Below are positions 1 to 64,000 of a stretch of DNA of 64,000 bases, piece by piece (positions within the stretch are counted from its first letter, which is position 1; every line of letters starts with the position of its first letter). The stretch spans positions 1-64,000 of the forward strand of contig CAWDTA010000004.1 in the NCBI GenBank assembly GCA_963805085.1, in the 5' to 3' direction. Position numbers and translations under genes: made by a program. Below the pieces are notes generated by a model. It did no database searches. It saw only the letters and a list, made by a program, of their open reading frames with translations, and was not told where the DNA came from. This stretch comes from an uncultured Veillonellaceae bacterium (GTDB taxonomy: Bacteria; Bacillota; Negativicutes; JARBTT01).

Positions 1-162
1 ATAGAGTAAAGGGCAGAAAATAATCCTGCCCCTCCTCATCAAACCGTACGTGAGGTTTTACCTCATACGGCTTTCCGACATTCTTCTTCCTTCAGCGTTC
101 GTTATCCAGCAAGTTTTAATAAACCAAGTTTGCTAGACATCTTCCGGACATCTTTGATGCCA
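1..162 (-). mobile_element. Group II intron 3' remnant (maturase C-terminus, domains V-VI)
   Basis: Minus strand reads ...KLGLLKLAG* followed by GAAAGCCGTATGAGGTAAAACCTCACGTACGGTTTGATGAGG (D5 with AGC triad) and a D6 hairpin ending ACTCTAT at base 1. Confidence 0.85.
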
Positions 163-216
163 GTGAACTGACCCCCATAAGTTAGACCTAAATCTAACTT
201 ATGGGGGTCAGTTCAC
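163..216. repeat. Perfect palindrome made of two fused IS3/IS150-type terminal repeats (MITE-like scar)
   Basis: GTGAACTGACCCCCATAAGTTAGA-cctaaa-TCTAACTTATGGGGGTCAGTTCAC. The arm resembles the IS end at 24199 (TGATCTGACCCCAAAAAGTTAGA). Confidence 0.8.
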
Positions 217-448
217 GTTTCATTATATTAGCTATGTCTTCTTCTCTTTCTTGCAATAGCAAATGGGCATGATTATCCATTATGCAAAATGCTATAAGAC
301 CATATCGGTTATTATCTTTTTTCGTTTTTAGTATTTCTATAAAGTGCATTTTATCTTGGTCATCTATGAATATATCTTTTCGATCGTTACCTCTTATCAT
401 TATATGGTAATACCCTGTATTACTTTTATCTCTTTGCTGTCTTGGCAT
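194..448 (-). pseudogene. REP-associated tyrosine transposase (RAYT, Y1 HUH family), C-terminally truncated
   Basis: MPRQQR..GYYHIMIRGNDRKDIF..AFCIMDNHAHLLL contains the HUH motif. The sequence is cut by the palindrome at 216, before the catalytic tyrosine. Confidence 0.85.
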
Positions 449-497
449 GATAATCCGCTCCTTTTTCCCAGATTATCATGCCAAATTAGTTTAGGCA

Positions 498-521
498 AGC
501 CAAAAAACCGTCACTTTATCT
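498..521 (+). repeat. REP-like site upstream of the RAYT gene
   Basis: AGCCAAAAAACCGTCACTTTATCT lies 50 bp upstream of the RAYT start and coincides with the truncation point of IS630 orfB. Confidence 0.55.
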
Positions 522-1117
522 TAAACCACGTTTGATGAATGGCTTGATAGTCTCTGATCATGGATTCATCTTCAAAGAGAATTCGTTGGATATCATCATT
601 CAAGAGTTTTTTTTACAATTTCGAAATTTTGTACAAACTGCTCTTGTTTTTCCTTATCTGCTTTTGCAAGTACATAGGTTGGTCGGGTGTAGGAAAGTCC
701 CATACGCTTTAGCAGGCCAGTAATTCCGCGGATGGAATAGTCATAACCATATTCTCTTTTTATATACTTGCCAATCAAACCTGCTGTCCAATTAAAGTCT
801 GTTGAAAATCCGACATCAGACGGTACGCTGTTTAGAATAACTTGTTTTAATACATTTCGTTGTTCATGAGTAAGTCGAACTGGCCTTCCCGGTATCGACT
901 TGTCAGGAATTCCAGCAATACCTTCTTTTTTATATGTTTTGTGAACATTGCAAACTGTAATTGCTGTTATTCCTATAATGTCCGATATTTCGTTACAGAT
1001 CTTGCCCGAAAGAAACAAATATAGGGCTTGATATCTTTTATAAACACGTACTATTTTCTCTTTATCCATCGCAATTTTAATTGCGTTTAATTCTTCTTGC
1101 GTTGCTCTTATTTTCAT
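522..1117 (-). mobile_element. IS630-family transposase, truncated (HTH orfA 596-1117 plus start of frameshifted DDE orfB)
   Basis: orfA has a winged HTH and LSYTRPTYVLAKAD. After an A-run the other frame reads RILFEDESMIRDYQAIHQTWF and then breaks off near 522. Confidence 0.85.
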
Positions 1118-1317
1118 AATTTGCCACCATCCCTGTTAGTTTACTTTTTTATATTGGCAAATTCACTTAAAAACTTTAATTCATCTTATATAGAGAAATA
1201 AATTAACTCATAATTATTATAAATAAACACCACACCCTTGTAGAATCAAAGCTTTGCTCATCTTCCAAAAGATACAATTATCTGAAAGATTGTCTATTTC
1301 ACCTTTTCGGGTGGATA

Positions 1318-1588
1318 GGCAGAAATTGCTTACTATCCATGTTATTACAAACCAGATAAACATATTTTTTATACCATAGCGCTGTGAACCGTGAAAAAAT
1401 GTAAATATAAATAATAGAATAAATATAATTGATGTCAATACCGTTAGTGTGCTATTAATATTTAATCTCATAAGAAATGTACAAACAGCTATAATCAATA
1501 CACAAGCCCATTTAAAATAATCTAAAAATTTATTTTTACTTATATTGACTATAGCATTTGTATTGGTACTAGTTTATAAATCAAGCAT
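1318..1588 (-). pseudogene. CruF/DUF422-like membrane protein remnant
   Basis: FHGSQRYGIKNMFIWFVITWIVSNF motif; ATG at 1588 with an RBS, early stops and a 3' truncation. Confidence 0.5.
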
Positions 1589-1934
1589 AATAACCCCCTC
1601 CTGCAGTGGCTTTGGGCTTTGCAGGTAAATCTCCCTTGTAGTTTACAAATAAAGGGATGCTACTATTTACCATTAAATTTTTCTTTGACAAAAAAAACAC
1701 TCCTTTAATTTTTTAAAAATTTTTAGATATTATTTCATAGTAAGTATATGCCTAGAAATAAATTGACTCACAGTGATTATAAATAAACACTGCGTTGATA
1801 TTTAACTTTATATTTATTATAATATTGGTAATCAAAGAATGCACTAATCAATAATCTGATTTGTGTTTTATATTAGACAGAGTAACCCCAAAATGTTCAT
1901 TATTATATTTTTAAGTGAAGGGATATATATTAAT

Positions 1935-2582
1935 ATGGATAAACAGATTACGGACAGAAGAATTAGGAAAACTAAAAAATTGCTGAGAGATACCCTTATT
2001 GAATTAATGAATGAAAAGTCTATAGAAAATATTACCATTAAAGATTTAACAGAAAGAGCCGATCTGAATCGCGGTACTTTTTATTTACACTATCGTGACA
2101 TATTTGACTTACTAGATCAATGCGAAATTGAAATGCTCCAGGAAATGAGTGAACTTTTAAGTAAAATTGACCCTTCATCATTTATTGAATATAATTCAAT
2201 AAATGAATCATATCCTCCTTTAGTTGAACTATTTGAATGGTTTAAAAATAATTTAAATTTTGGTAACGCATTAATGGGATCCAATGGAGGTATTTCATTT
2301 TTAGAAAAAATAAAAACCGTGGTTGAAAATGAACTTTACAAAAGACAGTATAAAATTGACCCCCAAAATAGTAATTCAGCATTTAGTAAGTATTTTTATG
2401 CCTATATAATATTTGGGTTTTTAGGAATTATTAAACAATGGTTTGAGAATGATGCCTCCACTCCACCAAAGGAAATGGCACTGATTTTAACAAAAATTGC
2501 ATTAAATGGGTTTCAAACAGGGGTGGCAAGCCGAAACCCACAAAAGCCACAAAATTGGTTAATATTTCCGGAAACTTTTTAA
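1935..2582 (+). CDS. TetR/AcrR family regulator
   Basis: DRRIRKTKKLLRD..ITIKDLTERADLNRGTFYLHY HTH; likely start at ATG 1935. Confidence 0.9.
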   Translation: MDKQITDRRIRKTKKLLRDTLIELMNEKSIENITIKDLTERADLNRGTFYLHYRDIFDLLDQCEIEMLQEMSELLSKIDPSSFIEYNSINESYPPLVELFEWFKNNLNFGNALMGSNGGISFLEKIKTVVENELYKRQYKIDPQNSNSAFSKYFYAYIIFGFLGIIKQWFENDASTPPKEMALILTKIALNGFQTGVASRNPQKPQNWLIFPETF

Positions 2583-2727
2583 ATCCGTTTGAAGATAGTT
2601 CAGTATAACGTACAGTATGCTGAATATATTTATGCCCCAAATAAAACTGAATACTTCGAGTATCTTGTCCGTCATTGGCAAGTTTATATCCGGTTGCATG
2701 TCGCTGCATGTAATGATGAACAGGCAT
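2555..2727 (-). pseudogene. FimB/FimE-like tyrosine recombinase C-terminal remnant
   Basis: HHYMQRHATGYKLANDGQDTRSIQFYLGHKYIQHTVRYT is a degenerate HxLRH..LGH..Y motif; no N-terminus is present. Confidence 0.75.
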
Positions 2728-2908
2728 ACCAAGAGCTCTTAGCGTACATTAAAAATAAAGTCTGTCAAGATAGCTTAAATTTAAGCTACCTGACAGACTT
2801 TATTTTTACGTGTATGAACATTGCTGATATTATTCGTCTCTTTCCTTAGCATATGAAATACGCGTTTTGTTGGCACTACCCCATTTAGAAAAATATTTAA
2901 TTAAGTAT

Positions 2909-2950
2909 AAACTAGTAGACAAATATACGCTTCACCTTGTCCACTAGTTT
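2909..2950 (+). repeat. REP-like site with extended stem (may also terminate gltS)
   Basis: AAACTAGTAGACAAATATACGCTTCACCTTGTCCACTAGTTT; the core matches the sites at 12952 and 27606. Confidence 0.7.
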
Positions 2951-2967
2951 TTACAAAGCGAATGCCG

Positions 2968-4191
2968 TTATCGAAACATGGATGCCATGCCGGTGATAAT
3001 CAATGCGTTAGCAAAATCAATAAGGAAGGCTCCTACCAAGGAAACAATCATAAGGGCTTGCGGGGCAGGACCATATTTTTCACTTAAAGATGCCATATTC
3101 ACTAAGGCATTTGGTGTGGCTCCCAAACCGAAACCCACCATTCCTACAGAGGCTTGTGCAGCATCATAGGTGCGACCCATAACGAAGTAAACAACAAGCC
3201 AACAAAATAAGGCCATTAGAACAATTTGTCCAAGTAAGATTATCAGTAAGGGAAATGCAAGATTGATAAGTTCCCACAGTTTTAAACCATTAATTGCCAT
3301 GGTTAGATAAACAGCCAACGAAATTTCTGAAATTACTTCAAGTGCACTGCCATTGATTTCATAAGTTTTAGTGAGATCGGATATATTACGAATTATCGCA
3401 GCCACAATCATAGCTCCAATATACCCCGGAAGTGTAATTCCTGTTTTGGTTAAGTAGAAACTGAAGATAGAGCCCAACCCCATCGCAACAAGTACGAATG
3501 CCAGTGTTTTTATTAAACTATCACTGCTAACAGAACCTTCTTCTACCTCTACAGCTATGTTAGAATCCACTGCAATACCATTTTTCAGTGGAGTAGGCAC
3601 CTTGTATTTTTTTATTAATGATTCACCTAAGGGTCCGCCCATCAAGCTGCCTGCAACCATACCAAAGGTTGCGCATGCTATGGCAGCAGTAGTTGCTCCA
3701 GTTACGCCCCACTCTTCAAAGAGCGGACCAAAGGCACCACCTGTTCCCAGGCCCCCCATCAGCGTCACTGCACCACTAATAATACCAAAAAGCGGATCAA
3801 TGCCAGTAACCTTGGCAAGACCAATGCCGACAACGTTTTGAAGCACTGCCAGTACAACGGATAACAAAAAGAAAATAATGAGCGGCATACCGCCTTTTTT
3901 CAGAAGCGTGACACTGGCCCCCATGCCAATTGTACAAAAAAACATAATCATGAGCGCCGTTTGCATTGTACTATCCAATTCAAATCCTAAAATCCCCTGT
4001 GTACGCAAGAAAGTAGATAAACCAGCAAAAATTAGACCACCAATCACAGGTGCCGGAATACTCAGGCGTATCAGTACTGGTATTTTACGCCTGATAAATG
4101 AACCCAGAAAGTACACACCAAGAGCCAAAGCAACTGTTTGAATCATGCTTAGATTGTAAATTAAAAGACCGCTTACGATTTTAGATTCCAT
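2968..4191 (-). CDS. gltS: Sodium/glutamate symporter
   Basis: SIPAPVIGGL, GGLGTGGAFGP and GFGLGATPNALVNM motifs; likely start ATG 4191 after a GAGGAG RBS. Confidence 0.9.
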   Translation of the reverse strand: MESKIVSGLLIYNLSMIQTVALALGVYFLGSFIRRKIPVLIRLSIPAPVIGGLIFAGLSTFLRTQGILGFELDSTMQTALMIMFFCTIGMGASVTLLKKGGMPLIIFFLLSVVLAVLQNVVGIGLAKVTGIDPLFGIISGAVTLMGGLGTGGAFGPLFEEWGVTGATTAAIACATFGMVAGSLMGGPLGESLIKKYKVPTPLKNGIAVDSNIAVEVEEGSVSSDSLIKTLAFVLVAMGLGSIFSFYLTKTGITLPGYIGAMIVAAIIRNISDLTKTYEINGSALEVISEISLAVYLTMAINGLKLWELINLAFPLLIILLGQIVLMALFCWLVVYFVMGRTYDAAQASVGMVGFGLGATPNALVNMASLSEKYGPAPQALMIVSLVGAFLIDFANALIITGMASMFR

Positions 4192-4381
4192 AATATAACT
4201 CCTCTTAAATTTAGTTTCATATCTGGACCCATTCCCTTCGCCAGACACTGACATATCCGTGATTTTTCGGGAGAACGAAGTTTTGACAACCTTGTATACA
4301 TTATAAAGTTGAGTTACAATAGAATCAAATACATATATTAATATAAATAATATAACCATTTAGTTATATAGTGGAGGCATT

Positions 4382-5353
4382 ATGTTTAGAGGAAAAGAAT
4401 ATATTTATGAAGTATACAAAGAACAAAGCTTTTCAAAAGCAGCACAAAATCTCTATATCAGCCAACCAGCTTTAAGCGCTTCAATCAAAAAAATTGAAAA
4501 ACGCCTCGGCTGCTCAATATTTGACCGAAGCAGTAACCCTGTTCACTTAACAGAAGCTGGCATTGAATATGTAAAATCCATAGAAAAAATTATGGATATT
4601 GAAAATCGATTTGAAAGCTACCTCAGCCATTTAAGTCAATTAAAAACAGGTCGCCTTTCTATTGGCGCAAGCAATGTTTTTGCTTCATTTATTCTTCCGG
4701 AAATCATCACCAGATTCACCGCTAAGTACCCTTCTATTAAAGTAAATCTAGCGGAAGCCAATAGTACCCATTTAGAAGAACAATTATTTTCGGGCGCACT
4801 TGATTTTGTATTTGATAATAACCCCCGGAATGAACTAATCTATGAAGAACACTTTTTCTACCGCGAATGTCTAATTCTTACCGTTCCTCAAAAATTTTCT
4901 TCAAACAGTCTCGCACAAGAGTACCAGTTATCAATAGACGATATCTTCAAAAGGATACACTTGAAACCAGAGACAAGGCCTGTGCCTTTGTCATTATTTA
5001 GCCATGATCCCTGCATTCTTTTAAGGGCTGGAAACGATACGCGAATTCGCGCAGATAAAATTTTTGAGGAACACGGCATAACGCCCAAAATCATATTAGA
5101 ATTAGATCAGTTAGCCACAGCTTATAATGCTTCCTGTTCTGGCATGGGAATTACCATCATTAGCGATATCTTAGCTCAGAAAACAAACGCTTCCTCAAAT
5201 ATGCTATATTACAAAATCAATAGTCCTCACACATTCCGCGACGTATTCTTCTACAATAAACAAAATAAATATATCACCAAAGCTATGGAAGAGTTTATAA
5301 AAATAACACAAAAAAGCGATGAATACCTAAGTACTCGCCGCTTTAGATTGTAA
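4382..5353 (+). CDS. LysR family regulator
   Basis: SFSKAAQNLYISQPALSASIKKIE HTH; divergent from gltS. Confidence 0.92.
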   Translation: MFRGKEYIYEVYKEQSFSKAAQNLYISQPALSASIKKIEKRLGCSIFDRSSNPVHLTEAGIEYVKSIEKIMDIENRFESYLSHLSQLKTGRLSIGASNVFASFILPEIITRFTAKYPSIKVNLAEANSTHLEEQLFSGALDFVFDNNPRNELIYEEHFFYRECLILTVPQKFSSNSLAQEYQLSIDDIFKRIHLKPETRPVPLSLFSHDPCILLRAGNDTRIRADKIFEEHGITPKIILELDQLATAYNASCSGMGITIISDILAQKTNASSNMLYYKINSPHTFRDVFFYNKQNKYITKAMEEFIKITQKSDEYLSTRRFRL

Positions 5354-5440
5354 AATTAATATTTTGTAGTTACCCTTATCGTCTGAATAGCTTTCCGAAA
5401 GCAAAATGACACGTACCGTTTTTTTGTCTACATTCTTCCT

Positions 5441-8400
5441 CTAGAGGACAAACAGCTTACGTATTTCATCCTCATTTAGTTTCGTCAAGAAGGTTTCCCC
5501 AGGCTCTATTAAGCTGTCAATCATTTCTCGTTTCTTCTTTTGAAGTTCATAGATTTTTTCTTCAACTGTATTTTTCGCAATAAATTTGTATACCTGTACT
5601 GAATTTTTCTGTCCAATACGATACGCTCTATCTGTTGCTTGATCCTCTACCGCAGGATTCCACCATGGATCATAATGAATAACCGTATCCGCCCCTGTCA
5701 GATTCAGTCCTGTACCACCTGCTTTAAGTGAAATGAGAAATACATCTTTAGCGCCAGAATTAAAGGAATGTACCAGTTTTATCCGATCTTGTGCTGGCGT
5801 TGACCCGTCCAAATAATAATGAGATATATCCATATTTACTAACTCTTCTTTAATCAGCGCTAACATACCTGTAAACTGAGAAAAAACAAGTACCTTATGT
5901 CCACCGCTTACTGCCTCTTTGATAATCTCCTTAAAAACTTCAAGCTTTCCGCTGCCACCATGATAATCCTCAATAAATAGGGATGGATGACAGCAAAGCT
6001 GTCTTAACCTTGTGAGCAGTGCTAAAATTTTTATTTGACTTCTTGAAAAACCATGCGCGGCAATTTCAGTTTCAAGCTCTTTTCTCGCCTGCATCGCCCA
6101 CGCAGTGTAAAGCTTTGTCTGCTCATCTGTCATCTCACAGCTCAGTTTACTTTCCACTTTTTCTGGCAGTTCCTTAAGCACGGCTTTTTTCATCCGCCGC
6201 ATAATGAAGGGCTTGATATGGCGACTAAGTTCACTGAGGGCTTGTTTATCCTGATTTTTTACAATAGGCTGCTCAAACTTACTGGTAAAGGTTTTATGAT
6301 TCTGCAAGTAGCCTGGCATAATAAAATCAAAAATTGACCATAACTCTGTTAGCGTATTCTCAATCGGTGTGCCTGTCAGCGCAAAATAATTTTTAGCTTT
6401 AATTTTTTTGACGGTTTTCGCATTCAACGTATTCGGGTTTTTCACATGTTGTGCCTCGTCTAAAAAGCAATACAGAAATTTCTTTTTTTCATAAAACTCA
6501 ATATCCCGCTTAATCAAGGCATACGAGGTTACTACCAAATCCACTTCGTCAATTTCTTGAAGCTGCGCTGCCCGCTCTTCAGGATCACCTGATACCACCA
6601 AAGTTCTTAGGCTCGGCGCAAATTTTTGCACTTCCTCTTCCCAATTATAGACAAGTGAAGTAGGTGCGATGACTAGCGAAGGCTCGGCCTTATCCGTCTT
6701 TTCAGATAATAAAAAGGTAAGAACCTGCAAGGTTTTCCCCAAGCCCATATCATCTGCTAAAATACCGCCAAAGCCATAGCTTGCCAAAGATTTTAACCAT
6801 TTGAATCCTGTTTCCTGATAGCCTCTGAGTTTACCCTGTATACCGTCTGGAACCTGATACTCTACATCCTCTGGCTCTTTTATATCCTGTACCATTTTCT
6901 TAAAAGCACTGCTACGCTCCATATGAAATTCCCCAGTTTCCCGAGCCAAGCTATCTAAATATAAGGCACGATACTTCGGGAGTTCAATGACCTTCTTCTG
7001 TAAATCACTTGAACGGACACCAAGCTGGGTAAGCAGCCTTGCGCTAACTTCAAATTCCGGTGAATCAAGCGGGATAAATGCCCCATTCTGCAAACGATGA
7101 TAACGCTTTTTTACCTTATAAGCACTTAATATCTCCATAAGTTCTTTCAGCGAGATATCTTCATAGTTCAGCGAAAGTTCCAGCATATCGGTTTCTGTAT
7201 TAAGACGAACCCCTGCAGAAATACTGTTACCCTCTTTAATACGAATATTTTTAAACGCATCCGTATAAAAAACTTCAGCAATGTCCTTTAATTCCACAAG
7301 TCCCTCCTGCAGAAACAAATAAACCTTTTCTTCATCCAATTGTACCAATTGTCCATTTTCCCAAGAAAAATTATACTTGCGAAACAAATTTAATAGCTGT
7401 GTTTCTTCAACAGTAGAACGTAAAAGCACCTTATCATCAATTATGATTTCACTTTGCGCCTTATCATCCTTAAATTGCAATACTTTTTCTCCATAACGAA
7501 ATTCAACCCGAGCGCTCATGCCACCCTCTAGCTTATCTAAATATACAGCTTTCTCAAGGCTCTGGCGCGAATACTTCGCTAAAACATTAGATTTAAGCTT
7601 AACCGCACTGATTTTTTCAAGAGCAGGGAGCATCCCTGAAAAAAACTCTGAAGCACTGCTTTCTGGTATATCTACACTCACTGCATGCTCTGCTGAAAAG
7701 CAATTGAGGATTGGTTTTATATACTGGGAAAACTCAGCATCCACCTGATAGATTTTTTGCTGATAATATATATATTCAAAATCGGTATCTAGTCCATATA
7801 TAACATCCCCTGGCGCTAGTTCAAGCGCCAGACGGACACCGCCTTTGATATGGCTAAGCGTCAAATTCAGCTGAGGCCGCCCACGTTCAATGGTAATCCC
7901 TTTAATCTTTTCATCATTCATTTCTAAATCAAAGGCTCGTTCAGCCATGCAGGAAAAAAACTGCTGCAGCGTACGATTGGTCAGTGCGTAATGCCGCGCA
8001 TCAGAGAAAGCCGACCCGTAACTTGCATAATAGTTCCAGCTGCTACGCTGTTTTTCTTCTACATAGCTTTGATACAGCATATCCACAAGTTGCTGTGAGT
8101 CTGTATCAAATACCATGCTTTGTGATTCAAAAGCAAAATTTTTTCCATAATATAAAACCCTGTTAGTTTCTAGTGCCTCCATCAACTGTGGGATATGCTT
8201 TACTACATACATCCGTTCATTACCAATCAAGAATTTTAGTGAATTTTTTTTTTGCCCAGAAACAATGGAAAATGCGTAGGTGGGAGTAAGACGAATAGGG
8301 TCTGGCGATATTTTACTATGCAAAACTTCAGACTTTTGCATAAAAAATCTCAGCATTTCCTGTGCTGGTCTTGTCAACTGCACCTTTGGTTTCATTTGTT

Positions 8401-8746
8401 TCTCTGAGAAACGAATAACCTTACTTTCTTTAGAAAAATAGCTATCCCATTCATCTTTAATCGTCTTCAGTACCGCTACAATATGCTTACACGCCCCGTT
8501 ATACTCATAAAAAGCAGGACAATCACAATTATAGCTTTTTATTTTGTTATGCTTATCAAACTCTATGGAAACGTCATAAAGTTCGCGTCCTAGAACTTGA
8601 GCCACAAATAAATTTTCATTCGAGAAGAATTCGATATCTTCTACATGGCCCGTCTCATAATAATAACAGCCCTTTTTATAAGACGAGCCCATAGCCGCTT
8701 GATGTTTTATGATATCTTCCGACAACATAGTATTACTCCCCTGCAC
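5441..8746 (-). CDS. SWIM zinc finger SNF2-family helicase
   Basis: CDCP..CKH SWIM motif, LADDMGLGKT, DEAQ and QATDRAYRIGQ helicase motifs. Confidence 0.95.
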   Translation of the reverse strand: MQGSNTMLSEDIIKHQAAMGSSYKKGCYYYETGHVEDIEFFSNENLFVAQVLGRELYDVSIEFDKHNKIKSYNCDCPAFYEYNGACKHIVAVLKTIKDEWDSYFSKESKVIRFSEKQMKPKVQLTRPAQEMLRFFMQKSEVLHSKISPDPIRLTPTYAFSIVSGQKKNSLKFLIGNERMYVVKHIPQLMEALETNRVLYYGKNFAFESQSMVFDTDSQQLVDMLYQSYVEEKQRSSWNYYASYGSAFSDARHYALTNRTLQQFFSCMAERAFDLEMNDEKIKGITIERGRPQLNLTLSHIKGGVRLALELAPGDVIYGLDTDFEYIYYQQKIYQVDAEFSQYIKPILNCFSAEHAVSVDIPESSASEFFSGMLPALEKISAVKLKSNVLAKYSRQSLEKAVYLDKLEGGMSARVEFRYGEKVLQFKDDKAQSEIIIDDKVLLRSTVEETQLLNLFRKYNFSWENGQLVQLDEEKVYLFLQEGLVELKDIAEVFYTDAFKNIRIKEGNSISAGVRLNTETDMLELSLNYEDISLKELMEILSAYKVKKRYHRLQNGAFIPLDSPEFEVSARLLTQLGVRSSDLQKKVIELPKYRALYLDSLARETGEFHMERSSAFKKMVQDIKEPEDVEYQVPDGIQGKLRGYQETGFKWLKSLASYGFGGILADDMGLGKTLQVLTFLLSEKTDKAEPSLVIAPTSLVYNWEEEVQKFAPSLRTLVVSGDPEERAAQLQEIDEVDLVVTSYALIKRDIEFYEKKKFLYCFLDEAQHVKNPNTLNAKTVKKIKAKNYFALTGTPIENTLTELWSIFDFIMPGYLQNHKTFTSKFEQPIVKNQDKQALSELSRHIKPFIMRRMKKAVLKELPEKVESKLSCEMTDEQTKLYTAWAMQARKELETEIAAHGFSRSQIKILALLTRLRQLCCHPSLFIEDYHGGSGKLEVFKEIIKEAVSGGHKVLVFSQFTGMLALIKEELVNMDISHYYLDGSTPAQDRIKLVHSFNSGAKDVFLISLKAGGTGLNLTGADTVIHYDPWWNPAVEDQATDRAYRIGQKNSVQVYKFIAKNTVEEKIYELQKKKREMIDSLIEPGETFLTKLNEDEIRKLFVL

Positions 8747-8979
8747 TATTAAATTTCTTAAAATTTACAATTTCATTATTATAACATAGTCAGAGAGTAA
8801 ATACGACAAGGACCCACCTCGCAGTCTTCAAATAAAGAAATACTCCAACAGATAAAGTCATGAATTAAATAATTTATCATACTCATTTATAATTGAATGA
8901 ATAAATCGGAAAATCACGCTTAGACTAGTTATAATAGCATTGATAGAAAACGTTTGATTATTAAGGGAGGTATTTACAG

Positions 8980-9483
8980 ATGAAAGAAATATTTGACAGA
9001 AGAAGCATCCGTAAGTTCAAAAATCAGTCTGTGGGGGCAGAGAAAATTGACCGTTTGCTCAGAGCAGCCATGCAGGCTCCTTCAGCCGCCAATCAACAGC
9101 CATGGGAATTTATCGTTGTGCAAGAAAAAGGCATGCTAGAGAAACTCTCGCAAGTCTCACCTTATGCCAAGCCAGCTGCACATTCAGCGGTTACCTTTGT
9201 ACTACTAGCAAATGAAAATGAACTAAAAGTACCTACTGCCTGGGAGCAAGATATGAGTGCTGCAGCTCAGAATCTATTGCTAGAAGCAGTTCATCTGGAA
9301 CTCGGAGGTGTATGGTTTGGAGTCGCAACAGCAGACTTTGTCGCCGAAAATGTACGCAGCTTATTTGATCTTCCTAATCACCTAAAACCATTTGCATTGA
9401 TTTCCGTAGGCTATCCTGATGGACAAAAAAATGAGTTCATTGACCGTTACAAGGCTGAAAAAGTACATGATGAAAAATGGTAA
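8980..9483 (+). CDS. Nitroreductase family protein
   Basis: RRSIRKF..APSAANQQPWEF. Confidence 0.92.
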   Translation: MKEIFDRRSIRKFKNQSVGAEKIDRLLRAAMQAPSAANQQPWEFIVVQEKGMLEKLSQVSPYAKPAAHSAVTFVLLANENELKVPTAWEQDMSAAAQNLLLEAVHLELGGVWFGVATADFVAENVRSLFDLPNHLKPFALISVGYPDGQKNEFIDRYKAEKVHDEKW

Positions 9484-9517
9484 TACCTCTCTTATTACTC
9501 CATGTTTAAAGAAATTA

Positions 9518-9574
9518 CAGGACGGTTCTATGTGCCCCAATATAAAAAGCAGACAATAGCACCGTCCTTCATCT
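9518..9574. repeat. Inverted pair of REP-like sites
   Basis: CAGGACGGTTCTATGTGCC (reverse orientation) and AGACAATAGCACCGTCCTTCATCT (forward). Confidence 0.65.
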
Positions 9575-9739
9575 GATGACCAAAACTATAACAGATTTTG
9601 CTTCTATCATGATGTCAGTAGGCTTGTGTCCTTGAGGTGCATGGTCAAATCTTTCAATAGATGCGACTCCAATAAGATCAATACCTGATTTTTTTGTTTT
9701 TAGCACGAATTCTGTTTTAATGCGAGATGATTGTAACAT
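9569..9739 (-). pseudogene. Epoxyqueuosine-reductase-like Fe-S protein, N-terminal fragment
   Basis: GIDLIGVASIERFDHAPQGHKPTDIMIEAKSVIVL with a GAGGAG RBS; the ORF ends inside the REP-like site. Confidence 0.65.
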
Positions 9740-9740
9740 A

Positions 9741-10331
9741 TCATCGTTCTCCTCGTCTTGTTGGATTACCACCATTATTGCTCTGCCCACGTCTATATTC
9801 ACTAGAGGAACAACCCATTTCAGCACGAAAAACAAGATAAAAACTAGATAAACTAGCAAATCCAACCTCCAATGAAATATCCATAATGCTCATTGTACTG
9901 CTATCTAATAGTTCAATTGCCTTCTCAATTCTAAGTGCGCTCAAATATTTTTTTGGTGTCCGACTAACGAACTTTTTAAACATGCGCTGAAAATGAGACG
10001 AACTGACATTTAAACGCAAAGGAAGTTCTCGTAATAATATCAGGTTAAAATATTCCTGTTTCATAATGTCACAAGCGGCCTTGACCAGCTCTAGCTCAGG
10101 CATATACTGCGCCCCTAAATCTGGTCGGCAACGTTTACATATACGGTATCCTTGCCGTAATGCATCGTCTAACGTAGTGAAGAAACTGACATTATTGCGA
10201 TTGGGGACCTTTGACTTGCAAGAAGGACGACATACTATACCAGTCGTTTTTACGGCGTAAAAAAAAGCACCATCATACTTACTGTCGCACTGCTTTACAG
10301 CTTTCCATTGCTCTTCTTTTAATAATACCAT
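9741..10331 (-). CDS. adaA: AdaA-type methylphosphotriester methyltransferase / AraC activator
   Basis: AVKTTGIVCRPSC..CKRC Ada zinc site plus an AraC HTH. Confidence 0.88.
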   Translation of the reverse strand: MVLLKEEQWKAVKQCDSKYDGAFFYAVKTTGIVCRPSCKSKVPNRNNVSFFTTLDDALRQGYRICKRCRPDLGAQYMPELELVKAACDIMKQEYFNLILLRELPLRLNVSSSHFQRMFKKFVSRTPKKYLSALRIEKAIELLDSSTMSIMDISLEVGFASLSSFYLVFRAEMGCSSSEYRRGQSNNGGNPTRRGER

Positions 10332-10399
10332 TACATATATCCTCCCATACAGTATTTAACCTCTGTTGAAAGTTATAGCTGCTCATCTATTTATATTTG

Positions 10400-11017
10400 T
10401 TATTCAGAAGATATCTGCCACAAATAAATAGAAGCAACAGACCCATACGGCGAGTATGTATTTTTATATTCAACAAACTGTTCTTGAGTAAGTTCGGAAA
10501 GGTTATATAATTTCATCATACCTCGTCTTATCGCGATATCTTTCCAACTTACAATGTTTGGCCGTTCCATTGAGTTGAGCAGTACCATTTCAGCTGTCCA
10601 TACACCAACTCCCTCCAAGGATGCTAGCCGACGAATGATTTCATCATCTGTCAAATGATAAAGTACGCTTATATCGAAATCTCTTTGTGATATTTTGTTT
10701 GCAATTTTATAAATATATTCAGCCTTGCGAGTTGTCGTACCACATTGTTGAACAGCTTGAGCTGAACCTTTCGAAATACTTTGCGGAGTAATTTCATTAA
10801 ATCGTTCTTGCATTCTGATCCAAATTGTATGAGCTGCTTTAACAGATATCTGTTGACCGATCATTGCGTAAATCAATGCTTGAAAAAGATCAGGGATAAC
10901 ACATCGTTCAACTTTGCCAAGTCTATGTATTGCTTCACCTAAAATTTTATCCACTTGTTTTAAATGAGAAATTTCTAGTGTACCATACTCAAAAATTTTG
11001 GTTTTAACATGCTGCAT
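10400..11017 (-). CDS. alkA: DNA-3-methyladenine glycosylase II (AlkA/HhH-GPD family)
   Basis: IGQQISVKAA and LEGVGVWTAEM HhH motifs. Confidence 0.82.
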   Translation of the reverse strand: MQHVKTKIFEYGTLEISHLKQVDKILGEAIHRLGKVERCVIPDLFQALIYAMIGQQISVKAAHTIWIRMQERFNEITPQSISKGSAQAVQQCGTTTRKAEYIYKIANKISQRDFDISVLYHLTDDEIIRRLASLEGVGVWTAEMVLLNSMERPNIVSWKDIAIRRGMMKLYNLSELTQEQFVEYKNTYSPYGSVASIYLWQISSE

Positions 11018-11474
11018 ATTTCTTTTCCAATTCTAAAAGCTTTTTCTTTACCTCTATTCCATTAATATACCCAACCAAACTGCCATCAACTCCTACGACA
11101 CGATGGCAAGGTATAAATATCGGAAGTGGGTTTTTATTATTAACCATCCCAACCGCACGATAGGCTTTGGGATTACCAATCTGCTTTGCTACATCCTTGT
11201 AACTACATATTTTTCCATAAGGGATCTCCTGTAATGTCTTCCATACCTTTTTTTGAAATTCTGTTCCTTGTGGTGAAAGTATTAAATCAAAGGATTTCCT
11301 ATTCCCACAAATATACTCTTGTAGCTGTAGGTTAGCTCCTTCTAATATACTCGTTTCCATTAATTTAACATCTTGATGGATGATTGTACCGAAGCATAAC
11401 CGTATAATCGCTGTACCATTTTCAACTAATCCTATTTTACCAATTGGAGTTTCATAATAATATGCATGATTCAC
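11004..11474 (-). CDS. ogt: Methylated-DNA--protein-cysteine methyltransferase
   Basis: IPCHRVV active site. Confidence 0.9.
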   Translation of the reverse strand: MNHAYYYETPIGKIGLVENGTAIIRLCFGTIIHQDVKLMETSILEGANLQLQEYICGNRKSFDLILSPQGTEFQKKVWKTLQEIPYGKICSYKDVAKQIGNPKAYRAVGMVNNKNPLPIFIPCHRVVGVDGSLVGYINGIEVKKKLLELEKKYAAC

Positions 11475-11594
11475 TCTGCCACCTCTTTATACATTGCTAT
11501 AGACCTAGTTTACTATACTGACTATTTATCGTCTTCCGAAAAATCACTTTCCAATTCAAAAAAACTATCTTTCAATTAAATTTATCAATTAACA

Positions 11595-11645
11595 GGCAAA
11601 ACTCCTGCTAAATTCATACAAAATTTAGCAGGAGTTTTGCTTTTT
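11595..11645. terminator. Hairpin AAAACTCCTGC..GCAGGAGTTTT, repeated at about 13093-13139
   Basis: Near-identical stem and AAATTCATACAAA loop in both copies. Confidence 0.7.
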
Positions 11646-11873
11646 ATTATTTATAAAACGTCGTTCACTATTTCATTAACCTGATCAATAAGAGGAAGAT
11701 TATATATATTAACTTCCTCTTGTCACTTGACTAGCACCTATTCTTTCCGTCTATTCATTGGAATTTTGATTAAAACTGTGACCAACTTGAAAAGTTTATT
11801 GAAATGCTCAAACATTTCAACGGTCATAAGTAAAAATACCACAAGAAATAAGTGAAGGTACAACTGGCAGGTA

Positions 11874-12206
11874 TCAGCTGCTGGTTGTACCTTCTGGATC
11901 GAAATATTTCCGATCAAACCTCATAAAATCCCGCTTTTTGGGTTTGATTCCCATCTCTAATAGTTCCTTGTCTAATCTCGCATAGGTAATGTCTCTATAC
12001 TCCTCAAAAGAAAAACCGTTAATTATTCCAGTGACATAACCAATCAGTGACAGATCATATATCGCAATTTTCTCTTGCCGTCTGACCAGCGCATATTCTT
12101 TGCTATTCAAATCTGTAATCAATTCAACTGTAATTTCAGCGTCCTCTAGTTCCGTAGCCGGAGCAGCTATAATCGTATCTTGCGTTGTTCTGTAGGTTCT
12201 ATACAT
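11874..12206 (-). CDS. Hypothetical protein
   Basis: ORF of 110-118 aa; likely start ATG 12206 after GAGG. No family recognised. Confidence 0.6.
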   Translation of the reverse strand: MYRTYRTTQDTIIAAPATELEDAEITVELITDLNSKEYALVRRQEKIAIYDLSLIGYVTGIINGFSFEEYRDITYARLDKELLEMGIKPKKRDFMRFDRKYFDPEGTTSS

Positions 12207-12312
12207 TTCCAGAACCTCTATTTCTCCCATTGGTTGTGGCGAGGATGGCTCCCCGCCACATGCTGCTCAGCTGCCTTGACCACAACTTTTTACTGCCTTG
12301 TACTGATACCAA
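12199..12312 (-). CDS. Putative 37-aa leader ORF overlapping the start of the downstream gene
   Basis: GGAGG RBS, TTG start, and a stop overlapping the next ATG region (AATGTATAG). Confidence 0.35.
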   Translation of the reverse strand: MVSVQGSKKLWSRQLSSMWRGAILATTNGRNRGSGNV

Positions 12313-12562
12313 TTTATATCCCTCCATCATCATCCTGCACGTGGTTTCTTCTATCCGCTCATGCAGATAGAAAAAACCAACATACAGTTTGTTTCAGGAG
12401 AAATTAAAAAAGCGCATGCGAGGTTATTCCAACCTACACATGCGCTATGCTTCATCTTGATTGCATGCAGACGCTAAGCCTTCTGCCAAAACTTCAATCG
12501 TATTATACCAGGCGAACGGACTATCACCCTTGTAATCAAGGGAAAAGCACGGTATAATAAAT

Positions 12563-12657
12563 TGTCGTCGTAGACAGCTAGCTGTTACGTGTAGGTGCCA
12601 CAACACCTGCTCGTGCCTGTGAGTGTTCCAGCACTCTCAGGACACGGCGACTTTTTT
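12563..12657 (+). ncRNA. Structured sRNA resembling phage C4/CI antisense RNAs
   Basis: TTGTAA-17-TATAAT promoter at 12530-12558; closing stem GTCGTCGT/ACGGCGAC followed by T6; hairpins GGTGCCACAACACC and GAGTGTTCCAGCACTC. Confidence 0.65.
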
Positions 12658-12857
12658 AATTTCCACCTATTATTAGTATATTACATTTCTTGGGGATTGC
12701 AAGCAAAAGTAGGCTAAAACATGATTTTTTATTGTGAAAATTGTGTTTTTTTTTTGTTTTTTTAATTTATCACTAGGGTGGTAGGCTCTTTTTTGTTATG
12801 GTAATGTTTGCAAAAATCTGCTAATAAAAATTAATAATTTTTGATAAAAGCAATATG

Positions 12858-12903
12858 GACGAATCGCAAGGAAGTTTTGAGCCTTCCTTGCGATTCGTCT
12901 TTT
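12858..12903 (+). terminator. Intrinsic terminator-like hairpin
   Basis: GACGAATCGCAAGGAAG..CTTCCTTGCGATTCGTC followed by TTTT. Confidence 0.65.
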
Positions 12904-12951
12904 ACTGATTTGTCGATTTTATTGATAACTTAGCTTTTTTAGCATAAATTT

Positions 12952-12981
12952 GTAGACAAAAGTACGCGTCACCCTGTCTAC
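12952..12981 (+). repeat. REP-like site (best-preserved copy)
   Basis: GTAGACAAAAGTACGCGTCACCCTGTCTAC, with a 7-bp terminal stem and 5' GTAG. Confidence 0.8.
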
Positions 12982-13265
12982 CAGTGATTCCATCTTGTTG
13001 CTTTTTCCTAAGACAGTACCCCCGACACTTCGCCCGCCTCAACCTGCCATCAAAATTTTGACTATTAAACCTATATATTCTCATAAACGCTCAAAACTCC
13101 TGCCAAATTCATACAAATTCCAGCAGGAGTTTCTTTTTTGATCATACTATTGATCGACACGTTACTATTTATCCTTGCACTATTTTGACATTATTTGTTA
13201 TAATGCAAATAGGTGCTACGATAACGGTAGGCGGCTTACCTTCCCCACAGAAATGGGGTGAGCAT

Positions 13266-13337
13266 ATGGGAACTCTGGAGCTTTATGTATTACTAATACT
13301 TGCTACAGGTTACATTATCGCAATAAAAAAGAGATAA
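13266..13337 (+). CDS. Type I toxin peptide, copy 1 (MGTLELYVLLILATGYIIAIKKR)
   Basis: 23-aa hydrophobic peptide with a basic tail; promoter TTGCAC-18-TATAAT at 13175-13204; SD held in a CCCCA/TGGGG hairpin. Confidence 0.8.
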   Translation: MGTLELYVLLILATGYIIAIKKR

Positions 13338-13431
13338 CCGCCCCAATCCTGCAAGATTTAGCGGTTAAACTCTTTTGAATTAATCTCTATATTTTTGTCA
13401 GGTGAACCGTCTATCGGTAGCACCTTTTATA
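13325..13431 (-). ncRNA. Antisense antitoxin RNA, copy 1
   Basis: Minus-strand TTGACA-17-TATGAT promoter (13466-13438) and a TAACCGC..GCGGTTA terminator with a T-tract. Confidence 0.75.
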
Positions 13432-13498
13432 TTGTTTATCATAAACCAAATGTTATACATTGTCAACAGCTGGAAGCAAACGCTTGACAGGCAAAAGT

Positions 13499-13770
13499 GG
13501 CAAGCAGCCCGAGAGATTCTCGCCCTCAGGCTCTCTCAGGGCCGGACTTGAACCTCTCGATTCATCCGGCTCCCATCATCCAACCGTTGGAAAAATTCCA
13601 GACGGTTTTGTTTTGCTCATAGGCTCCTCCCTATCGGTTGACCAGTGTTCAAGACTAGATAACACAGTCCCTTTGCTCCATTCCCATTACGAATTTTCAT
13701 TACTACTACGAACTGTTCCATCCCTATACCCTGCATCTGTACTTTCGTCCTTGCGGGTTCTCCTTTTATA
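13499..13770 (-). mobile_element. Group II intron 3' half with the RT ORF deleted
   Basis: GTTCGTAGTAGTAATGAA..GTAATGGGAATGGAGCAAAGG, then GGGAGGAGCCTATGAGCAAAACAAAACCG (start of the RT ORF) joined to D5 GAGCCGGATGAATCGAGAGGTTCAAGTCCGG and D6. Confidence 0.85.
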
Positions 13771-13997
13771 ACCTGTCCCCATGTAATTCTATTATAGAAT
13801 ATCCAAGATACAGAGATTTTTTCACACACCCTCTGCACCACTAGTTCTTAAGGGGGACTAGGTTACAGCTTGCGTAGTTTTTTATTAGCAGCTGGCATTA
13901 TCATTCTGTTATAGCCGATTGTAATAGGAATAAATTGCGGTCATCGCCTTTGGGTTTATACTATTGGTCAACGTATTAAAATTTATATATCGTTAAA

Positions 13998-15896
13998 TCA
14001 ATAATCAGTATCACTGGTTGATGCAAATGGTATTGTTAAAGCACTTCGAATCATGACTTCAAATGGAGCTGCAGGTGCACCAGTAATGTCTCTAATAAAT
14101 GGTTTAGGTGCATTCTCCCAGTTGTATCTAATTCGTGCACCTCTTGTAATAGTGCATCCAAATGGTAATTCAACACTGATTTCATTTTCATTTACTGTAT
14201 ACGTCAATAATTTTATTGAACGAGTATCATCAATTAATTCAAAGAAACCATTTGCATTGCCAGATAACGTTACTCCAAAAGTCTGGAACTTAATAACTAT
14301 TTGATTTTTCATTTGATATGCATATATTGCTAAAGGCCCATTACAATATCCGTTATGATAGCCATTTATATTTTTAAACGCTTTTGCTAATGCAATCGCA
14401 ACATCTTTTTTCCGTGTTGGATGTAAGTCATCATCTTCGCCCATTTCAAGAGAAACAATCATTGCGGTATCGTTTATCAATAATCCTTTTTTTTGTTCTT
14501 CTCTTAATCGTGCCCAATCATGCTCAGGGTCAATGTCATAATTCGGAAGTTGGACAAAAAGAAATGGAAGGTATGGTTGATTAAATATTTTACGCCATTC
14601 TTGAATCATATTCGTAAATATTGATCCATAATATTCTGGATTTCCAGTGTCGCTTTCACCTTGGTACCATAAAATGCCTGTCAATGGAATTCGTCTAAGA
14701 GGATGTATCATTCCGTTAAATAAACCAATTGGTTTGTATTGAAGAAATAGCTGTGACTTTCTCTCCGGAAGCCAGCTCCCACGCTTAATTGCCCATAAGC
14801 CGAGAGTATCAACATCTAGAATTTCATCTTTGGTAACGATTAAATGCTGCTTGGTTTTTCTGATACCTCCTGGGGAATTATAAATTTTTAAACGGATTAC
14901 CATTTCAAATTCTTTTTTTAGTATTCCCAATGGATAGTTACGTGGTAGATACTGATGATCTGTTGATCCTATTTTTTTACCATTTATAAAAATATCATCA
15001 CTATCAATAAGTGTGCCGAAACGAAGTTCTCCTTCATAACCAACCATTGAATTTGGAATAGTTATTCGTTTTCTCAACCATATTACTCCTGGTGTACAAT
15101 ATTTATTAGGCCATGCTTGATTGAGCTTAACATGATCCCAAGAAGTATCATCAAATTCAGTATGCATCCAACATTCCGAAAGCCCGTCATCAACTTTTTC
15201 ACAATAATTTTGATATTGTTGCTGATAAATAGTATCGTTTTTTTCAATTAATTCAATATAACTATCATTTCTTAAACAATCAAAATTATTCGGCAAAAGA
15301 CCTAAATTTAATAATGTTTCGTGACTAACCCAACTTTTAATAGGTGAGCCACCAACTGCTGTCGACACTAATCCGATTGGTATATGCTTTTCTTTATACT
15401 GCTGTTTTGCAAAAAAATATCCTATACCTGAAAGTGTTTCTAAATCTTTTCCAATAGCGCTTTTCCATTGTCCGCCAGTTAATTCGTTCTGAGGTTTTTT
15501 AAAATCAAATTGTTCTGGAACTTCAAAAAAATGAATTAAAGAATTATCAGCTTGAGTGATTTCGTTTGGATATTCGGCTCTTAATTGGTTCATGCATAAT
15601 TCCATATTAGATTGACCACCCAAAAGCCAAACGTCGCCAAACAAGATATTACGAATCGTTATTTCTTCTTTGGCTGTAAAAATTTTGATGTCAACAGGTC
15701 CGCCTGCTTTATGCGGTGGAAGAGTAAATTCAAAATATCCTGTGATGCATTCTGCCTGTACAGCCAATGTAGTGTTTTCATAAGAAATTTCAACTCGATT
15801 ATTAGGCAGTGCATATCCCCAAAAGCTGATTGGCTTATTTTGCTGCAAAATAGCACCATCGCGTAATAAATATGGAATGAATAATGCTTTTGACAT
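13998..15896 (-). CDS. Sialate O-acetylesterase family (SASA) carbohydrate esterase
   Basis: GDVWLLGGQSNME, GILWYQGESD and DLHP motifs. Confidence 0.88.
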   Translation of the reverse strand: MSKALFIPYLLRDGAILQQNKPISFWGYALPNNRVEISYENTTLAVQAECITGYFEFTLPPHKAGGPVDIKIFTAKEEITIRNILFGDVWLLGGQSNMELCMNQLRAEYPNEITQADNSLIHFFEVPEQFDFKKPQNELTGGQWKSAIGKDLETLSGIGYFFAKQQYKEKHIPIGLVSTAVGGSPIKSWVSHETLLNLGLLPNNFDCLRNDSYIELIEKNDTIYQQQYQNYCEKVDDGLSECWMHTEFDDTSWDHVKLNQAWPNKYCTPGVIWLRKRITIPNSMVGYEGELRFGTLIDSDDIFINGKKIGSTDHQYLPRNYPLGILKKEFEMVIRLKIYNSPGGIRKTKQHLIVTKDEILDVDTLGLWAIKRGSWLPERKSQLFLQYKPIGLFNGMIHPLRRIPLTGILWYQGESDTGNPEYYGSIFTNMIQEWRKIFNQPYLPFLFVQLPNYDIDPEHDWARLREEQKKGLLINDTAMIVSLEMGEDDDLHPTRKKDVAIALAKAFKNINGYHNGYCNGPLAIYAYQMKNQIVIKFQTFGVTLSGNANGFFELIDDTRSIKLLTYTVNENEISVELPFGCTITRGARIRYNWENAPKPFIRDITGAPAAPFEVMIRSALTIPFASTSDTDY

Positions 15897-16040
15897 GATT
15901 ATCTTCTCCTTATTCAAACTTCTTAATATTATTTATTATATTTTATGTATGGCAATATATATTGAATAACCGATCTTTAAATATACCCACATACTAAATT
16001 AGAAAGTCACATTCTATACGATACATATTATTTATTTCAT

Positions 16041-16380
16041 TTATGTAAGTCTGAACAGATACGCATTGGCAGTTTTGCTCGTAATTTTAGATGTCATAAA
16101 CGCATTTGAATTGGATTTGGCATATACCAAATTGAAATATAAGTTTTCAGCTACAGTCGTACCTAATCCGATTGTATAGTAGTCTACGTAGTCACTAGGC
16201 AGTTGATGCTCTAGTACGTTTCCTCCAATACGATAATAGCCCAGTTGCAATTCGGTTGTTTTGCTTAGAGGAGCATCAATTACTAAAGACTGGTTGTTTT
16301 GCGATTGTTACTGTGCTGGTATTGTCATAGGTAGAAGTCGCTTTGCTAGCCTCCAAAGTTGCTTTTACTTTTTTAAATTT
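16041..16380 (-). pseudogene. Possible outer-membrane porin remnant
   Basis: Amphipathic beta-strand pattern (LQLGYY, YYTIGLG, LYFNLVY, AYLFRL) broken by frameshifts. Confidence 0.35.
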
Positions 16381-16428
16381 TTTATAATACTGCGATACGA
16401 AAAATGATAGGTGTTTAATTGCTATTGT

Positions 16429-16586
16429 AAACGTGCTCGGACACATTTATTATACGTTATAATAATACAGATTTTATTCAGCGTCAATAGTCATTTTCAG
16501 ATTTGCGAAAAGATTAAGAAAATTTGTTATTGACAAAAAAATCTAATAATGTTATTTTTATGCTAAGATTGATGTGCTTGAGCACA
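16429..16586. promoter_or_regulatory. Divergent sigma-A promoters with two related palindromic operators
   Basis: Rightward TTGACA-17-TATTTT (16530-16558) and leftward TTGACG-17-TATTAT; operators CGTGCTCGGACACA (16432-16445) and TGTGCTTGAGCACA (16573-16586). Confidence 0.6.
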
Positions 16587-16828
16587 ATTAATGTATGAGG
16601 AGCGTGTGAAAATGTTAATGGTTTAAAAATTTGATAGCTCTGCTATCTGCGAAGGATTCCATTATGGTAATGCAACATGTCTAAAGGTGTTGTTCAATAT
16701 ATTCCAGTATCGTGGAAGAGACAATGCCGTTTCTACACAAATAAAAGTTTATCCTATAAAAGCCTATTTGTATAAGGCAAAAATATAAATTTATTACTGG
16801 TAATTTATATAATTAGGAGGCACAAAGA

Positions 16829-18280
16829 ATGAATGTAGATATTAGAAAAAAGGTTAATGGGCGAACTAAGATTAGTAAATATATTCAAGGACAATTTTCG
16901 GAACATTTGGGTCGCGGAATATATGAAGGTATTTGGGTTGGAAAGCACAGTAAGATTTCAAACACAAATGGGATGCGTAATGATGTTGTTGCTGCATTGA
17001 AAAAAATTAATGTACCAGTGTTGAGATGGCCTGGAGGCAGCTTTGCTGATGAATACCATTGGGAAGATGGTATCGGTCCTAATGATCAGAGACGTAAAAT
17101 TGTTAATCATAGTTGGGGCGGTGTTGTAGAAGATAATTCCTTTGGAACACATGAGTATTTTGAACTTTGCCGACAACTTGGGTGCGATTCTTATGTTAAT
17201 GTAAACCTTGGAAGCGGTACTATACGGGAAATGTCTGATTGGATTGAATATATGACATCTTCAGGCGAATCAACTATGGCACAATTGAGGGCAAAAAATG
17301 GTCATCCGGCTCCTTGGAAAGTTAAATTTTTAGGTATGGGCAATGAAGCATGGCTCGGTGGTGGAAGCATGCGGCCTGAATATTATGCTGATGTTTACCG
17401 TAGATTTCAAACATATATTCCAGAATACAATGGCCCAATTTATAAAATAGCTAGCGGACCAAGTGTCGATGATTATCATTGGACAGATATTGTTATGAAA
17501 AATACAAGAGGATATTTAAATGGATTAAGTCTGCACCATTATGCCATGACAGATGTTTGGGAAAAGAAAGGCGAAGCGGTTGATTTTCAAAAGGATGAAT
17601 GGGGACGCATGTTATACAATGCACGCAGGATGGATGATTTAATTGCAAACCATTTGACGCATATGGGTCAGTATGATCCGAATCATACGACTGACTTGAT
17701 TGTAGATGAATGGGGAACATGGTTAAAGGCTGAAAAAGGGACTAATCCAGCTTTTTTATATCAACAAAATACAATTAGAGATGCAATTGTAGCTGCAACA
17801 ACACTCAATATTTTTAGCAAGTATGCTGAGCATATAAAAATGACTAATATAGCACAAATGGTTAACGTATTGCAGGCAATGATTATTACATATGAGGATC
17901 AAATGGTTTTAACTCCAACTTATTATGTTTTTGATATGTATAAATATCATCAAGATGCAATATTGGTTGATGCATTTAGTAATAATGGAGAGGATATAAA
18001 TTACACTATCTCAATGAAAAATAACGAATATATCATTTCTGTTTGCAATACTAGTATAGTTGAGGAACATAATATAACAATAACATTTGGGAACAGTATT
18101 CAAAGTCCAACATATTCAAAATGGATTCATAGTAATATTATGAATAAACATAATACATTTGATAATCCAAATAATATTTTTGAAGAAGATTTTAATCATT
18201 TTACAGTTAAGGATACCGAATTATTTATTCGTAGTGATAAAATGAGTGTGATCACTATAAAAATACCAATTACTGCATAG
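16829..18280 (+). CDS. abfA: GH51 alpha-L-arabinofuranosidase
   Basis: GQFSEHLGRGIYEG, LRWPGGSFAD, GNE and VDEWGTW motifs. Confidence 0.92.
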   Translation: MNVDIRKKVNGRTKISKYIQGQFSEHLGRGIYEGIWVGKHSKISNTNGMRNDVVAALKKINVPVLRWPGGSFADEYHWEDGIGPNDQRRKIVNHSWGGVVEDNSFGTHEYFELCRQLGCDSYVNVNLGSGTIREMSDWIEYMTSSGESTMAQLRAKNGHPAPWKVKFLGMGNEAWLGGGSMRPEYYADVYRRFQTYIPEYNGPIYKIASGPSVDDYHWTDIVMKNTRGYLNGLSLHHYAMTDVWEKKGEAVDFQKDEWGRMLYNARRMDDLIANHLTHMGQYDPNHTTDLIVDEWGTWLKAEKGTNPAFLYQQNTIRDAIVAATTLNIFSKYAEHIKMTNIAQMVNVLQAMIITYEDQMVLTPTYYVFDMYKYHQDAILVDAFSNNGEDINYTISMKNNEYIISVCNTSIVEEHNITITFGNSIQSPTYSKWIHSNIMNKHNTFDNPNNIFEEDFNHFTVKDTELFIRSDKMSVITIKIPITA

Positions 18281-18340
18281 GCAATAATGGCATTGCTGGA
18301 TGGATATGATGTTTTTTTGATAATATTGGGAGGAATAAAA

Positions 18341-19732
18341 GTGAAAACTAGTGTAGAAGTTTCACAATTGTTTAATGTTCAAAAACTTCATTTTAGTGAA
18401 AAATTAGGTTACGGTATTGGAGTTAGTGCAGTTAATCTTATATATAATGTCATAAGCACGTACTTACTGTTTTTTTATACTAACGTTTATGGCTTAAAAC
18501 CTGCAGATGCAGCAACAATGTTTTTGTTTGTCAGAATTATTGATGCTGTCGCAAGTCCGATTTATGGAACGTGGGTAGATAAAAGAACTACAAAGTATGG
18601 AAAATATAGGGGCTACTTATTGTATTTGTCAATTCCTTATGCAGTTCTGTCAATTTTGTGTTTTTATTCTCCGGATGCTAGTTATGCTATTAAATTAGTT
18701 TATGCCTATTCAACTTACATAGGATTATCGTTGCTTAATACTTTCTTGTCACCACTAGGGGCTATGCCAGCGGCAATGACAAGAGACAATAATGAAATTG
18801 CAGAAGTTAATGCATATGGTATTTTTTGTTCTAATGTAGGCGGTATGCTAATTTCATTTGGAGTTCCACTTTTAGTTACGCAGATTTCAGGAGCTTATAC
18901 TGGTGCTGATGCTCAAAGTGGATGGTTTTTTACAATGAGCATATTTGCAATAGTTGGACTAATCGGATTATTGCTGGGTTTTAAGCTTTTAGAGGAACAT
19001 TATTATATGTCTATTGAAGCAACACAATCTGTATCATTTAAGGATATTTTCGTACAAATACATGAAAATAAACCATTTGCTATTCTTTTGATCTATTTAG
19101 TGATTGCTTTCATATTTATGACAATTGTCAATTCTGTTGGCTCATACTATGTTACTTACAACATGAATAAACCGTATTTATTAAAATATTTCAATTTATT
19201 GGCAACATTACCATCTTTTATATTAGTGCCACTGTTCCCGTGGTTTAAACGTCGTCTGGGTAGAAAAGGGCTTATGTTGGGTTTTAGTGTAGTGCTGATT
19301 TTAGGTTTAGTAATTATGTATATGAGCAACCCAGAAAATATCCCTTTAGTAATGGTTGGTAAATTATTAACTTCAGTTGGAATGATTGTCATAACTGGAT
19401 ATATGTGGGCCTTTCAAACAGAAGCTGTTAACTATGGTGAATGGAAGACTGGAAAACGGGAAAATGCAATTATTAGTTCAGTTTGTTCATTTACTGTAGC
19501 AGCGGGAATGGCTATTGGCGGAGTAATTCCAGGGTACATTTTAAATTGGATCGGTTTTGACGCTAGCATTGCAATGCAATCGGCTACAACTTTGCAAGGG
19601 ATTACAATGATGCAGTCGATTATACCAACGATATTCATCATACTTGGCATGATTGTTTTTGCTTTTTATCCGATAACAGATCAAAGTATGAATCAAATGA
19701 GTAAGGAAATTGATGACCGTAGGGCGAGATGA
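18341..19732 (+). CDS. MFS glycoside-pentoside-hexuronide:cation symporter
   Basis: DKRTTKYGKYRGYLL and YGEWKTGKRE motifs; GTG start after GGAGG. Confidence 0.9.
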   Translation: MKTSVEVSQLFNVQKLHFSEKLGYGIGVSAVNLIYNVISTYLLFFYTNVYGLKPADAATMFLFVRIIDAVASPIYGTWVDKRTTKYGKYRGYLLYLSIPYAVLSILCFYSPDASYAIKLVYAYSTYIGLSLLNTFLSPLGAMPAAMTRDNNEIAEVNAYGIFCSNVGGMLISFGVPLLVTQISGAYTGADAQSGWFFTMSIFAIVGLIGLLLGFKLLEEHYYMSIEATQSVSFKDIFVQIHENKPFAILLIYLVIAFIFMTIVNSVGSYYVTYNMNKPYLLKYFNLLATLPSFILVPLFPWFKRRLGRKGLMLGFSVVLILGLVIMYMSNPENIPLVMVGKLLTSVGMIVITGYMWAFQTEAVNYGEWKTGKRENAIISSVCSFTVAAGMAIGGVIPGYILNWIGFDASIAMQSATTLQGITMMQSIIPTIFIILGMIVFAFYPITDQSMNQMSKEIDDRRAR

Positions 19733-19741
19733 GTTATAAAA

Positions 19742-19775
19742 ACAGGGCTGGAAATTCGATTTCCAGCCCTATTTT
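19742..19775 (+). terminator. Intrinsic terminator
   Basis: AGGGCTGGAAAT-TCG-ATTTCCAGCCCT followed by ATTTT. Confidence 0.75.
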
Positions 19776-19829
19776 AAAATTGGAGGAACTTATTTGTGGA
19801 ATATCAAATAACATATACGAACCCAATTA

Positions 19830-20101
19830 TACAGGGGCTCTATCCAGATCCGTCCATTTGTTTTGTTGGTAAATATTTCTACCTTGCGGGTTGCTTCCAA
19901 GTTTATTCGTCTCCATTGGCACTTACCTGATGAAATCTCGTTCCACCTTTTCCCGTAACGCTCACTACCATGGCTTTTGACCACAACAACTTACGGTGGT
20001 TTGAAGCCTCCACCTGTATGGCGACTTCGGAGGGCCTTCTTCCATATTTAGTTAAGCATAGGGTGTGGACGCTAAAACATTCACACTCTTTCGTGGCACA
20101 C
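19830..20101 (-). mobile_element. Group II intron 5' part (domain I)
   Basis: Begins GTGTGCCACGAAAG and contains GGCCCTCCGAAG..CTTCAAACCACCG..GGTCAAAAGC..GTAGTGAGCGTTACGG..AAAGGTGGAACGAGATTTC, which I recall from bacterial class D/E-like introns. Confidence 0.8.
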
Positions 20102-20229
20102 ACGCGTCATCTTGTCTAATTAACAATTCCATTTTATTTTACTTCACTTAATTTTCCATATATTTAAAAACAAAAAAAATCCGACACCGATACATTTTAT
20201 TGTACCAGTGCCGATTTTTATCATTTAAG

Positions 20230-20655
20230 CTATTGCTGCTGTACGGAGGATGAGCCGTATTGCCCTTGTTGCTGTGATTGCCACGGTTGTTGCGTTCCAT
20301 ATTGATTCCATCCCGCTTGATTATTTGTACTATTACTTTTTAGACTTTGGATTGCCCCTGACACTTCATTCATTTTATGCTGGATTGAGTTTAAAACATA
20401 TGAAGACATCTCTAAACGTTCATTGATCGCATGATCGAAGAACTGCGTAGATTGAGATACTTGATTAGCCATATTTCTGATGTTTTGAATTGATCCGATA
20501 GCGTTCTGGATATTTCCAGAATTGATAGCCATGACAGCGTTGTCGCAAGTTGAAACAATGTCTTGCGATAGGGTTTTAGCTTTGTTGACCTCAGTTATTA
20601 ATGTTTGTCCATGGCTTACAGCGTGTTGCAAAAAAGGATTTGTTTGTTGATACAA
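20230..20655 (-). CDS. Q/N-rich hypothetical protein
   Basis: 141-aa ORF with an AGGAGG RBS, TTG start and a downstream terminator-like hairpin. Confidence 0.7.
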   Translation of the reverse strand: MYQQTNPFLQHAVSHGQTLITEVNKAKTLSQDIVSTCDNAVMAINSGNIQNAIGSIQNIRNMANQVSQSTQFFDHAINERLEMSSYVLNSIQHKMNEVSGAIQSLKSNSTNNQAGWNQYGTQQPWQSQQQGQYGSSSVQQQ

Positions 20656-20744
20656 TATATTCGCCTCCTAAAATATTATAAGATAGTAATTCCTATTTTA
20701 ACGGATTTTTATTCGTAATCTATGACGATTTTTAACACAAAAAT

Positions 20745-20850
20745 AAAAACCACTCGTCCAACGGGTAGTTTGAACTGAGGCTGTAAGCCCCTATTACTAG
20801 CCAGCGTCTAAAGGCACTGGCTTTCACTTTGTTCAAGCTACTGTGGTTTT
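20745..20850. mobile_element. IS200/IS605-family end remnant
   Basis: AAACCACTCGTCCAACGGGTAGTTT and GCCAGCGTCTAAAGGCACTGGC hairpins, which I recall as Firmicute IS200 ends. Confidence 0.55.
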
Positions 20851-20968
20851 GTCAATTTTTTCCACCCATCAAGGGATGGAACTTATCGATCAGCTAATAG
20901 CTATGCCTTTTTGCTCGTAATATTGACAATTGAATTTTCGAGACTCTCTCTCCTAGGTTTGATTCCCT

Positions 20969-21155
20969 GCTTTATGTATTACTAATACTTGCTACAGGTT
21001 ACATTATCGCAATAAAAAAAGGGATAACCGCCCAGTCCTGCAAGATTTAGCGGTTAAACTCTTTTGATTTAATCTCTATATTTTTGTCAGGTGAGCCGTC
21101 TATCGGTAGCAGCTTTTATATTGTTTATCACAAATCAAATGCTATACATTGTCAG
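20969..21155 (+). pseudogene. Type I TA module copy 2, 5'-truncated
   Basis: Matches copy 1 from codon 6 onward. No toxin promoter, SD or start; antitoxin promoter degenerate (CTGACA/TGTGAT). Confidence 0.8.
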
Positions 21156-21177
21156 CAACTGGAAACAATCGCTTGAC

Positions 21178-21203
21178 AGACAAAAGTACTCGCCCCTTTG
21201 TAT
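21178..21203 (+). repeat. REP-like site
   Basis: AGACAAAAGTACTCGCCCCTTTGTAT. Confidence 0.65.
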
Positions 21204-21442
21204 ATATATCCATCATCGTTGTGGGAATATCTAATATTTTAAGTCTAACTCTTTCATTTTTAAAGTACGCTAATTCTACAATATCCATAAATTCTCATTT
21301 GTGCTTTTAGTACAGAACATTCTTACTGGTATTGCCCCTACTATAGAAATCCCCTACTCCTAATCTAGTACTATCACTTTTGGGGGTTAGCATATTTTAC
21401 TTCTTTACTTGAGGTTTCCATTTAATAAAATTCAAAAAAATA

Positions 21443-21499
21443 TTGCTACAAAAAAAGTAGCATGCTATAATATCGGTAGCATGCTACTTTTTTTGTAGC
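21443..21499 (+). promoter_or_regulatory. Promoter overlapped by two GCTAC-N7-GTAGC operators (likely for the HxlR regulator)
   Basis: TTGCTA-17-TATAAT; TGCTACAAAAAAAGTAGCA and TGCTACTTTTTTTGTAGC. Confidence 0.7.
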
Positions 21500-21537
21500 G
21501 TGCACATTAAATATACATATTAGAAAGAGGTGCGGTT

Positions 21538-21732
21538 ATGCCAGTAATTACGATGAAAATGAAAAAAACTCAGCCAGAAAAGAAAAAGGAATTGATTGAG
21601 AAATTAACTTCTGCAGCTGTTGAAGTTACCAATTCTCCAGCAAGTGCTTTCACTGTCTTTATTGAGGAATATGAGCCTGATAGTATTGGTATCGGTGGGC
21701 AGACATTGATTGAAAAATTAGCTAACAAATAA
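21538..21732 (+). CDS. 4-oxalocrotonate tautomerase family protein
   Basis: 64 aa with the N-terminal catalytic Pro and a GIGG motif. Confidence 0.9.
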   Translation: MPVITMKMKKTQPEKKKELIEKLTSAAVEVTNSPASAFTVFIEEYEPDSIGIGGQTLIEKLANK

Positions 21733-21825
21733 GATAAAAATACTTAAGTTCCTCGCTTTTCTATGACGAGCGAGGAACGTTTGACAAAATTTATATTGAA
21801 AGATATTTCTTAAGGAGGATTTACT

Positions 21826-22176
21826 ATGTCAGTTCCATGTCCAGGTAAACCAGTTAGAGGATCCAAATCTGGTGTTCCAATTATGGCTCTCTTTGATCTT
21901 TTAGGTAATAATTGGTCAATGGGTATCATTTGGAATTTACAGAAAGGCTCTTCTACCTTCAGAGAACTTCAGAAACGATGTGAGTCAATCTCTCCTACAA
22001 TATTAAACACCCGTATCAAGGAGCTTAGAGAAGCCGATATCGTAGAGCGTACTAATGATGGTTACCAATTAACTACGCGGGGAAAAGCGCTCATGGAGTT
22101 GTTGCGTCCATTTGGGGAGTGGTCACGTGCTTGGTCAGAAGAGGTATTCAACTATTCAAAAACACTCGACAATTAA
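21826..22176 (+). CDS. HxlR family regulator
   Basis: LFDLLGNNWSMGII..FRELQ..ISPTILNTRIKEL. Confidence 0.9.
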   Translation: MSVPCPGKPVRGSKSGVPIMALFDLLGNNWSMGIIWNLQKGSSTFRELQKRCESISPTILNTRIKELREADIVERTNDGYQLTTRGKALMELLRPFGEWSRAWSEEVFNYSKTLDN

Positions 22177-22286
22177 ATATGCTCTTGTAAAATGATATGA
22201 TTATAAAAACAAATTACGTCATACAGAATATGGTATATGGCTAATTTTACAGTCTATAGCTTTTATAAAAGAAAGGATAAATTTGA

Positions 22287-23099
22287 ATGAGTTTGCTTAA
22301 TGTGAATAATGAAAAATGTATTGGCTGCGGCATTTGTGCTGAGGTTTGTCCAAAGAATTATATTGGAATGACTGGGGAAAGGATTCCGATTGATGCTGGA
22401 CTTACCTGTATCGCCTGTGGTCACTGTGTTGCTGTCTGTCCCAAATCGGCATTAGATCATGCTCACGCGTCTCTTAACGGTCAAGTTTTGTTAGATAAGA
22501 CTCCGGTTTTGAATGCTGAGACGGCGGAAAGTTTTCTTCGGGCCAGACGTTCTACACGGGTGTATAAAAAAGACGCAGTTCCAAAAAACAAAATTCTAAA
22601 GCTACTAGATATTGCCAGATTAGCCCCTACAGGTAATAATACCCAAGGCGTGCAGTACTTGATTATAGATAATAAGAATACGCTACAGGCTATTACCAAA
22701 GCTACGGTAGCCTGGATGGATGAAGCAATTTCCCAAGGGGAACCATCGGCAGCTTCTTTTTCCGATTTAGTGGGACACTATCATAAAACAGGGCTAGATG
22801 TTATTTTGCGAAATGCACCATGCTTTATCCTAGCACTGTCCGAGAAAAGTTTTACGCGTGGGCGTGATAACACCCATTTTTCTCTTGCGTATGCCGAATT
22901 GTTTGCATCAAGTCTTGAATTAGGAACGTGCTATGCAGGCCTTGTCGAGGCATGTGCTAGGTCTGGCTATCAGCCGTTGCTTAAAGTATTGGACATTCCA
23001 GAAGAGTTAATAGTCACTGGCGGGATTATCGTTGGTTATCCTAAATACACTTATAAACGACTAGTAGATCGGTCTCAATTGAAAGTAACTTGGCGTTAA
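22287..23099 (+). CDS. Nitroreductase with N-terminal 4Fe-4S dicluster
   Basis: Two CxxCxxCxxxCP motifs and RRSTR. Confidence 0.92.
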   Translation: MSLLNVNNEKCIGCGICAEVCPKNYIGMTGERIPIDAGLTCIACGHCVAVCPKSALDHAHASLNGQVLLDKTPVLNAETAESFLRARRSTRVYKKDAVPKNKILKLLDIARLAPTGNNTQGVQYLIIDNKNTLQAITKATVAWMDEAISQGEPSAASFSDLVGHYHKTGLDVILRNAPCFILALSEKSFTRGRDNTHFSLAYAELFASSLELGTCYAGLVEACARSGYQPLLKVLDIPEELIVTGGIIVGYPKYTYKRLVDRSQLKVTWR

Positions 23100-23275
23100 A
23101 TTATGCGTTACTTCGTCTACATATTGTAATGTTTTGTCGAATACGTAGAAATATATCCACAACCAGAAAAAATTGCGCAAGACAGTATAATCCGTTAAAA
23201 TATAGTTTAGGCTCTATTGTCTAAAGCAGAAAAGCAGACTATGTGCTTCTGCAAATCCATGAGAGGGTGGTTTTT

Positions 23276-24121
23276 ATGATCCAGGATATTGGACCAAAAA
23301 TATTCAATAATAATTTTAAAAATCAAAAAGCCAAGGTATCTGATGTTTTCCTTTCATATGAGGGAGATACAGTTCTAATAAAAGAAGATAAAGACAAGCT
23401 ATGGTACCCGTCTTTTGCCGATTTTCAAGAGAAATATCCTTCGCTTATAGAGAAAGCACAGTTTCTTTTCACCATCAATGAAATTAATTACTATCTGGCA
23501 GACGAACAGGGTCTTGATTCCGTGGAGGGCTGGATTTATGTAAATGTCCGCCGCTTCCGTTCAGAACCAAAATATTGGCGTTCCTTTGCCGGTGCTGTCG
23601 GCTGGCAGCTAAACCGCTGGTATTCGGATCATAGATTTTGCAGCAAATGCAGGAATCCCTTGAAAAAATCCGATAAAGAGCGCATGCTCTATTGTGAAAG
23701 CTGCAGCTTTCAGATCTACCCCAAAATTTCACCAGCGGTCATTGTCGGTGTATATGACAAAAACCGTCTCCTTTTAACAAAATATGCCGGAAGAGAACAC
23801 GTTCGTCATGCACTGATTGCCGGTTTTGCGGAAATCGGAGAAAGCCTCGAACAAACAGTTCATCGTGAAGTACTAGAAGAAGCCGGATTGAAAGTAAAAA
23901 ACCTGAAATTTTACAAAAGCCAGCCGTGGCCGTTTACCGATACGCTCCTTGCCGGATTTTATGCCGAGCTCGACGGCGATGATGCCATCACAATGGAAAC
24001 CGATGAGCTTTCGCTAGCCATCTGGGTGGAACGGGAAAATATTCCAGTAGAAGATGAACTGCAAATGAGTCTGACCAGCGAAATGATATCCGCCTTCAAA
24101 AAAAATGAATTTAATTTATAG
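23276..24121 (+). CDS. nudC: NAD(+) diphosphatase, copy 1
   Basis: Zinc ribbon, Nudix box GESLEQTVHREVLEEAG and SQPWPF. Confidence 0.92.
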   Translation: MIQDIGPKIFNNNFKNQKAKVSDVFLSYEGDTVLIKEDKDKLWYPSFADFQEKYPSLIEKAQFLFTINEINYYLADEQGLDSVEGWIYVNVRRFRSEPKYWRSFAGAVGWQLNRWYSDHRFCSKCRNPLKKSDKERMLYCESCSFQIYPKISPAVIVGVYDKNRLLLTKYAGREHVRHALIAGFAEIGESLEQTVHREVLEEAGLKVKNLKFYKSQPWPFTDTLLAGFYAELDGDDAITMETDELSLAIWVERENIPVEDELQMSLTSEMISAFKKNEFNL

Positions 24122-24165
24122 GGACACGGGGACATGTTGCAGTAGCAGTGCAGGGTACTTGTCAC
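24121..24165 (-). repeat. REP-like site abutting the nudC copy 1 stop codon
   Basis: Reverse strand ends CAACATGTCCCCGTGTCCC; homology with nudC copy 2 ends here. Confidence 0.55.
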
Positions 24166-24198
24166 ATGAAAATACCTAAAATTTTACCGCCTCAAGTT

Positions 24199-25638
24199 TG
24201 ATCTGACCCCAAAAAGTTAGACAAAAAATGAATTATGCAACTAATGAGGATTGAATCCTGTATCGCACAGGGCTCAGTCCTTTTAGTTTGCTCTTAATTC
24301 GTTTATTGTTGTAGTAGTCTATATATTTTTCTAGTTCAACTTTAAATTCCTCTATAGAGCTAAACTTTCGCAAGTATAAAAGTTCTGACTTAAGTAGCCC
24401 AAAGAAATTTTCCATAATTGAATTGTCTAAGCAGTTTCCTTTTCGAGACATACTTTGGATTATTCCTTTATCTCTGAGCCTTTTTTTGATAATGTTTGTG
24501 CTGATATTGCCATCCTTGATCAGAATGAAATATAAGATTTGTATCAGTTGGAATCTTTGCAAAAGCTTTATCTAACATATCCATCACTTGCCCTAATATA
24601 GGTCTTTCGCTAATGTTATAACTTATAATTTCACTATTATACATATCCAATATCGGCGATAAATATAATTTAGTGCCAAACAACGAAAACTCCGTTACAT
24701 CTGTTGTCCATTTCTGATTTGGTGCATCAGCTTTAAAATTTCTCTGAATAAGGTTCGGGGCAATTTTCCCTGTTTCACCCTTGTAAGAACGATATTTTTT
24801 GACTCTTACCATACATTTAATTTTCAATGCGTTCATTAAACGTTGTACTGTCTTATGATTGATTTTATGGCCTATATTCGTTAATTCCATTATAATTCTA
24901 CGATATCCATATCTACCTTGATTTTCATGATAAATGGCTATAATTTAATCTTTGATTGTTTTATATTTATCAGGTTCATTCGATTTTTTCAAATAATAAT
25001 AGTATGTGCTGCGTGGTATCTTAACTAGCTCTAATAATGCTGTCAGTTTATATTTCTGCCTTAATTTGGTTATGACAGCTACTTTATCGGCTTCTCCGAT
25101 TTTTCCCGCTTTTGAATTAAGGCATTCAATTTTTTTAGGTATTCATTCTCCATACGAAGTCTCTGGACTTCTAATAAAAGCTCTTCATTATTTTCGATGT
25201 TCTTACGTTCTTTTTTAATTCCCATTTTACTTGACCTTCCTCTGCGTTCTTCATACAGAGCAGCCTTGCCTTTTTCGTAATAAATACGCTCCCATGTGCT
25301 TATAGATGGATGAGATGGAATATTAAAATGTGCAGCAGTCTGGCGAATTGATGCTCCTGTATTATGCATATATTCTACGACAGAAACTTTAAAATCGCCA
25401 GTATAAGTTCTATGAGTTGTACAAAGACCATCAATACCATGTTCTTTGTAAGCTCCTACCCATTTTTGAATATCACTTTTATGTACATGATACTCATTAG
25501 AAAGTGAATTGAATCCAATATCACCTTTTAGATAGTGTTGTACTATTTTCATCTTTAATTCTGTAGTATATATTTTCTTTGGCATAAAAATACCCCTTTC
25601 ATTAGACTTTTTTTGTCTAACAAAAGGGGTTCACTTCA
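24199..25638 (-). mobile_element. IS3-family (IS150-like) element with inactivated orfB
   Basis: Ends TGATCTGACCCC.. and ..GGGGTTCACTTCA; orfA 25079-25585; orfB ([21 protein letters not shown]) is broken by a stop near 24945 and a frameshift in the T-run near 24481. No target duplication seen. Confidence 0.92.
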
Positions 25639-25663
25639 CAATAAAGAAACGTCCTTTCTGTCA
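25638..25663 (+). repeat. REP-like site abutting the IS3 end
   Basis: ACAATAAAGAAACGTCCTTTCTGTCA. Confidence 0.45.
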
Positions 25664-25781
25664 TATTGACAGTACCAAAAATCAGAAGCCTAACTGTTCA
25701 TGTTGCTTTAATAAATTGTATCTGCTATCATAGTAGTTTGTAAGAAAAGTACAAAATATATGATAAAAATGAGGGAAGAGT

Positions 25782-26845
25782 ATGGGCCTAGATCACACTT
25801 TGGATGAGCAAGAGCCCCAACATCAGCGACGTATTCGCTATAAAGGCACTCACCCTAAGAATTTTAAAGAAAAATACAAGGAACTGCACCCAGAGCAATA
25901 TGCTGATGATGTAGTAAAGATTATTCAGAAAGGCAATACCCCTGCCGGTATGCATATTTCAATTTGCGTTAAAGAAATATTGAAATTCCTGCAAATCACA
26001 CCAGGACAAACCGGATTAGATGCAACACTAGGCTATGGCGGTCATACTTTAGAGATGCTCAAATGTTTAGATTCAAAAGGGCACTTGTATGCAATTGATG
26101 TAGATCCTATTGAATTGCCGCGCACCAAAGCTCGTTTAGAGCGTTTGGGTTATGGCCCCGAAATCTTAGAAATCAAGCAGATGAACTTTTCCCAAATAGA
26201 TCAAGTTGCTTCCGAACCAGGGTCATTCAATTTTGTATTGGCAGATTTGGGCGTTTCTTCTATGCAAATAGACAATCCTGAAAGAGGCTTTTCCTTTAAG
26301 GCAGAAGGGCTGTTGGACTTACGGCTTAACCCCAAAAGGGGGAATCTGCAGCAAGTCGTTTAAAAGAGATGACATTAGATGAATTACAGGATATGTTGAT
26401 AGAAAATGCTGACGAGCCTCATTCTCGACCAATCGCTCGCGCCATTATTTCCAACATAAAAAAAGGAATTGATATATCAACAACAACACAACTCCGAAAT
26501 ATCATCAAAGATGCTCTGAAATCGATTCCACAAATTACTGAAGATGAGATTAAAAAATCTTGTCAACGATCCTTTCAAGCGTTGCGAATTGATATCAATA
26601 ATGAGTTTGAAGTGTTAGATGAATTTTTAGAAAAACTTCCTGATGTCCTTGCTAAGGGTGGACGCGTTGCCATACTTTCATTTCATTCAGGAGAAGATCG
26701 TCGCGTTAAAAAATCTTTTAAACACTTTTTTCGTGAAGGCGTTTATCGTGAAATAGCACCCGATCCTATTCGTCCATCAGCAGAAGAATGTCATGTCAAC
26801 AGTCGTGCACGTTCTGCTAAATTACGTTGGGCAATCAAAGCATAA
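25782..26845 (+). pseudogene. RsmH/MraW-like methyltransferase paralogue, frameshifted
   Basis: DATLGYGGH and DLGVSSMQID in one ORF, FQALRI and SFHSGEDR in the next; the shift lies at CCCCAAAAGGGGG (about 26330-26342). Confidence 0.85.
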
Positions 26846-27102
26846 GGTGTAATTTTCGGCACTACATCTACCTTTAAAGACCAGATTTCAGCTTTTCTTT
26901 ATTATTTTTTTAGAAAGGCATGAACCATCGCGTTTCGCATAGGTTCATGCCTTTTTTACAGCTAAAGTTGGTACGATTCTCCCCAATTGATCTTAAGCGA
27001 ACACGTGTCTTTTACGGACATACCTATTAATTGCAAATATAGCCATCAGGCTTGTCTTATGTGAATTTAACACGTAGGTGTCTCAATTCACTGCCTACGT
27101 AT

Positions 27103-27327
27103 AAAAGCGACGAATACCTAAGTACTCGTCGCTTTTATTTATTTGTAATGCTATTTTACTTCAACCACGTTTCATTATAAACATCAATCGCTGCTTGATG
27201 TTTACCCATGATTTTTTGTGCAGTTTTTAAGCTTTGCTCTACTTGTTTGTAGGAAGTACCACCAAAGAAATTACGATTTTCTACGCAGGTTTCTGCTTTG
27301 ATTGCTTCTAAGATATCGGCTTCAAAT
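27103..27327 (-). pseudogene. argH: Diverged copy of the argH 3' end plus terminator
   Basis: [44 protein letters not shown] matches the ArgH C-terminus; AAAAGCGACGA..TCGTCGCTTTT hairpin. Confidence 0.9.
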
Positions 27328-27381
27328 AGTGCTACGATAACGGTAGGCGGTTTACCTTCCCCACAGAAATGGTGTGAACAT

Positions 27382-27453
27382 ATGGGAACTATGGAGCTTT
27401 ATGTATTACTAATACTTGCTACAGGTTACATTATCGCAATAAAAAAGAGATAA
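27382..27453 (+). CDS. Type I toxin peptide, copy 3 (promoterless)
   Basis: MGTMELYVLLILATGYIIAIKKR; SD altered to GGTGTG; antitoxin promoter intact at 27555-27583. Confidence 0.7.
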   Translation: MGTMELYVLLILATGYIIAIKKR

Positions 27454-27605
27454 CCGCCCCAATCCTCTCCAAGATTTAGCGGTTAAACTCTTTTGATTAA
27501 TCTCTATATTTTTGTCAGGTGAACCGTCTATCGGTAGTACCTTTTATACTATTTATCATAAATCAAATGTTATACATTGTCAACAATTAGGAGTAAACGC
27601 TTGGC

Positions 27606-27631
27606 AGACAAAAGTACGCATCACTTTGTCT
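27606..27631 (+). repeat. REP-like site
   Basis: AGACAAAAGTACGCATCACTTTGTCT. Confidence 0.8.
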
Positions 27632-27645
27632 ATTTTGATGAAAAA

Positions 27646-28405
27646 TCATATTTCGGATTCTAGAAGAAAGTTTTTTAACTCCCAAATTTCAACGCTAGTT
27701 CCACAATACATATTTCTAAGTTCTTCTAGTTTTAGGGAAATTTCCGCAAACTCTTTTCTATGGATTTCTTGTTGTTTTGATGAAAACCAAGTATAAAATT
27801 TCTTAATTAGCATAGTCATTTACTACCCCTAAGATATCAATATAATTAGCTTCTTCGTATTCTTTCAAAAAAATATAGGCATCCTTACTCCAACCGTTCT
27901 ATTCTAGCAACTTATCTACTGATAAAAAAACTTTTTTTGTACTAGTACCGCACCCAGTGCACTCCGGAATTTTTCTATGTACGATATAATTTCTAAGATC
28001 TTGAAGAAATCTCACCATTGGCAATGTTCCAATCTCTTTTCCAAATGCTTTACATTCTTCGCCAAAAGCCATTTTAGAATATATACTATTTGTCAATACA
28101 CGAGTATGATCCACTAGCGTTTTTATTGCAGATGTAAAATTATGTAGACATCTCATAACATTTTTCTGATGCTCTCGCCCCTCTTGTACTGATCGAAACT
28201 TTGGAATTTCTGTACTACTACCATCATCCATTAATTCTGTTATTTCCTTCCAATTTTCTTTAAATATATAATAACTCATTGTCAATGCACTTATTTTTTC
28301 AATGAGTTTCCACTCTTTACTTTCTGCAATTTCTTGATAAAAAATTTCACGTCGATCTGCAGGTGTTTCAAAATCAGAAAAATCCATATTAAATTTATCC
28401 AACAA
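27646..28405 (-). pseudogene. HEPN-like protein with nonsense and frameshift lesions
   Basis: LRNYIVH (Rx4H) motif; LLE*NGWS suggests TGG to TAG; plausible coding sequence continues after a shift near 27812. Confidence 0.55.
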
Positions 28406-28509
28406 TCCCCATCTCCCAACTTCTATTTATGCTCTAAGTGTCATTTGTTAAAAATTTACAAAAATTATATTTACTTATAACCTGAAATGGAATTTTTAAT
28501 ATTAAAACT

Positions 28510-28862
28510 TTACTCAAATAAAGTTCCTATTTTCCCCCATAAAATATTATCTAGATCAATATCTTCTAAAGTATTAAGAGTGTTGAAAATAGGCGTACCT
28601 CTAATGCATGCACCTATAAATATGAATTTGCCACATGCTTTGCATTTAAAATAATGACAAACGGTGTAGTGTAACTCACTCCCCAGATGATCCAATACAT
28701 CTTCTATTGGACAGTCACCTGCAAAAAGTTCAATACGCTTTTGACTTTCCATCTCCTTCAACATCATTAATAGTGGCATATAGTTATAATGTGGTTCATT
28801 TTTTGTGGTTCATTTTTTGCTGCCGTAAATACGGATTTTATAAAATCGCAAGTTTTACACAC
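28510..28862 (-). pseudogene. Cys-rich hypothetical protein frameshifted by a 14-bp tandem duplication
   Basis: GTGGTTCATTTTTT occurs twice at 28791-28818. Removing one unit gives a 112-aa ORF starting MCKTCDF. Confidence 0.65.
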
Positions 28863-29007
28863 TATTTTTACTCACCTTCTAATATAACTTATTAAAGCAC
28901 GAACATAGATAATGCAAGCATTATCTCCATTTGCTTTCTCTGTACTTCCTTACTAGATTATTAAATGCCATTTTATATTGATTGGGTCTCTCGACCAATT
29001 ATGAATT

Positions 29008-29478
29008 TTATTCTTGACACTCTTCCTTCGAATTATTTTTATCTGGCATCATACCCATCACTAGAATTACCATTAACAGATCAGGGTTAACTATAACTTT
29101 AAAAAATCCATTAAAAATCCAAAATAGCATCATAACTATCATAAAAAATTTAGAATGTATCATACACCGACATCGTTGTATGATACTACTAATTGCTAAA
29201 CTTTCATAAAAAATTATCAATATGGCTCCCAGATTTCTCATTGAATCATAAACTAAAATATTATGATTTTCGAATACTTTGGAAAATACAATAATTAAAT
29301 ATACTATTATATCTAGAAGTAAACATATCATCCAGCGCCAAAAGAATTTTTTTCTTGTAATCTTCTGACTCACATCAATCCAAGAAACATGTAATTTTAT
29401 TCCCAAATAAAGGATTAAAATCACTGTACCATATACTATTAATTTGCTATTTATATCACTTATAGATATCTCTATCAT
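29008..29478 (-). CDS. Membrane protein, possibly DUF805-like
   Basis: ITRKKFFWRW followed by several TM segments; GGAGG RBS. Confidence 0.6.
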   Translation of the reverse strand: MIEISISDINSKLIVYGTVILILYLGIKLHVSWIDVSQKITRKKFFWRWMICLLLDIIVYLIIVFSKVFENHNILVYDSMRNLGAILIIFYESLAISSIIQRCRCMIHSKFFMIVMMLFWIFNGFFKVIVNPDLLMVILVMGMMPDKNNSKEECQE

Positions 29479-29555
29479 ATCTTTACCTCCTGAAAGAGAA
29501 CAAAATCGTTTCTCAATCTTTATAATCCGTTACCAGCTATTCTATAGGGTTGATT

Positions 29556-30335
29556 TTACTTTTTCGATTCTTTCAATGCAACTAATACTTTATGCATGTC
29601 ATTTAAATCATCAACAGTTAAGTTTTGAAAGTCTTTTAATTTAGATATTGCTTGATCAATAGTTTCATTTTTATAGCTGGACTTTTCATTGCTACTAATG
29701 AAAAAAGTTGAAATTGCGCCAGTAAGCGTACTTAAAAAGCCAATCCCAATTAGCATTAAAACAGCAGCTATCATTCTGCCTCCAAAAGATTGAGGGGCAA
29801 TATCACCATAGCCAACTGTTGTGGTTGTTACAAATGACAGCCATAGTGCATCGCCGATTTCCATATCATCAATATAAGAAATTGCGAGAGCACCTAAGAA
29901 TATTACAGAAAAAGTGAACCATAATATGTGGTGAAAATTATTCGTAGTCAGTATTCGACTTATACGATTATAAACTCGATTTAAATAGATAAACCCTCGT
30001 ATCATATAGGCAAGTTTAGCTAAACGAATCGCACGGAAACATTGAAAAGTATCAAAAGGAATAATTGCAATAAGGTCAATGATATTGTGTTGAATGAAAT
30101 GCATTCGATTCTCTGCTACTATAAGTCTAGCGAAGTAATCAATAACAAAAAACACCCATACACTAAAATCAACTTCATTTAAAATACTAGCTTCTGGCTC
30201 GGAAAAGTCTACTTTGCTTTGCATAACAAACGATATGACGTATCCAATAGATAAAACAGACATAAAAATATCGTAATATATTTTATATTTAGCAAAGTTG
30301 ATTTCGAAATTACGTAGAGTTTGCCTAACGATCAT
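29556..30335 (-). CDS. Potassium channel family protein
   Basis: TTVGYGD selectivity filter and S4-like RAIRLAK. Confidence 0.9.
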   Translation of the reverse strand: MIVRQTLRNFEINFAKYKIYYDIFMSVLSIGYVISFVMQSKVDFSEPEASILNEVDFSVWVFFVIDYFARLIVAENRMHFIQHNIIDLIAIIPFDTFQCFRAIRLAKLAYMIRGFIYLNRVYNRISRILTTNNFHHILWFTFSVIFLGALAISYIDDMEIGDALWLSFVTTTTVGYGDIAPQSFGGRMIAAVLMLIGIGFLSTLTGAISTFFISSNEKSSYKNETIDQAISKLKDFQNLTVDDLNDMHKVLVALKESKK

Positions 30336-30611
30336 ATCTGGTACAACTCCTAGAAAAAAGATATTATTTTTAATAATACTCTAGTTTGCATGTCTTATGT
30401 TGTAAGATTTTGTCGAATATGTAAAAATAGAAAGATGTCCCTTATGAATAATTTGGGTTTCAGCATGTTTTTCTCCATTCCTTGTCGAAATAAAACAAAT
30501 ACACCTATAAACCAATCATTTTTCCCAGGCAATAAGCAAAAGTAATTGGTTTTATGAGAAATAGGCATTTGCTTTATACGTACAATCGTTCTATTCTAAG
30601 ATAAAGGAGTA

Positions 30612-31961
30612 GTGATCATGACCAAGACTGACGAACATATTTTTCAGGACCCTTACGCTAAAATCGGCTATAAGCTTCACCTGCTTTTACATACAGGACA
30701 GCTTCTCATGGAAAGCGGTGCCGATACTAACCGTATTGCTCGCGACATGATGCGGGCAGCTGCCTTTATGGGCATTCCGGAAGAAAAGATCCATATGCAT
30801 ATTATGTATACAACACTGATGCTCAATATCAGTGATGACGACCATTCGTATACAAGTTTTCGCAAATGTCGGCATCACGGCATAAATATGACGGTAATCT
30901 CCGCCATCAGCAAGCTGTCTTGGCGGGCAATGGAAGAAAAATATTCCCTGCAAATGTACGAGGCTGAGCTAGAGCGTATTCAAAATCTCGAACATCACCG
31001 CCATTATTCGTTTTATCTATCCGCTATTGCTGCAGGGCTAGCATGTGGAGGTTTTTGCAAGCTGTTTAGCAGTGACTGGATTGCTTTTTTCTGGACAGCG
31101 CTTTGCGCATCTCTCGCCTTTGCGGTTCGCCACTTTTGCAATAAAATGGAGATTAATCCCTATGCAGGGATATCTATTTCTGCATTTACAGCAACAATGT
31201 TGGCGTATTTTACCCATTTTTTCTCTGGGTCTGCAACGCCCTGGCATCCACTGATTGCCTGCACATTATTTATCGTTCCGGGCATTCCGCTAATCAATGC
31301 CATTGATGATTTGTTAAACAATTATATTGTTTCCGGCAGTACAAGAGCAATTAATACCCTTTTAATCGTCGGCGGTATGACCTTCGGCATCGTTCTGGCG
31401 ATACGGCTTGGCAACGTTCCTGATTTTTTTACTTCTCTAAATATAGCCCCGCACAGTATTTACTTATCCGATGCGATTGCCGCTGCCATCGCCTCTGTCG
31501 GTTTCTCCATTATATTCAATGTACCGCCCCGGCTTCTTGCTGCAACCGCAGTTGGCGGTATAATCTCGATCGGTCTGCGAAATTTTTGCGTCATCGATCT
31601 CGGCATGACACAAGAAATTGGCGCCTTTGTCGGCGCAACAGCCGTCAGCCTGCTCGCACTTAAAGCGGTGCACTGGTTTCATACGCCGGTCCATGTCATT
31701 ACAATTCCATCGGTCATTCCCATGATCCCCGGAGTGCTTCTTTATCGGCTTCTATTTGCAGTTCTTAATATAAAAGCTCTGGATGCGGCTGCGCTTATGG
31801 CAGGGATACAAAACGGGGTAGAAGCTATTTTAATTATTATCAGCATTACAGTAGGTGCAACCATCCCCAAAATTTTTGCCCGCCGCTATATTGAAAAAAA
31901 TAAACAATTACATCTGGAAGAATTGCTGGCTAAGCGTTCAGAATCAGAAACAGCCCATTAA
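30612..31961 (+). CDS. ThrE-family threonine/serine exporter
   Basis: GQLLMESGADTNRI, VPGIPLINAIDDL and PMIPG motifs. Confidence 0.9.
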   Translation: MIMTKTDEHIFQDPYAKIGYKLHLLLHTGQLLMESGADTNRIARDMMRAAAFMGIPEEKIHMHIMYTTLMLNISDDDHSYTSFRKCRHHGINMTVISAISKLSWRAMEEKYSLQMYEAELERIQNLEHHRHYSFYLSAIAAGLACGGFCKLFSSDWIAFFWTALCASLAFAVRHFCNKMEINPYAGISISAFTATMLAYFTHFFSGSATPWHPLIACTLFIVPGIPLINAIDDLLNNYIVSGSTRAINTLLIVGGMTFGIVLAIRLGNVPDFFTSLNIAPHSIYLSDAIAAAIASVGFSIIFNVPPRLLAATAVGGIISIGLRNFCVIDLGMTQEIGAFVGATAVSLLALKAVHWFHTPVHVITIPSVIPMIPGVLLYRLLFAVLNIKALDAAALMAGIQNGVEAILIIISITVGATIPKIFARRYIEKNKQLHLEELLAKRSESETAH

Positions 31962-32157
31962 ATACAAAACAACTACATAGCCACATACAAAAAACAGCGT
32001 CTTCTCAAAATAAAAGAAGGCGCTGTTTCAATCAATATCCACAACCAAAAAAAATTGTACAAAACAGTATAATCCGTTAAAATATAGTTTAGGTTCTATT
32101 GATTACAGCAGAAAAACAGACTATGTGCTTCTGCAAATCCATGAGAGGGTGATTTTT

Positions 32158-33003
32158 ATGATCCAGGATATCGGGCCAAAAATATTCAATAATAATTTTA
32201 AGCATCAAAAAGCCAAAGTATCTGATGTTTTCCTTTCATATCAGGGAGATACAGTTCTAATAAAAGAAGATAAAGACAAGCTGTGGTACCCGTCTTTTGC
32301 CGATTTTCAAGAAAAGTATCCTTCGCTTATAGAGAAAGCACAGTTTCTTTTCACCATCAATGAAATTAATTACTATCTGGCAGATGAACAGGGTCTTGAT
32401 TCCGTGGAAGGCTGGATCTATGTAAATGTCCGCCGCTTCCGTTCAGAACCAAAATATTGGCGTTCCTTTGCCGGTGCTGTCGGCTGGCAACTAAACCGCT
32501 GGTATGCAGATCATAAATTTTGCAGCAAATGCAAGAATCCTTTGAAAAAATCCGATAAAGAGCGCATGCTCTATTGTGACAGCTGCAATCTTCAGATCTA
32601 CCCTAAAATTTCACCAGCAGTCATTGTCGGTGTCTATGATAAAAGCCGTCTCCTTTTAACAAAATATGCTGGAAGAGAACACGTTCGTCATGCACTGATT
32701 GCCGGTTTTGCGGAAATCGGAGAAAGCCTCGAACAAACAGTTCATCGTGAAGTACTGGAAGAAGCCGGGCTGAAAGTAAAAAAACTGAAATTTTACAAAA
32801 GCCAACCGTGGCCGTTTACAGATACTCTCCTTGCCGGATTTTATGCCGAGCTCGACGGCGATGATGCTATCACACTGGAAACCGATGAGCTTGCACTGGG
32901 CATCTGGGTAGAGCGGGAAAACATTCCAATAGAAGACGAACTGCAAATGAGTCTGACCAGCGAAATGATATCCGCCTTCAAAAAAAATGAATTTAATTTA
33001 TAG
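32158..33003 (+). CDS. nudC: NAD(+) diphosphatase, copy 2
   Basis: Same length as copy 1 and differs at only a small number of residues. Confidence 0.92.
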   Translation: MIQDIGPKIFNNNFKHQKAKVSDVFLSYQGDTVLIKEDKDKLWYPSFADFQEKYPSLIEKAQFLFTINEINYYLADEQGLDSVEGWIYVNVRRFRSEPKYWRSFAGAVGWQLNRWYADHKFCSKCKNPLKKSDKERMLYCDSCNLQIYPKISPAVIVGVYDKSRLLLTKYAGREHVRHALIAGFAEIGESLEQTVHREVLEEAGLKVKKLKFYKSQPWPFTDTLLAGFYAELDGDDAITLETDELALGIWVERENIPIEDELQMSLTSEMISAFKKNEFNL

Positions 33004-33015
33004 GGTTCTTAATAC

Positions 33016-33297
33016 AAAAGCGACGACTCCTTTCGGAATCGTCGCTTTTATTATTATTTGACTTCTACAACTTTTTCATTATAAGCATCAATCACTGCTT
33101 GATGTTTATCCATGATTTTCTCAGCAGTTTTTAAGTTTTGTTCTACTTGTTTGTAGGATGTCCCACCAAATGAATTGCGGTTTTCTACGCAGGTTTCGGC
33201 TTTGATTACTTCTAGGATATCGGCTTCAAATAATGGTGAGAATTGTTTAAATTCCTCTAGGGATAAATCCATCATCCATTTATTGTTTTCAATGCAA
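33016..33297 (-). pseudogene. argH: Second diverged copy of the argH 3' end plus terminator
   Basis: Matches 34770-35051 with scattered substitutions. Confidence 0.92.
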
Positions 33298-33299
33298 CA

Positions 33300-33454
33300 G
33301 GTACAAGGGGACAGGTTATTTGTCCCACACTCATTTTTTGATCATCAGAAGTTTTGAATATTCCCTATTCTCTTTATAACATTGAAATAACTCTAACTTA
33401 TAACCTAAATAAATTCCGTTTTACAGGGGATAGGAAACCTGTCCCCTTATTCCC
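33300..33454. repeat. Inverted pair of REP-like sites
   Basis: GGTACAAGGGGACAGGTTATTTGTCCCAC (33300-33328, reverse) and GGGATAGGAAACCTGTCCCCTTATTCCC (33427-33454). Confidence 0.7.
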
Positions 33455-33666
33455 AACTATCTAACTAGGATTTTTACTAATCTTTTTATTTCTAAATTAC
33501 GGATAAGCAATACCTATTTAACATTATAAACTTATTTCTCAAAAATACACAAAACTCCTACCAAACCAACAAAGCACAGCAAAAACAAACAAATTTATCC
33601 AATATTTAAGAAGGAAATATTATAGAAAGGCAGAATATGGTATATATTGTGATTGGAGGTAATTAA

Positions 33667-34332
33667 ATGAATATAGTTGAAATGAATTTTGAACTGGTCA
33701 AAGAACTCGAAAACTCTTTAAAAACCGCTATCCGCTATAATAATGGAGATATGATGTATAAGATAGTTACACGTTACCTTGATAAGTATAAAGATCATTA
33801 TAGTTATGATACTATAATACACTACATATATTGGTGTACAAAATTTAAAATAACTACTTTAAATCGCATTTTGGGTTATACTGGAGATAATCGTACATAC
33901 TTAATAGATCAAGGGCTGATTGAAAAACAAATTTATAAAAGCAAATGTAATATATGTGGAAAAAATCAAAAAATTGAGGTTAGTAGCAGAAGAGAATTAG
34001 GGGACTTAAAAAGGAATCCTAAAACTTATATATGTAACGAGTGTGAATTAGACATAGATGCATGCAGTAATTTTTACTATGAATATTCAAAAAACAAAAA
34101 TTTGAAAAGAAAAGAAATTAACGAAAACTTTTACAATGATTATCTGAGAAGTGAGCATTGGAAAAAAGTTCGGTCTGAGGCATTAACTGCCTCAGACAAT
34201 AAATGTCTATTATGTTCATCCAAGCAAGATCTTAATGTGCATCATAAAACTCATGCTACTATAAGAAAAGAATCTTTAAATGATTTAATAGTACTTTGTG
34301 ATACATGCCATCGTAAACATCATTTTGGGTGA
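33667..34332 (+). CDS. HNH endonuclease domain protein
   Basis: YLRSEHWKKVR..CLLC..LNVHH..LIVLCDTCHRKHH. Confidence 0.85.
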   Translation: MNIVEMNFELVKELENSLKTAIRYNNGDMMYKIVTRYLDKYKDHYSYDTIIHYIYWCTKFKITTLNRILGYTGDNRTYLIDQGLIEKQIYKSKCNICGKNQKIEVSSRRELGDLKRNPKTYICNECELDIDACSNFYYEYSKNKNLKRKEINENFYNDYLRSEHWKKVRSEALTASDNKCLLCSSKQDLNVHHKTHATIRKESLNDLIVLCDTCHRKHHFG

Positions 34333-34507
34333 AAACATCCAAATTGGGTAGCCCAGACAATTTTGTGTAAATTGAGTTTCCTTTTTAATCAAATAGTGCC
34401 ACATTACTATTTATCCTTGCAATATTTTGACATTATTTGTTATAATGCAAATAGGTGCTACGATAACGGCAGGCGGTTCACCTTCCCCACTGAAATGGGG
34501 TGAGCAT

Positions 34508-34579
34508 ATGGGAACTATGGAGCTTTATGTATTACTAATACTAGCTACAGGTTACATTATCGCAATAAAAAAAAGATAA
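34508..34579 (+). CDS. Type I toxin peptide, copy 4
   Basis: MGTMELYVLLILATGYIIAIKKR; promoter TTGCAA-18-TATAAT at 34417-34446. Confidence 0.8.
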   Translation: MGTMELYVLLILATGYIIAIKKR

Positions 34580-34671
34580 CCGCCCCATCCAGCAAGATTA
34601 GCGGTTAAACTCTTTTGATTTAATCTCTATATTTTTGTCAGGTGAACCGTCTATCGGTAGCACCTTTTATA
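34567..34671 (-). ncRNA. Antisense antitoxin RNA, copy 4
   Basis: Minus-strand TTGACA-17-TATGAT (34706-34678) and the terminator hairpin. Confidence 0.75.
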
Positions 34672-34807
34672 TTGTTTATCATAAACCAAATGTTATACAT
34701 TGTCAACAGCTGGGAGCAACACTTTCAGGCTATTTCTTAGAATACAAAGAGTAGAAAAAATCTTATAACAAAAGCGACGACTCCTTTCGGAATCGTCGCT
34801 CTTTTTA

Positions 34808-36232
34808 TTATTTCACTTCTACAACTTTTTCATTATAAGCATCAATCACAGCTTGATGTTTACCCATGATTTCCTCAGCAGTTTTTAAGTTTTGTTCTAC
34901 TTGTTTGTAGGAAGTACCACCAAAGGAATTGCGATTTTCAACGCAGGTTTCTGCTTTGATTGCTTCTAAGATATCGGCTTCAAATAATGGCGAGAATTGT
35001 TTAAATTCTTCTAAGGATAAATCCAGCAGCCATTTATTGTTTTCAATGCAATAGTGAACGCTTTTACCTGATACTTCATGGGCTTGTCTAAATGGCAAGC
35101 CTTTTTTCACGAGGTAATCTGCTAAATCTGTTGCATTGGAGAAATCTTCTCTGACTGCCGATAACATGACATCTTTGTTTACACGCATTGCTTTGATCAT
35201 TTGCGCATAGACACTTAGGCTGAATTTTACCGTATCAATGGTATCAAACAAGCCTTCTTTATCTTCTTGTAAATCCTTATTATAGGCAAGTGGTAAACCT
35301 TTTGCTGTCGTAAGCATCGCCATAAGATGACCGATTACCCGGCCAGTTTTACCTCTAACAAGCTCAGACACATCAGGATTTTTCTTTTGTGGCATCATAC
35401 TTGAACCAGTGCAATGTGCATCGTCAAGTTCAACAAAAGAAAATTCTTTTGAACACCATAAAATAATTTCTTCACTGATACGGCTAAGGTGCATCATTAA
35501 GATAGATGCAAAGGATAAAAATTCTAAGATATAGTCGCGATCACTTACAGCGTCTAAGCTATTGTTATATACCGCACCAAAGTTTAACTGCTCCGCTACA
35601 AAATGTCTATCGATAGGAAATGTCGTACCAGCAAGTGCGCCAGCTCCTAACGGCATGATATCAGCGCGTTCATAAACCCCTTGCAAACGAGAAAAATCTC
35701 GGTTTAGCATGGAGAAGTAGGCAAGTAAATGATGCGAGAATAAAATAGGTTGGGCACGTTGTAAGTGCGTGTAGCCTGGCATGATCACATCAGAATTCTT
35801 TTCTGCAGTCTCTACCAAGGCTTTTTCCATATCTAGAAGAATCTTTGCGATATTGGCCACTTCTTTACGTACATACATGTGGGTATCAAGGGCAACTTGG
35901 TCGTTACGGCTACGCGCGGTATGAAGTCTACCGCCTGCTTCGCCGATGCGATCTGTTAAGCGTTTTTCAATATTCATATGGATATCTTCGAGGGCAACTT
36001 CAAAAGAGAAGTTGCCTGCCTCAATATCGGCTAATATGCCTTTTAATCCATCAACGATTGCGTCTTTATCTTGCTCGGAGATAATACCGCACTTTGCAAG
36101 CATGGTTGCATGGGCGATAGAACCCGTGATATCTTCATGATACATACGTTTATCAAACGAGATGGACGCTTGGAATTCGTTGATCATTTCATCGGTTGTT
36201 TTTGAAAATCTTCCCCCCCAGAGTTTGCCCAT
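34808..36232 (-). CDS. argH: Argininosuccinate lyase
   Basis: KLWGGRF and [12 protein letters not shown]. Confidence 0.98.
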
Positions 36233-37452
36233 TATTTACCTACTTTTTGCTGCATTAAGGCTCTAACTTTAAGTGGTAAACCAAATAAGTTAATGAAGCC
36301 TTCTGCATCGGCTTGATTATAAACTTCATCGCGTTCGAAAGTAACAAATTCTTCACTATATAAGGAATATGGTGATTTTGCCCCAGCGGACATGATGTTA
36401 CCTTTGTAAAGTTTTACGCGAACTGTACCAGTTACAGTTTCTTGTGTTTGTTTTACAAAAGCATCTAAAGCTTCACGAAGCTGTGAGAACCACATACCAT
36501 CATATACGAGCTCCCCATAACGAATTGCCACGCCTTCTTTATAATGAAGCATCGCACGGTCTAAGCATAAATATTCTAATTCACGGTGTGCATAATAAAG
36601 GATTGCTCCGCCTGGATTTTCGTATACGCCACGAGATTTCATCCCAACAAGACGGTTTTCAACGATATCAGTAATACCAACACCATTGGCTGCACCAAGT
36701 TCATTTAATTTTGTAAGTAATGCAACAGCATCCATTTTTACACCATCAACAGCAACTGGGATACCTTTTTCAAAGTCCACTGTAACATAAGTTGCTTTAT
36801 CTGGAGCTTGTTCAGGCGCTTTTGATACTAAGTACATTTCATCTTTTGGTGCATTCCAAGGATTTTCAAGATCGGAACCTTCATGGCTTAAATGCCAGAT
36901 ATTACGGTCCATGCTGTAGGTTTTATTGCTAGTTGCTACTGGAATATTGTGTTTTTTTGCATAGGCAATTGCATCTTCACGAGAACGAATATCCCATAAA
37001 CGCCAAGGCGCAACAATTTTCAACTGAGGAGCCAATGCTTTTACTGTTAATTCGAAACGAACTTGGTCATTTCCTTTACCAGTTGCACCATGTGCAATTG
37101 CATCTGCGCCTTCTTTTTCAGCGATTTCTACTAATTTTTTTGCAATGAGTGGACGAGCAAATGAAGTACCTAATAGATATTTGCCTTCATATACTGCACC
37201 AGCTTGCAATGTTGGCCATACATACTCTTCTAAGAAAGGTTTTGTTAAATTCTCGATATATACTTTGCTAGCACCAGAAGCAAGCGCTTTGTCATGCACT
37301 ACGTTAAGTTCATCACCTTGCCCGATATCAGCACACATTGCTATAACTTCACAACCATTATAGTTTTCTTTTAACCAAGGAATGATAACTGATGTATCAA
37401 GTCCTCCGGAATATGCCAATACTACTTTTTTAATATCGCCCATTTTTTCCAC
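36232..37452 (-). CDS. argG: Argininosuccinate synthase
   Basis: [10 protein letters not shown] and [14 protein letters not shown]. Confidence 0.98.
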
Positions 37453-37483
37453 TCCTCTTAATATCTGTTAAAAATTTATCCGA

Positions 37484-37606
37484 TAACTAACTCGCTCTAA
37501 TACTCCCTCTTTTGCAAGCGGTGAGTAAATAGCGACTAAGTCCCTGGATAATTGCGACTAAAATTCAGGCGGCGTTAAAACGCTCTCTGAACTAAGTCTC
37601 CATTTA
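37484..37606. mobile_element. Short MITE-like intergenic element
   Basis: TACTCCC..GAGTA and TTCAGGCGGCGTTAAAACGCTCTCTGAA hairpins around GTCCCTGGATAA, recalled as a dispersed clostridial repeat. Confidence 0.5.
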
Positions 37607-37619
37607 TGTCAAGTCGGCA

Positions 37620-38549
37620 TTAATCGCACATGGTAAGTGCCATAATTGCTTTTTGAACATGCAAACGATTTTCTGCTTCATCAAAAATAACATCTTGATA
37701 TTTTTCAAGCACTTCTTCGGAAATTTCTTCGCCACGATGTGCTGGTAAACAATGAAGTACGATAGCAGATTTTGCTGCGACTTCCATCAACTTGCTATTG
37801 ATTTGATAGTCTTTGAAGATCTTACAACGTTCTTCATGCTCTTCTTCTTGCCCCATGCTAGCCCATACATCGGTATAAAGGACGTCGGCATCTTGGGCTG
37901 CTTCATAAATATCATTGACTACTGTAATCGAACCACCGGCTCTTTTGGCATCTTCTATTGCTTTCGCTAACACGTCAGCATTGGGTTTACACCCTTTTGG
38001 CGTTGCTACAACAAAATGCATACCAACCTTCGCACAACCATACATTAAAGAATGTACCATGTTGTTACAATCACCAATATAAGCAAGTTTTAACCCTTTT
38101 AATTGTTCGCTTTTATGCTCTTGTATCGTAAGTAAATCAGTTAATACCTGACAAGGGTGCAGTAAATCCGTTAAGCCATTGATGACTGGAATATCTGCAT
38201 ACTTCGCAAATTCTTCTACATCTGAATGAGCAAAGGTACGAATCATTACCCCATCAAGATATCTTGACATTACTCTAGCTGTATCTTTAATTGGCTCACC
38301 ACGACCGATTTGCAAGTCATGACCAGATAAAAATAAGGCACTGCCGCCTAATTGATACATACCAACTTCAAAGGACAAGCGCGTACGGGTTGATGATTTT
38401 TGAAAAATCATGCCTAACGTTTTTCCTTTTAATAGATGATGTTCAATACCCGCTTTTTGTTTTGCTTTTAAGTCTTTTGCTACATCTAAAATTTTATACA
38501 CTTCTTCAGTTGTCAGATCGTGTATAGATAGCAAATCTCTACCTTTCAT
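37620..38549 (-). CDS. argF: Ornithine carbamoyltransferase
   Basis: STRTR, HPCQ and HCLPAHRG. Confidence 0.97.
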   Translation of the reverse strand: MKGRDLLSIHDLTTEEVYKILDVAKDLKAKQKAGIEHHLLKGKTLGMIFQKSSTRTRLSFEVGMYQLGGSALFLSGHDLQIGRGEPIKDTARVMSRYLDGVMIRTFAHSDVEEFAKYADIPVINGLTDLLHPCQVLTDLLTIQEHKSEQLKGLKLAYIGDCNNMVHSLMYGCAKVGMHFVVATPKGCKPNADVLAKAIEDAKRAGGSITVVNDIYEAAQDADVLYTDVWASMGQEEEHEERCKIFKDYQINSKLMEVAAKSAIVLHCLPAHRGEEISEEVLEKYQDVIFDEAENRLHVQKAIMALTMCD

Positions 38550-38604
38550 CCTAAAACCCCCATACGAAACCATTATACCATGATAAATCAGTTCAAAGTT
38601 ACAA

Positions 38605-39798
38605 TTACTGATTTTTTTCTAATGTTTTATCTAAAATTGTAATCAATTCATCGACATTGTCTTTATTAATAATGAGCGGTGGTACAAAACGAAGTACAGT
38701 TTCAGCCGTACAATTGATAATTGCTCCAGCTTCTAGGCATTCGTTCACAATTTGACGACCTGGTTTAGTAAGCTGCATCCCGATGATCAAGCCCATGCCA
38801 CGCACCTCTGTAATAAGTGCAGGATATTTTTCCTGTAAAGCTTTAAGTTTTGTTGTTAAATATGCACCAATTGCTTTCGTATTGGAAAGCAGATGTTCAC
38901 TTTCAATCGTATCTAGCGTTACATTTGCCGCTGCACAAGCCAGTGGATTACCGCCAAATGTAGATCCATGATCACCAGCGTGGAAAACAGCTGCCACTTT
39001 ATTGCTTGCAATAAATGCGCCGATTGCTACCCCGCCTGCTAAGCCTTTGGCAAGGGTCACGATATCTGGCTTAATCCCAAATTGTTCATAAGCAAACATC
39101 GTACCAGTTCTGCCAATACCAGTTTGGATTTCGTCTAAGATTAAAAGCGCACCGTATTGATTACAAAGTGCACGAACTTTTTTGAGGTAATCTTGTTCTG
39201 GAATATTTACGCCGCCTTCACCTTGAATCGGTTCTAGCATAACTGCACAAGTTTTTTCGCTCATCATCGCGGTGAGAGCATCGATATCGTTGTAGTCTAC
39301 ATATTTAAAATCAGCTGGCAATGGATCAAAACCTTTTTGGTATTTCGGTTGTGCCGTTGCTGTTAGTGTAGCAAGGGTACGACCATGAAAACCATGCCAC
39401 GCTGTGATTATTTCCGATTTATCTGGGCTGATATTATGCGCATATTTACGCGCTAATTTGATTGCTCCTTCATTTGCTTCTGCACCAGAATTGCCTAAAA
39501 AAGCTTTTCCTAGACCACTAAGCTTTACAAGCTTTTCAGCTAATGTCGCTTGCGCTTCTGTGTAATAAAGATTGGAACAATGAATTACTTTACCGGCTTG
39601 CTCAGCAATTGCTTTAACAAGTGCAGGATGCGCATGCCCCAATACATTTACCGCAATACCGCCTAGATAATCAATATATTTTTTGCCGTCTGTATCGTAT
39701 ACATATGGCCCTTCACCATGGGAAATTACCATTTGATATCTGGCAAAGACCGGCATATAGTAGTCTTTATCTTTTTGATAAATTTCTTCATTTGTCAT
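38605..39798 (-). CDS. argD: Acetylornithine aminotransferase
   Basis: DEIQTGIGRTG..AKGLAGG and operon context. Confidence 0.96.
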   Translation of the reverse strand: MTNEEIYQKDKDYYMPVFARYQMVISHGEGPYVYDTDGKKYIDYLGGIAVNVLGHAHPALVKAIAEQAGKVIHCSNLYYTEAQATLAEKLVKLSGLGKAFLGNSGAEANEGAIKLARKYAHNISPDKSEIITAWHGFHGRTLATLTATAQPKYQKGFDPLPADFKYVDYNDIDALTAMMSEKTCAVMLEPIQGEGGVNIPEQDYLKKVRALCNQYGALLILDEIQTGIGRTGTMFAYEQFGIKPDIVTLAKGLAGGVAIGAFIASNKVAAVFHAGDHGSTFGGNPLACAAANVTLDTIESEHLLSNTKAIGAYLTTKLKALQEKYPALITEVRGMGLIIGMQLTKPGRQIVNECLEAGAIINCTAETVLRFVPPLIINKDNVDELITILDKTLEKNQ

Positions 39799-39812
39799 TT
39801 TAAGTGACCTCC

Positions 39813-40715
39813 TTATTTTACAACTTGCGTACCAATTCCTTGTGGTGTAAACACTTCTAAAATTAAGGAATGTGGTTGACGTCCATCAATGATATGGGTT
39901 TTCCCTGTCCCAGCCTCTAGTGAACTTAAGCAAGCTTCCACTTTTGGAATCATCCCACCAGCGATAGTGCCAGCTTCAATCATTTTACGAGCATCGACTT
40001 GTTTTAACGACGAAATAAACGTGCTCTTATCGTTATAATCGCCGTAGATACCTTCGATATCCGTAAGGAGTAACAATTTTTCCGCTTTTAACGCCCCAGC
40101 AACTTCTGCTGCAACGTAGTCAGCATTGATATTGAAACTTTCATTATTTTGACCAACACCGATTGGCGCGATGACTGGAATATAATCTTTATCTAATAAA
40201 TCATTTAAAATATTGGTATTAATCTTCGTAACCTCACCCACAAAACCAATATCAACCGTGCGGGTTGTACCATTTTCATGAACAACAGCATATTTTTTCT
40301 TGGCTTTGATTAATTCTGCATCTTTACCACTTAAACCGACAGCTTTCACACCAGCATGGTTGAGCAGACTCACGATTTCTGTATTGATCTTACCAACGAG
40401 CACCATCTCAGCCAGTTCCGCTGTTTCTTTATCAGTAACTCGCAGACCACTAACAAATTCACTCTGTTTGCCAATCTTTTTCAAGAAATTAGTAATATCA
40501 GGGCCGCCACCATGGACTACAACTGGTCGCATCCCAACGTATTTCATCAGCACGATATCTTGAATTACTTGCTCTTTTAATTCGTGACTAACCATAGCAT
40601 TACCGCCGTATTTTATTACAATCGTTTTGCCATAAAATTCTTGTATATAAGGCAGTGCTTCTACCAATATGCTCGCTTTATCAGCCGGCGTAAAACTCAT
40701 CGACATAACCTCCAA
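39813..40715 (-). CDS. argB: Acetylglutamate kinase
   Basis: IKYGGNAM, VHGGGP and GGMIPK. Confidence 0.97.
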   Translation of the reverse strand: MEVMSMSFTPADKASILVEALPYIQEFYGKTIVIKYGGNAMVSHELKEQVIQDIVLMKYVGMRPVVVHGGGPDITNFLKKIGKQSEFVSGLRVTDKETAELAEMVLVGKINTEIVSLLNHAGVKAVGLSGKDAELIKAKKKYAVVHENGTTRTVDIGFVGEVTKINTNILNDLLDKDYIPVIAPIGVGQNNESFNINADYVAAEVAGALKAEKLLLLTDIEGIYGDYNDKSTFISSLKQVDARKMIEAGTIAGGMIPKVEACLSSLEAGTGKTHIIDGRQPHSLILEVFTPQGIGTQVVK

Positions 40716-40779
40716 AATATCAAGTAAGACTGCTACAAAATGCTTTGTAACAGTCCTATTGTCTTCTATAAACTAGTCA

Positions 40780-41985
40780 TCAGGTGTGATATTCACCATT
40801 GATTTTCACGTATTCATAGGATAAATCACAAGTCCAAACCGTCGCTTTATCTTCACCTAAACCTAGGTTAATATTCACGGTAATATCATGTTCTTCCATG
40901 ATTGCTTTTAGCGCTTCTTCATCGTAAGCTGCGCCCATTCCTTTATCAAAGACAACAACATCATTTAATGACACAATTGTTTTTTCAGGAACCATTTGCG
41001 CGCCAGCATAACCAACTGCGCAGATAATTCTACCCCAATTTGCATCTTGACCAAAGAAAGCTGTTTTTACAAGTGGTGATTTGGCAACGCTCATTGCAAC
41101 TTTTTTTGCATCTTCAAAGCTCGTTGCCCCGGTTACATTCACTTCTAAAAATTTAGTTGCGCCTTCACCATCACGCGCAACCAATTGTGCAAGACCAACG
41201 CAAACTTTTTCTAGTGCTTTTACGAATTTTTCATATTCAGCATTTTCTTCAGTAATCATAGCATTTTCAGCCATGCCATTTGCAAGGACAAGCACCATAT
41301 CATTGGTACTGGTATCACCATCAACTGAAACCATATTGAAAGAAATGCCAACGCATTTTGAAAGTGCTTTTTGTAATAAATCATGGCTGATTGCTGCATC
41401 CGTCGTGATGAAGCAAAGCATCGTTGCCATATTCGGGTGAATCATTCCTGATCCTTTAGCAATACCACCAATACTTACTGTTTTTCCGCCAAGTTCAAAG
41501 CTAAATGAACCTGCTTTTTGATAAGTATCTGTCGTTACAATCGCTTTACTTGCAGCATCACTACCATTCTCATTAAGCGCCGCTACCGCCAATTTGATCC
41601 CAGCTTCAATTTTATTCATTGGTAAAGTTTGCCCAATGATTCCAGTAGAAGCAACAAATACATCGCCTGCATCGATGCCAAGTTCTTTCGCTGTCAAAGC
41701 TGCCATTGCCTTCGCATCTTTCATTCCTTGCTCACCAGTACAAGCATTGGCACAGCCAGCATTGACTACAATTGCATGAGCCGTTCCTTTTTTAACAACA
41801 TCTTTAGAAACGAAAACTGGTGCTGCAGCAACTAAATTTGTAGTAAATGTACCAGCAACCGTCGCTGCTTTTTCTGTAAAGATCACAGCCATATCATCTT
41901 TACCACTTTTTTTCACGCCAGCTTTAATACCGCTAGCTTTAAATCCTTTTGCAAGTGTAACACCTGCATTATTTTCTTTAAACAC
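40780..41985 (-). CDS. argJ: Ornithine acetyltransferase
   Basis: KGSGMIHPNMATML and DGDTSTND. Confidence 0.97.
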   Translation of the reverse strand: MFKENNAGVTLAKGFKASGIKAGVKKSGKDDMAVIFTEKAATVAGTFTTNLVAAAPVFVSKDVVKKGTAHAIVVNAGCANACTGEQGMKDAKAMAALTAKELGIDAGDVFVASTGIIGQTLPMNKIEAGIKLAVAALNENGSDAASKAIVTTDTYQKAGSFSFELGGKTVSIGGIAKGSGMIHPNMATMLCFITTDAAISHDLLQKALSKCVGISFNMVSVDGDTSTNDMVLVLANGMAENAMITEENAEYEKFVKALEKVCVGLAQLVARDGEGATKFLEVNVTGATSFEDAKKVAMSVAKSPLVKTAFFGQDANWGRIICAVGYAGAQMVPEKTIVSLNDVVVFDKGMGAAYDEEALKAIMEEHDITVNINLGLGEDKATVWTCDLSYEYVKINGEYHT

Positions 41986-42038
41986 GAGAATGCCCCCATT
42001 TATTTCAATTTATCTTCTATTTTATCGTTTTATAATCA

Positions 42039-43073
42039 TCAAGGATATACAGGTACATTGGTTAACCCTGTTGTTTCATCAAAACCACATACAATATTAA
42101 AGTTTTGGATGGCTTGCCCAGCTGCCCCTTTTACTAAGTTATCAATCGCGGAAAGTACCACAACCCGCCCAACGCGTTCATCAATATGCCAGCCAAGATC
42201 ACAGAAATTAGATCCCCGTGTATTTTTCGTTTGTGGATAGCCCCCTAGGCCAAGTAAACGAACAAAATATTCATCTTTGTAAAGCTCTTGATACGCAGCA
42301 TCGACAGTTTCTGCTGTTACACCTTTTTTCAAGTTTGCATAGCAAGTACTAAGAATCCCACGTGACATTGGAATCAAATGTGGCGTAAAACTAATTACTA
42401 CCTCTTCACCAGAGAACTCAGACAAGGCTTGTTCAATTTCTGGTGTATGGCGGTGTCCACCAACATTATAAGCTTTTAAGTTATCGTACATTTCTGCAAA
42501 ATGTGTATTTAAACTCGCACTACGACCAGCACCAGAAATGCCTGATTTTGCATCAACCACAACCGTATTCAACTCAATAAGACCTTTTTTAGCCAATGGT
42601 GCCAATGCTAAAATACTTGCTGTCGTATAACAGCCAGCATTGCCAACAATGGTCGCCGTTTTGATTTGATCACGATAAAGTTCTGCAAGTCCATACACTC
42701 TTTCTGCATCTTTATGAGTATGTTCTACCTTGTACCATTGTTCATAGACACTTGTATCAGTAAAGCGATAATCAGCACCTAAATCGATAATCTTTACATT
42801 TTTACCTGCTAAAGCTTTACCAACCGCCATCGCATGACCATGTGGCAGGCCGATAAAAACGACATCACTATCGCTCGCAATGGTATCGATTTCTTTCATA
42901 CTGATTAATTCTTGTTCATAAAGACCATTCAAATGTGTATATATCTCATTAATCGGCTTCCCTGTTTGGCTTTCCGATGTAATATGTACAACCTCTGCTT
43001 CTGGATGGTTTTTTAGTAATCGCAGCAATTCCACGCCTGCATATCCAGTTGCCCCAATAACACTAACCCTCAC
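42039..43073 (-). CDS. argC: N-acetyl-gamma-glutamyl-phosphate reductase
   Basis: GATGYAG and DNLVKGAAGQA. Confidence 0.97.
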   Translation of the reverse strand: MRVSVIGATGYAGVELLRLLKNHPEAEVVHITSESQTGKPINEIYTHLNGLYEQELISMKEIDTIASDSDVVFIGLPHGHAMAVGKALAGKNVKIIDLGADYRFTDTSVYEQWYKVEHTHKDAERVYGLAELYRDQIKTATIVGNAGCYTTASILALAPLAKKGLIELNTVVVDAKSGISGAGRSASLNTHFAEMYDNLKAYNVGGHRHTPEIEQALSEFSGEEVVISFTPHLIPMSRGILSTCYANLKKGVTAETVDAAYQELYKDEYFVRLLGLGGYPQTKNTRGSNFCDLGWHIDERVGRVVVLSAIDNLVKGAAGQAIQNFNIVCGFDETTGLTNVPVYP

Positions 43074-43107
43074 GGTAATACCCCCTCATCAAAACAGCTA
43101 CTCTTAA

Positions 43108-43147
43108 TATGCTTATAATTATACATCAATTATGCATAAACTTGCAA
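43108..43147 (-). promoter_or_regulatory. arg operon promoter with probable ARG box
   Basis: TTGCAA..TATAAT overlapped by ATGCATAATTGATGTATAATTATAAGCAT. Confidence 0.5.
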
Positions 43148-43429
43148 GAGTTTTTGTGTATGTTTATTATTTTTTTTATATTTACAAAAAAAAAAGACTA
43201 ATCCTATTAGAACTTCATTTAGTGTACGAAATAACTAAATGAAATATTCTACGGCATCGTCGCAATACCTTTTTATTATAGCATTTATTTCATGATTTGA
43301 CTATTGCTTTCTAAGGATATTATGTTGATTAAAAGAAACGGTAAAACGTCACTATGATAGCTACATTTTACCGTTTCTTTATAAACTTATACAAAGTTTA
43401 TCATTATTTTACTTTTCTTAGAATACTTC

Positions 43430-45346
43430 TTATAATTTTGCTTCTACCCCAAACATGAAGTAACGGCCTGGCATAGCGTAAGCGCCTTTCCCAGCGGATG
43501 AGCTTAAGATTTCATAACCTTCATCAGTGAGGTTATAACCTTTGACATACGCTTTTAAGTCGTCATTGAAGTGATAATTTAGATTTAAATCAAGTGTTAT
43601 ATACGAGCTATCAGTATACGCAGCTGTGCTACGTCCAGTCACTTCTTGTGCTGTTAAACCGCCATCCCATTTATCTTGTTTGTAAGATACCCCAAGTTGA
43701 TAGCCATTAGGACGACTGTTATAGATATAGTTTGCATAGGCTTGATCAGCGTCTGCTTTTTCGATTCTCGAATAGGAATACCCTGCATTGATACTCCATT
43801 GGTCGGAAAGTTTACGTGTTGCAGTGAGTTCAAGACCACGGCGTTTTTCGCTGTTGACATTATAGTAAACAGTTTTTGAAATAGAAGTATCCCAAATCCA
43901 ATCCAAAGCATTGTTGACTTTACTTTGATAGATACTGGCTTGTACATTGGTTTTTTCATCAAGCTGTGAATTTACCCCTAGCGTTACCGTATTGGATTTT
44001 TCTTGTTTTAAGTTTGGATTGCCAAGCCAATATGGCGAATTTGCATAACGTTGTTTTAATGTCGGATTATTTACCGCTTGTCCCCAAGATAAATATGCAT
44101 TTGTTTTATCAGAAATTGCTTTATTGAAAGATATATGTGATGTCACGTCACCACCAAAATCACTATGATTTTCGTAGCGCGACCCCAAATTCATCGACCA
44201 GCCATCTTCAAACTGCCAATGATCCTCCGCATAAAGAGACTTTGTATTGGCAGTGCGATTAAACCCCACCCCATCATTTTCTTCATCAATTTTTTCATTG
44301 AGGTATTCAAAGCCGCCCACTAATGAATTTTTCTCATTTAATTGCCAGCCTTTTTGCATTTGTAAGCCCCAGTTTGTCAAATCGTGTTCATATGGTGTAC
44401 CAGCAAATGGGGAATCAGCTTTTTGACTGTTACGATATACTCTGACATAATCACCCGTGCCTGCTGTATCAGCCGCATCCCAAGTATAGGTCAGCGCCAT
44501 ATTTAAATCTGTTGTATTTATTTTCATTCCCGATCCATACACTTTACCGGCTTCTGGATCAGTTAAATAGTTACCAAAGCCATTATCTTGATGCGAACGT
44601 TCTAATTCAAAAGATAACGTATCTTCCCCCATTGATTTGTCTAAGCGCAAACTTTCATATTCCTTATCGTAACTGCTATCAGGAAATTCATTTTTTTTAC
44701 CACTTGCCGTTCTATAATCATAATTATCGCGTTTTTGTTTATCATACGTGAAACTATAACGTAAATCTTTGTCGCCGCCTTCGGTTGTCATCGCTGTCCG
44801 CCATGCCCCCCATGAGCCCGCTTCTGTCGTTACCGTAGTTGATTGGCCTTCTCCGGGTTTCTTGGTGATGATATTGATAACACCGGCAACGGCATCACTG
44901 CCATAAAGCGCCGTATTCGGACCACGTACGATTTCAATACGTTCAACATTTTTTACCGGAAAACCGTCGATATTCGTCGCATTGTCAGCACCAGAAACAG
45001 TTAAATGTGACCAATTCATCTTGCGGCCATTGACCAATACCAAAACACGACTATCTCCATTAATGACCGGATAAGATGCAAACCCCGTCACCGCTACATT
45101 GATATTATTATCACGTAATGCATCGGATATAGTACTATAGTTTCCCTTTTCTAGAGTGTCTTGATTGATAACAGTCACATCAGCTGCAACTTCATTTGCT
45201 TTTACTTTCATGCGATTTGCCGTAACGACATATTCATCTAATGTAAACTCTTCAGTATCTGCTGCATATACAACAGAACTAACCATTCCTATAGATAATG
45301 CACCACAAATCAAGCCTGCTACTATTGTTTGTTTTCTTTTTTTCAT
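43430..45346 (-). CDS. TonB-dependent receptor
   Basis: Signal peptide, VVTANR, and IEIVRGPNTALYGSDAVAGVINIITKK plug motif. Confidence 0.93.
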   Translation of the reverse strand: MKKRKQTIVAGLICGALSIGMVSSVVYAADTEEFTLDEYVVTANRMKVKANEVAADVTVINQDTLEKGNYSTISDALRDNNINVAVTGFASYPVINGDSRVLVLVNGRKMNWSHLTVSGADNATNIDGFPVKNVERIEIVRGPNTALYGSDAVAGVINIITKKPGEGQSTTVTTEAGSWGAWRTAMTTEGGDKDLRYSFTYDKQKRDNYDYRTASGKKNEFPDSSYDKEYESLRLDKSMGEDTLSFELERSHQDNGFGNYLTDPEAGKVYGSGMKINTTDLNMALTYTWDAADTAGTGDYVRVYRNSQKADSPFAGTPYEHDLTNWGLQMQKGWQLNEKNSLVGGFEYLNEKIDEENDGVGFNRTANTKSLYAEDHWQFEDGWSMNLGSRYENHSDFGGDVTSHISFNKAISDKTNAYLSWGQAVNNPTLKQRYANSPYWLGNPNLKQEKSNTVTLGVNSQLDEKTNVQASIYQSKVNNALDWIWDTSISKTVYYNVNSEKRRGLELTATRKLSDQWSINAGYSYSRIEKADADQAYANYIYNSRPNGYQLGVSYKQDKWDGGLTAQEVTGRSTAAYTDSSYITLDLNLNYHFNDDLKAYVKGYNLTDEGYEILSSSAGKGAYAMPGRYFMFGVEAKL

Positions 45347-45367
45347 TTTTACCCCTTTTATGCTATT

Positions 45368-46381
45368 TTATAAAAATTTATCTGGATATAACCCCTGTGC
45401 AATTTTTTTCATTGCTTCTATCACACGTTCATTACAATTATTTACATCATTAAATGGAACATTAATAATCCTGCCTCCCGTCACGGCTTTCATCGATTGA
45501 AACTCAGGATTGCCTTGCAATTTTTCCTTAGCCTCTGCATCACTAAGATTTTTCCCCGGTTCCAAACTATATGAAACATAGATTACATAATCTGGATCAT
45601 AGCCTAAAACACGCTCTGGGCCAACAAACGAGGTTTGTTCTTGCACCAGATTTTCTCCACCAGCTTTTTGCACAATATCATCAATGATAAAACGATTGCC
45701 ATATAGTGAATATGTACTTTTTCCATGCTCTTGTAATATGATGACTTTTTTGCGTTTTTCCACTGTATCGGTCTTTTGACGTATTATAGTGACTTCGCTA
45801 CGGCACATATCAATATAAGCTTGCGCCCTTTTTTCAATTCCAAATATTTTTCCGATATCTGCAATGAATGGATATACCGAATTTTCAATAGTCGGCTGTG
45901 TATGCTGCAATGTACCTGGTACGATGTAAGTACCGATGTGACGGTCTTGCCAATTATGCACTTCCCCCATTTCACCCGCACTGAAATTATGTGCCCAGCC
46001 AATGATAAAATCTGGCTGCATCGCAAATATTTCTTCCTGCGAAGGAATGAACGCCGCCTGTAAAATTGATAGTTCATCATAACGTTTACCAAGTTCCTCT
46101 GGTGGCGCACCATAAGGCGCCACTGTCGCCATGATGTTTGCATCTAACCCCAGTGAAAGCAATAGTTCTGTCGCCCCAGGATAGGTACTCAAAACTTTCT
46201 GTGGCGGTCTTTGATAGGTATAACTAGCTTCTCTACCTTCACTGTCGTAATTATTTACGACAATGGGGTATCCAGGTACACTATTTTCTAAATTTACAAC
46301 AACTTCTTTTGTACAACCTGTATGCAGAAGTAAAGCAGCAATACAAAGCACCATGAGAATGCCATGCATCTTAGCCTGCAT
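45368..46381 (-). CDS. Iron-siderophore/cobalamin ABC substrate-binding lipoprotein
   Basis: Lipobox TGC, Peripla_BP_2-like pattern and operon context. Confidence 0.88.
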   Translation of the reverse strand: MQAKMHGILMVLCIAALLLHTGCTKEVVVNLENSVPGYPIVVNNYDSEGREASYTYQRPPQKVLSTYPGATELLLSLGLDANIMATVAPYGAPPEELGKRYDELSILQAAFIPSQEEIFAMQPDFIIGWAHNFSAGEMGEVHNWQDRHIGTYIVPGTLQHTQPTIENSVYPFIADIGKIFGIEKRAQAYIDMCRSEVTIIRQKTDTVEKRKKVIILQEHGKSTYSLYGNRFIIDDIVQKAGGENLVQEQTSFVGPERVLGYDPDYVIYVSYSLEPGKNLSDAEAKEKLQGNPEFQSMKAVTGGRIINVPFNDVNNCNERVIEAMKKIAQGLYPDKFL

Positions 46382-47171
46382 CTTTACACCTCATACCATG
46401 TAATGGCAAGAGTGGATGATACACAATGGAAAGAGCGCCAGTTTGCTCATCCAAATTCACGTCACAATCAATCTCATAGATATCACGAATTCTTTCTTTA
46501 GTAAGTACTTCTCGTGGTGTTCCGGAAGCGACAAGGCAACCATTTTTCAACACGTATAGCTTCGTGCAATACATTGCTGCCAAATTCAAATCATGCAGCG
46601 CTGCAAGCGCACCAATTCCCAAGGATTTTACAATTGATAAGAGCTGTAATTGATATTTGATATCAAGATGATTGGTTGGTTCATCTAGTACCAAAAATTG
46701 TGGCTGCTGCGATAACGCCCGTGCTAAAATTATTCTTTGCTTTTCTCCACCGGAAAGAGTCACAAATTGACGATTGACCGCCTCTTGCATACCAACTTGC
46801 GTTAAAGCTTGCAGCGCAATCTTATAATCTTCCTGCGTATCAGCATTAAAAATCTTTTTATGTGGCATACGCCCCATAAGTACCATTTCCATTACAGTAA
46901 AATCAAAATTTACTGTATTAAACTGCCCGACAACTCCCATCTGCCTTGCAGAAGTATGTAGCGAAATATTTTGCATATTTTCTCCACCAAACATAATTGT
47001 TCCGTTGCTTGGCTTTAGTATACGATATACGGTTTTTAGTAAAGTTGATTTACCGCCACCATTTGGACCGATAATTCCTACAAACTCCCCCTTTCCAACA
47101 GATAACGATATACTTTTTATAATTTTTTTCTTTTCAACAGTTACTTCTAGATTCTGTAACGTTAAATTCAT
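46371..47171 (-). CDS. ABC ATPase (FecE/FhuC-like)
   Basis: GPNGGGKST, LSGGEKQR and LDEPTNHLD. Confidence 0.92.
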   Translation of the reverse strand: MNLTLQNLEVTVEKKKIIKSISLSVGKGEFVGIIGPNGGGKSTLLKTVYRILKPSNGTIMFGGENMQNISLHTSARQMGVVGQFNTVNFDFTVMEMVLMGRMPHKKIFNADTQEDYKIALQALTQVGMQEAVNRQFVTLSGGEKQRIILARALSQQPQFLVLDEPTNHLDIKYQLQLLSIVKSLGIGALAALHDLNLAAMYCTKLYVLKNGCLVASGTPREVLTKERIRDIYEIDCDVNLDEQTGALSIVYHPLLPLHGMRCKDAG

Positions 47172-47181
47172 AGTTTCACCT

Positions 47182-48288
47182 CTAGTTCCTACCAAAATTA
47201 AATGAGCGCCTAAATAAAAGCCACATAAAAAATGGTGCACCAATCAATGCCGTAATAATACCGATTGGCAAATCTCCACTTCTTAGCAATATTCGTGATA
47301 GGACATCCGCCCAAATTAAAAAAATCGCTCCAACCAATAATACTCCCGGCATAAGCCGACGATGATCCGCACCTACGATTGAACGAACCGCATGTGGTAT
47401 AACTAGTCCAACGAAGCCGAAAATTCCGCAACTTGCGACAATCATGCCCGTCAGTAGTGCCATTATTATCATATATATCCGACGCTCTCTTACAATATTG
47501 ATGCCTAAAGTAATCGCTGCTTCTTCTCCCAATAAAAGGACATTGAGCCTTCGGAACCGCAAAAGAAAAAAAATGGCCGCTATGCTAACACCAATCGATG
47601 GAAGTAACAACGTATCCCATTTTGCGCCTGCCAGCGACCCCATTGTCCAAAATGCCACACTACGCATTCCCTCAGCATTATTGGCAATATAAATCAAGAA
47701 ATTGGCTGCCGCCCCAAACAGTGCACTGATTACAGCTCCAGCCAGTACCATTTTCATCGTTGACATCTGTCCGCCCATGCCTGCCAAAAACATGACCGCA
47801 ATCGTTGCCAAAATTGCTCCAGCAAAAGCCCATACAGTTATTCCAAAACCTAACAATACCTTGGAACCCCCCAGGATAATAGCAAAGATTGCCCCAAGTG
47901 ATGCCCCTGAAGCAATCCCGAGAATATATGGTTCAGCTAAAGGGTTTTGCACCGAAGCCTGCATTACAGTCCCACACATTGCAAGGCCAGCACCCACAAC
48001 TGCGGCCATCAAAATTCTTGGCATCCGTAGTTGCCAAATAATATCTGCATGTGCCATCGAGATTCCATCCAGCGGCAAACCAATTATCTTATGCAAAATA
48101 ATCTGATAAACGGCTGCTGCTTCAATCTTCACTGACCCCAAGCAAACTGCCAATAATATTGAAGCAACGAGACCTACCGTCAGACATCCTCCAATCATCC
48201 AAAATCGGCGTTCTTTTTTCAACACTTCTTTTGGTATCCCCATTGTACTTGATTGCATCATATATCGTTGCACCCTACTTTCTATCAA
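47182..48288 (-). CDS. FecCD-family ABC permease
   Basis: LRMPRIL, QNPLAEPYILG and FVGLVIPH. Confidence 0.92.
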   Translation of the reverse strand: MIESRVQRYMMQSSTMGIPKEVLKKERRFWMIGGCLTVGLVASILLAVCLGSVKIEAAAVYQIILHKIIGLPLDGISMAHADIIWQLRMPRILMAAVVGAGLAMCGTVMQASVQNPLAEPYILGIASGASLGAIFAIILGGSKVLLGFGITVWAFAGAILATIAVMFLAGMGGQMSTMKMVLAGAVISALFGAAANFLIYIANNAEGMRSVAFWTMGSLAGAKWDTLLLPSIGVSIAAIFFLLRFRRLNVLLLGEEAAITLGINIVRERRIYMIIMALLTGMIVASCGIFGFVGLVIPHAVRSIVGADHRRLMPGVLLVGAIFLIWADVLSRILLRSGDLPIGIITALIGAPFFMWLLFRRSFNFGRN

Positions 48289-48303
48289 TTATGTCTTACT
48301 ATA

Positions 48304-48335
48304 ATTGATAATGATAATTAATTTCATTATCAATT
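48304..48335. promoter_or_regulatory. Fur box
   Basis: ATTGATAATGATAATTAATTTCATTATCAATT directly upstream of the uptake operon. Confidence 0.75.
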
Positions 48336-48575
48336 AACGATTATAGTACAACATATACATAGTGTCAATAAATATTTTTTATTAATTACTAGCGCATTAT
48401 TGATAATGAATCACAAAATAAAAAAACTATGCAAATAGACTTATATTCTATCTTACATAGCTGTTAAGCAACAAAATAGCTCTTGATAAGCAATTTGCAG
48501 TTTTCATCAACTGAAAATAATATCCGCAATTCTAGGGACTAAAATAGTTCTATATTTTATAAATTATGCAAAATA

Positions 48576-49289
48576 TCATGATTTAATATCTTTAAAATAA
48601 TAAGCCACCCCCTTGGTAATTTGCATTGCCATCCGTTCCTGATATTCTGAGTCTGAAAGTAATCTAGCTTCATTTTTATTACTTAAGTAACCAGTCTCGA
48701 CAAGTACACCAGGTTTTTCTGTTGAATTCAATAGCAAGATTTGCAAATCTTGCTTTGCTTGCCTTTTATTATTCGGCGGGAATTTTTTTAGAAGGTCTTG
48801 CATGATCTCCGCAATAAACTTATTTGCCTGATTTTGGGGATTATAAAACACTTGTGAACCATACCACTGTGACTCTCTAACCGCATTACAATGAATACTA
48901 ACAAAAACTTCTGCATTCGACTGATCAATGAGCTCTACACGTTTTAATAAATCACTGCGTTTGCCGCCTTTACCTTTGATATAATAATCAGAATCATCTT
49001 CCCTGGTATATAACACCGTGGCGCCGTAAGCACTCAAGCATTGACCAAGCTTTTTACTAAACGCAAGATTAATATCTTTCTCCAATAAGTTATTGTACCG
49101 CGCCCCGCTATCAATACCCCCATGCCCCGGATCAATAATGATGGTATGCCCATTTAATACGGTGAGATCAACACTCTCTATATCGGCATTCACCAAATAG
49201 CGAAATGTTAACATATTGATCACCAATATCGCTAGACTAAAGAGTATCACTCGTTTTATCATGAGTTGTGAAAGAAAATAAGTATGCAT
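48576..49289 (-). CDS. N-acetylmuramoyl-L-alanine amidase (Amidase_3)
   Basis: IDPGHGG, SIHCNA and LVETGYLSN. Confidence 0.9.
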   Translation of the reverse strand: MHTYFLSQLMIKRVILFSLAILVINMLTFRYLVNADIESVDLTVLNGHTIIIDPGHGGIDSGARYNNLLEKDINLAFSKKLGQCLSAYGATVLYTREDDSDYYIKGKGGKRSDLLKRVELIDQSNAEVFVSIHCNAVRESQWYGSQVFYNPQNQANKFIAEIMQDLLKKFPPNNKRQAKQDLQILLLNSTEKPGVLVETGYLSNKNEARLLSDSEYQERMAMQITKGVAYYFKDIKS

Positions 49290-49514
49290 ACTCTCTCTCC
49301 TTATCTAAACAAAGATTCCCTCTATCTTATGCCCACAGTAAAATAACTATGTTGTTTTACTTTGCATTTTCCGGGGTAGACTATATAATAAAGAGAACTT
49401 CTTGTTTTAATAGAGACTGTTACTAGCATTTGAGCATCTTGTAACTGCCTCTTGAATTTTAAGGTTGTGTGCTTTTTGAAACACACTCCAATACTGTAAT
49501 AATCGGAGGATTCC

Positions 49515-50309
49515 ATGAGTATATCACGTTTTTTCTTTTTCACACTCGTCTTGTTTTTTGTCTGTTTTTGGTGGGCTGGCGGTAATACGGTTGCCGATAA
49601 TGCAACGGCTAGAATCAGCGAAACATTGAAAGATAAAGTTAATCTTACAGAGCAAATTCCTAATCAAACTGAAGGGAACTCAGCGTTTGATAGAATTTAT
49701 CGCATCATTGCTTTAAAATCTGCAGTAAATAATAAACTACATACAAAAAACTATACGAAGTTATCTAACATAAGCACCAATCTCCAACAATCAATCATTG
49801 CTGTTGAGGATTCACGTTTCTATGAACATAGCGGCTTTGATGTTTCAGGTATTTTAAGAGCAAGTTTAGTAAATTTACAATACGGTCATATCGAAGAAGG
49901 GGCTAGCACGATTACCCAGCAACTTGTTAAAAATTTATTTTTATCACAAGAACGCTCAATGACTCGTAAAGCGGAAGAAGTCATCTTAGCCATTGACATG
50001 GAAGCAAACTATTCCAAAGAACAAATATTAGAGCTTTATCTCAATACCATTTATTTTGGTTCTGGTTATTACGGCATCAGTGACGCTGCTGCGGGCTATT
50101 TTGGAAAACTCCCAAGTGAACTTTCTCTTGCCGAAGCTTCTATGCTCGCCGGACTGCCAAATGCACCTTCCCTTTATTCTCCCTACGTAGATTTTAAAGC
50201 TGCCAAAGCTAGACAAGCTATCGTCCTTAGTACTATGGTCAAAAATGGCTATATCAATCCATCGCTTGCTGAAGAAACAAAAACAACGCCAGTCTGGCTC
50301 GTTAAATAA
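49515..50309 (+). CDS. Monofunctional peptidoglycan transglycosylase (GT51)
   Basis: EDSRFYEHSG, GASTITQQLVKN and LELYLN. Confidence 0.92.
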   Translation: MSISRFFFFTLVLFFVCFWWAGGNTVADNATARISETLKDKVNLTEQIPNQTEGNSAFDRIYRIIALKSAVNNKLHTKNYTKLSNISTNLQQSIIAVEDSRFYEHSGFDVSGILRASLVNLQYGHIEEGASTITQQLVKNLFLSQERSMTRKAEEVILAIDMEANYSKEQILELYLNTIYFGSGYYGISDAAAGYFGKLPSELSLAEASMLAGLPNAPSLYSPYVDFKAAKARQAIVLSTMVKNGYINPSLAEETKTTPVWLVK

Positions 50310-50366
50310 AAAATCACTAGAAGATGAACCTTTCATTTTCTAGTGATTTTTTTATCGTTTTTAGTT

Positions 50367-51626
50367 TTATGTCCGTGAGCGAAATGAAACAGCCGTCGTT
50401 AAGTCATCAATAAACGTCATCCCATTATAACGTTTTAATATTAAATCACTCACAACCACTTGCATGACTGGTACTTTTTCATGGGAGCCATCAGCAAAAT
50501 GCTCGGTATAACTTCCCAAGGAATGGAGTACATAAGGCGTATGATTTACTTCACCTAAATAAATCATCACATGACCATTCATATGCAGTGTATCCCCCGG
50601 TTGTAACTCTGAGATGCACTGATACCGCTCTTTTCTTGTCAAACCATGCATCGTATAGTGAATGCCTGCCGCCCTCTCTTGTTGACCAGAATTACACGGT
50701 AAATCGATCCCGACACTGCGATAAACTGCATTGACTAGACTAGAGCAATCCACGCTATTATGTAAGCCACCCCACCCATAAGGTTCATCTAAAAAGCGAA
50801 AGCACTGCGCAATTAAATGATTTCGCGTATATAACAAATAGCCTTTATGAAGCGATTCTGACGCAGGGATAGCTACTACGACTTCTTCTAATTCGCCATT
50901 TGCCTTACGTGTTGGTACAACCACCTTAACCTGATCATTGGCGATGCACTTAATCAAGATTTTACTTCCCATCTGATAAAGTACTTCCTCACCTTGGATC
51001 ATGAAACGAAAATTTTTATCTATAACCACAAAAAACCATTCTGGTTTAATATATCGTAACCAAGTAATCCGTTCTTTTATTATCGCGATATCTTTTGCAG
51101 CCACCCAGCCATATGCATTGTAGGTTTGAACAAAATAAAAATCGTTGCCCAAGCTTTGATGCAATAGGATAACTGACTCAGCTGGATCAATAGCGGTTTC
51201 TTGCAGATTATCAAATTCCGTATCCTCCGCCGAAGAATATAAAGCATCGTTTGTTGGTAATACCCGTAGGTTAGCCCGTCTAACCGTAACCCCATACTTC
51301 AGCTTTTGTATACCATGCAAGACATTAAAATTGCACTTATCCAGTAAAGTTTTTTTAAATTCATCCGTAACCAGCAGTCCCTGATGATAGAAATGCTCTG
51401 CTAAAATAGTACCATTGCTATTTAATAATAGGGTAATCATCGCTGCTTCTTGCGTCATTGGATATTTTTTCAGATCCTGCATTGCTGCTGATTTTTTTAC
51501 GATCTGTTGGTTGAATTGTTTAATTTCTTGACTTTGCAAGATAACCTTATCCCCATCATCTAATTGCTCCTGCCAAAAGATGGCACTCCTTAACGCAGGA
51601 TCATTTGTTATCCCAATCGTCTTCAC
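50367..51626 (-). CDS. SH3/NlpC-P60 peptidoglycan endopeptidase
   Basis: PYGWGG..DCSS and GHVMIYLG. Confidence 0.88.
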   Translation of the reverse strand: MKTIGITNDPALRSAIFWQEQLDDGDKVILQSQEIKQFNQQIVKKSAAMQDLKKYPMTQEAAMITLLLNSNGTILAEHFYHQGLLVTDEFKKTLLDKCNFNVLHGIQKLKYGVTVRRANLRVLPTNDALYSSAEDTEFDNLQETAIDPAESVILLHQSLGNDFYFVQTYNAYGWVAAKDIAIIKERITWLRYIKPEWFFVVIDKNFRFMIQGEEVLYQMGSKILIKCIANDQVKVVVPTRKANGELEEVVVAIPASESLHKGYLLYTRNHLIAQCFRFLDEPYGWGGLHNSVDCSSLVNAVYRSVGIDLPCNSGQQERAAGIHYTMHGLTRKERYQCISELQPGDTLHMNGHVMIYLGEVNHTPYVLHSLGSYTEHFADGSHEKVPVMQVVVSDLILKRYNGMTFIDDLTTAVSFRSRT

Positions 51627-51714
51627 CTCGCCTATTTCGCTTAAGGATATTTACTACCTATATTGATTAGTCTATGAACGAACCCGTGAAATAGACGCTA
51701 GCGTACTATCTATT

Positions 51715-51987
51715 TTATTTTTTGCCTCCGCCCCAGGCAAATCCATGTTGAACGAGAGTCGCTTCTAATGAACTGACTTCTTCTTCATCATCAACATGTA
51801 CAAGATATTCTTTTAATTCCTCTAAACTGAACGCATAGCCATATTCCTTAGCTAGTTCTATTGTTGAGCAAAGAATTTTTTCAACATTAAATTCGCCCAT
51901 ATTTAATTGATCCAATCGATCCGCCAAAACATCATCTTTGTCAACTTGTTCATAAAAATTTTTCACTACATTATTCATTATCTTCAT
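51715..51987 (-). CDS. Nif11-like leader peptide family protein
   Basis: FYEQVDKDDVLADRL..IELAKEYGYAFSLEEL. Confidence 0.65.
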   Translation of the reverse strand: MKIMNNVVKNFYEQVDKDDVLADRLDQLNMGEFNVEKILCSTIELAKEYGYAFSLEELKEYLVHVDDEEEVSSLEATLVQHGFAWGGGKK

Positions 51988-52330
51988 CGCTCCAATTTAT
52001 TTATTTTCTATCCTTTATTGTTTAGTTATTATTTCACTACAAATGATTGGTATATTCTAATCACCCGATCTAAATTCCTTCTCTATAATGAAATTGATTA
52101 CATTTAACAATTATGAACTCTTATCGTTAACGATATTCTCCATTAATTTTATAAATTTAACTACTAGACTTTATCGTTCACTATTTTCAATGTATAATTT
52201 GCATATTTATAATCAAAATACTCATTTCTAGGGTAGACATATTAAATTATTGCTATATAATATATAGCATACCTTGTATAACAAATTTCATATACATAAG
52301 GTATTTATAATTTTAAAGGAAGCAGGTGTT

Positions 52331-53800
52331 ATGATGAACTTAAATTCTATCATGAAAACGTATGGTTTATTTATTGGTCTTTTTGTTTTATTTTCCATTA
52401 TGCTCATCCCAACACCAGAAGGATTAACGATAGCAGGTCACCGCATGTTAGCCATTTTGGTGTTCTCGGTTATTATTTGGATGACGGAGTGTATATCTTA
52501 TCCAGTTAGCGCGGCTGTCATCATGGCGCTAATGGCATTTTTACTTGGAACTGCACCAGATGTCGCTAACCCGCTTACGAAGCTAGGTACGAGCAAAGGT
52601 CTAGCTTTGGCTTTATCTGGTTTTAGCAATACTTCCCTTGCCTTGGTTGGTGCTGCCTTATTTTTAGCGGCAGCAATGATGAAAACGGGGCTCGACAAAC
52701 GTATTGCTCTCGCAGTTTTAGCTAAAATTGGTGCCAAAACCAACCGTGTATTAGCTGGAGTTATTTTCGTTGGGTTCCTTCTTAGTTTCTTTGTGCCTAG
52801 CACGACGGCTCGTGTTTCCTGTATGGTTCCAATCGTACTTGGGATTATCACGACCTTTGGTGTTAGTAAAAAGAGTAAATTTGCTGGAGTTATGATGATC
52901 GCTGTAGCGCAAGCTGATAGTATCTGGAATGTAGGGATTAAAACAGCAGCGGCGCAAAATATGATTGCGTTAAATTTCATTGAAAAGCAACTCGGACAAT
53001 ATGTTAGCTGGATGGATTGGTTTATTATTGCCGCACCATTTTCATTATTAATGTCCATCGCCTTATATTTTGTTTTACTGAAATTAATGCCTCCTGAAAT
53101 GGATGAAGTTGCTGGCGGACAAGAAACGATTGCCAGAGAATTAAAAAACTTAGGGCCAATGAAAGCCGATGAAAAGAAATTGATGATTATGTCGTTAATT
53201 TTATTAGGCTTCTGGTCAACAGAAAGCATTTTACATAATTTTGATACATCTTCCACAACCATTGTTGCCGTAACACTTATGTTGTTACCAAAAATCGGCA
53301 TTATGAATTGGAAAGAAGCCCAAGAACGTATTGGCTGGGGGACATTGTTACTATTTGGTGTTGGTATCAGTCTAGGTTCTGCTATATTATCGACAAAAGC
53401 AGCTTCTTGGATTGCAACTTGTATGGTAAGCTACTTCGGTTTTGCCAATATGACCACCTTTGGTATTCTTGCAATCTTAGCTGCTTTCCTCATCATCATT
53501 CATCTCGGTTTTGCCAGTGCTACCGCTTTGTCGGCTGCAATGATCCCAATTGTGATCTCAATCTTACAAAACCTCAACAACCCACTTATTAACGTTGTTG
53601 GTATGACGATGATCTTACAATATGTTATCTGCTTTGGCTTCATACTACCAGTAAATGCACCACAAAACATGGTTGCTTTTGGAACCGAAACATTCGAAGC
53701 AAAGGACTTTATCAAAACAGGAATTCCTCTCACAATTATAGCGTATCTATTGATTCTTCTCCTTGCAGCAACCTATTGGAAATGGATTGGCATTGTATAA
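52331..53800 (+). CDS. DASS family anion transporter
   Basis: FVPSTTAR and LPVNAPQNMVAF; multi-TM protein. Confidence 0.9.
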   Translation: MMNLNSIMKTYGLFIGLFVLFSIMLIPTPEGLTIAGHRMLAILVFSVIIWMTECISYPVSAAVIMALMAFLLGTAPDVANPLTKLGTSKGLALALSGFSNTSLALVGAALFLAAAMMKTGLDKRIALAVLAKIGAKTNRVLAGVIFVGFLLSFFVPSTTARVSCMVPIVLGIITTFGVSKKSKFAGVMMIAVAQADSIWNVGIKTAAAQNMIALNFIEKQLGQYVSWMDWFIIAAPFSLLMSIALYFVLLKLMPPEMDEVAGGQETIARELKNLGPMKADEKKLMIMSLILLGFWSTESILHNFDTSSTTIVAVTLMLLPKIGIMNWKEAQERIGWGTLLLFGVGISLGSAILSTKAASWIATCMVSYFGFANMTTFGILAILAAFLIIIHLGFASATALSAAMIPIVISILQNLNNPLINVVGMTMILQYVICFGFILPVNAPQNMVAFGTETFEAKDFIKTGIPLTIIAYLLILLLAATYWKWIGIV

Positions 53801-53812
53801 ATTACTGGCTTT

Positions 53813-54050
53813 AGGCTGTCGACAAAATAAAATATTTGTGTCGATGATTTAGAAAATATCTAAATCCGCTCCACTTATAAACTAGTACGAAGATAGGCTG
53901 CTGGTTGGTGAGAAGTGCTCAGATGCTAGGCACAGTAAGGAGTTACGTAGGAATCGTACTTTCGTACGTCGACGAGCAGCACCTTGTCGGAGGGCGCAGA
54001 TGAATGCTTATCGCCGACCCGCGACCTGTCTGTCCATAGTTTGTCTATAG
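53813..54050. mobile_element. MITE-like structured element
   Basis: Imperfect ends AGGCTGTCGACAAA / TTTGTCTATAGT around a GC-richer structured core (CAGATGCTAGGC..CGTACTTTCGTACG). Confidence 0.5.
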
Positions 54051-54096
54051 TTAAAAAGCCAGCGATTAAAATCGCTGGCTTTTTAACTATGAATTT

Positions 54097-54645
54097 TTAT
54101 TTTTTAGCTTTCATCGCTTTACTAAATTCTTTATAAAAAACTTTAGTCAAATGTTTATAATTTACCATATTATCATCGGATGTAGAAGAAGCAACAATTT
54201 GATACGTAAAGACAGGCTGTTTTGTTGCCGCTGAATATACATCATAGAATACCATAACACGTGTATTATGTACGATGGTTGCCACCATATAAAGATCTGT
54301 ATATTTTTCCATTTGGCTGTTAAAAATACTTTCGGCCTTTTGGGCATCTTCTACTCTTAATTTCGGAAGATCAATCGCAGAATCACGTAAAATATTTTCA
54401 TCAATGTCTGCAGTATTCAAAGCATACATATTTAAGCTTTGTGCCTCTAGATACATCATATCTGTTAATTCGTCAGAAGTAACTTGACCTTCAGTAAAAG
54501 TATAATTAGGTTTAACGATTAAAAGCTTATGTGCTTTTGAGAAATCATAGCTAGTGTCAGTCCATGCCTGTGCTGCAGCTGAAACCAATTGTACATTAAG
54601 CAATACGAAACATACAATGATAAATAATTGTGAAATTTTTTTCAT
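54097..54645 (-). CDS. Secreted hypothetical protein
   Basis: Signal peptide, GGAG RBS and a terminator at 54052-54088. Confidence 0.75.
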   Translation of the reverse strand: MKKISQLFIIVCFVLLNVQLVSAAAQAWTDTSYDFSKAHKLLIVKPNYTFTEGQVTSDELTDMMYLEAQSLNMYALNTADIDENILRDSAIDLPKLRVEDAQKAESIFNSQMEKYTDLYMVATIVHNTRVMVFYDVYSAATKQPVFTYQIVASSTSDDNMVNYKHLTKVFYKEFSKAMKAKK

Positions 54646-54983
54646 CGGTAAATACTCTCCTCTTTATTAAAAATTAATTCTTTATATAAAATTCTCTATT
54701 TTACGCATAACTCCTCTTTGTGTTAAGATTTTTCGTTTTGTTATTTACGGGATTGGATAATGATATCTATATTGTATTCCTATCTACCTAAGTAAATTTC
54801 GTTATGTTTTTATCTTCTTGTAAATTTCGACATAATTTTACTTTTATCGTATGATATGATAAGAGATATGTTTATCGTAGCAAACAGATCCAAAATAAGC
54901 CCCCTCATTTACAAGCAAAATTTTATACATTTCTTTAATCCAACCATTAACAAATTACAAAATATAAGGAGCTAACAATTATT

Positions 54984-55355
54984 ATGACAGACTCAGTTGC
55001 AAAAAAAGTAACACCATTATCAGAAGTAAATATTAAACAAAAATCTAAAGCATACTATTATTCAACCGACAATACCAAAGAAACGAAGGAAAATTGCTCA
55101 GAACAAGAAAGAAACTTACCTATTTCAAGTGAAGAGCTTGCATTATGGATAAATGATAAGCTAGCTACCCCTTCTATTTCTACTATGACACAAACAAAGG
55201 AAACTATATCCAAGGGCAATATAGAAAATAAATTTATTAATGAAATAAGCACCCTTGCTCAATATATAATTACGCATCCAAATGAAGTTCAAATTATGTT
55301 TAATGCACTACCTCAAAGTGTTAAATATCAAATAAGTCAATGTGATGGTAAATAA
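54984..55355 (+). CDS. Hypothetical protein
   Basis: 123-aa ORF with an AAGGAG RBS. Confidence 0.65.
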   Translation: MTDSVAKKVTPLSEVNIKQKSKAYYYSTDNTKETKENCSEQERNLPISSEELALWINDKLATPSISTMTQTKETISKGNIENKFINEISTLAQYIITHPNEVQIMFNALPQSVKYQISQCDGK

Positions 55356-55370
55356 TTCAACGGAGGAGCT

Positions 55371-55686
55371 ATTATTATAAAATTACAAATTACACCTGAA
55401 GCAAAACAACTTATCGTGAATCACGGTTCTCAAATAATGGTGAACATCGAAAGAGAACAATGTTATGCTTGTGCTGGTCAGTCACGTCGATTTACCTTCC
55501 CTATCTGCACAAGTAGGTATCCCTAAAGATTTTCTACTAAACGGATATGAAATATTGACCGAGAATGATATTACTATCTATGTACATAATGTATTTGAAA
55601 AGTATGATATAATGGACACACTTGCTATCATTTTGAATGACTCACTTGCTACATTAGTGATATATGGAATAGTTCCACAGAATTAA
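55371..55686 (+). pseudogene. HesB-like / CC-Se-motif family protein with a 4-bp duplication frameshift
   Basis: GGAGGAG RBS, then IKLQITPEAKQLI..CYACAG; GTCAGTCA at 55477-55484; continues HVDLPSLSAQVGIP in the +1 frame. Confidence 0.55.
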
Positions 55687-55752
55687 TCTCCTGTGAAATT
55701 CACGATTAAACCTTATAAGGATATTTAATAAAAACAAGAGGAGCGACTACTC

Positions 55753-56406
55753 ATGAGAAAAATTTCTATTTTGTCTTTAATCTTAATATTTTCTTTTTCT
55801 TGTACTGCCTTTGCATTTAATAATTTGCACCTAGTTACGTCAAATAACTATAATATGATATATATTGATAACGATAGTATAAAATATGGTACTACGTCGA
55901 CCGATTCTGATGATTCTTCATCAGATACAACACCAACTACAGCCTCAACCACGACGTCATCTGCAACATCGTCTACAACATCATCTACGGCGTCAACCAC
56001 GACGTCATCTGCAACATCGTCTACAACATCATCTACGGCGTCATCCACGACATCATCTACAGAAACAATAAATACAAATATAATAACCTATTATGAAACG
56101 GTCAGATTAAGCAACGAGGGATTGCAAGGCTTAATTTTAAGTAAGCAAAAAGAAAATAATCATCTTGCAAAATGGGATCAAGTATCATATTTCACTACAT
56201 TTTATTCAATAAATCTCGAAAATAAAACGATCCATGCAGAAACACAATGGTTTTATGATCATAATGGAGTTCTCTTATATTCATGGCTTTCTGGCAGAAG
56301 TAAACTCTGGAAAGAAATTAATCCCGGCACCGTTATAGAAGCTAGTTATAAATATGTCACCTCTTATGTCACTGACCATGCTAGTGAACTAAAGACTCTC
56401 GATTAA
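55753..56406 (+). CDS. Secreted protein with Ser/Thr-rich repeat insert
   Basis: Signal peptide and a 48-bp tandem repeat (about 2.4 copies) at 55942-56060. Confidence 0.8.
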   Translation: MRKISILSLILIFSFSCTAFAFNNLHLVTSNNYNMIYIDNDSIKYGTTSTDSDDSSSDTTPTTASTTTSSATSSTTSSTASTTTSSATSSTTSSTASSTTSSTETINTNIITYYETVRLSNEGLQGLILSKQKENNHLAKWDQVSYFTTFYSINLENKTIHAETQWFYDHNGVLLYSWLSGRSKLWKEINPGTVIEASYKYVTSYVTDHASELKTLD

Positions 56407-56673
56407 TCTATTTTTAAGATTGCAACTTATAAAATGAACAGTAACGGTTTACTACATAAAATAAGCTACGTCCTCTACTTGCATTTTTAATGAAACTATT
56501 ACTCAAAAAATTTATACCATACCGGCAAGACAATTAAAAAGCTCTTTGGTGTAATAGACATGTAATCAATTTGTGTATTACATGTCTATCACACGTCAAT
56601 TTCCTCTACTCTTGCACACAACAAAAAAGCCCTTGAAAGCTCAATGCTTTCAAGGGTTTTAATTTCGTTACTA

Positions 56674-57066
56674 TTAACGTTTTGAGAACTGGGATGCTTT
56701 ACGAGCTTTTTTCAAGCCGTATTTACGACGTTCTTTTTCACGTGGATCACGTGTGATGAAACCAGCTTTTTTAAGAGCAGGACGGAATTCAGCGTCCACT
56801 TTAAGAAGTGCACGTGTAATACCGTGACGAATAGCGCCAGCTTGTCCTGATGGACCGCCGCCCTCTACCTTTGCGATTACATCGTATTTACCAAGAGTCT
56901 CAGTCAAGTTTAAAGGTTGTTTAATAATCAATTCAAGAGTTTTTAAACCGAAATAAGCTTTTAACTCACGATCATTGATAATTACGTTGCCTTCACCTGG
57001 AACCAGACGAACTCTGGCAACTGAAGTTTTTCTGCGGCCTGTGCCGTAGTAAGTGACTAATGCCAT
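56674..57066 (-). CDS. rpsI: 30S ribosomal protein S9
   Basis: [17 protein letters not shown]. Confidence 0.99.
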
Positions 57067-57088
57067 TAAAATGTTCCTCCTTCCAGTA

Positions 57089-57529
57089 TTATCTTATATT
57101 AATTTCAAGTACTTCTGGTTGTTGAGCAGCATGTGGATGCTCAGCTCCAGCATATACGTTTAATTTTGTGTACATTTGTGCACCTAATCTATTCTTAGGT
57201 AACATACCCTTAACAGCCATTTCAACGACTCTTTCAGGTCTAGTAGCTAACATTTTGCCAGCTGTTGTAAACGTAGTTCCTCCTGGATATCCAGAATGAC
57301 GGAAATAAGTCTTTTGGATCAATTTCTTACCAGTGAATACTACTTTATCTGCATTGATAACGATGACATGGTCACCAGTATCAACATGAGGTGTAAAAGT
57401 TGGTTTATGTTTACCACGAAGCACTTTCGCAACTTCAGCAGCTAATCTACCTACAGTTTTACCTTCAGCGTCTACAACGTACCATTTACGTTCGATGTTG
57501 GATACGTTTGCCATAAACGTTGTTTTCAT
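57089..57529 (-). CDS. rplM: 50S ribosomal protein L13
   Basis: [20 protein letters not shown]. Confidence 0.99.
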
Positions 57530-57539
57530 TCGACATTTC

Positions 57540-57636
57540 CCTCCTTGTCACAAACTTTCTAAAGTTCAAATCATAAAATCATCATTGTGAAGATTCGTCC
57601 TGACTTCCGGGGCTAATGGAAATCTCGGTAAAAGCC
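57540..57636 (-). promoter_or_regulatory. Probable L13 leader RNA
   Basis: TTCCATTAGCCCCGGAA in the rplM 5' UTR, downstream of a TTGACA promoter. Confidence 0.5.
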
Positions 57637-57906
57637 TCATAAAAACATTTTAATAAAAATAGCAAGTATTGTCAAGCTATTTCTATTAAATTTTCATTAT
57701 GTAACTACCATATCTTTATCCACACATTTTCTGTGGATAATTAACAACATTAAATATTATATCAATATCCAATCAATTTGTATAGTCTTTCTACAAATAA
57801 ATTAAAATATTCAATAATCACCGCAAAATTTTTCTTTCTTACCTATACCTAAGTGACATTAATTTTTAAACGATCACTTGGTATCCATTTATTTTATAAA
57901 AGTAAC

Positions 57907-58689
57907 TTAATAATTTACCTTTTTTAAATAGAGTCCTTGCGCTGGGGCAGTCATACCTGCCTTTTTCCTGTCTTTCCCCTCTAAGATGACTTTGAAGCCC
58001 TCTAGTGTAGTCTTACCTTTACCGACATTCACAAGCGTGCCTACGAGGTTACGCACCATATGATAGAGAAACCCATTCCCCCAAAAAAGAAATTCAATCG
58101 TATCCCCTTGAAACTTACAGTTTGCTTCAAAGATTGTACGAACTGGATGCATCGGTGCACTACCAACTGCACGAAATGCCGAAAAGTCATGCGTTCCCAC
58201 AATATATTGCATCGCTTTATTCATTTTATCCACATCTAACTCTTTGCGAATATACCATGCATATTGGCGCTTGAATGGATCTAATACTTCACCTTGTTGA
58301 ATTTTATAAATATAAACTTTATCCTTGGCACAGTGACGTGCACTAAAATCTAGTGCAACTTCCTCTGCAGAGCGCACCACAATATCCGCTGGTAAATGAC
58401 TATTGATAGCCCTCACCACGCGATCAATTGGAATCGTTCCTTCTGTCAAAAAGTTAACGACCTGCCCATAGGCGTGCACTCCAGCATCCGTTCTCCCTGA
58501 GGCCGCAAGTTTTATTTCTCCGCCAAAAACAATCGCTAATTTTTTTTCTAATACATTCTGCACCGATATTGCATTGTTCTGCCGTTGAAACCCATGATAC
58601 TTGCCACCGTCATAGGCAAGGATTAATTTAATATTGCGTATTTTTTTTTCTTCTGGACCATAAGCTTGTTCTTTCATTTTATAAACCAT
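57907..58689 (-). CDS. truA: tRNA pseudouridine(38-40) synthase
   Basis: GRTDAGVHA and FLYHMVR. Confidence 0.97.
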   Translation of the reverse strand: MVYKMKEQAYGPEEKKIRNIKLILAYDGGKYHGFQRQNNAISVQNVLEKKLAIVFGGEIKLAASGRTDAGVHAYGQVVNFLTEGTIPIDRVVRAINSHLPADIVVRSAEEVALDFSARHCAKDKVYIYKIQQGEVLDPFKRQYAWYIRKELDVDKMNKAMQYIVGTHDFSAFRAVGSAPMHPVRTIFEANCKFQGDTIEFLFWGNGFLYHMVRNLVGTLVNVGKGKTTLEGFKVILEGKDRKKAGMTAPAQGLYLKKVNY

Positions 58690-59482
58690 GTACCTTCATC
58701 ACAAATAAACCAATTAAAAGCGCAGTCATAACAATCCCTGCTTTATAATCGACTGAAGTTATGCATAACACTTTCATTCTTGTTCTATTTTCTCCACCAC
58801 GATAACACCGAGCTTCCATGGCAACCGCTAAATCGTCCGCTCTGCGAAAAGCACTAATAAAAAGTGGTACAAGTAATGGAATCATGCCTTTGACACGTTT
58901 TACAATACTACCAGAGCTAAAATCTGCCCCTCTAGCTTCTTGTGCTTTCATGATACGCTCAGTTTCTTCTAATAAGGTAGGGATAAACCGAAGCGCAATT
59001 GTCATCATCATTGCCAACTCATGCGCTGGCAATCCAAATTTTTTAAAGGGCGTTAGTAACTTCTCCAAAGCATCTGTTAACGTGATTGGTGATGTCGTAA
59101 AGGTTAGTAACGACGACAATACGATTAATAGAATTAACCTAATTGACATCAGTGCCGCCTGCTGTATACCTTCTTGTGTAATAGATAAAATCCACACCTT
59201 AGCAATCGCTTCCCCTGGCGTTGTAAAAATATGAATCAATACGGTAAATATAATAATCCACCATAACGGCTTGATCGATTTGATCACCATCATCATTGGC
59301 ACATTTGATAAAAGAATAGTAACTAAGGTGAAAAAACAAATAAGACCATATGTCATTGGCGTATTCACAATAAAAATAGCTGTAATTAAGAGTAATAAAT
59401 ACATAATTTTCATTCGTGGATCTAGTCGATGTATGAGCGAATTACCCGGGAAATATTGCCCGATTGTGATATCTGTTAGCAA
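58679..59482 (-). CDS. ecfT: ECF transporter T component
   Basis: LDPR, ARG and EARCY motifs. Confidence 0.95.
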   Translation of the reverse strand: MLTDITIGQYFPGNSLIHRLDPRMKIMYLLLLITAIFIVNTPMTYGLICFFTLVTILLSNVPMMMVIKSIKPLWWIIIFTVLIHIFTTPGEAIAKVWILSITQEGIQQAALMSIRLILLIVLSSLLTFTTSPITLTDALEKLLTPFKKFGLPAHELAMMMTIALRFIPTLLEETERIMKAQEARGADFSSGSIVKRVKGMIPLLVPLFISAFRRADDLAVAMEARCYRGGENRTRMKVLCITSVDYKAGIVMTALLIGLFVMKVHGL

Positions 59483-60339
59483 GATTTTTTCCTCCTCAAT
59501 GAGGCAACAATGCTTTCTACGGCATCGTCAACAGTTAAAATGTGTTCATCAATATCTAGTCCAGCAACCTTTAATCGATTTAATAAAGCCGTCACCTGTG
59601 GCACATCAACACCGGCTGCCTTTAATGCTTCTGTGTGTTTAAATATTTCTTGTGGTGGTCCATCTAGGCTAATTTCGCCTTCATGCATGACGATCAACCT
59701 ATTTGCCATTTTGGCAACATCATCCATATTATGGGACACCAAAACAATAGTTATCTCTGTCTTTTTATGTAAATCGATCAGTTTTGTAAAAATATCATCG
59801 CGACCACAAGGATCAAGTCCAGCCGCTGGTTCATCTAAAATAAGATATTGTGGTTGCAGTGCCACTACACCAGCAATTGCCACACGTCGCATTTGCCCAC
59901 CACTTAGCTGAAAAGGAGAACGATCTTGGTAGGTAGCAAAATCTAAATGAACAAACTCCATAGCCCTTCGAACCCGTTTATCGACTTCTTCTTCTGAACA
60001 TCCCAAATTTCTGGGACCAAATGCAATATCAGCATACACTGTTTCTTCAAAAAGCTGATGCTCTGGATATTGAAAAACCATTCCTACTCTACGCTTTGCG
60101 GCCTTTGCCGCTTCCCCTTTTTGGTTTAAATCAACTCCATTTACCATCACCATCCCTTGTTTTGGTTTTAATAAACCGTTGAGATGTTGTACTAGCGTAG
60201 ATTTTCCAGAACCAGTATGACCAATGATAGCAACAAATTCGCCTTCGTTAATTTCTAAATTGATATCTTTGATTGCTGTCCGTTCAAAAGGAGTTTTCGC
60301 CATATAGGTATAGGTCGCATTTTTTAAAATGATTGACAT
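59476..60339 (-). CDS. ecfA2: ECF transporter ATPase
   Basis: GHTGSGKST, FQYPEHQLF and LSGGQMRR. Confidence 0.93.
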   Translation of the reverse strand: MSIILKNATYTYMAKTPFERTAIKDINLEINEGEFVAIIGHTGSGKSTLVQHLNGLLKPKQGMVMVNGVDLNQKGEAAKAAKRRVGMVFQYPEHQLFEETVYADIAFGPRNLGCSEEEVDKRVRRAMEFVHLDFATYQDRSPFQLSGGQMRRVAIAGVVALQPQYLILDEPAAGLDPCGRDDIFTKLIDLHKKTEITIVLVSHNMDDVAKMANRLIVMHEGEISLDGPPQEIFKHTEALKAAGVDVPQVTALLNRLKVAGLDIDEHILTVDDAVESIVASLRRKKSC

Positions 60340-61163
60340 AATGCCACCACCAATTCTTCATCTGTAATGATATCAGCTGGTAACTTAATACCATTCTTTC
60401 TAAGCTGATAGGCAACTTGTGCAGCTAGGGGCACATCCAGACCAAGTTCTTTTAATTTTTTTACTTGCGTAAAGATAGTGCGCGGCGTTCCATCATCTAA
60501 TACACTGCCATTCTTCATAACAACAACCCGATCTGCTTCAACAGCCTCTTCCATAAAATGCGTAATATAAACAATCGTAATACCCAATCTTTTGTGTAAT
60601 TTTTTTACTGTTTCTAAAACTTCTAATCTACCTTGTGGATCGAGCATTGCTGTTGGTTCATCAAGTACTAAGCACTTGGTTTGCATCGCAAGTGCTCCGG
60701 CAATGGCAACACGTTGTTTTTGACCACCTGAAAGCAGATGTGGGGCATGTTTACGATATTCTTCCATGCCAACGGCTCTGAGCGCATTATCGACTCTACT
60801 TTTGATTTCATCACTTGGCACACCTAAGTTTTCTGGGCCAAAAGCAATATCTTCCTCAACTAAAGTTGCAACGATTTGATTATCAGGATTTTGAAATACC
60901 ATCCCAACTTTTTGCCGAATCGCCCATAGCTTATCGCTGGAATTGGTCTCGATACCGTCAATTATACAACTGCCACTTGTTGGTAATAAGAGTGCATTAA
61001 AATGCTTTGCCAGTGTAGATTTTCCCGAACCATTAGTTCCAATGATCGCTACAAATTCACCCTCATGAATTGTTAAGTTAATATCATGAAGAGCAATAAA
61101 TTCATTTGCCATATTTTCATTGTATATATATTGTAAATTTTCTACTTTAATCAACTGATTCAT
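60324..61163 (-). CDS. ecfA1: ECF transporter ATPase
   Basis: NGSGKST, FQNPDNQ and LSGGQKQR. Confidence 0.93.
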   Translation of the reverse strand: MNQLIKVENLQYIYNENMANEFIALHDINLTIHEGEFVAIIGTNGSGKSTLAKHFNALLLPTSGSCIIDGIETNSSDKLWAIRQKVGMVFQNPDNQIVATLVEEDIAFGPENLGVPSDEIKSRVDNALRAVGMEEYRKHAPHLLSGGQKQRVAIAGALAMQTKCLVLDEPTAMLDPQGRLEVLETVKKLHKRLGITIVYITHFMEEAVEADRVVVMKNGSVLDDGTPRTIFTQVKKLKELGLDVPLAAQVAYQLRKNGIKLPADIITDEELVVALCQSF

Positions 61164-61284
61164 CGCGTTGCTCCTTTATCGCCTCTCATACAAAAAAATC
61201 GCCTTTATTGGTACGCAAAAGAAACCTTTGAAACATTTTCTTTTGTATACCAATAAAGGCGACCACAAGGCCGCCTTTTAAGTA

Positions 61285-61623
61285 TTACACTAATTCAATA
61301 ATTGCCATCGGCGCAGCATCGCCACGACGAGGACCAAGTTTAAGTACACGAGTGTAACCACCTTGGCGTTCGCTGTACTTAGGTGCTATTGTATCAAATA
61401 GTTTTCTAGCTACTTCTTCATCCATAAGACGCGCAATTACTTGACGGCGAGCATGTAAGTCGCCACGTTTAGCTAAAGTAATTAATTGATCAGCAAGACC
61501 GCTAATTTCTTTTGCTTTCGCTTCAGTAGTTTCAATGCGTTCATATTGGAAAAAGGAAGTTAGAATACTACGAAATAATGCTTTACGTGCACTTGAGTCA
61601 CGTCCTAATTTTCTGTAGCCCAT
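61285..61623 (-). CDS. rplQ: 50S ribosomal protein L17
   Basis: [18 protein letters not shown]. Confidence 0.99.
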
Positions 61624-61637
61624 ACTCTTCGATTCTC

Positions 61638-62597
61638 CTACTCTTCAAATTCGATAAGTGTTAAATCTAGTTCTTGTAGTTTCTTTTTCACTTCTTCAAG
61701 AGACTTGCGACCAAGATTTCTCACTTTCATCATGTCGTCTTCACTTTTTTGAGCTAACTCTGCAACAGTGTTGATACCAGCTCTCTTTAAGCAATTATAA
61801 GAACGAACAGATAAATCTAAATCCTCAATAGTCATTTCTAATGTTTTAGAAACACCATTATCAGGAGCTTCAGTAAATGTTCTTTCAGCTTCATCGTCTT
61901 CCGGAGGAGCTCCGGCCATGTTCTGGAATAGTCTAAGATGAGCAATCATAATACTTGCAGACTTACTAACTGCTTCTTCCGGTCTTATACTACCATCAGT
62001 CCATACTTCCAGAGTTAATTTGTCGTAATCAGTGACGTTACCTACACGAGTATCAGTAACAGCATAGTTAACTCTCTGGATTGGCGAGAAAATGGAATCA
62101 ATAGGAATAATACCGATCACATGATCAGGTTTCTTATTCTTATCAGCAGGAATATACCCACGGCCACGTTCAACGGTAAGTTCCATTTTTAATGAACCGC
62201 TAGCATCTACTGTTGCCAAATGTAATTCAGGGTTTAGTATCTCAACATCTGGATCAGTGATAATATCACCAGCTGTTATAGTTTTTTCACCAGTTACTTC
62301 CACTCTGATTACTTTTGCTTCTTCACTATGCATTTTTAAGCAAAGTGATTTTAGATTTAAAATGATATTAGTAACGTCTTCCCGAACACCTGGAATCGTA
62401 GAAAATTCATGAAGCACACCTTCAATCCTTACGGATGTAACGGCTGCACCTTGCAAAGATGATAATAAAATGCGGCGCAAGCTGTTACCAAAAGTAGTGC
62501 CATACCCACGTTCTAAAGGCTCGCAGACAAATTTGCCATAACGACTATCTTCACTAATTTCCACTATCTCAATCTTCGGTTTTTCGATTTCGATCAT
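61638..62597 (-). CDS. rpoA: RNA polymerase alpha subunit
   Basis: EPLERGYG and [14 protein letters not shown]. Confidence 0.99.
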
Positions 62598-62660
62598 CTG
62601 GAATAACCCTCCTCATTTATGCGCAATACCACGTTACGCCATACCCACGGCGAGGGTACA

Positions 62661-63254
62661 TTATCTGGAGTACAATTCAACGATCATTTGTTCTTCAACA
62701 GGTACATCAATTTCATCACGATTAGGGAATCTTGTAACTGTACCACTCAAGTTTTGAGCATCGACAGTAATCCAAGCCGGTGTACTTAATGAATCAAATG
62801 ATTCTGCCACGCCTTTAAAGAATTCATTTGAAACGCTATTTTCTTTAATAGAAATAACGTCGCCAGCTTTTACTAAAGCTGAAGGAATATCAAGACGTTT
62901 GCCGTTAACAAGGATATGACCATGGGAAACAAGTTGACGAGATTGTCTACGAGTAGAAGCTAAGCCTAAACGATAAACAACATTATCAAGTCTTCTTTCA
63001 AGAATTACTAGTAAATTTTCACCAGTAACGCCAGGCATTTTTTTAGCCTTGTCATAATAAGATCTAAATGGTTTTTCTAAAACACCATATATAAACTTTG
63101 CTTTTTGCTTTTCTCTAAGTTGGATTCCGTATTCACTCATTTTTTTGCCAGCTCGTTTAGGTTGACGTTTGGAAGATTTACTCAAACCTACAACAGCTGG
63201 TTCAATGCCAAGTGCTCTGCATCTTTTTAGAGCAGGAACTCTATCAATTGCCAT
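62661..63254 (-). CDS. rpsD: 30S ribosomal protein S4
   Basis: SEYGIQLREKQK and RLDNVVYRLG. Confidence 0.99.
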   Translation of the reverse strand: MAIDRVPALKRCRALGIEPAVVGLSKSSKRQPKRAGKKMSEYGIQLREKQKAKFIYGVLEKPFRSYYDKAKKMPGVTGENLLVILERRLDNVVYRLGLASTRRQSRQLVSHGHILVNGKRLDIPSALVKAGDVISIKENSVSNEFFKGVAESFDSLSTPAWITVDAQNLSGTVTRFPNRDEIDVPVEEQMIVELYSR

Positions 63255-63272
63255 CTATATTTGCACCTCCTA

Positions 63273-63665
63273 TTAAACTCTTCTACGTTTTGGTGGGCGA
63301 CATCCGTTATGAGGGATTGGAGTTACATCTTTAATTAAATTAACTTCCAAACCAGTCGCTTGTAATGATCTGATTGCCGCTTCACGACCTGATCCAGGAC
63401 CTTTTACAAATACTTCTACTTGTTTAAGACCATGTTCCATAGCTGCTTTTGCTGCAACTTCAGCTGCCATTTGAGCTGCGAATGGAGTGCTTTTACGTGA
63501 CCCTCTAAAACCAAGACCACCTGCACTAGCCCATGATAATGCATTACCATTTGTATCGGTAATTGTTACGATTGTATTGTTAAAAGTAGAACGGATATGA
63601 GCAATACCATGCTCAATATTTTTACGTTCTCTTCTTTTTGGTCTAGCTACTTTTTTAGCTACCAA
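63273..63665 (-). CDS. rpsK: 30S ribosomal protein S11
   Basis: STFNNTIVT and [13 protein letters not shown]. Confidence 0.99.
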
Positions 63666-63679
63666 TGCTTAACCCTCCC

Positions 63680-64000
63680 TTACTTAACTAATTTCTTTTT
63701 GCCACCAACAGCTCTTTTTGGACCTTTACGAGTACGAGCGTTAGTCTTAGTTTTTTGACCTCTAACTGGTAGACCCATACGATGTCTTCTACCACGGTAG
63801 CAGCCAATTTCAACTAAGCGTTTAATATTTAGAGATACTTCACGACGTAAGTCGCCTTCTACTCTATAGTTTTTATCAATAGCCTCACGAAGTTTTGCAA
63901 CTTCTTCTTCAGTTAAATCGCGAGTACGAGTATCAGGACTGATACCAGTAGCTGCTAAAATAGCTTGGGAAGTAGTAAGACCAATACCAAAGATGTATGT
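63680..64000 (-). CDS. rpsM: 30S ribosomal protein S13 (5' end outside the window)
   Basis: Minus strand reads [28 protein letters not shown]. Confidence 0.97.

Follow-up and report, generated by a model that had tools for sequence, protein, structure and literature searches.

Gene content of the region downstream of argH

The DNA analysed here, referred to below as the window, is a stretch of 64,000 nucleotides, the host of which is probably a spore-forming, outer-membrane-bearing Firmicute (Negativicutes-like). Downstream of argH, positions 1-34.7 kb would represent a genomic island built up in several layers and since decayed, and the remaining part is the 29-kb core half. The elements of this island other than the short sites treated below are listed together with argH.

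163..216, no strand: perfect 24-nt palindrome made of two abutted IS3-type terminal repeats
194..448, minus: RAYT-like Y1 transposase fragment (NF047646 E 4e-9 vs IS200 E 0.003)
2583..2727, minus: small FimB/FimE-type tyrosine recombinase, C-terminal ~48 aa, pseudogene (NF007371 E 6.5e-14)
2757..2801, no strand: terminator-like hairpin, arms with CTTGACAGAC (the sequence of the left arm and adjoining flank in type A copies linked to the TA repeat)
13495..13768, minus: 3' part of a group II intron (end of maturase ORF, D5, D6)
13760..19881, no strand: 6.1-kb insert within the intron (SASA esterase, arabinofuranosidase, MFS transporter)
19898..20101, minus: 5' part of the intron (D1)
23153..24123, plus: nudC copy 1 and upstream region, duplicating 32035-33005 (proteins 95% identical)
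24204..25634, minus: IS3-family element bounded by terminal repeats of its own
27103..27329, plus: older, more diverged copy of the argH terminator and argH 3' end
33007..33300, plus: 294-bp duplicate covering the argH terminator and the final ~250 nt of the gene (93% identity with 34761-35054)
34808..36232, minus: argH, intact, heading the core arg operon

The modules of the island measure 0.5-10 kb and carry several genes each in both directions, with ordinary metabolic, repair and transport functions and no mobility function among them. Blocks lacking an integrase and flanked by direct repeats are represented by the argH 3' duplicate, the nudC copies and the 6.1-kb insert, which has a copy of CCTTGCGGGTT on either side, an 11-bp direct repeat that occurs nowhere else in the window.

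The type A site and the repeat beside it

The type A element is a genuine 30-bp imperfect palindrome. A search with the 24-nt consensus proposed by an earlier sequence-only reading of this DNA, allowing up to 3 mismatches, gave three sites in the window (2918, 12955 and 27607), and among 100 shuffled sequences the mean was 0.00 matches and none attained three. By reading the other places listed, two further copies were recognized, one degenerate (A4) and one split (A3), so that five of the six type A sites claimed earlier were recovered; the sixth, a 'weak reverse' copy at 5407, was not supported (nhmmer E 8.2; no covariance-model match at E<=10). These sites and the ~340-nt repeat associated with some of them are arranged as follows.

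2915..2944, plus: A1, type A (covariance model 47.2 bits)
12952..12981, plus: A2, type A, best copy, GTAGACA-AAAGT-ACGCGT-CACCC-TGTCTAC (52.8 bits)
13158..13481, plus: TA repeat copy 1, full
13482..13494, plus: A3 left part, right end of TA repeat copy 1
20102..20119, plus: A3 right part
20969..21174, plus: TA repeat copy 2, beginning within the toxin ORF, antitoxin side kept
21175..21204, plus: A4, type A, degenerate, right end of TA repeat copy 2 (45.1 bits)
27330..27603, plus: TA repeat copy 3, without toxin promoter
27604..27633, plus: A5, type A, right end of TA repeat copy 3 (50.4 bits)
34400..34715, plus (homology to 34738): TA repeat copy 4, full, adjoining the argH terminator, no type A after it

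The covariance model was built from five training copies, four from the window and one from a Propionispora locus (L001), and was run with filters off over the window and that locus. Only the five training copies were recovered (E<=3e-9), the best unrelated loci giving E 1.2-1.8, and no score below E 1 was obtained in the core half (34.8-64 kb). The earlier statement that this half carries no site holds in the scan but is weak evidence, because DNA outside ORFs of at least 110 aa amounts to 11,392 nt in the island vs 4,196 nt in the core; by our own arithmetic the chance that all sites fall in the island is P ~0.21 for five sites and ~0.08 for eight loci. Outside the window, the exact type A pattern was found at one locus of one genome among 185,579 species representatives, and not in the plasmid and phage sets. 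The single Propionispora copy has only the motif in common with the window (blastn of L001 vs window), and lies within 4 nt of a 75-aa DUF4926 ORF, on its 3' side. On these counts type A is a low-copy motif that occurs in more than one genus.

The five copies of the window all lie on the plus strand, and the six copies known (5 window, 1 Propionispora) have ~30 bp in common and nothing else. The solitary copies A1, A2 and L001 are sharp-edged on both sides in unrelated contexts. By reading, the layout is 12-6-12, the arms being symmetric in the outer 7 bp and inner 3 bp around ACGCGT, though this central hexamer deviates in A1, A4 and A5; in A1 the arms lengthen to a 13-bp inverted repeat (2909-2950). 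Conservation is that of primary sequence, loop included, and covariation is not significant, with one pair changed on both sides and the paired fraction equalled in 104/500 shuffles. As single-stranded DNA, four of five copies fold at only -1.1 to -3.9 kcal/mol (z -0.9 to 0).

The copies at 13482, 21175 and 27604 form the right end of the ~340-nt repeat (extents 13158-13498, 20969-21187, 27330-27615 and 34400-34738), a point absent from the earlier reading, and in three of the four copies repeat homology goes no further than the right-hand edge of type A. As judged from its sequence, the repeat looks like a type I toxin-antitoxin (TA) locus: copy 1 has an extended -10 promoter, a 23-aa hydrophobic ORF (13266-13337) and a shared terminator, together with a convergent minus-strand promoter (13466-13438). 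Two of the four copies lack the toxin start or promoter yet keep the antitoxin side, and copy 3 is fused at CAAATA to the diverged argH 3' fragment. Since three of the five window copies of type A travel with this repeat, they are not independent, and homologous recombination or duplication can explain them.

In a possible but rather doubtful alternative, type A is a cis element read from the minus strand, such as a stem-loop at an RNA 3' end or a binding site for a protein. It would have no role in recombination and would merely accompany the TA unit and a few other genes, and the array would have arisen by ordinary homologous recombination and duplication among diverged nudC-argH-TA copies. 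The long diverged duplicates of nudC (95% at the amino acid level), the argH 3' end (93%) and the TA unit agree with it, as does the CAAATA microhomology at the argH/TA junction (27330). The sites adjoin the 3' side of minus-strand ORFs, A1 lying ~23 nt past the stop of gltS and others 110 nt past a 141-aa ORF and 265 nt past a 168-aa ORF. The RNA folds better on the minus than on the plus strand in all four copies compared (-17.8/-11.7, -10.9/-7.2, -7.8/-5.7 and -6.5/-4.0 kcal/mol), which hints at a role at the RNA level instead of attachment; 55 of 60 cells pair, and opposite the three A's of the left arm every copy has C or T, so that the minus strand can form G.U or A-U pairs there. However, the RNA z-scores are modest in three of the four well-preserved copies (-0.8 to -2.1), the lack of significant covariation applies here as well, the hairpin is not followed by a U-tract, A1, A2 and L001 have sharp edges on both sides in unrelated contexts, and the TA copy beside argH would, from its sequence, work without type A.

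A3 is split cleanly by the minus-strand group II intron (D5/D6 at 13491-13574, E 1.5e-5; D1 at 19925-20043; 5' GTGTG at 20101), its two parts adding up to one whole site with no base duplicated or lost. The precise insertion between AAAAGT and ACGCGT, and the 12/18 positions at which A3's right half agrees with the 5' exon next to a related intron fragment, carried by an E. faecalis plasmid, could suggest that type A sites are homing-site look-alikes for this intron. We consider this hardly credible, as only one of six copies is occupied, the intron appears dead from its sequence (no reverse-transcriptase ORF, interior replaced), and the recurrence of a sharp-edged 30 bp would be left unexplained.

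Type B cores and the ends of homology

Nine type B sites had been listed, of which four share the core GGGGACAGGTT. The sequence AACCTGTCC occurs three times in the window vs 0.20 expected, a number attained in 0/100 shuffles, and AACCGTCC occurs once vs 0.76 expected, that is, by chance. The 14-nt core (CAAGGGGACAGGTT), with up to 2 mismatches, was located at 13770(-), 24125(+), 33304(+) and 33436(-). The site at 13851 is weak, its kinship to type B being by eye only, and no similarity to the core was found at 498, 9518, 9551 and 25638.

13768..13785, minus: B3, type B core, at the inner break of the intron, pairing with 13851-13866
13851..13866, plus: B4, weak type B core, inverted partner of B3
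24125..24138, plus: type B core, 2 mismatches, 2 nt past the end of nudC-duplicate homology
33302..33327, plus: B1, type B hairpin, directly past the end of the argH 3' duplicate
33424..33450, minus: B2, type B hairpin, inverted partner of B1

The supposed unification of both types by GACA..TGTC ends is at chance level, the GACA-N12-20-TGTC frame giving 8 matches vs 4.43 expected, with 11/100 shuffles attaining 8. Of the matches to the type A profiles outside the training copies, B1 ranks highest, without significance (E 0.37 and 1.8).

Breakpoints were confirmed INDEPENDENTLY of the motif at the intron (homology ends at 13768), nudC (duplicate stops at 24123), argH (3' duplicate stops at 33297-33300) and the ends of TA-repeat homology, and three of four type B cores lie within 5 nt of homology ends so defined; the sites placed earlier at the intron interruption (13770) and at the ends of nudC (24121) and argH (33297) homology agree with these. 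Other breakpoints did not hold. At the alleged Fe-S reductase truncation (9570), a 167-aa nitroreductase aligns across the whole nitroreductase domain; the site at the IS3 end (25638) is just beyond the inverted repeat of the IS itself; and the motif at 498, placed by the IS630 orfB truncation (521) and the RAYT gene, is unrelated.

Type B sites are arranged as two inverted pairs of 99 and 145 nt, the former (B3/B4) with a folding z of -2.94. Such pairs resemble REP doublets, and types A and B could both be small REP/REPIN-like palindromic repeats of this lineage at gene 3' ends which attracted insertions or illegitimate joining, the seams arising in this way and the spreader, RAYT or other, taking no part in gene collection. 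REPs are described in PMC3733652 as 20-40-bp high-copy palindromes, and RAYT genes as flanked by GTAG repeats or long inverted repeats. The imperfect palindromes of 20-40 bp, extragenic at gene 3' ends, one of them hit by a group II intron, and the RAYT-like gene fragment in the same island are in line with this proposal. Nevertheless we regard it as unlikely: GTAG, said earlier to start several sites, opens 2/6 type A and 0/5 type B; neither family flanks the RAYT fragment; the single-stranded hairpins are weak; conservation includes the loop without significant covariation; and type A has a single exact copy in its one other genome, unlike the abundance of REPs. The absence of copies from the core half also counts against it, as weak evidence.

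Candidate enzymes and a possible origin of the island

The truncated RAYT gene recognized earlier is real, keeping its HUH motif but lacking the part expected to bear the catalytic Tyr. The fragment is truncated by the 163-216 palindrome, the repeats of which are 18/20 identical to the IS3 end at 24203; the motif copy claimed upstream was not substantiated, neither type A nor type B being found in the flanks, and its 5' hairpin (442-484) occurs at no other place in the window. The sequence-only reading had such an enzyme acting in trans, cutting and joining single-strand hairpins into an integron-like cassette array. One-ended rolling-circle events could yield the constant right end and variable left ends of the TA-linked copies, and sites are indeed found at several seams of an island that holds this fragment. 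We nonetheless judge this array model very improbable and without support, since no motif lies beside the fragment, GTAG is not conserved and the hairpins are weak, and the island modules, which reach 10 kb with several genes on both strands, are unlike integron cassettes. RAYTs are not known to build arrays of genes, and the literature consulted describes the spread of REPs only. Nothing ties the type A or B sites to a RAYT enzyme. The earlier observations were thus partly confirmed but over-interpreted, and the interpretation is partly supported, in that the idea of recombination joints fits a subset of sites: type A ends three TA-repeat homologies and is sharp-edged and co-oriented, and three type B cores abut homology ends.

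The sole candidate enzyme in cis would be the broken tyrosine recombinase 188 nt left of A1, the relatives of which are FimB/E-like enzymes of 190-200 aa (74-83% identity). It is truncated on its A1-facing side, with the break (~2728) away from any type A, and may be more debris, like the RAYT, IS630, IS3 and intron fragments. Enzymes of the FimB/E type are known as invertases, not integrases, and no intact recombinase was found in the window or within 2 kb of the Propionispora copy.

In spite of these points, and of the variable hexamer and the lack of mobility genes in the modules, the best explanation, which we offer tentatively, is that integrative modules accreted in tandem downstream of argH and then decayed, the sites being attachment-like joints and the module remnants being kept by TA addiction. 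In its favour are the co-oriented, sharp-edged copies and their position 3' of minus-strand ORFs, the anatomy of the TA unit, the other blocks without an integrase between direct repeats, the recombinase fragment near A1, and the low copy number of a motif found in more than one genus. Type A would be an att/lox-like recombination joint, with two inverted 12-bp arms flanking the palindromic hexamer ACGCGT, the same on each copy's own strand; core sites of simple tyrosine recombinases typically have such a 12-6-12 layout. Type B would form a further palindrome family, weaker than type A and situated where other inserted blocks end. Integrative modules with one site each would enter in tandem, leaving co-oriented sites between them, and then shed their mobility genes by deletion. 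The type I TA locus beside the site would survive because loss of the antitoxin is costly, and such retention may account for three sites that have the same TA end yet different left truncations.

Sequence and distribution of the type A sites

We tentatively read the type A sites, a family of 30-bp imperfect palindromes, as attachment-type joints of modules that entered in tandem, have since decayed and are kept by toxin-antitoxin (TA) addiction, a reading in which doubt somewhat outweighs confidence. The consensus proposed in the sequence-only reading, searched in the window with up to 3 mismatches, identified 3 sites against 0.00 expected, and inspection of the places listed there added a degenerate copy at 21175 and a copy split by an intron (13482-13494 plus 20102-20119). 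All five copies are on the plus strand. Five of the six type A sites originally listed were therefore found to be real; the sixth, at 5407, was supported by neither the profile nor the covariance models, and the same holds for half-sites spotted by eye at 5399-5428 (−) and 23103-23125 (−).

Type A sites in the window
2915-2944 (+), A1
12952-12981 (+), A2
13482-13494 and 20102-20119 (+), A3, split
21175-21204 (+), A4, degenerate
27604-27633 (+), A5

The type A sequence, GTAGACA-AAAGT-ACGCGT-CACCC-TGTCTAC, consists of 12-bp arms and a palindromic hexamer centre, with symmetry at the outer 7 and inner 3 positions (10 of the 15 positions of each half). The layout of lox/FRT/dif-type sites, two inverted arms of 11-13 bp with a spacer of 6-8 bp, is present as GTAGACAAAAGT / ACGCGT / CACCCTGTCTAC. 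It is clearly the primary sequence, centre included, that is conserved. A type A secondary structure is possible and not proven, because the columns barely vary and shuffles pair equally well: pairing over the five copies reached 55 of 60 cells in nearly invariant columns, and this paired fraction was equalled in 104 of 500 shuffles. Single-stranded DNA of four of the five copies folded at -1.1 to -3.9 kcal/mol, no better than shuffles (z about 0), and that of A1 at -7.3 kcal/mol (z -5.3). As RNA, each of the four copies compared folded better on the minus than on the plus strand, and the three A's of the left arm stand opposite C or T in every copy, giving G.U or A-U pairs on the minus strand. 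A promoter inside type A was dropped after inspection by eye found no -10 element at the correct spacing.

A covariance-model scan, as suggested in the sequence-only reading, was carried out together with a profile HMM, both trained on the four contiguous window copies plus the copy of Propionispora sp. 2/2-37. Run on the window and on L001, the 4-kb Propionispora locus, the two models retrieved the training copies only, with nothing below E 1 in the core half. The earlier statement that the core half lacks sites holds in this sense as weak evidence: the difference between five sites in the island and none in the 29-kb core is not significant once non-coding space is allowed for, DNA outside long ORFs amounting to 11,392 nt in the island vs 4,196 nt in the core (P ~0.2 for all five in the island, by our own arithmetic). 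For the genome scan we used a pattern that matches the four well-preserved window copies, the split copy only with its halves joined. Among 185,579 species-representative genomes it identified one locus, that of Propionispora sp. 2/2-37, with one exact-pattern copy, and by blastn this locus had only the type A motif in common with the window. In Propionispora, no more than 4 nt separate the site (L001 1999-2028) from the stop of a 75-aa DUF4926 ORF, which is preceded by a 411-aa ORF with DUF6883 at its end; the two ORFs are read as a putative toxin-immunity pair.

The sites also follow minus-strand ORFs in the window, A1 lying about 23 nt past gltS, A3 110 nt past a 141-aa ORF and A5 265 nt past a 168-aa ORF. 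Successive sites are spaced by 10 kb, 0.5 kb, 1 kb (intron excluded) and 6.4 kb, with genes on both strands. By blastn against plasmid and phage sets, the 40-nt type A motif, the TA unit with its type A site and the IS3 region gave no match or chance-level matches (E 0.6-2), and a search with three motif strings found no trace of the site in the searchable literature.

The putative TA repeat and the split site

Three of the five type A copies are not independent, being the right end of a repeat of about 340 nt that occurs four times.

Copies of the TA repeat
13158-13498, copy 1, complete anatomy, with type A (A3) at the right end
20969-21187, copy 2, begins within the toxin ORF, with the antitoxin side and type A (A4) kept
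27330-27615, copy 3, toxin promoter lost, joined to an argH 3' fragment at CAAATA microhomology, with the antitoxin side and type A (A5) kept
34400-34738, copy 4, adjoins argH, complete, with no type A after it

In the argH-proximal copy, homology to the others stops a few bases inside the left arm of type A. A Firmicute dif site at the junction to its right was considered and dropped, as only the left arm fits the dif consensus by eye. The idea that A2 and the type B site B2 (33424-33450, −) occupy corresponding positions left of two TA copies was likewise dropped, because the sequences align poorly left of the shared terminator hairpin.

The repeat looks like a type I toxin-antitoxin locus, as predicted from its anatomy: an extended -10 promoter, a leader hairpin hiding the ribosome-binding site, a 23-aa hydrophobic ORF, MGT(L/M)ELYVLLILATGYIIAIKKR with KKR at the end, a two-way terminator and a convergent minus-strand promoter (11 of 12 consensus positions). 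The predicted toxin mRNA is closed by 5'-3' pairing (z -3.16), and the predicted antisense RNA carries a terminator hairpin and U-tract (z -3.96). Its hydrophobic peptide with basic tail, convergent antisense RNA, common two-way terminator, predicted 5'-3' pairing and hidden ribosome-binding site are shared with par/Fst of pAD1 and with TxpA/RatA. In contrast to these systems, its peptide gave nothing in Pfam at E<=10, and Rfam (whole window at gathering threshold, 12800-14000 at E<=1) returned group II intron parts only, leaving both the TA RNAs and type A unmatched.

The link to the TA repeat bears on a doubtful alternative, in which type A is a cis element read from the minus strand and travelling with the TA unit, and the array arose by homologous recombination. 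The better minus-strand folding is consistent with it; the complete copy beside argH has no type A, and the Propionispora locus carries type A with no other likeness to the window.

Joined together, the two halves of A3 restore a whole site, without a base missing or repeated, and the intron therefore entered a pre-existing type A site. This dead group II intron (13495-20101, −) retains 204 nt of its 5' and 274 nt of its 3' part, its interior being replaced by 6.1 kb that encodes a SASA esterase, an arabinofuranosidase and an MFS transporter. The insert carries CCTTGCGGGTT at both ends (13749 and 19882), the only two copies in the window against 0.02 expected, and no terminal inverted repeats. 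In L002, a locus of the E. faecalis plasmid LR962543.1, a related intron fragment has a 5' exon (3150-3200) that agrees with the right half of A3 in 12 of 18 positions, and the intron therefore probably chose A3 by sequence; the match suggests that this intron family may home to sequences like the A3 right half. The plasmid copy is degenerate too, with no D5 hit and no large ORF. The same 12/18 match is one point in favour of reading type A as a look-alike of a group II intron homing site, which we consider extremely improbable.

A second group II intron remnant, D5/D6 only, was observed at 1-75 (−), 89.6% identical to Paenibacillus urinalis plasmid sequences. Apart from this intron D5/D6 on Paenibacillus plasmids, blastn of positions 1-1300 against plasmids and phages gave nothing.

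Type B sites and the layers of the island

Type B is a second, weaker palindrome family, in which only part of the sites proposed earlier could be retained: four share the CAAGGGGACAGGTT core, the site at 13851 is a weak fifth, and those at 498, 9518/9551 and 25638 are unrelated.

Type B cores in the window
13770 (−), near 13768, where homology to other introns ends
24125 (+), near 24123, the end of the nudC duplicate
33304 (+), near 33297-33300, the end of the argH 3' duplicate
33436 (−)

These four were identified with up to 2 mismatches against about 0.4 expected (our own arithmetic); at 3 mismatches the count was at chance level (shuffle mean 3.08), and AACCGTCC on its own was no more frequent in the window than by chance. 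For three of the four good cores, a break established independently of the motif is no more than 5 nt away. The type B loci form two inverted pairs, 99 and 145 nt long, and as single-stranded DNA their hairpins fold at -5.0 and -7.5 kcal/mol. The sequence-only reading had placed sites at six breakpoints; it proved right for the intron, nudC and argH breaks just listed, and the other claimed seams did not stand. The supposedly truncated Fe-S reductase is a complete 167-aa nitroreductase, the motif at the IS3 end lies just outside the terminal repeat of IS3 itself, and no related motif is present at the IS630/RAYT junction. The GACA...TGTC frame said to unite types A and B occurs at chance level. 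As to kinship between the two types, B1 (33302-33327, +) was the best non-training match of both type A profiles and was not significant (E 0.37 and 1.8), so that it serves as a lead only. In Propionispora, a G+C-rich hairpin at L001 1725-1747, about 255 nt from the type A site, resembles type B at 18 of 22 positions by eye; its core match was reached in 85 of 500 shuffles.

The window has a mean G+C of 37%. Its core half (34.8-64 kb) carries argCJBDFGH, a TonB-dependent receptor with an ABC importer, cwlD and a rpsI-rplM-truA-ECF-rplQ-rpoA-rpsD-rpsK stretch. Because an outer-membrane receptor occurs together with a spore-cortex amidase, we infer that this content points to a spore-forming diderm Firmicute, i.e. 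a member of the Negativicutes. The accessory genes of the island include gltS, lysR, an SNF2/SWIM helicase, nitroreductases, ada-alkA-ogt, sugar-use genes, a tautomerase, hxlR, two nudC copies, an ion channel and thrE, and its mobile debris consists of a RAYT-like fragment, IS630 orfA, IS3, the two group II intron remnants and a tyrosine-recombinase fragment.

Both nudC copies (23243-24121 and 32125-33003) are intact, and their proteins are 95% identical. The argH terminator with the last ~250 nt of argH is repeated at 33007-33300 (93% identical), and a second, more diverged copy of the terminator and 3' end lies at 27103-27329. The two nudC and two partial argH 3' copies indicate that diverged alleles of one neighbourhood entered repeatedly. 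Between the two 93% argH 3' copies lies the block 33301-34741, with the type B pair, an HNH ORF and a TA unit, a layout that would be expected had a circle with an argH 3' end of its own integrated at this place. The island is therefore described as a set of blocks that lack an integrase and lie between direct repeats, 11, 30 and 294 bp long.

Several further features were observed. The HNH ORF (33566-34372, 221 aa) has a weak HNH signature (Pfam E 0.006; IscB HNH region E 9e-4) and may be a free-standing homing-type endonuclease gene; it seemingly interrupts a terminator hairpin of which 13078-13145 and 11583-11650 are intact copies. An rsmH-like methyltransferase at 25782-26845 is broken into two ORFs of 193 and 158 aa, which are not in the same frame and correspond to positions 3-130 and 144-307 of the 309-position profile; it is probably a pseudogene. 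At 21445-21499, immediately upstream of the genes for the tautomerase and HxlR, lies an inverted repeat with perfect 23-nt arms and a 9-nt centre, a possible operator or terminator. In the core half, a run of 12-nt tandem units (55919-56062) lies within a 217-aa ORF (55753-56406) that has no family match.

Recombinase remnants and known recombination systems

The sequence-only reading had assigned the sites to a RAYT, a REP-associated tyrosine transposase, supplied in trans because the local copy is truncated, and had placed one site 50 bp upstream of that copy. The fragment is real: ORF 194-448 matches the REP-associated transposase model at E 4e-9 vs E 0.003 for the IS200 model, its 36.5 bits falling below the 80-bit cut-off because only half of the protein is present. 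It keeps the HUH motif (NHAHLL) and ends after profile position 77 of 146, before the Tyr-bearing region. The flanking site was not confirmed, as the fragment has no type A or type B site beside it; the site at 498 gave E 33 with the type A profile. The hairpin at the 5' side of the ORF (442-484) is a 14-bp inverted repeat unique in the window, and the 3' side is cut by a 52-bp palindrome at 163-216, formed by two abutted IS3-type end repeats. The arms of this palindrome are perfect over 24 nt, with 6 nt in the centre, and the end repeats match the IS3 end at 24203 at 18 of 20 positions; it may be a relic of a circle junction or a minimal IS derivative.

According to PMC3733652, REPs are by definition high-copy sequences bearing a GTAG or CGTC tag, and RAYT genes have such repeats, or long inverted repeats, on their flanks. 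None of these hallmarks could be shown here, and neither a conserved tag nor a RAYT flanked by the same repeats was found; GTAG, claimed to begin several sites, does so in only 2 of 6 type A copies (A1 and A2, the L001 copy counted) and 0 of 5 type B. A literature search for such transposases in Firmicutes found nothing relevant. Compared with the REP/REPIN-RAYT systems as described in PMC3733652, PMC3116915, PMC3337134 and PMC8266576, the likeness lies in 20-40-bp extragenic imperfect palindromes (30 bp for type A), the inverted doublets of type B and a RAYT-like gene fragment nearby, whereas type A differs by its low copy number where measurable and by conserving primary sequence rather than the stem. 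That type A is a REP-like repeat merely attracting insertions appears unlikely to us, and the original model of a RAYT-driven, integron-like array, which none of the IntI, attC, cassette and RAYT-flank tests supported, very improbable.

The joint reading of type A finds a candidate enzyme class elsewhere. At 2583-2727 (−), between tetR and A1 and 188 nt from A1, lies a 48-aa C-terminal fragment of a FimB/E-type tyrosine recombinase with the R-H-Y region (NF007371, E 6.5e-14; integron-integrase model, E 7e-4), a pseudogene that has lost its N-terminal side. Its relatives are many FimB/E-like proteins of 190-200 aa with 74-83% identity; the relative search found no identical intact protein (best 83%). 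The interval from the fragment to A1 contains a terminator hairpin, and the left arm and flank of the TA-linked type A sites recur in the arms of this hairpin.

Like integron arrays, the type A sites are co-oriented and lie after the 3' end of co-oriented ORFs, with a recombinase remnant beside the first site and TA units among the modules. The attC sites of integrons end in RYYYAAC ... GTTRRRY; type A ends in GTAGACA ... TGTCTAC. In the window the only integrase-like sequence is the FimB/E-like 48-aa fragment, with no IntI-type integrase beside an attI, and instead of mostly single-ORF, co-oriented cassettes there are multi-gene intervals of 0.5-10 kb with genes in both directions. Type A also resembles loxP, FRT and dif core sites and the dif modules of Acinetobacter plasmids in its 12-6-12 imperfect palindrome of ~30 bp, in small modules including toxin-antitoxin loci, and in that the enzyme could act in trans. 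It differs from dif in sequence and in the arm symmetry, which is in the outer rather than the inner part; pdif modules are flanked by inverse sites, whereas the type A sites are all direct. With tandem integrative elements at one att site it shares co-oriented short repeats between accessory-gene blocks, a second copy of the target gene's 3' end (here argH), an integrase remnant at one end and addiction modules beside the repeats. Unlike these, the window lacks an intact integrase, the type A array and argH are not directly adjacent, and three of the array's repeats lie within the longer TA repeat.

Under our preferred reading, modules with one type A site each would enter in tandem, leaving co-oriented sites between them, and would then decay; the TA unit beside type A is proposed to persist because cells losing its antitoxin pay a cost. 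Against this stand the lack of an intact recombinase in the window, the break of the recombinase fragment on its A1-facing side and not at a type A site, and the count of only ~3 independent type A occurrences in the window. The observation made in the sequence-only reading is partly confirmed, and its joint idea is a possibility for type A and for part of type B. In a more far-reaching form, which we consider quite improbable, type A would be the lox-like sites of a gene-collecting platform of the Negativicutes, in which a FimB/E-type or other enzyme acting in trans moves multi-gene modules and type I TA units stabilise the array.

Should the sites be passive palindromes, this would be a patchwork island of the ordinary kind, and the main value of this study is a corrected map without the RAYT-integron idea. 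A lox-like platform would amount to an integron-like system made from different parts. If type A is a working joint, it would show how little-studied diderm Firmicutes stack accessory genes beside a core operon and would provide a simple marker for such stacks in other genomes, and the repeated TA unit would clearly exemplify how addiction can preserve the ends of mobile elements that are themselves dead.

Follow-up and report, generated by a model that had tools for sequence, protein, structure and literature searches.

We propose that the window, the 64,000-nucleotide stretch of DNA that we analysed, holds the fossil of a single B.th.I3-like group II intron that was later split when esterase, GH51 and symporter genes were inserted at the DNA level, a reading to which we assign a probability of about 0.6. 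Two pieces on the minus strand, which appear to be the two ends of a single intron, old and inactive, in a repeated palindromic site, enclose the inserted genes. The features of the locus are as follows.

13168–13485: repeated module carrying the site, 93–94% identical to G004 and to L097 17297–17788
13486–13498, minus: 3′-exon half of the palindromic site, ACTTTTGCCTGTC in intron sense; aligns with 27606–27632 and 21178–21204
13499–13763, minus: intron nt ~398 to the 3′ end, comprising the 3′ part of domain II, domain III, the start of domain IV with the ORF remnant, D5 and D6
13576–13620, minus: remnant of the reverse transcriptase (RT)/maturase ORF, 14 codons, translated as MSKTKPSGIFPTVG and a stop
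13764–13828: left linker (x1), with half of a second REP-like element
13829–19781: sugar-utilisation locus (K), 97.2% identical to L097 7002–12953; single copy in the genome
13998–15917, minus: carbohydrate esterase, 639 aa, SASA domain (PF03629, E 1.7e-25)
16829–18280, plus: GH51-type alpha-L-arabinofuranosidase, 483 aa (PF06964, E 3.7e-37)
18287–19732, plus: glycoside-pentoside-hexuronide:cation symporter (GPH/MFS_2), 481 aa (PF13347, E 1.1e-92)
19782–19875: right linker (x2), unique sequence absent from L097, with no second copy in the genome
19876–19897, minus: imperfect second copy of intron nt ~394–418 (AACCCGCAAGG core) at the right junction
19898–20101, minus: intron nt 1–204, comprising the 5′ GTGTG and the 5′ half of domain I
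20102–20118, minus: 5′-exon half of the 27-nt palindromic site, TAGACAAGATGACGCGT in intron sense

Both intron ends were found where the original prediction had placed them. The 5′ end reads GTGTG at 20101–20097 on the minus strand, and the element has the 5′ GUGYG and the conserved domain I motifs of a group II ribozyme. The check proposed with the prediction, a search with group II D1–D4 and D5/D6 models, matched 20043–19925 to RF01999 (group-II-D1D4-2; 108.2 bits, gathering score 36) and 13574–13491 to the D5/D6 model RF00029 (37.7 bits, E 1.1e-4, slightly below the gathering score of 40). The 5′ piece (20101–19898) is 90.2% identical to two paralogs in the same genome, C2a and C2b, matching in C2 at 641631–641427. 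To these two copies, 13763–13593 is 90.6–93.0% and 13597–13499 is 88.9–89.9% identical. Similarity to the paralogs breaks off at 20101 and 13499, which mark the boundaries of the element. A family profile built from five full-length members detected three pieces only, on one strand and in the right order, at profile positions 1–210, 390–578 and 1775–1875 (E-values of 1.1e-48, 9e-40 and 1e-25).

A 27-nt site that occurs intact at 12954–12980, 21178–21204 and 27606–27632 and at C1:18015–18041 is divided between the flanks, whose sequences ...CAGGCAAAAGT and ACGCGTCATCTTGTCTA are its halves. The insertion is precise and without duplication, and joining the flanks restores the repeated site, as had been claimed, the halves being equal to the intact paralogous sites. 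The 17-nt 5′ half-site has nine matches in the genome at up to two mismatches, two of which (the window copy and C2:641632–641648) adjoin an intron 5′ end; the 3′ flank (13280–13498) has a 91% identical paralog at 20969–21187 that runs on into an intact site. The simplest reading is a single original insertion, as first suggested, since the two intron pieces are of the same lineage, follow each other properly on one strand and are bordered by complementary halves of the same repeated site.

The site is a weak inverted repeat of 7 bp around a 14-nt loop (dG −3.2 to −4.4 kcal/mol, z −1.1 to −1.6), and the insertion point lies inside that loop. The 5′ exon of the window copy, ...AAGATGACGCGT, is a non-coding palindrome. 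The original prediction called the site REP-like, which is generous for a weakly folding sequence with at most 14 genome copies at up to five mismatches. A truly REP-like family, distinct from the target site and numbering 54 genome copies, is represented by GGGGACAGG, which occurs around the paralogs and, as had been noted, beside the left junction (13780–13772, minus strand). The repeated module that carries the target site looks like a type I toxin–antitoxin unit and may function as one: it has a 23-aa hydrophobic ORF at 13266–13337 (plus), for which no Pfam family was matched, and a convergent promoter-like site at 13466–13438 (minus) matching at 11 of 12 positions.

We infer the following order of events. 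First, retrohoming would have placed the intron, in minus orientation, within the loop of the 27-nt palindromic site that ends a repeated toxin–antitoxin-like module. This copy would then have decayed, its RT ORF shrinking to 14 codons, D5 acquiring substitutions and about 190 nt being lost. Finally, a DNA-level event would have put 6.1 kb of chromosomal DNA, made up of the esterase, GH51 and GPH symporter genes and two short linkers, between nt 204 and nt ~398. That event was probably an insertion or a recombination in a repeat-rich region and not reverse splicing, and it would have left an imperfect duplication of about 20 nt of intron sequence at both junctions. Homing first and cargo later, the order that the original prediction preferred, agrees with the evidence.

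The duplication is visible as a direct repeat (D17) of 13743–13759 and 19876–19892 with 88% identity and an exact core of 11 nt; its right-hand copy (19876–19897) was missed by the family profile, which gave no intron signal in either linker at E-values up to 100. An overlap of this kind (nt ~394–418 in both pieces) would also be expected from two separate copies of the intron, and to that extent it counts against a split fossil. Two copies in the same orientation might have occupied two palindromic sites flanking the sugar locus, and deletions would then have cut the right copy back from its 3′ side and the left copy from its 5′ side, in each case with loss of the adjoining half-site. In the related metagenome contig L097, the sugar locus does have site-bearing modules on either side, with an intron relic on the left, where the window has its 3′ piece. 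Intron copies of this genome have recombined: the body of C2a is of the C2b type, and its 5′ end and 5′ exon are of the window type. A gap-tolerant pairwise alignment of the right linker with the intron ORF region has a score reached by 6 of 1,000 shuffles. Two copies would, however, need at least two deletions that left almost exactly complementary pieces (nt 1–204 plus ~394–418, and ~394 to the end) and exactly one orphan left and one orphan right half-site; the pieces are equally diverged from the paralogs, and the profile is silent in the linkers. We consider this arrangement less likely than the split of a single fossil.

The right linker and junction (19782–19897) were also considered as decayed intron sequence in their own right, which the comparisons do not show: pairwise scores were weak, being reached by 20 of 500, 30 of 500, 29 of 1,000 and 6 of 1,000 shuffles, and the profile gave no match. 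Within the left linker, a 50-nt motif (13785–13835) recurs twice in the unrelated genome G013, with no intron and no other Rfam family beside those copies. Integration modules linked to tRNA genes were discarded, as the window contains no tRNA gene.

On this reading both pieces of the intron survive as inert markers, unable to fold, splice or move, because core pairs and exon-binding loops are lost, D5/D6 is degenerate and the ORF is cut to 14 codons; the sugar genes would depend on signals of their own. With nt 205–397 (about 190 nt) absent, domain I lacks its 3′ half together with the exon-binding loops, and domain II lacks its 5′ strand, so that the element has no complete domain I with exon-binding sites. 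In a consensus structure from six family members (145 pairs, 65 with compensatory changes), the absence of this segment costs 30 pairs both partners and 43 pairs one partner, leaving 72; among the parts lost are the domain I basal helix and the domain II helix. The loops homologous to EBS1 and EBS2, whose pairing with the 5′ exon was among the checks first proposed, fall inside the missing segment. The earlier impression of a degenerate D5 was sound: D5/D6 scores 37.7 bits compared with 51.3 and 52.0 in the paralogs, and D5 reads CCGGCCC where C2a has CCGGTTC, which creates an A·C mismatch at the catalytic triad. The loss of the intron-encoded RT/maturase in domain IV had also been recognised, with the ORF thought to stop after about 6 codons; the remnant is 14 codons long. 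In the genome at large we found no intact RT of the intron subfamily, C2b having an open RT stretch of 380 aa (TIGR04416, 396.7 bits) that is frameshifted and C2a being truncated.

Profile matches bear out three of the gene assignments made at the outset, namely the SASA esterase, the GH51 enzyme (also NF051901, E 2.4e-51, under its curated cut-off) and the GPH/MFS_2 symporter (also TIGR00792, 359 bits, cut-off 231). A porin remnant had been suspected between the esterase and GH51 genes, at 15918–16828; this segment is unlike neighbouring proteins and gave no Pfam hit with an E-value of up to 1, so the suggestion has no support. Species-representative genomes contain 233 relatives of the GH51 protein, the best 80 of which are 46–61% identical to it, and neither a donor nor close synteny emerged from them.

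The insert is, as far as its sequence tells, ordinary chromosomal DNA and not intron-borne cargo, since it is single-copy and since L097 carries the locus outside any intron. Homology to L097 extends from ~13818–13828 to 19781 (97.2% identity over 13818–19781), and L097 gave no Rfam intron match at the gathering score. There the sugar genes lie between copies of the same repeat modules, on their other side, and the L097 copy of the module is without the palindrome; in sequencing runs X1 and X2, loose contig ends resemble the flanks seen in L097. The relic in L097 comprises 47 nt (intron nt 158–204, 91.5% identity) located 130 nt to the left of the sugar locus. It has the same end, nt 204, as the 5′ piece in the window but lies on the opposite side of the sugar genes, so a single simple insertion is insufficient and at least one further rearrangement is needed.

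That a functional or trans-mobilised intron carried the sugar genes as cargo by retrohoming, the more ambitious version of the original prediction, is close to refuted. Its appeal lies in the intron ends, correctly ordered and oriented around the genes, and in flanks that restore the target. However, the insert does not sit within domain IV of an intron that functionally encloses it; it replaces part of domains I and II, where about 190 nt of the core and the exon-binding loops are gone, in an element with a degenerate D5 and in a genome with no intact RT of the subfamily. The inserted genes occupy both strands and have their own terminator, and another terminator stands at 20214–20181, about 80 nt upstream of the 5′ splice site. 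Mobility of the unit was to be judged by its occurrence elsewhere, and on that test it fails: the 6.1-kb insert has one copy in the genome, L097 has the genes without the intron ends and outside any intron, and the intron-plus-insert unit was not found among the 40 relatives searched. Matches to 11500–22500 in 23 of 41 genomes comprised repeat modules, a 141-aa gene and short conserved pieces, and never the sugar locus or the junctions. No orthologous empty site or uninterrupted intron at the site was found in the material available for this comparison, that is, the only same-genus genome, which is fragmented, 84% complete and broken at the locus, and L097 with its module lacking the palindrome.

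An assembly artefact, in which the contig was misjoined through short intron repeats, is very improbable. The genome is 83% complete with 6% contamination, contigs end inside introns (at window position 1 and at the end of C5), and in runs X1–X4, which cover shares of 0.08–0.16 of the stretch, no contig crosses the intron/linker junctions or joins across the insert; positions left uncovered by these runs carry no weight either way. Independent read contigs stop at 13798 and 19881, short of the junctions at 13763/13764 and 19897/19898. The shared pieces of 204 and 265 nt at ~90% identity are nevertheless too short to mislead an assembly of five contigs over 4.2 Mb, and the joins between linkers and locus are backed by contigs from runs X3 (19366–19881) and X4 (13798–13981).

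On sequence and shared covarying structure, the window intron belongs to the B.th.I3-like lineage, or 'B-like class', and not to class C. The nearly full-length paralog C2b is 67.8% identical over 98% of its length to a copy on a B. thuringiensis plasmid and 71.8% identical to one on a Clostridium pasteurianum plasmid, and whole-intron homology reaches 67–72% identity over 98–100% of C2b. Introns of this lineage (B.th.I3 of Bacillus thuringiensis israelensis, M.a.I5, UA.I3 and P.l.I2) are described as having their homing sites at the RYADD codons of RT genes (PMC2504315). In common with them, the window family has the 5′ GTGYGCCACGAA, D5, the same covarying arrangement of domains and an RT of about 415–420 aa that lacks an endonuclease domain. 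The C5 copy of this genome lies one base after RYADD codons, as do all four plasmid copies (five of five examined, Y(A/V)DD). The window copy and C2a differ in that they lie in a palindromic intergenic repeat instead of such RT-gene sites, and the window copy differs further in having lost the ORF and ~190 nt of domains I and II and in being split by 6.1 kb. The loops of C2a and C2b at the EBS1 and EBS2 positions are unlike those of the RYADD type. At the EBS2 position the loop pairs with the exon as AACTTG/CAAGTT in C2a and as GCGTA/TATGC in RYADD-type members. A candidate EBS1, ACGTGGC at C2a nt 330, was dropped because it pairs with the intron 5′ end in the minimum free energy fold. That a lineage known for RYADD homing has members in extragenic palindromes here may interest specialists.

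Class C membership was suggested by the closest solved RT, GsI-IIC (E 1.2e-37, narrowly ahead of a IIB RT at E 7.7e-35), and was rejected on target site and RNA features. Class C (IIC) introns are reported at terminators and integron attC sites, an example being S.ma.I2 (PMC4424553). The window family resembles them in intergenic insertion with an inverted-repeat motif and in an RT without an endonuclease domain. In contrast to class C introns, however, which insert downstream of a terminator or attC stem-loop and have no EBS2, the window copy lies inside the loop of its 7-bp repeat, and the family has an EBS2-type loop, sequence-specific homing sites and ~540 nt of RNA upstream of the ORF. 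The class C/attC parallel originally drawn is thus weak.

Organellar trans-spliced group II introns are also split by DNA rearrangement, but their halves keep all core parts and join coding exons. The two window halves are similarly parted by other genes, whereas their core is lost and their 'exons' are non-coding half-sites. Fragmentation of bacterial introns is already well known: it is called common in PMC2504315, which cites the compilation of fragmented or truncated copies by Dai and Zimmerly, and remnants of RmInt1 (PMC4181065) are a further example. The window element is likewise a decayed, non-mobile remnant in intergenic, repeat-containing DNA broken by rearrangement, but it keeps both ends in order around a 6-kb gene block with the original target still marked, which makes its history unusually readable. 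In Pseudomonas putida KT2440, two of nine group II intron copies are associated with REPs (PMC1525189). This is again a group II intron at repeated extragenic palindromes, in a different phylum and with a different intron, a different repeat family and no gene block inside.

The locus carries a caution, namely that ordered intron ends around genes together with a restorable target do not amount to a cargo-carrying intron; the label is unwarranted here, given a disrupted ribozyme core and a close relative in which the genes prove to be chromosomal. The surviving ends give a marker by which rearrangements in this accessory, repeat-rich region could be dated, a point that may also interest specialists. 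More tentatively, and with a rather low probability, intron relics may act as portable homology patches that shuffle an accessory arabinan/xylan-utilisation cassette between toxin–antitoxin-like modules. The cassette would have entered the fossil by recombination through the ~20-nt intron-derived segment, which would explain the AACCCGCAAGG core duplicated at both junctions, and the 47-nt relic in L097 would be what this process left behind in a sister lineage.

As a separate observation, the exon-binding loops of C2a and C2b are complementary to the second, REP-like repeat, and CAGGTTNCCTGTC represents candidate target sites for a C2b-type intron.

The genome carrying the window (4.2 Mb, 37% G+C, five contigs; the window is positions 1-64000 of contig C4) was found by BLAST to hold three additional intron copies besides the pieces in the window: C2a and C2b on contig C2, and, on contig C5, a more distant copy that is interrupted by the end of that contig. 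At the ends of the window intron the sequence is ...TAGACAAGATGACGCGT|GTGTGCCACGAAAG... at 20101 and ...GGGCTGCTTGCC|ACTTTTGCCTGTC... at 13499. The matches are as follows.

20043-19925, minus strand: group-II-D1D4-2 (Rfam, 108.2 bits, gathering cut-off 36)
13574-13491, minus strand: D5/D6, RF00029 (Rfam at relaxed thresholds, 37.7 bits, E 1.1e-4, just below the cut-off of 40)
20101-19898, minus strand: C2a intron nt 1-204 (identity 90.2%)
13763-13593, minus strand: C2a nt 398-568 (90.6% to C2a, 93.0% to C2b)
13597-13499, minus strand: C2a nt 923-1021 (88.9% to C2a, 89.9% to C2b)
C2:641631-640611: C2a, 1021 nt, ORF largely deleted
C2:~1596335-1598198: C2b, 1.87 kb, reverse transcriptase (RT) ORF almost complete, frameshifted

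The C2b RT (TIGR04416, 396.7 bits) has YADD and lacks an endonuclease domain. A family profile built from five full-length members matched exactly three pieces in the window, collinear and on one strand, at profile positions 1-210, 390-578 and 1775-1875 (E-values 1e-48, 9e-40 and 1e-25, respectively), and gave no further intron signal between 13300 and 20300 at E up to 100. The two halves therefore do not come from different lineages; as the original prediction required, they belong to one intron family, matching the same C2 paralogs and the same profile on one strand and in order. A second D5/D6, unrelated to the split intron, lies at 75-1 on the minus strand (RF00029, 52.7 bits) and ends exactly at the contig start. 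No RT ORF was seen for it on the same strand in 76-3000, so this copy may be truncated or may lack an ORF; alternatively, it may have caused the contig to break here.

Together the intron flanks make up a 27-nt sequence, AGACAAAAGTACGCGTCACCTTGTCTA (plus strand), with one half on each side; this sequence is matched 14 times across the genome with up to 5 mismatches and is intact at 12954-12980, 27606-27632, 21178-21204 and C1:18015-18041. Its 17-nt 5′-exon half has nine matches with up to 2 mismatches, two of which (the window locus and C2a) adjoin an intron 5′ end. The DNA left of 13499 is a repeated module, of which 13280-13498 is 91% identical to 20969-21187, a copy that runs into an intact site, as does the copy at 27570-27632. 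If 13499 to 20101 is excised, the site is whole again, with nothing missing or duplicated, just as had been proposed. The site folds only as a 7-bp inverted repeat with a 14-nt loop (ΔG −3.2 to −4.4 kcal/mol; z-score −1.1 to −1.6), and the intron insertion point is inside the loop. A parallel had been drawn with class C introns, described in PMC4424553 as targeting terminators and attC motifs; it lacks support here, as insertion is within the loop and not after a stem-loop, and an EBS2-type loop is present. Among solved RTs, GsI-IIC is the closest (E 1.2e-37), with a IIB RT almost as close (E 7.7e-35).

We fetched four full-length plasmid-borne relatives (H1, H2, H3 and H5) from 621 matching records, 21 of which covered at least 80% of the query, and aligned their pre-ORF regions with those of C2a and C2b. 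The RNAalifold consensus has 145 pairs, with compensatory changes in 65, and places the domains in the alignment as follows.

columns 61-76 / 366-383: domain I basal helix
columns 387-398 / 452-462: domain II
columns 469-523: domain III

The segment absent from the window, C2a nt 205-397, corresponds to columns 227-421. Without it, 30 pairs are lost entirely and a further 43 keep a single partner, so that 72 remain; the domain I basal helix is deprived of its 3′ strand and domain II of its 5′ strand. In members that home to RYADD sites, two loops pair with the 5′ exon (AGTCGT/ATGACT and GCGTA/TATGC); both loop positions lie within the missing segment. C2a carries AACTTG at the EBS2-type position, with 6/6 pairing to CAAGTT of its own 5′ exon. 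D5 in the window is degenerate, as suspected: it reads CCGGCCC where the paralogs have CCGGTTC, giving an A·C mismatch at the catalytic triad, and the D5/D6 score is 14 bits under that of the paralogs. The RT ORF is a 14-codon remnant. The window RNA is predicted to be unable to fold into an active intron.

The insert between the halves (13764-19897) is single-copy in the genome and not distinctive in G+C content. All three sugar genes originally proposed could be assigned, whereas the suggested porin remnant could not, as 15918-16828 shows no porin sign.

13998-15917, minus strand: SASA-domain esterase
16829-18280, plus strand: GH51 arabinofuranosidase
18287-19732, plus strand: GPH symporter

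The symporter gene is followed by a stem-loop that, as read from the sequence, resembles a two-way terminator. A 50-nt motif across the insert/linker boundary (13785-13835) matches no RNA family and has two matches of 80-86% in G013, an unrelated genome.

A related metagenome contig, L097, carries the same sugar locus: window 13818-19781 corresponds to L097 7002-12953 at 97.2% identity, with GH51 99% and the neighbouring SNF2 gene 91% identical. At the gathering score, Rfam finds no intron in L097, and BLAST finds no match there to window 13499-13763 or 19945-20101. From left to right L097 contains:

partial 940-bp repeat module with a diverged copy of the palindromic site (6744-6824)
6823-6869: 47-nt intron relic, equivalent to window 19898-19944 (intron nt 158-204; 91.5%, same orientation)
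small toxin-like ORF and terminator
sugar locus
13090-14260: full repeat module
14281-17250, minus strand: KAP-family P-loop NTPase gene, 989 aa, between two repeat modules
17297-17788: toxin-antitoxin-like module without palindrome

The repeat modules flanking the KAP NTPase gene are adjacent in the window (12979/12993). This gene order places the sugar genes of L097 on the opposite side of the same modules and outside any intron. With the ribozyme core lost as well, the idea of genes being enclosed or carried by an intron does not stand. Homology between the window and L097 ends 65 nt and 116 nt before the intron pieces, leaving two unique linkers. Contigs from public sequencing runs, all short and with each run covering a small share of the window, include loose ends left of 13828 (X1) and right of 19782 (X2) that resemble the L097 flanks, and others that match the linkers (X3, 19366-19881; X4, 13798-13981).

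Both junctions of the insert carry an imperfect direct repeat (13743-13759 and 19876-19892, 15/17 identical; exact 11-nt core AACCCGCAAGG) corresponding to intron nt ~401-418. A single original insertion that first decayed and was split afterwards is the reading we favour, because the pieces are almost exactly complementary, because one left and one right half-site are orphaned, and because divergence from the paralogs is the same for both pieces. In the order that we infer, the intron would have homed into the palindrome, then lost its ORF and nt 205-393, after which 6.1 kb would have entered at this ~20-nt segment, duplicating it, perhaps by short-homology recombination or templated insertion. 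This agrees with the order first proposed, homing before cargo. The sugar locus might instead once have been flanked by two separate intron copies, to which the intron overlap between the pieces, the relic in L097 and the clear signs of recombination among intron copies here would lend support; set against the complementarity of the pieces and the single pair of half-sites, we consider this unlikely. One such sign is C2a, a mosaic whose first 38 nt and 5′ exon are window-type and whose body is C2b-type, which suggests that two sub-lineages recombined to form it. The L097 relic ends at intron nt 204, as the window piece does, but on the opposite side of the sugar locus; at least one further rearrangement therefore separates the two genomes.

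Fragmented bacterial group II introns are described as a common outcome (PMC2504315; PMC4181065), and introns near extragenic palindromes are tabulated in PMC1525189. The locus is of value for its readable history and because an RYADD-homing lineage has apparently switched to palindromic repeats as targets. In all five relatives examined (four plasmid copies and the C5 copy), insertion is one base after the Y(A/V)DD codons of an RT gene. The C5 copy, which runs from C5:835010 to the contig end, occupies the RYADD site of another RT gene in a twintron-like nesting; the target of the B. thuringiensis copy is AGGTATGCTGATGACT. Tourasse and Kolsto describe the same insertion for B.th.I3, grouped with M.a.I5, UA.I3 and P.l.I2 in a ‘B-like class’ that forms twintrons (PMC2504315). 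The window copy and C2a, in contrast, occupy an extragenic palindrome, and C2b is inserted after CCTGTC inside one copy of a second repeat family, GGGGACAGG. This genuinely REP-like family (gggacaaGGGGACAGGttnnCTGTCCCact) has 54 copies of its 9-mer core, against fewer than 10 expected (a rough hand estimate from base composition); one copy lies at the C2a 3′ boundary and half of one at the insert's left junction (13780-13772). In C2a and C2b, GACAGG in the EBS1-position loop is the complement of CCTGTC, and the EBS2-position loop AACTTG could pair with CAGGTT. Together the two loops are complementary to CAGGTTNCCTGTC of the REP-like family, which occurs at six sites in the genome, every one empty. 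These complementarities suggest that the sub-lineage of C2a and C2b has exchanged RT genes for REPs as its target.

The repeated modules look, from their sequence, like type I toxin-antitoxin units (window 13168-13498, with paralogs at 20969-21187 and 27323-27632; L097 17297-17788 and 6870-7001). Each has a 23-24-aa hydrophobic ORF that ends in KK(R) and is preceded by an RBS (13266-13337, plus strand, in the window), together with a convergent sigma-70-like promoter (13466-13438, 11/12 match); they match no Pfam family. A repeat of ~940 bp (11850-12797), with about seven genome copies at 79-87% identity, contains a 118-aa ORF without known family (11874-12230, minus strand) and matches genomes from other families (G004, G006, G027 and G034) at 72-84%. 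G004 also has the toxin-antitoxin-like module, at 93% identity, joined directly to the ~940-bp repeat. The intergenic repeat region also contains perfect inverted repeats (stem-loops) of 17 bp (12858-12899) and 23 bp (21445-21499); the 17-bp one belongs to the repeated module that adjoins the palindromic site. A ~140-nt stretch (20737-20878), which is not a tRNA, matches at least six contigs of a distant genome (G038) at 82%. At 24468-25585 and 25782-26845, IS3-type transposase pieces with rve and HTH domains lie next to a gene for an MraW/RsmH methyltransferase that is broken into two ORFs of 193 and 158 aa.
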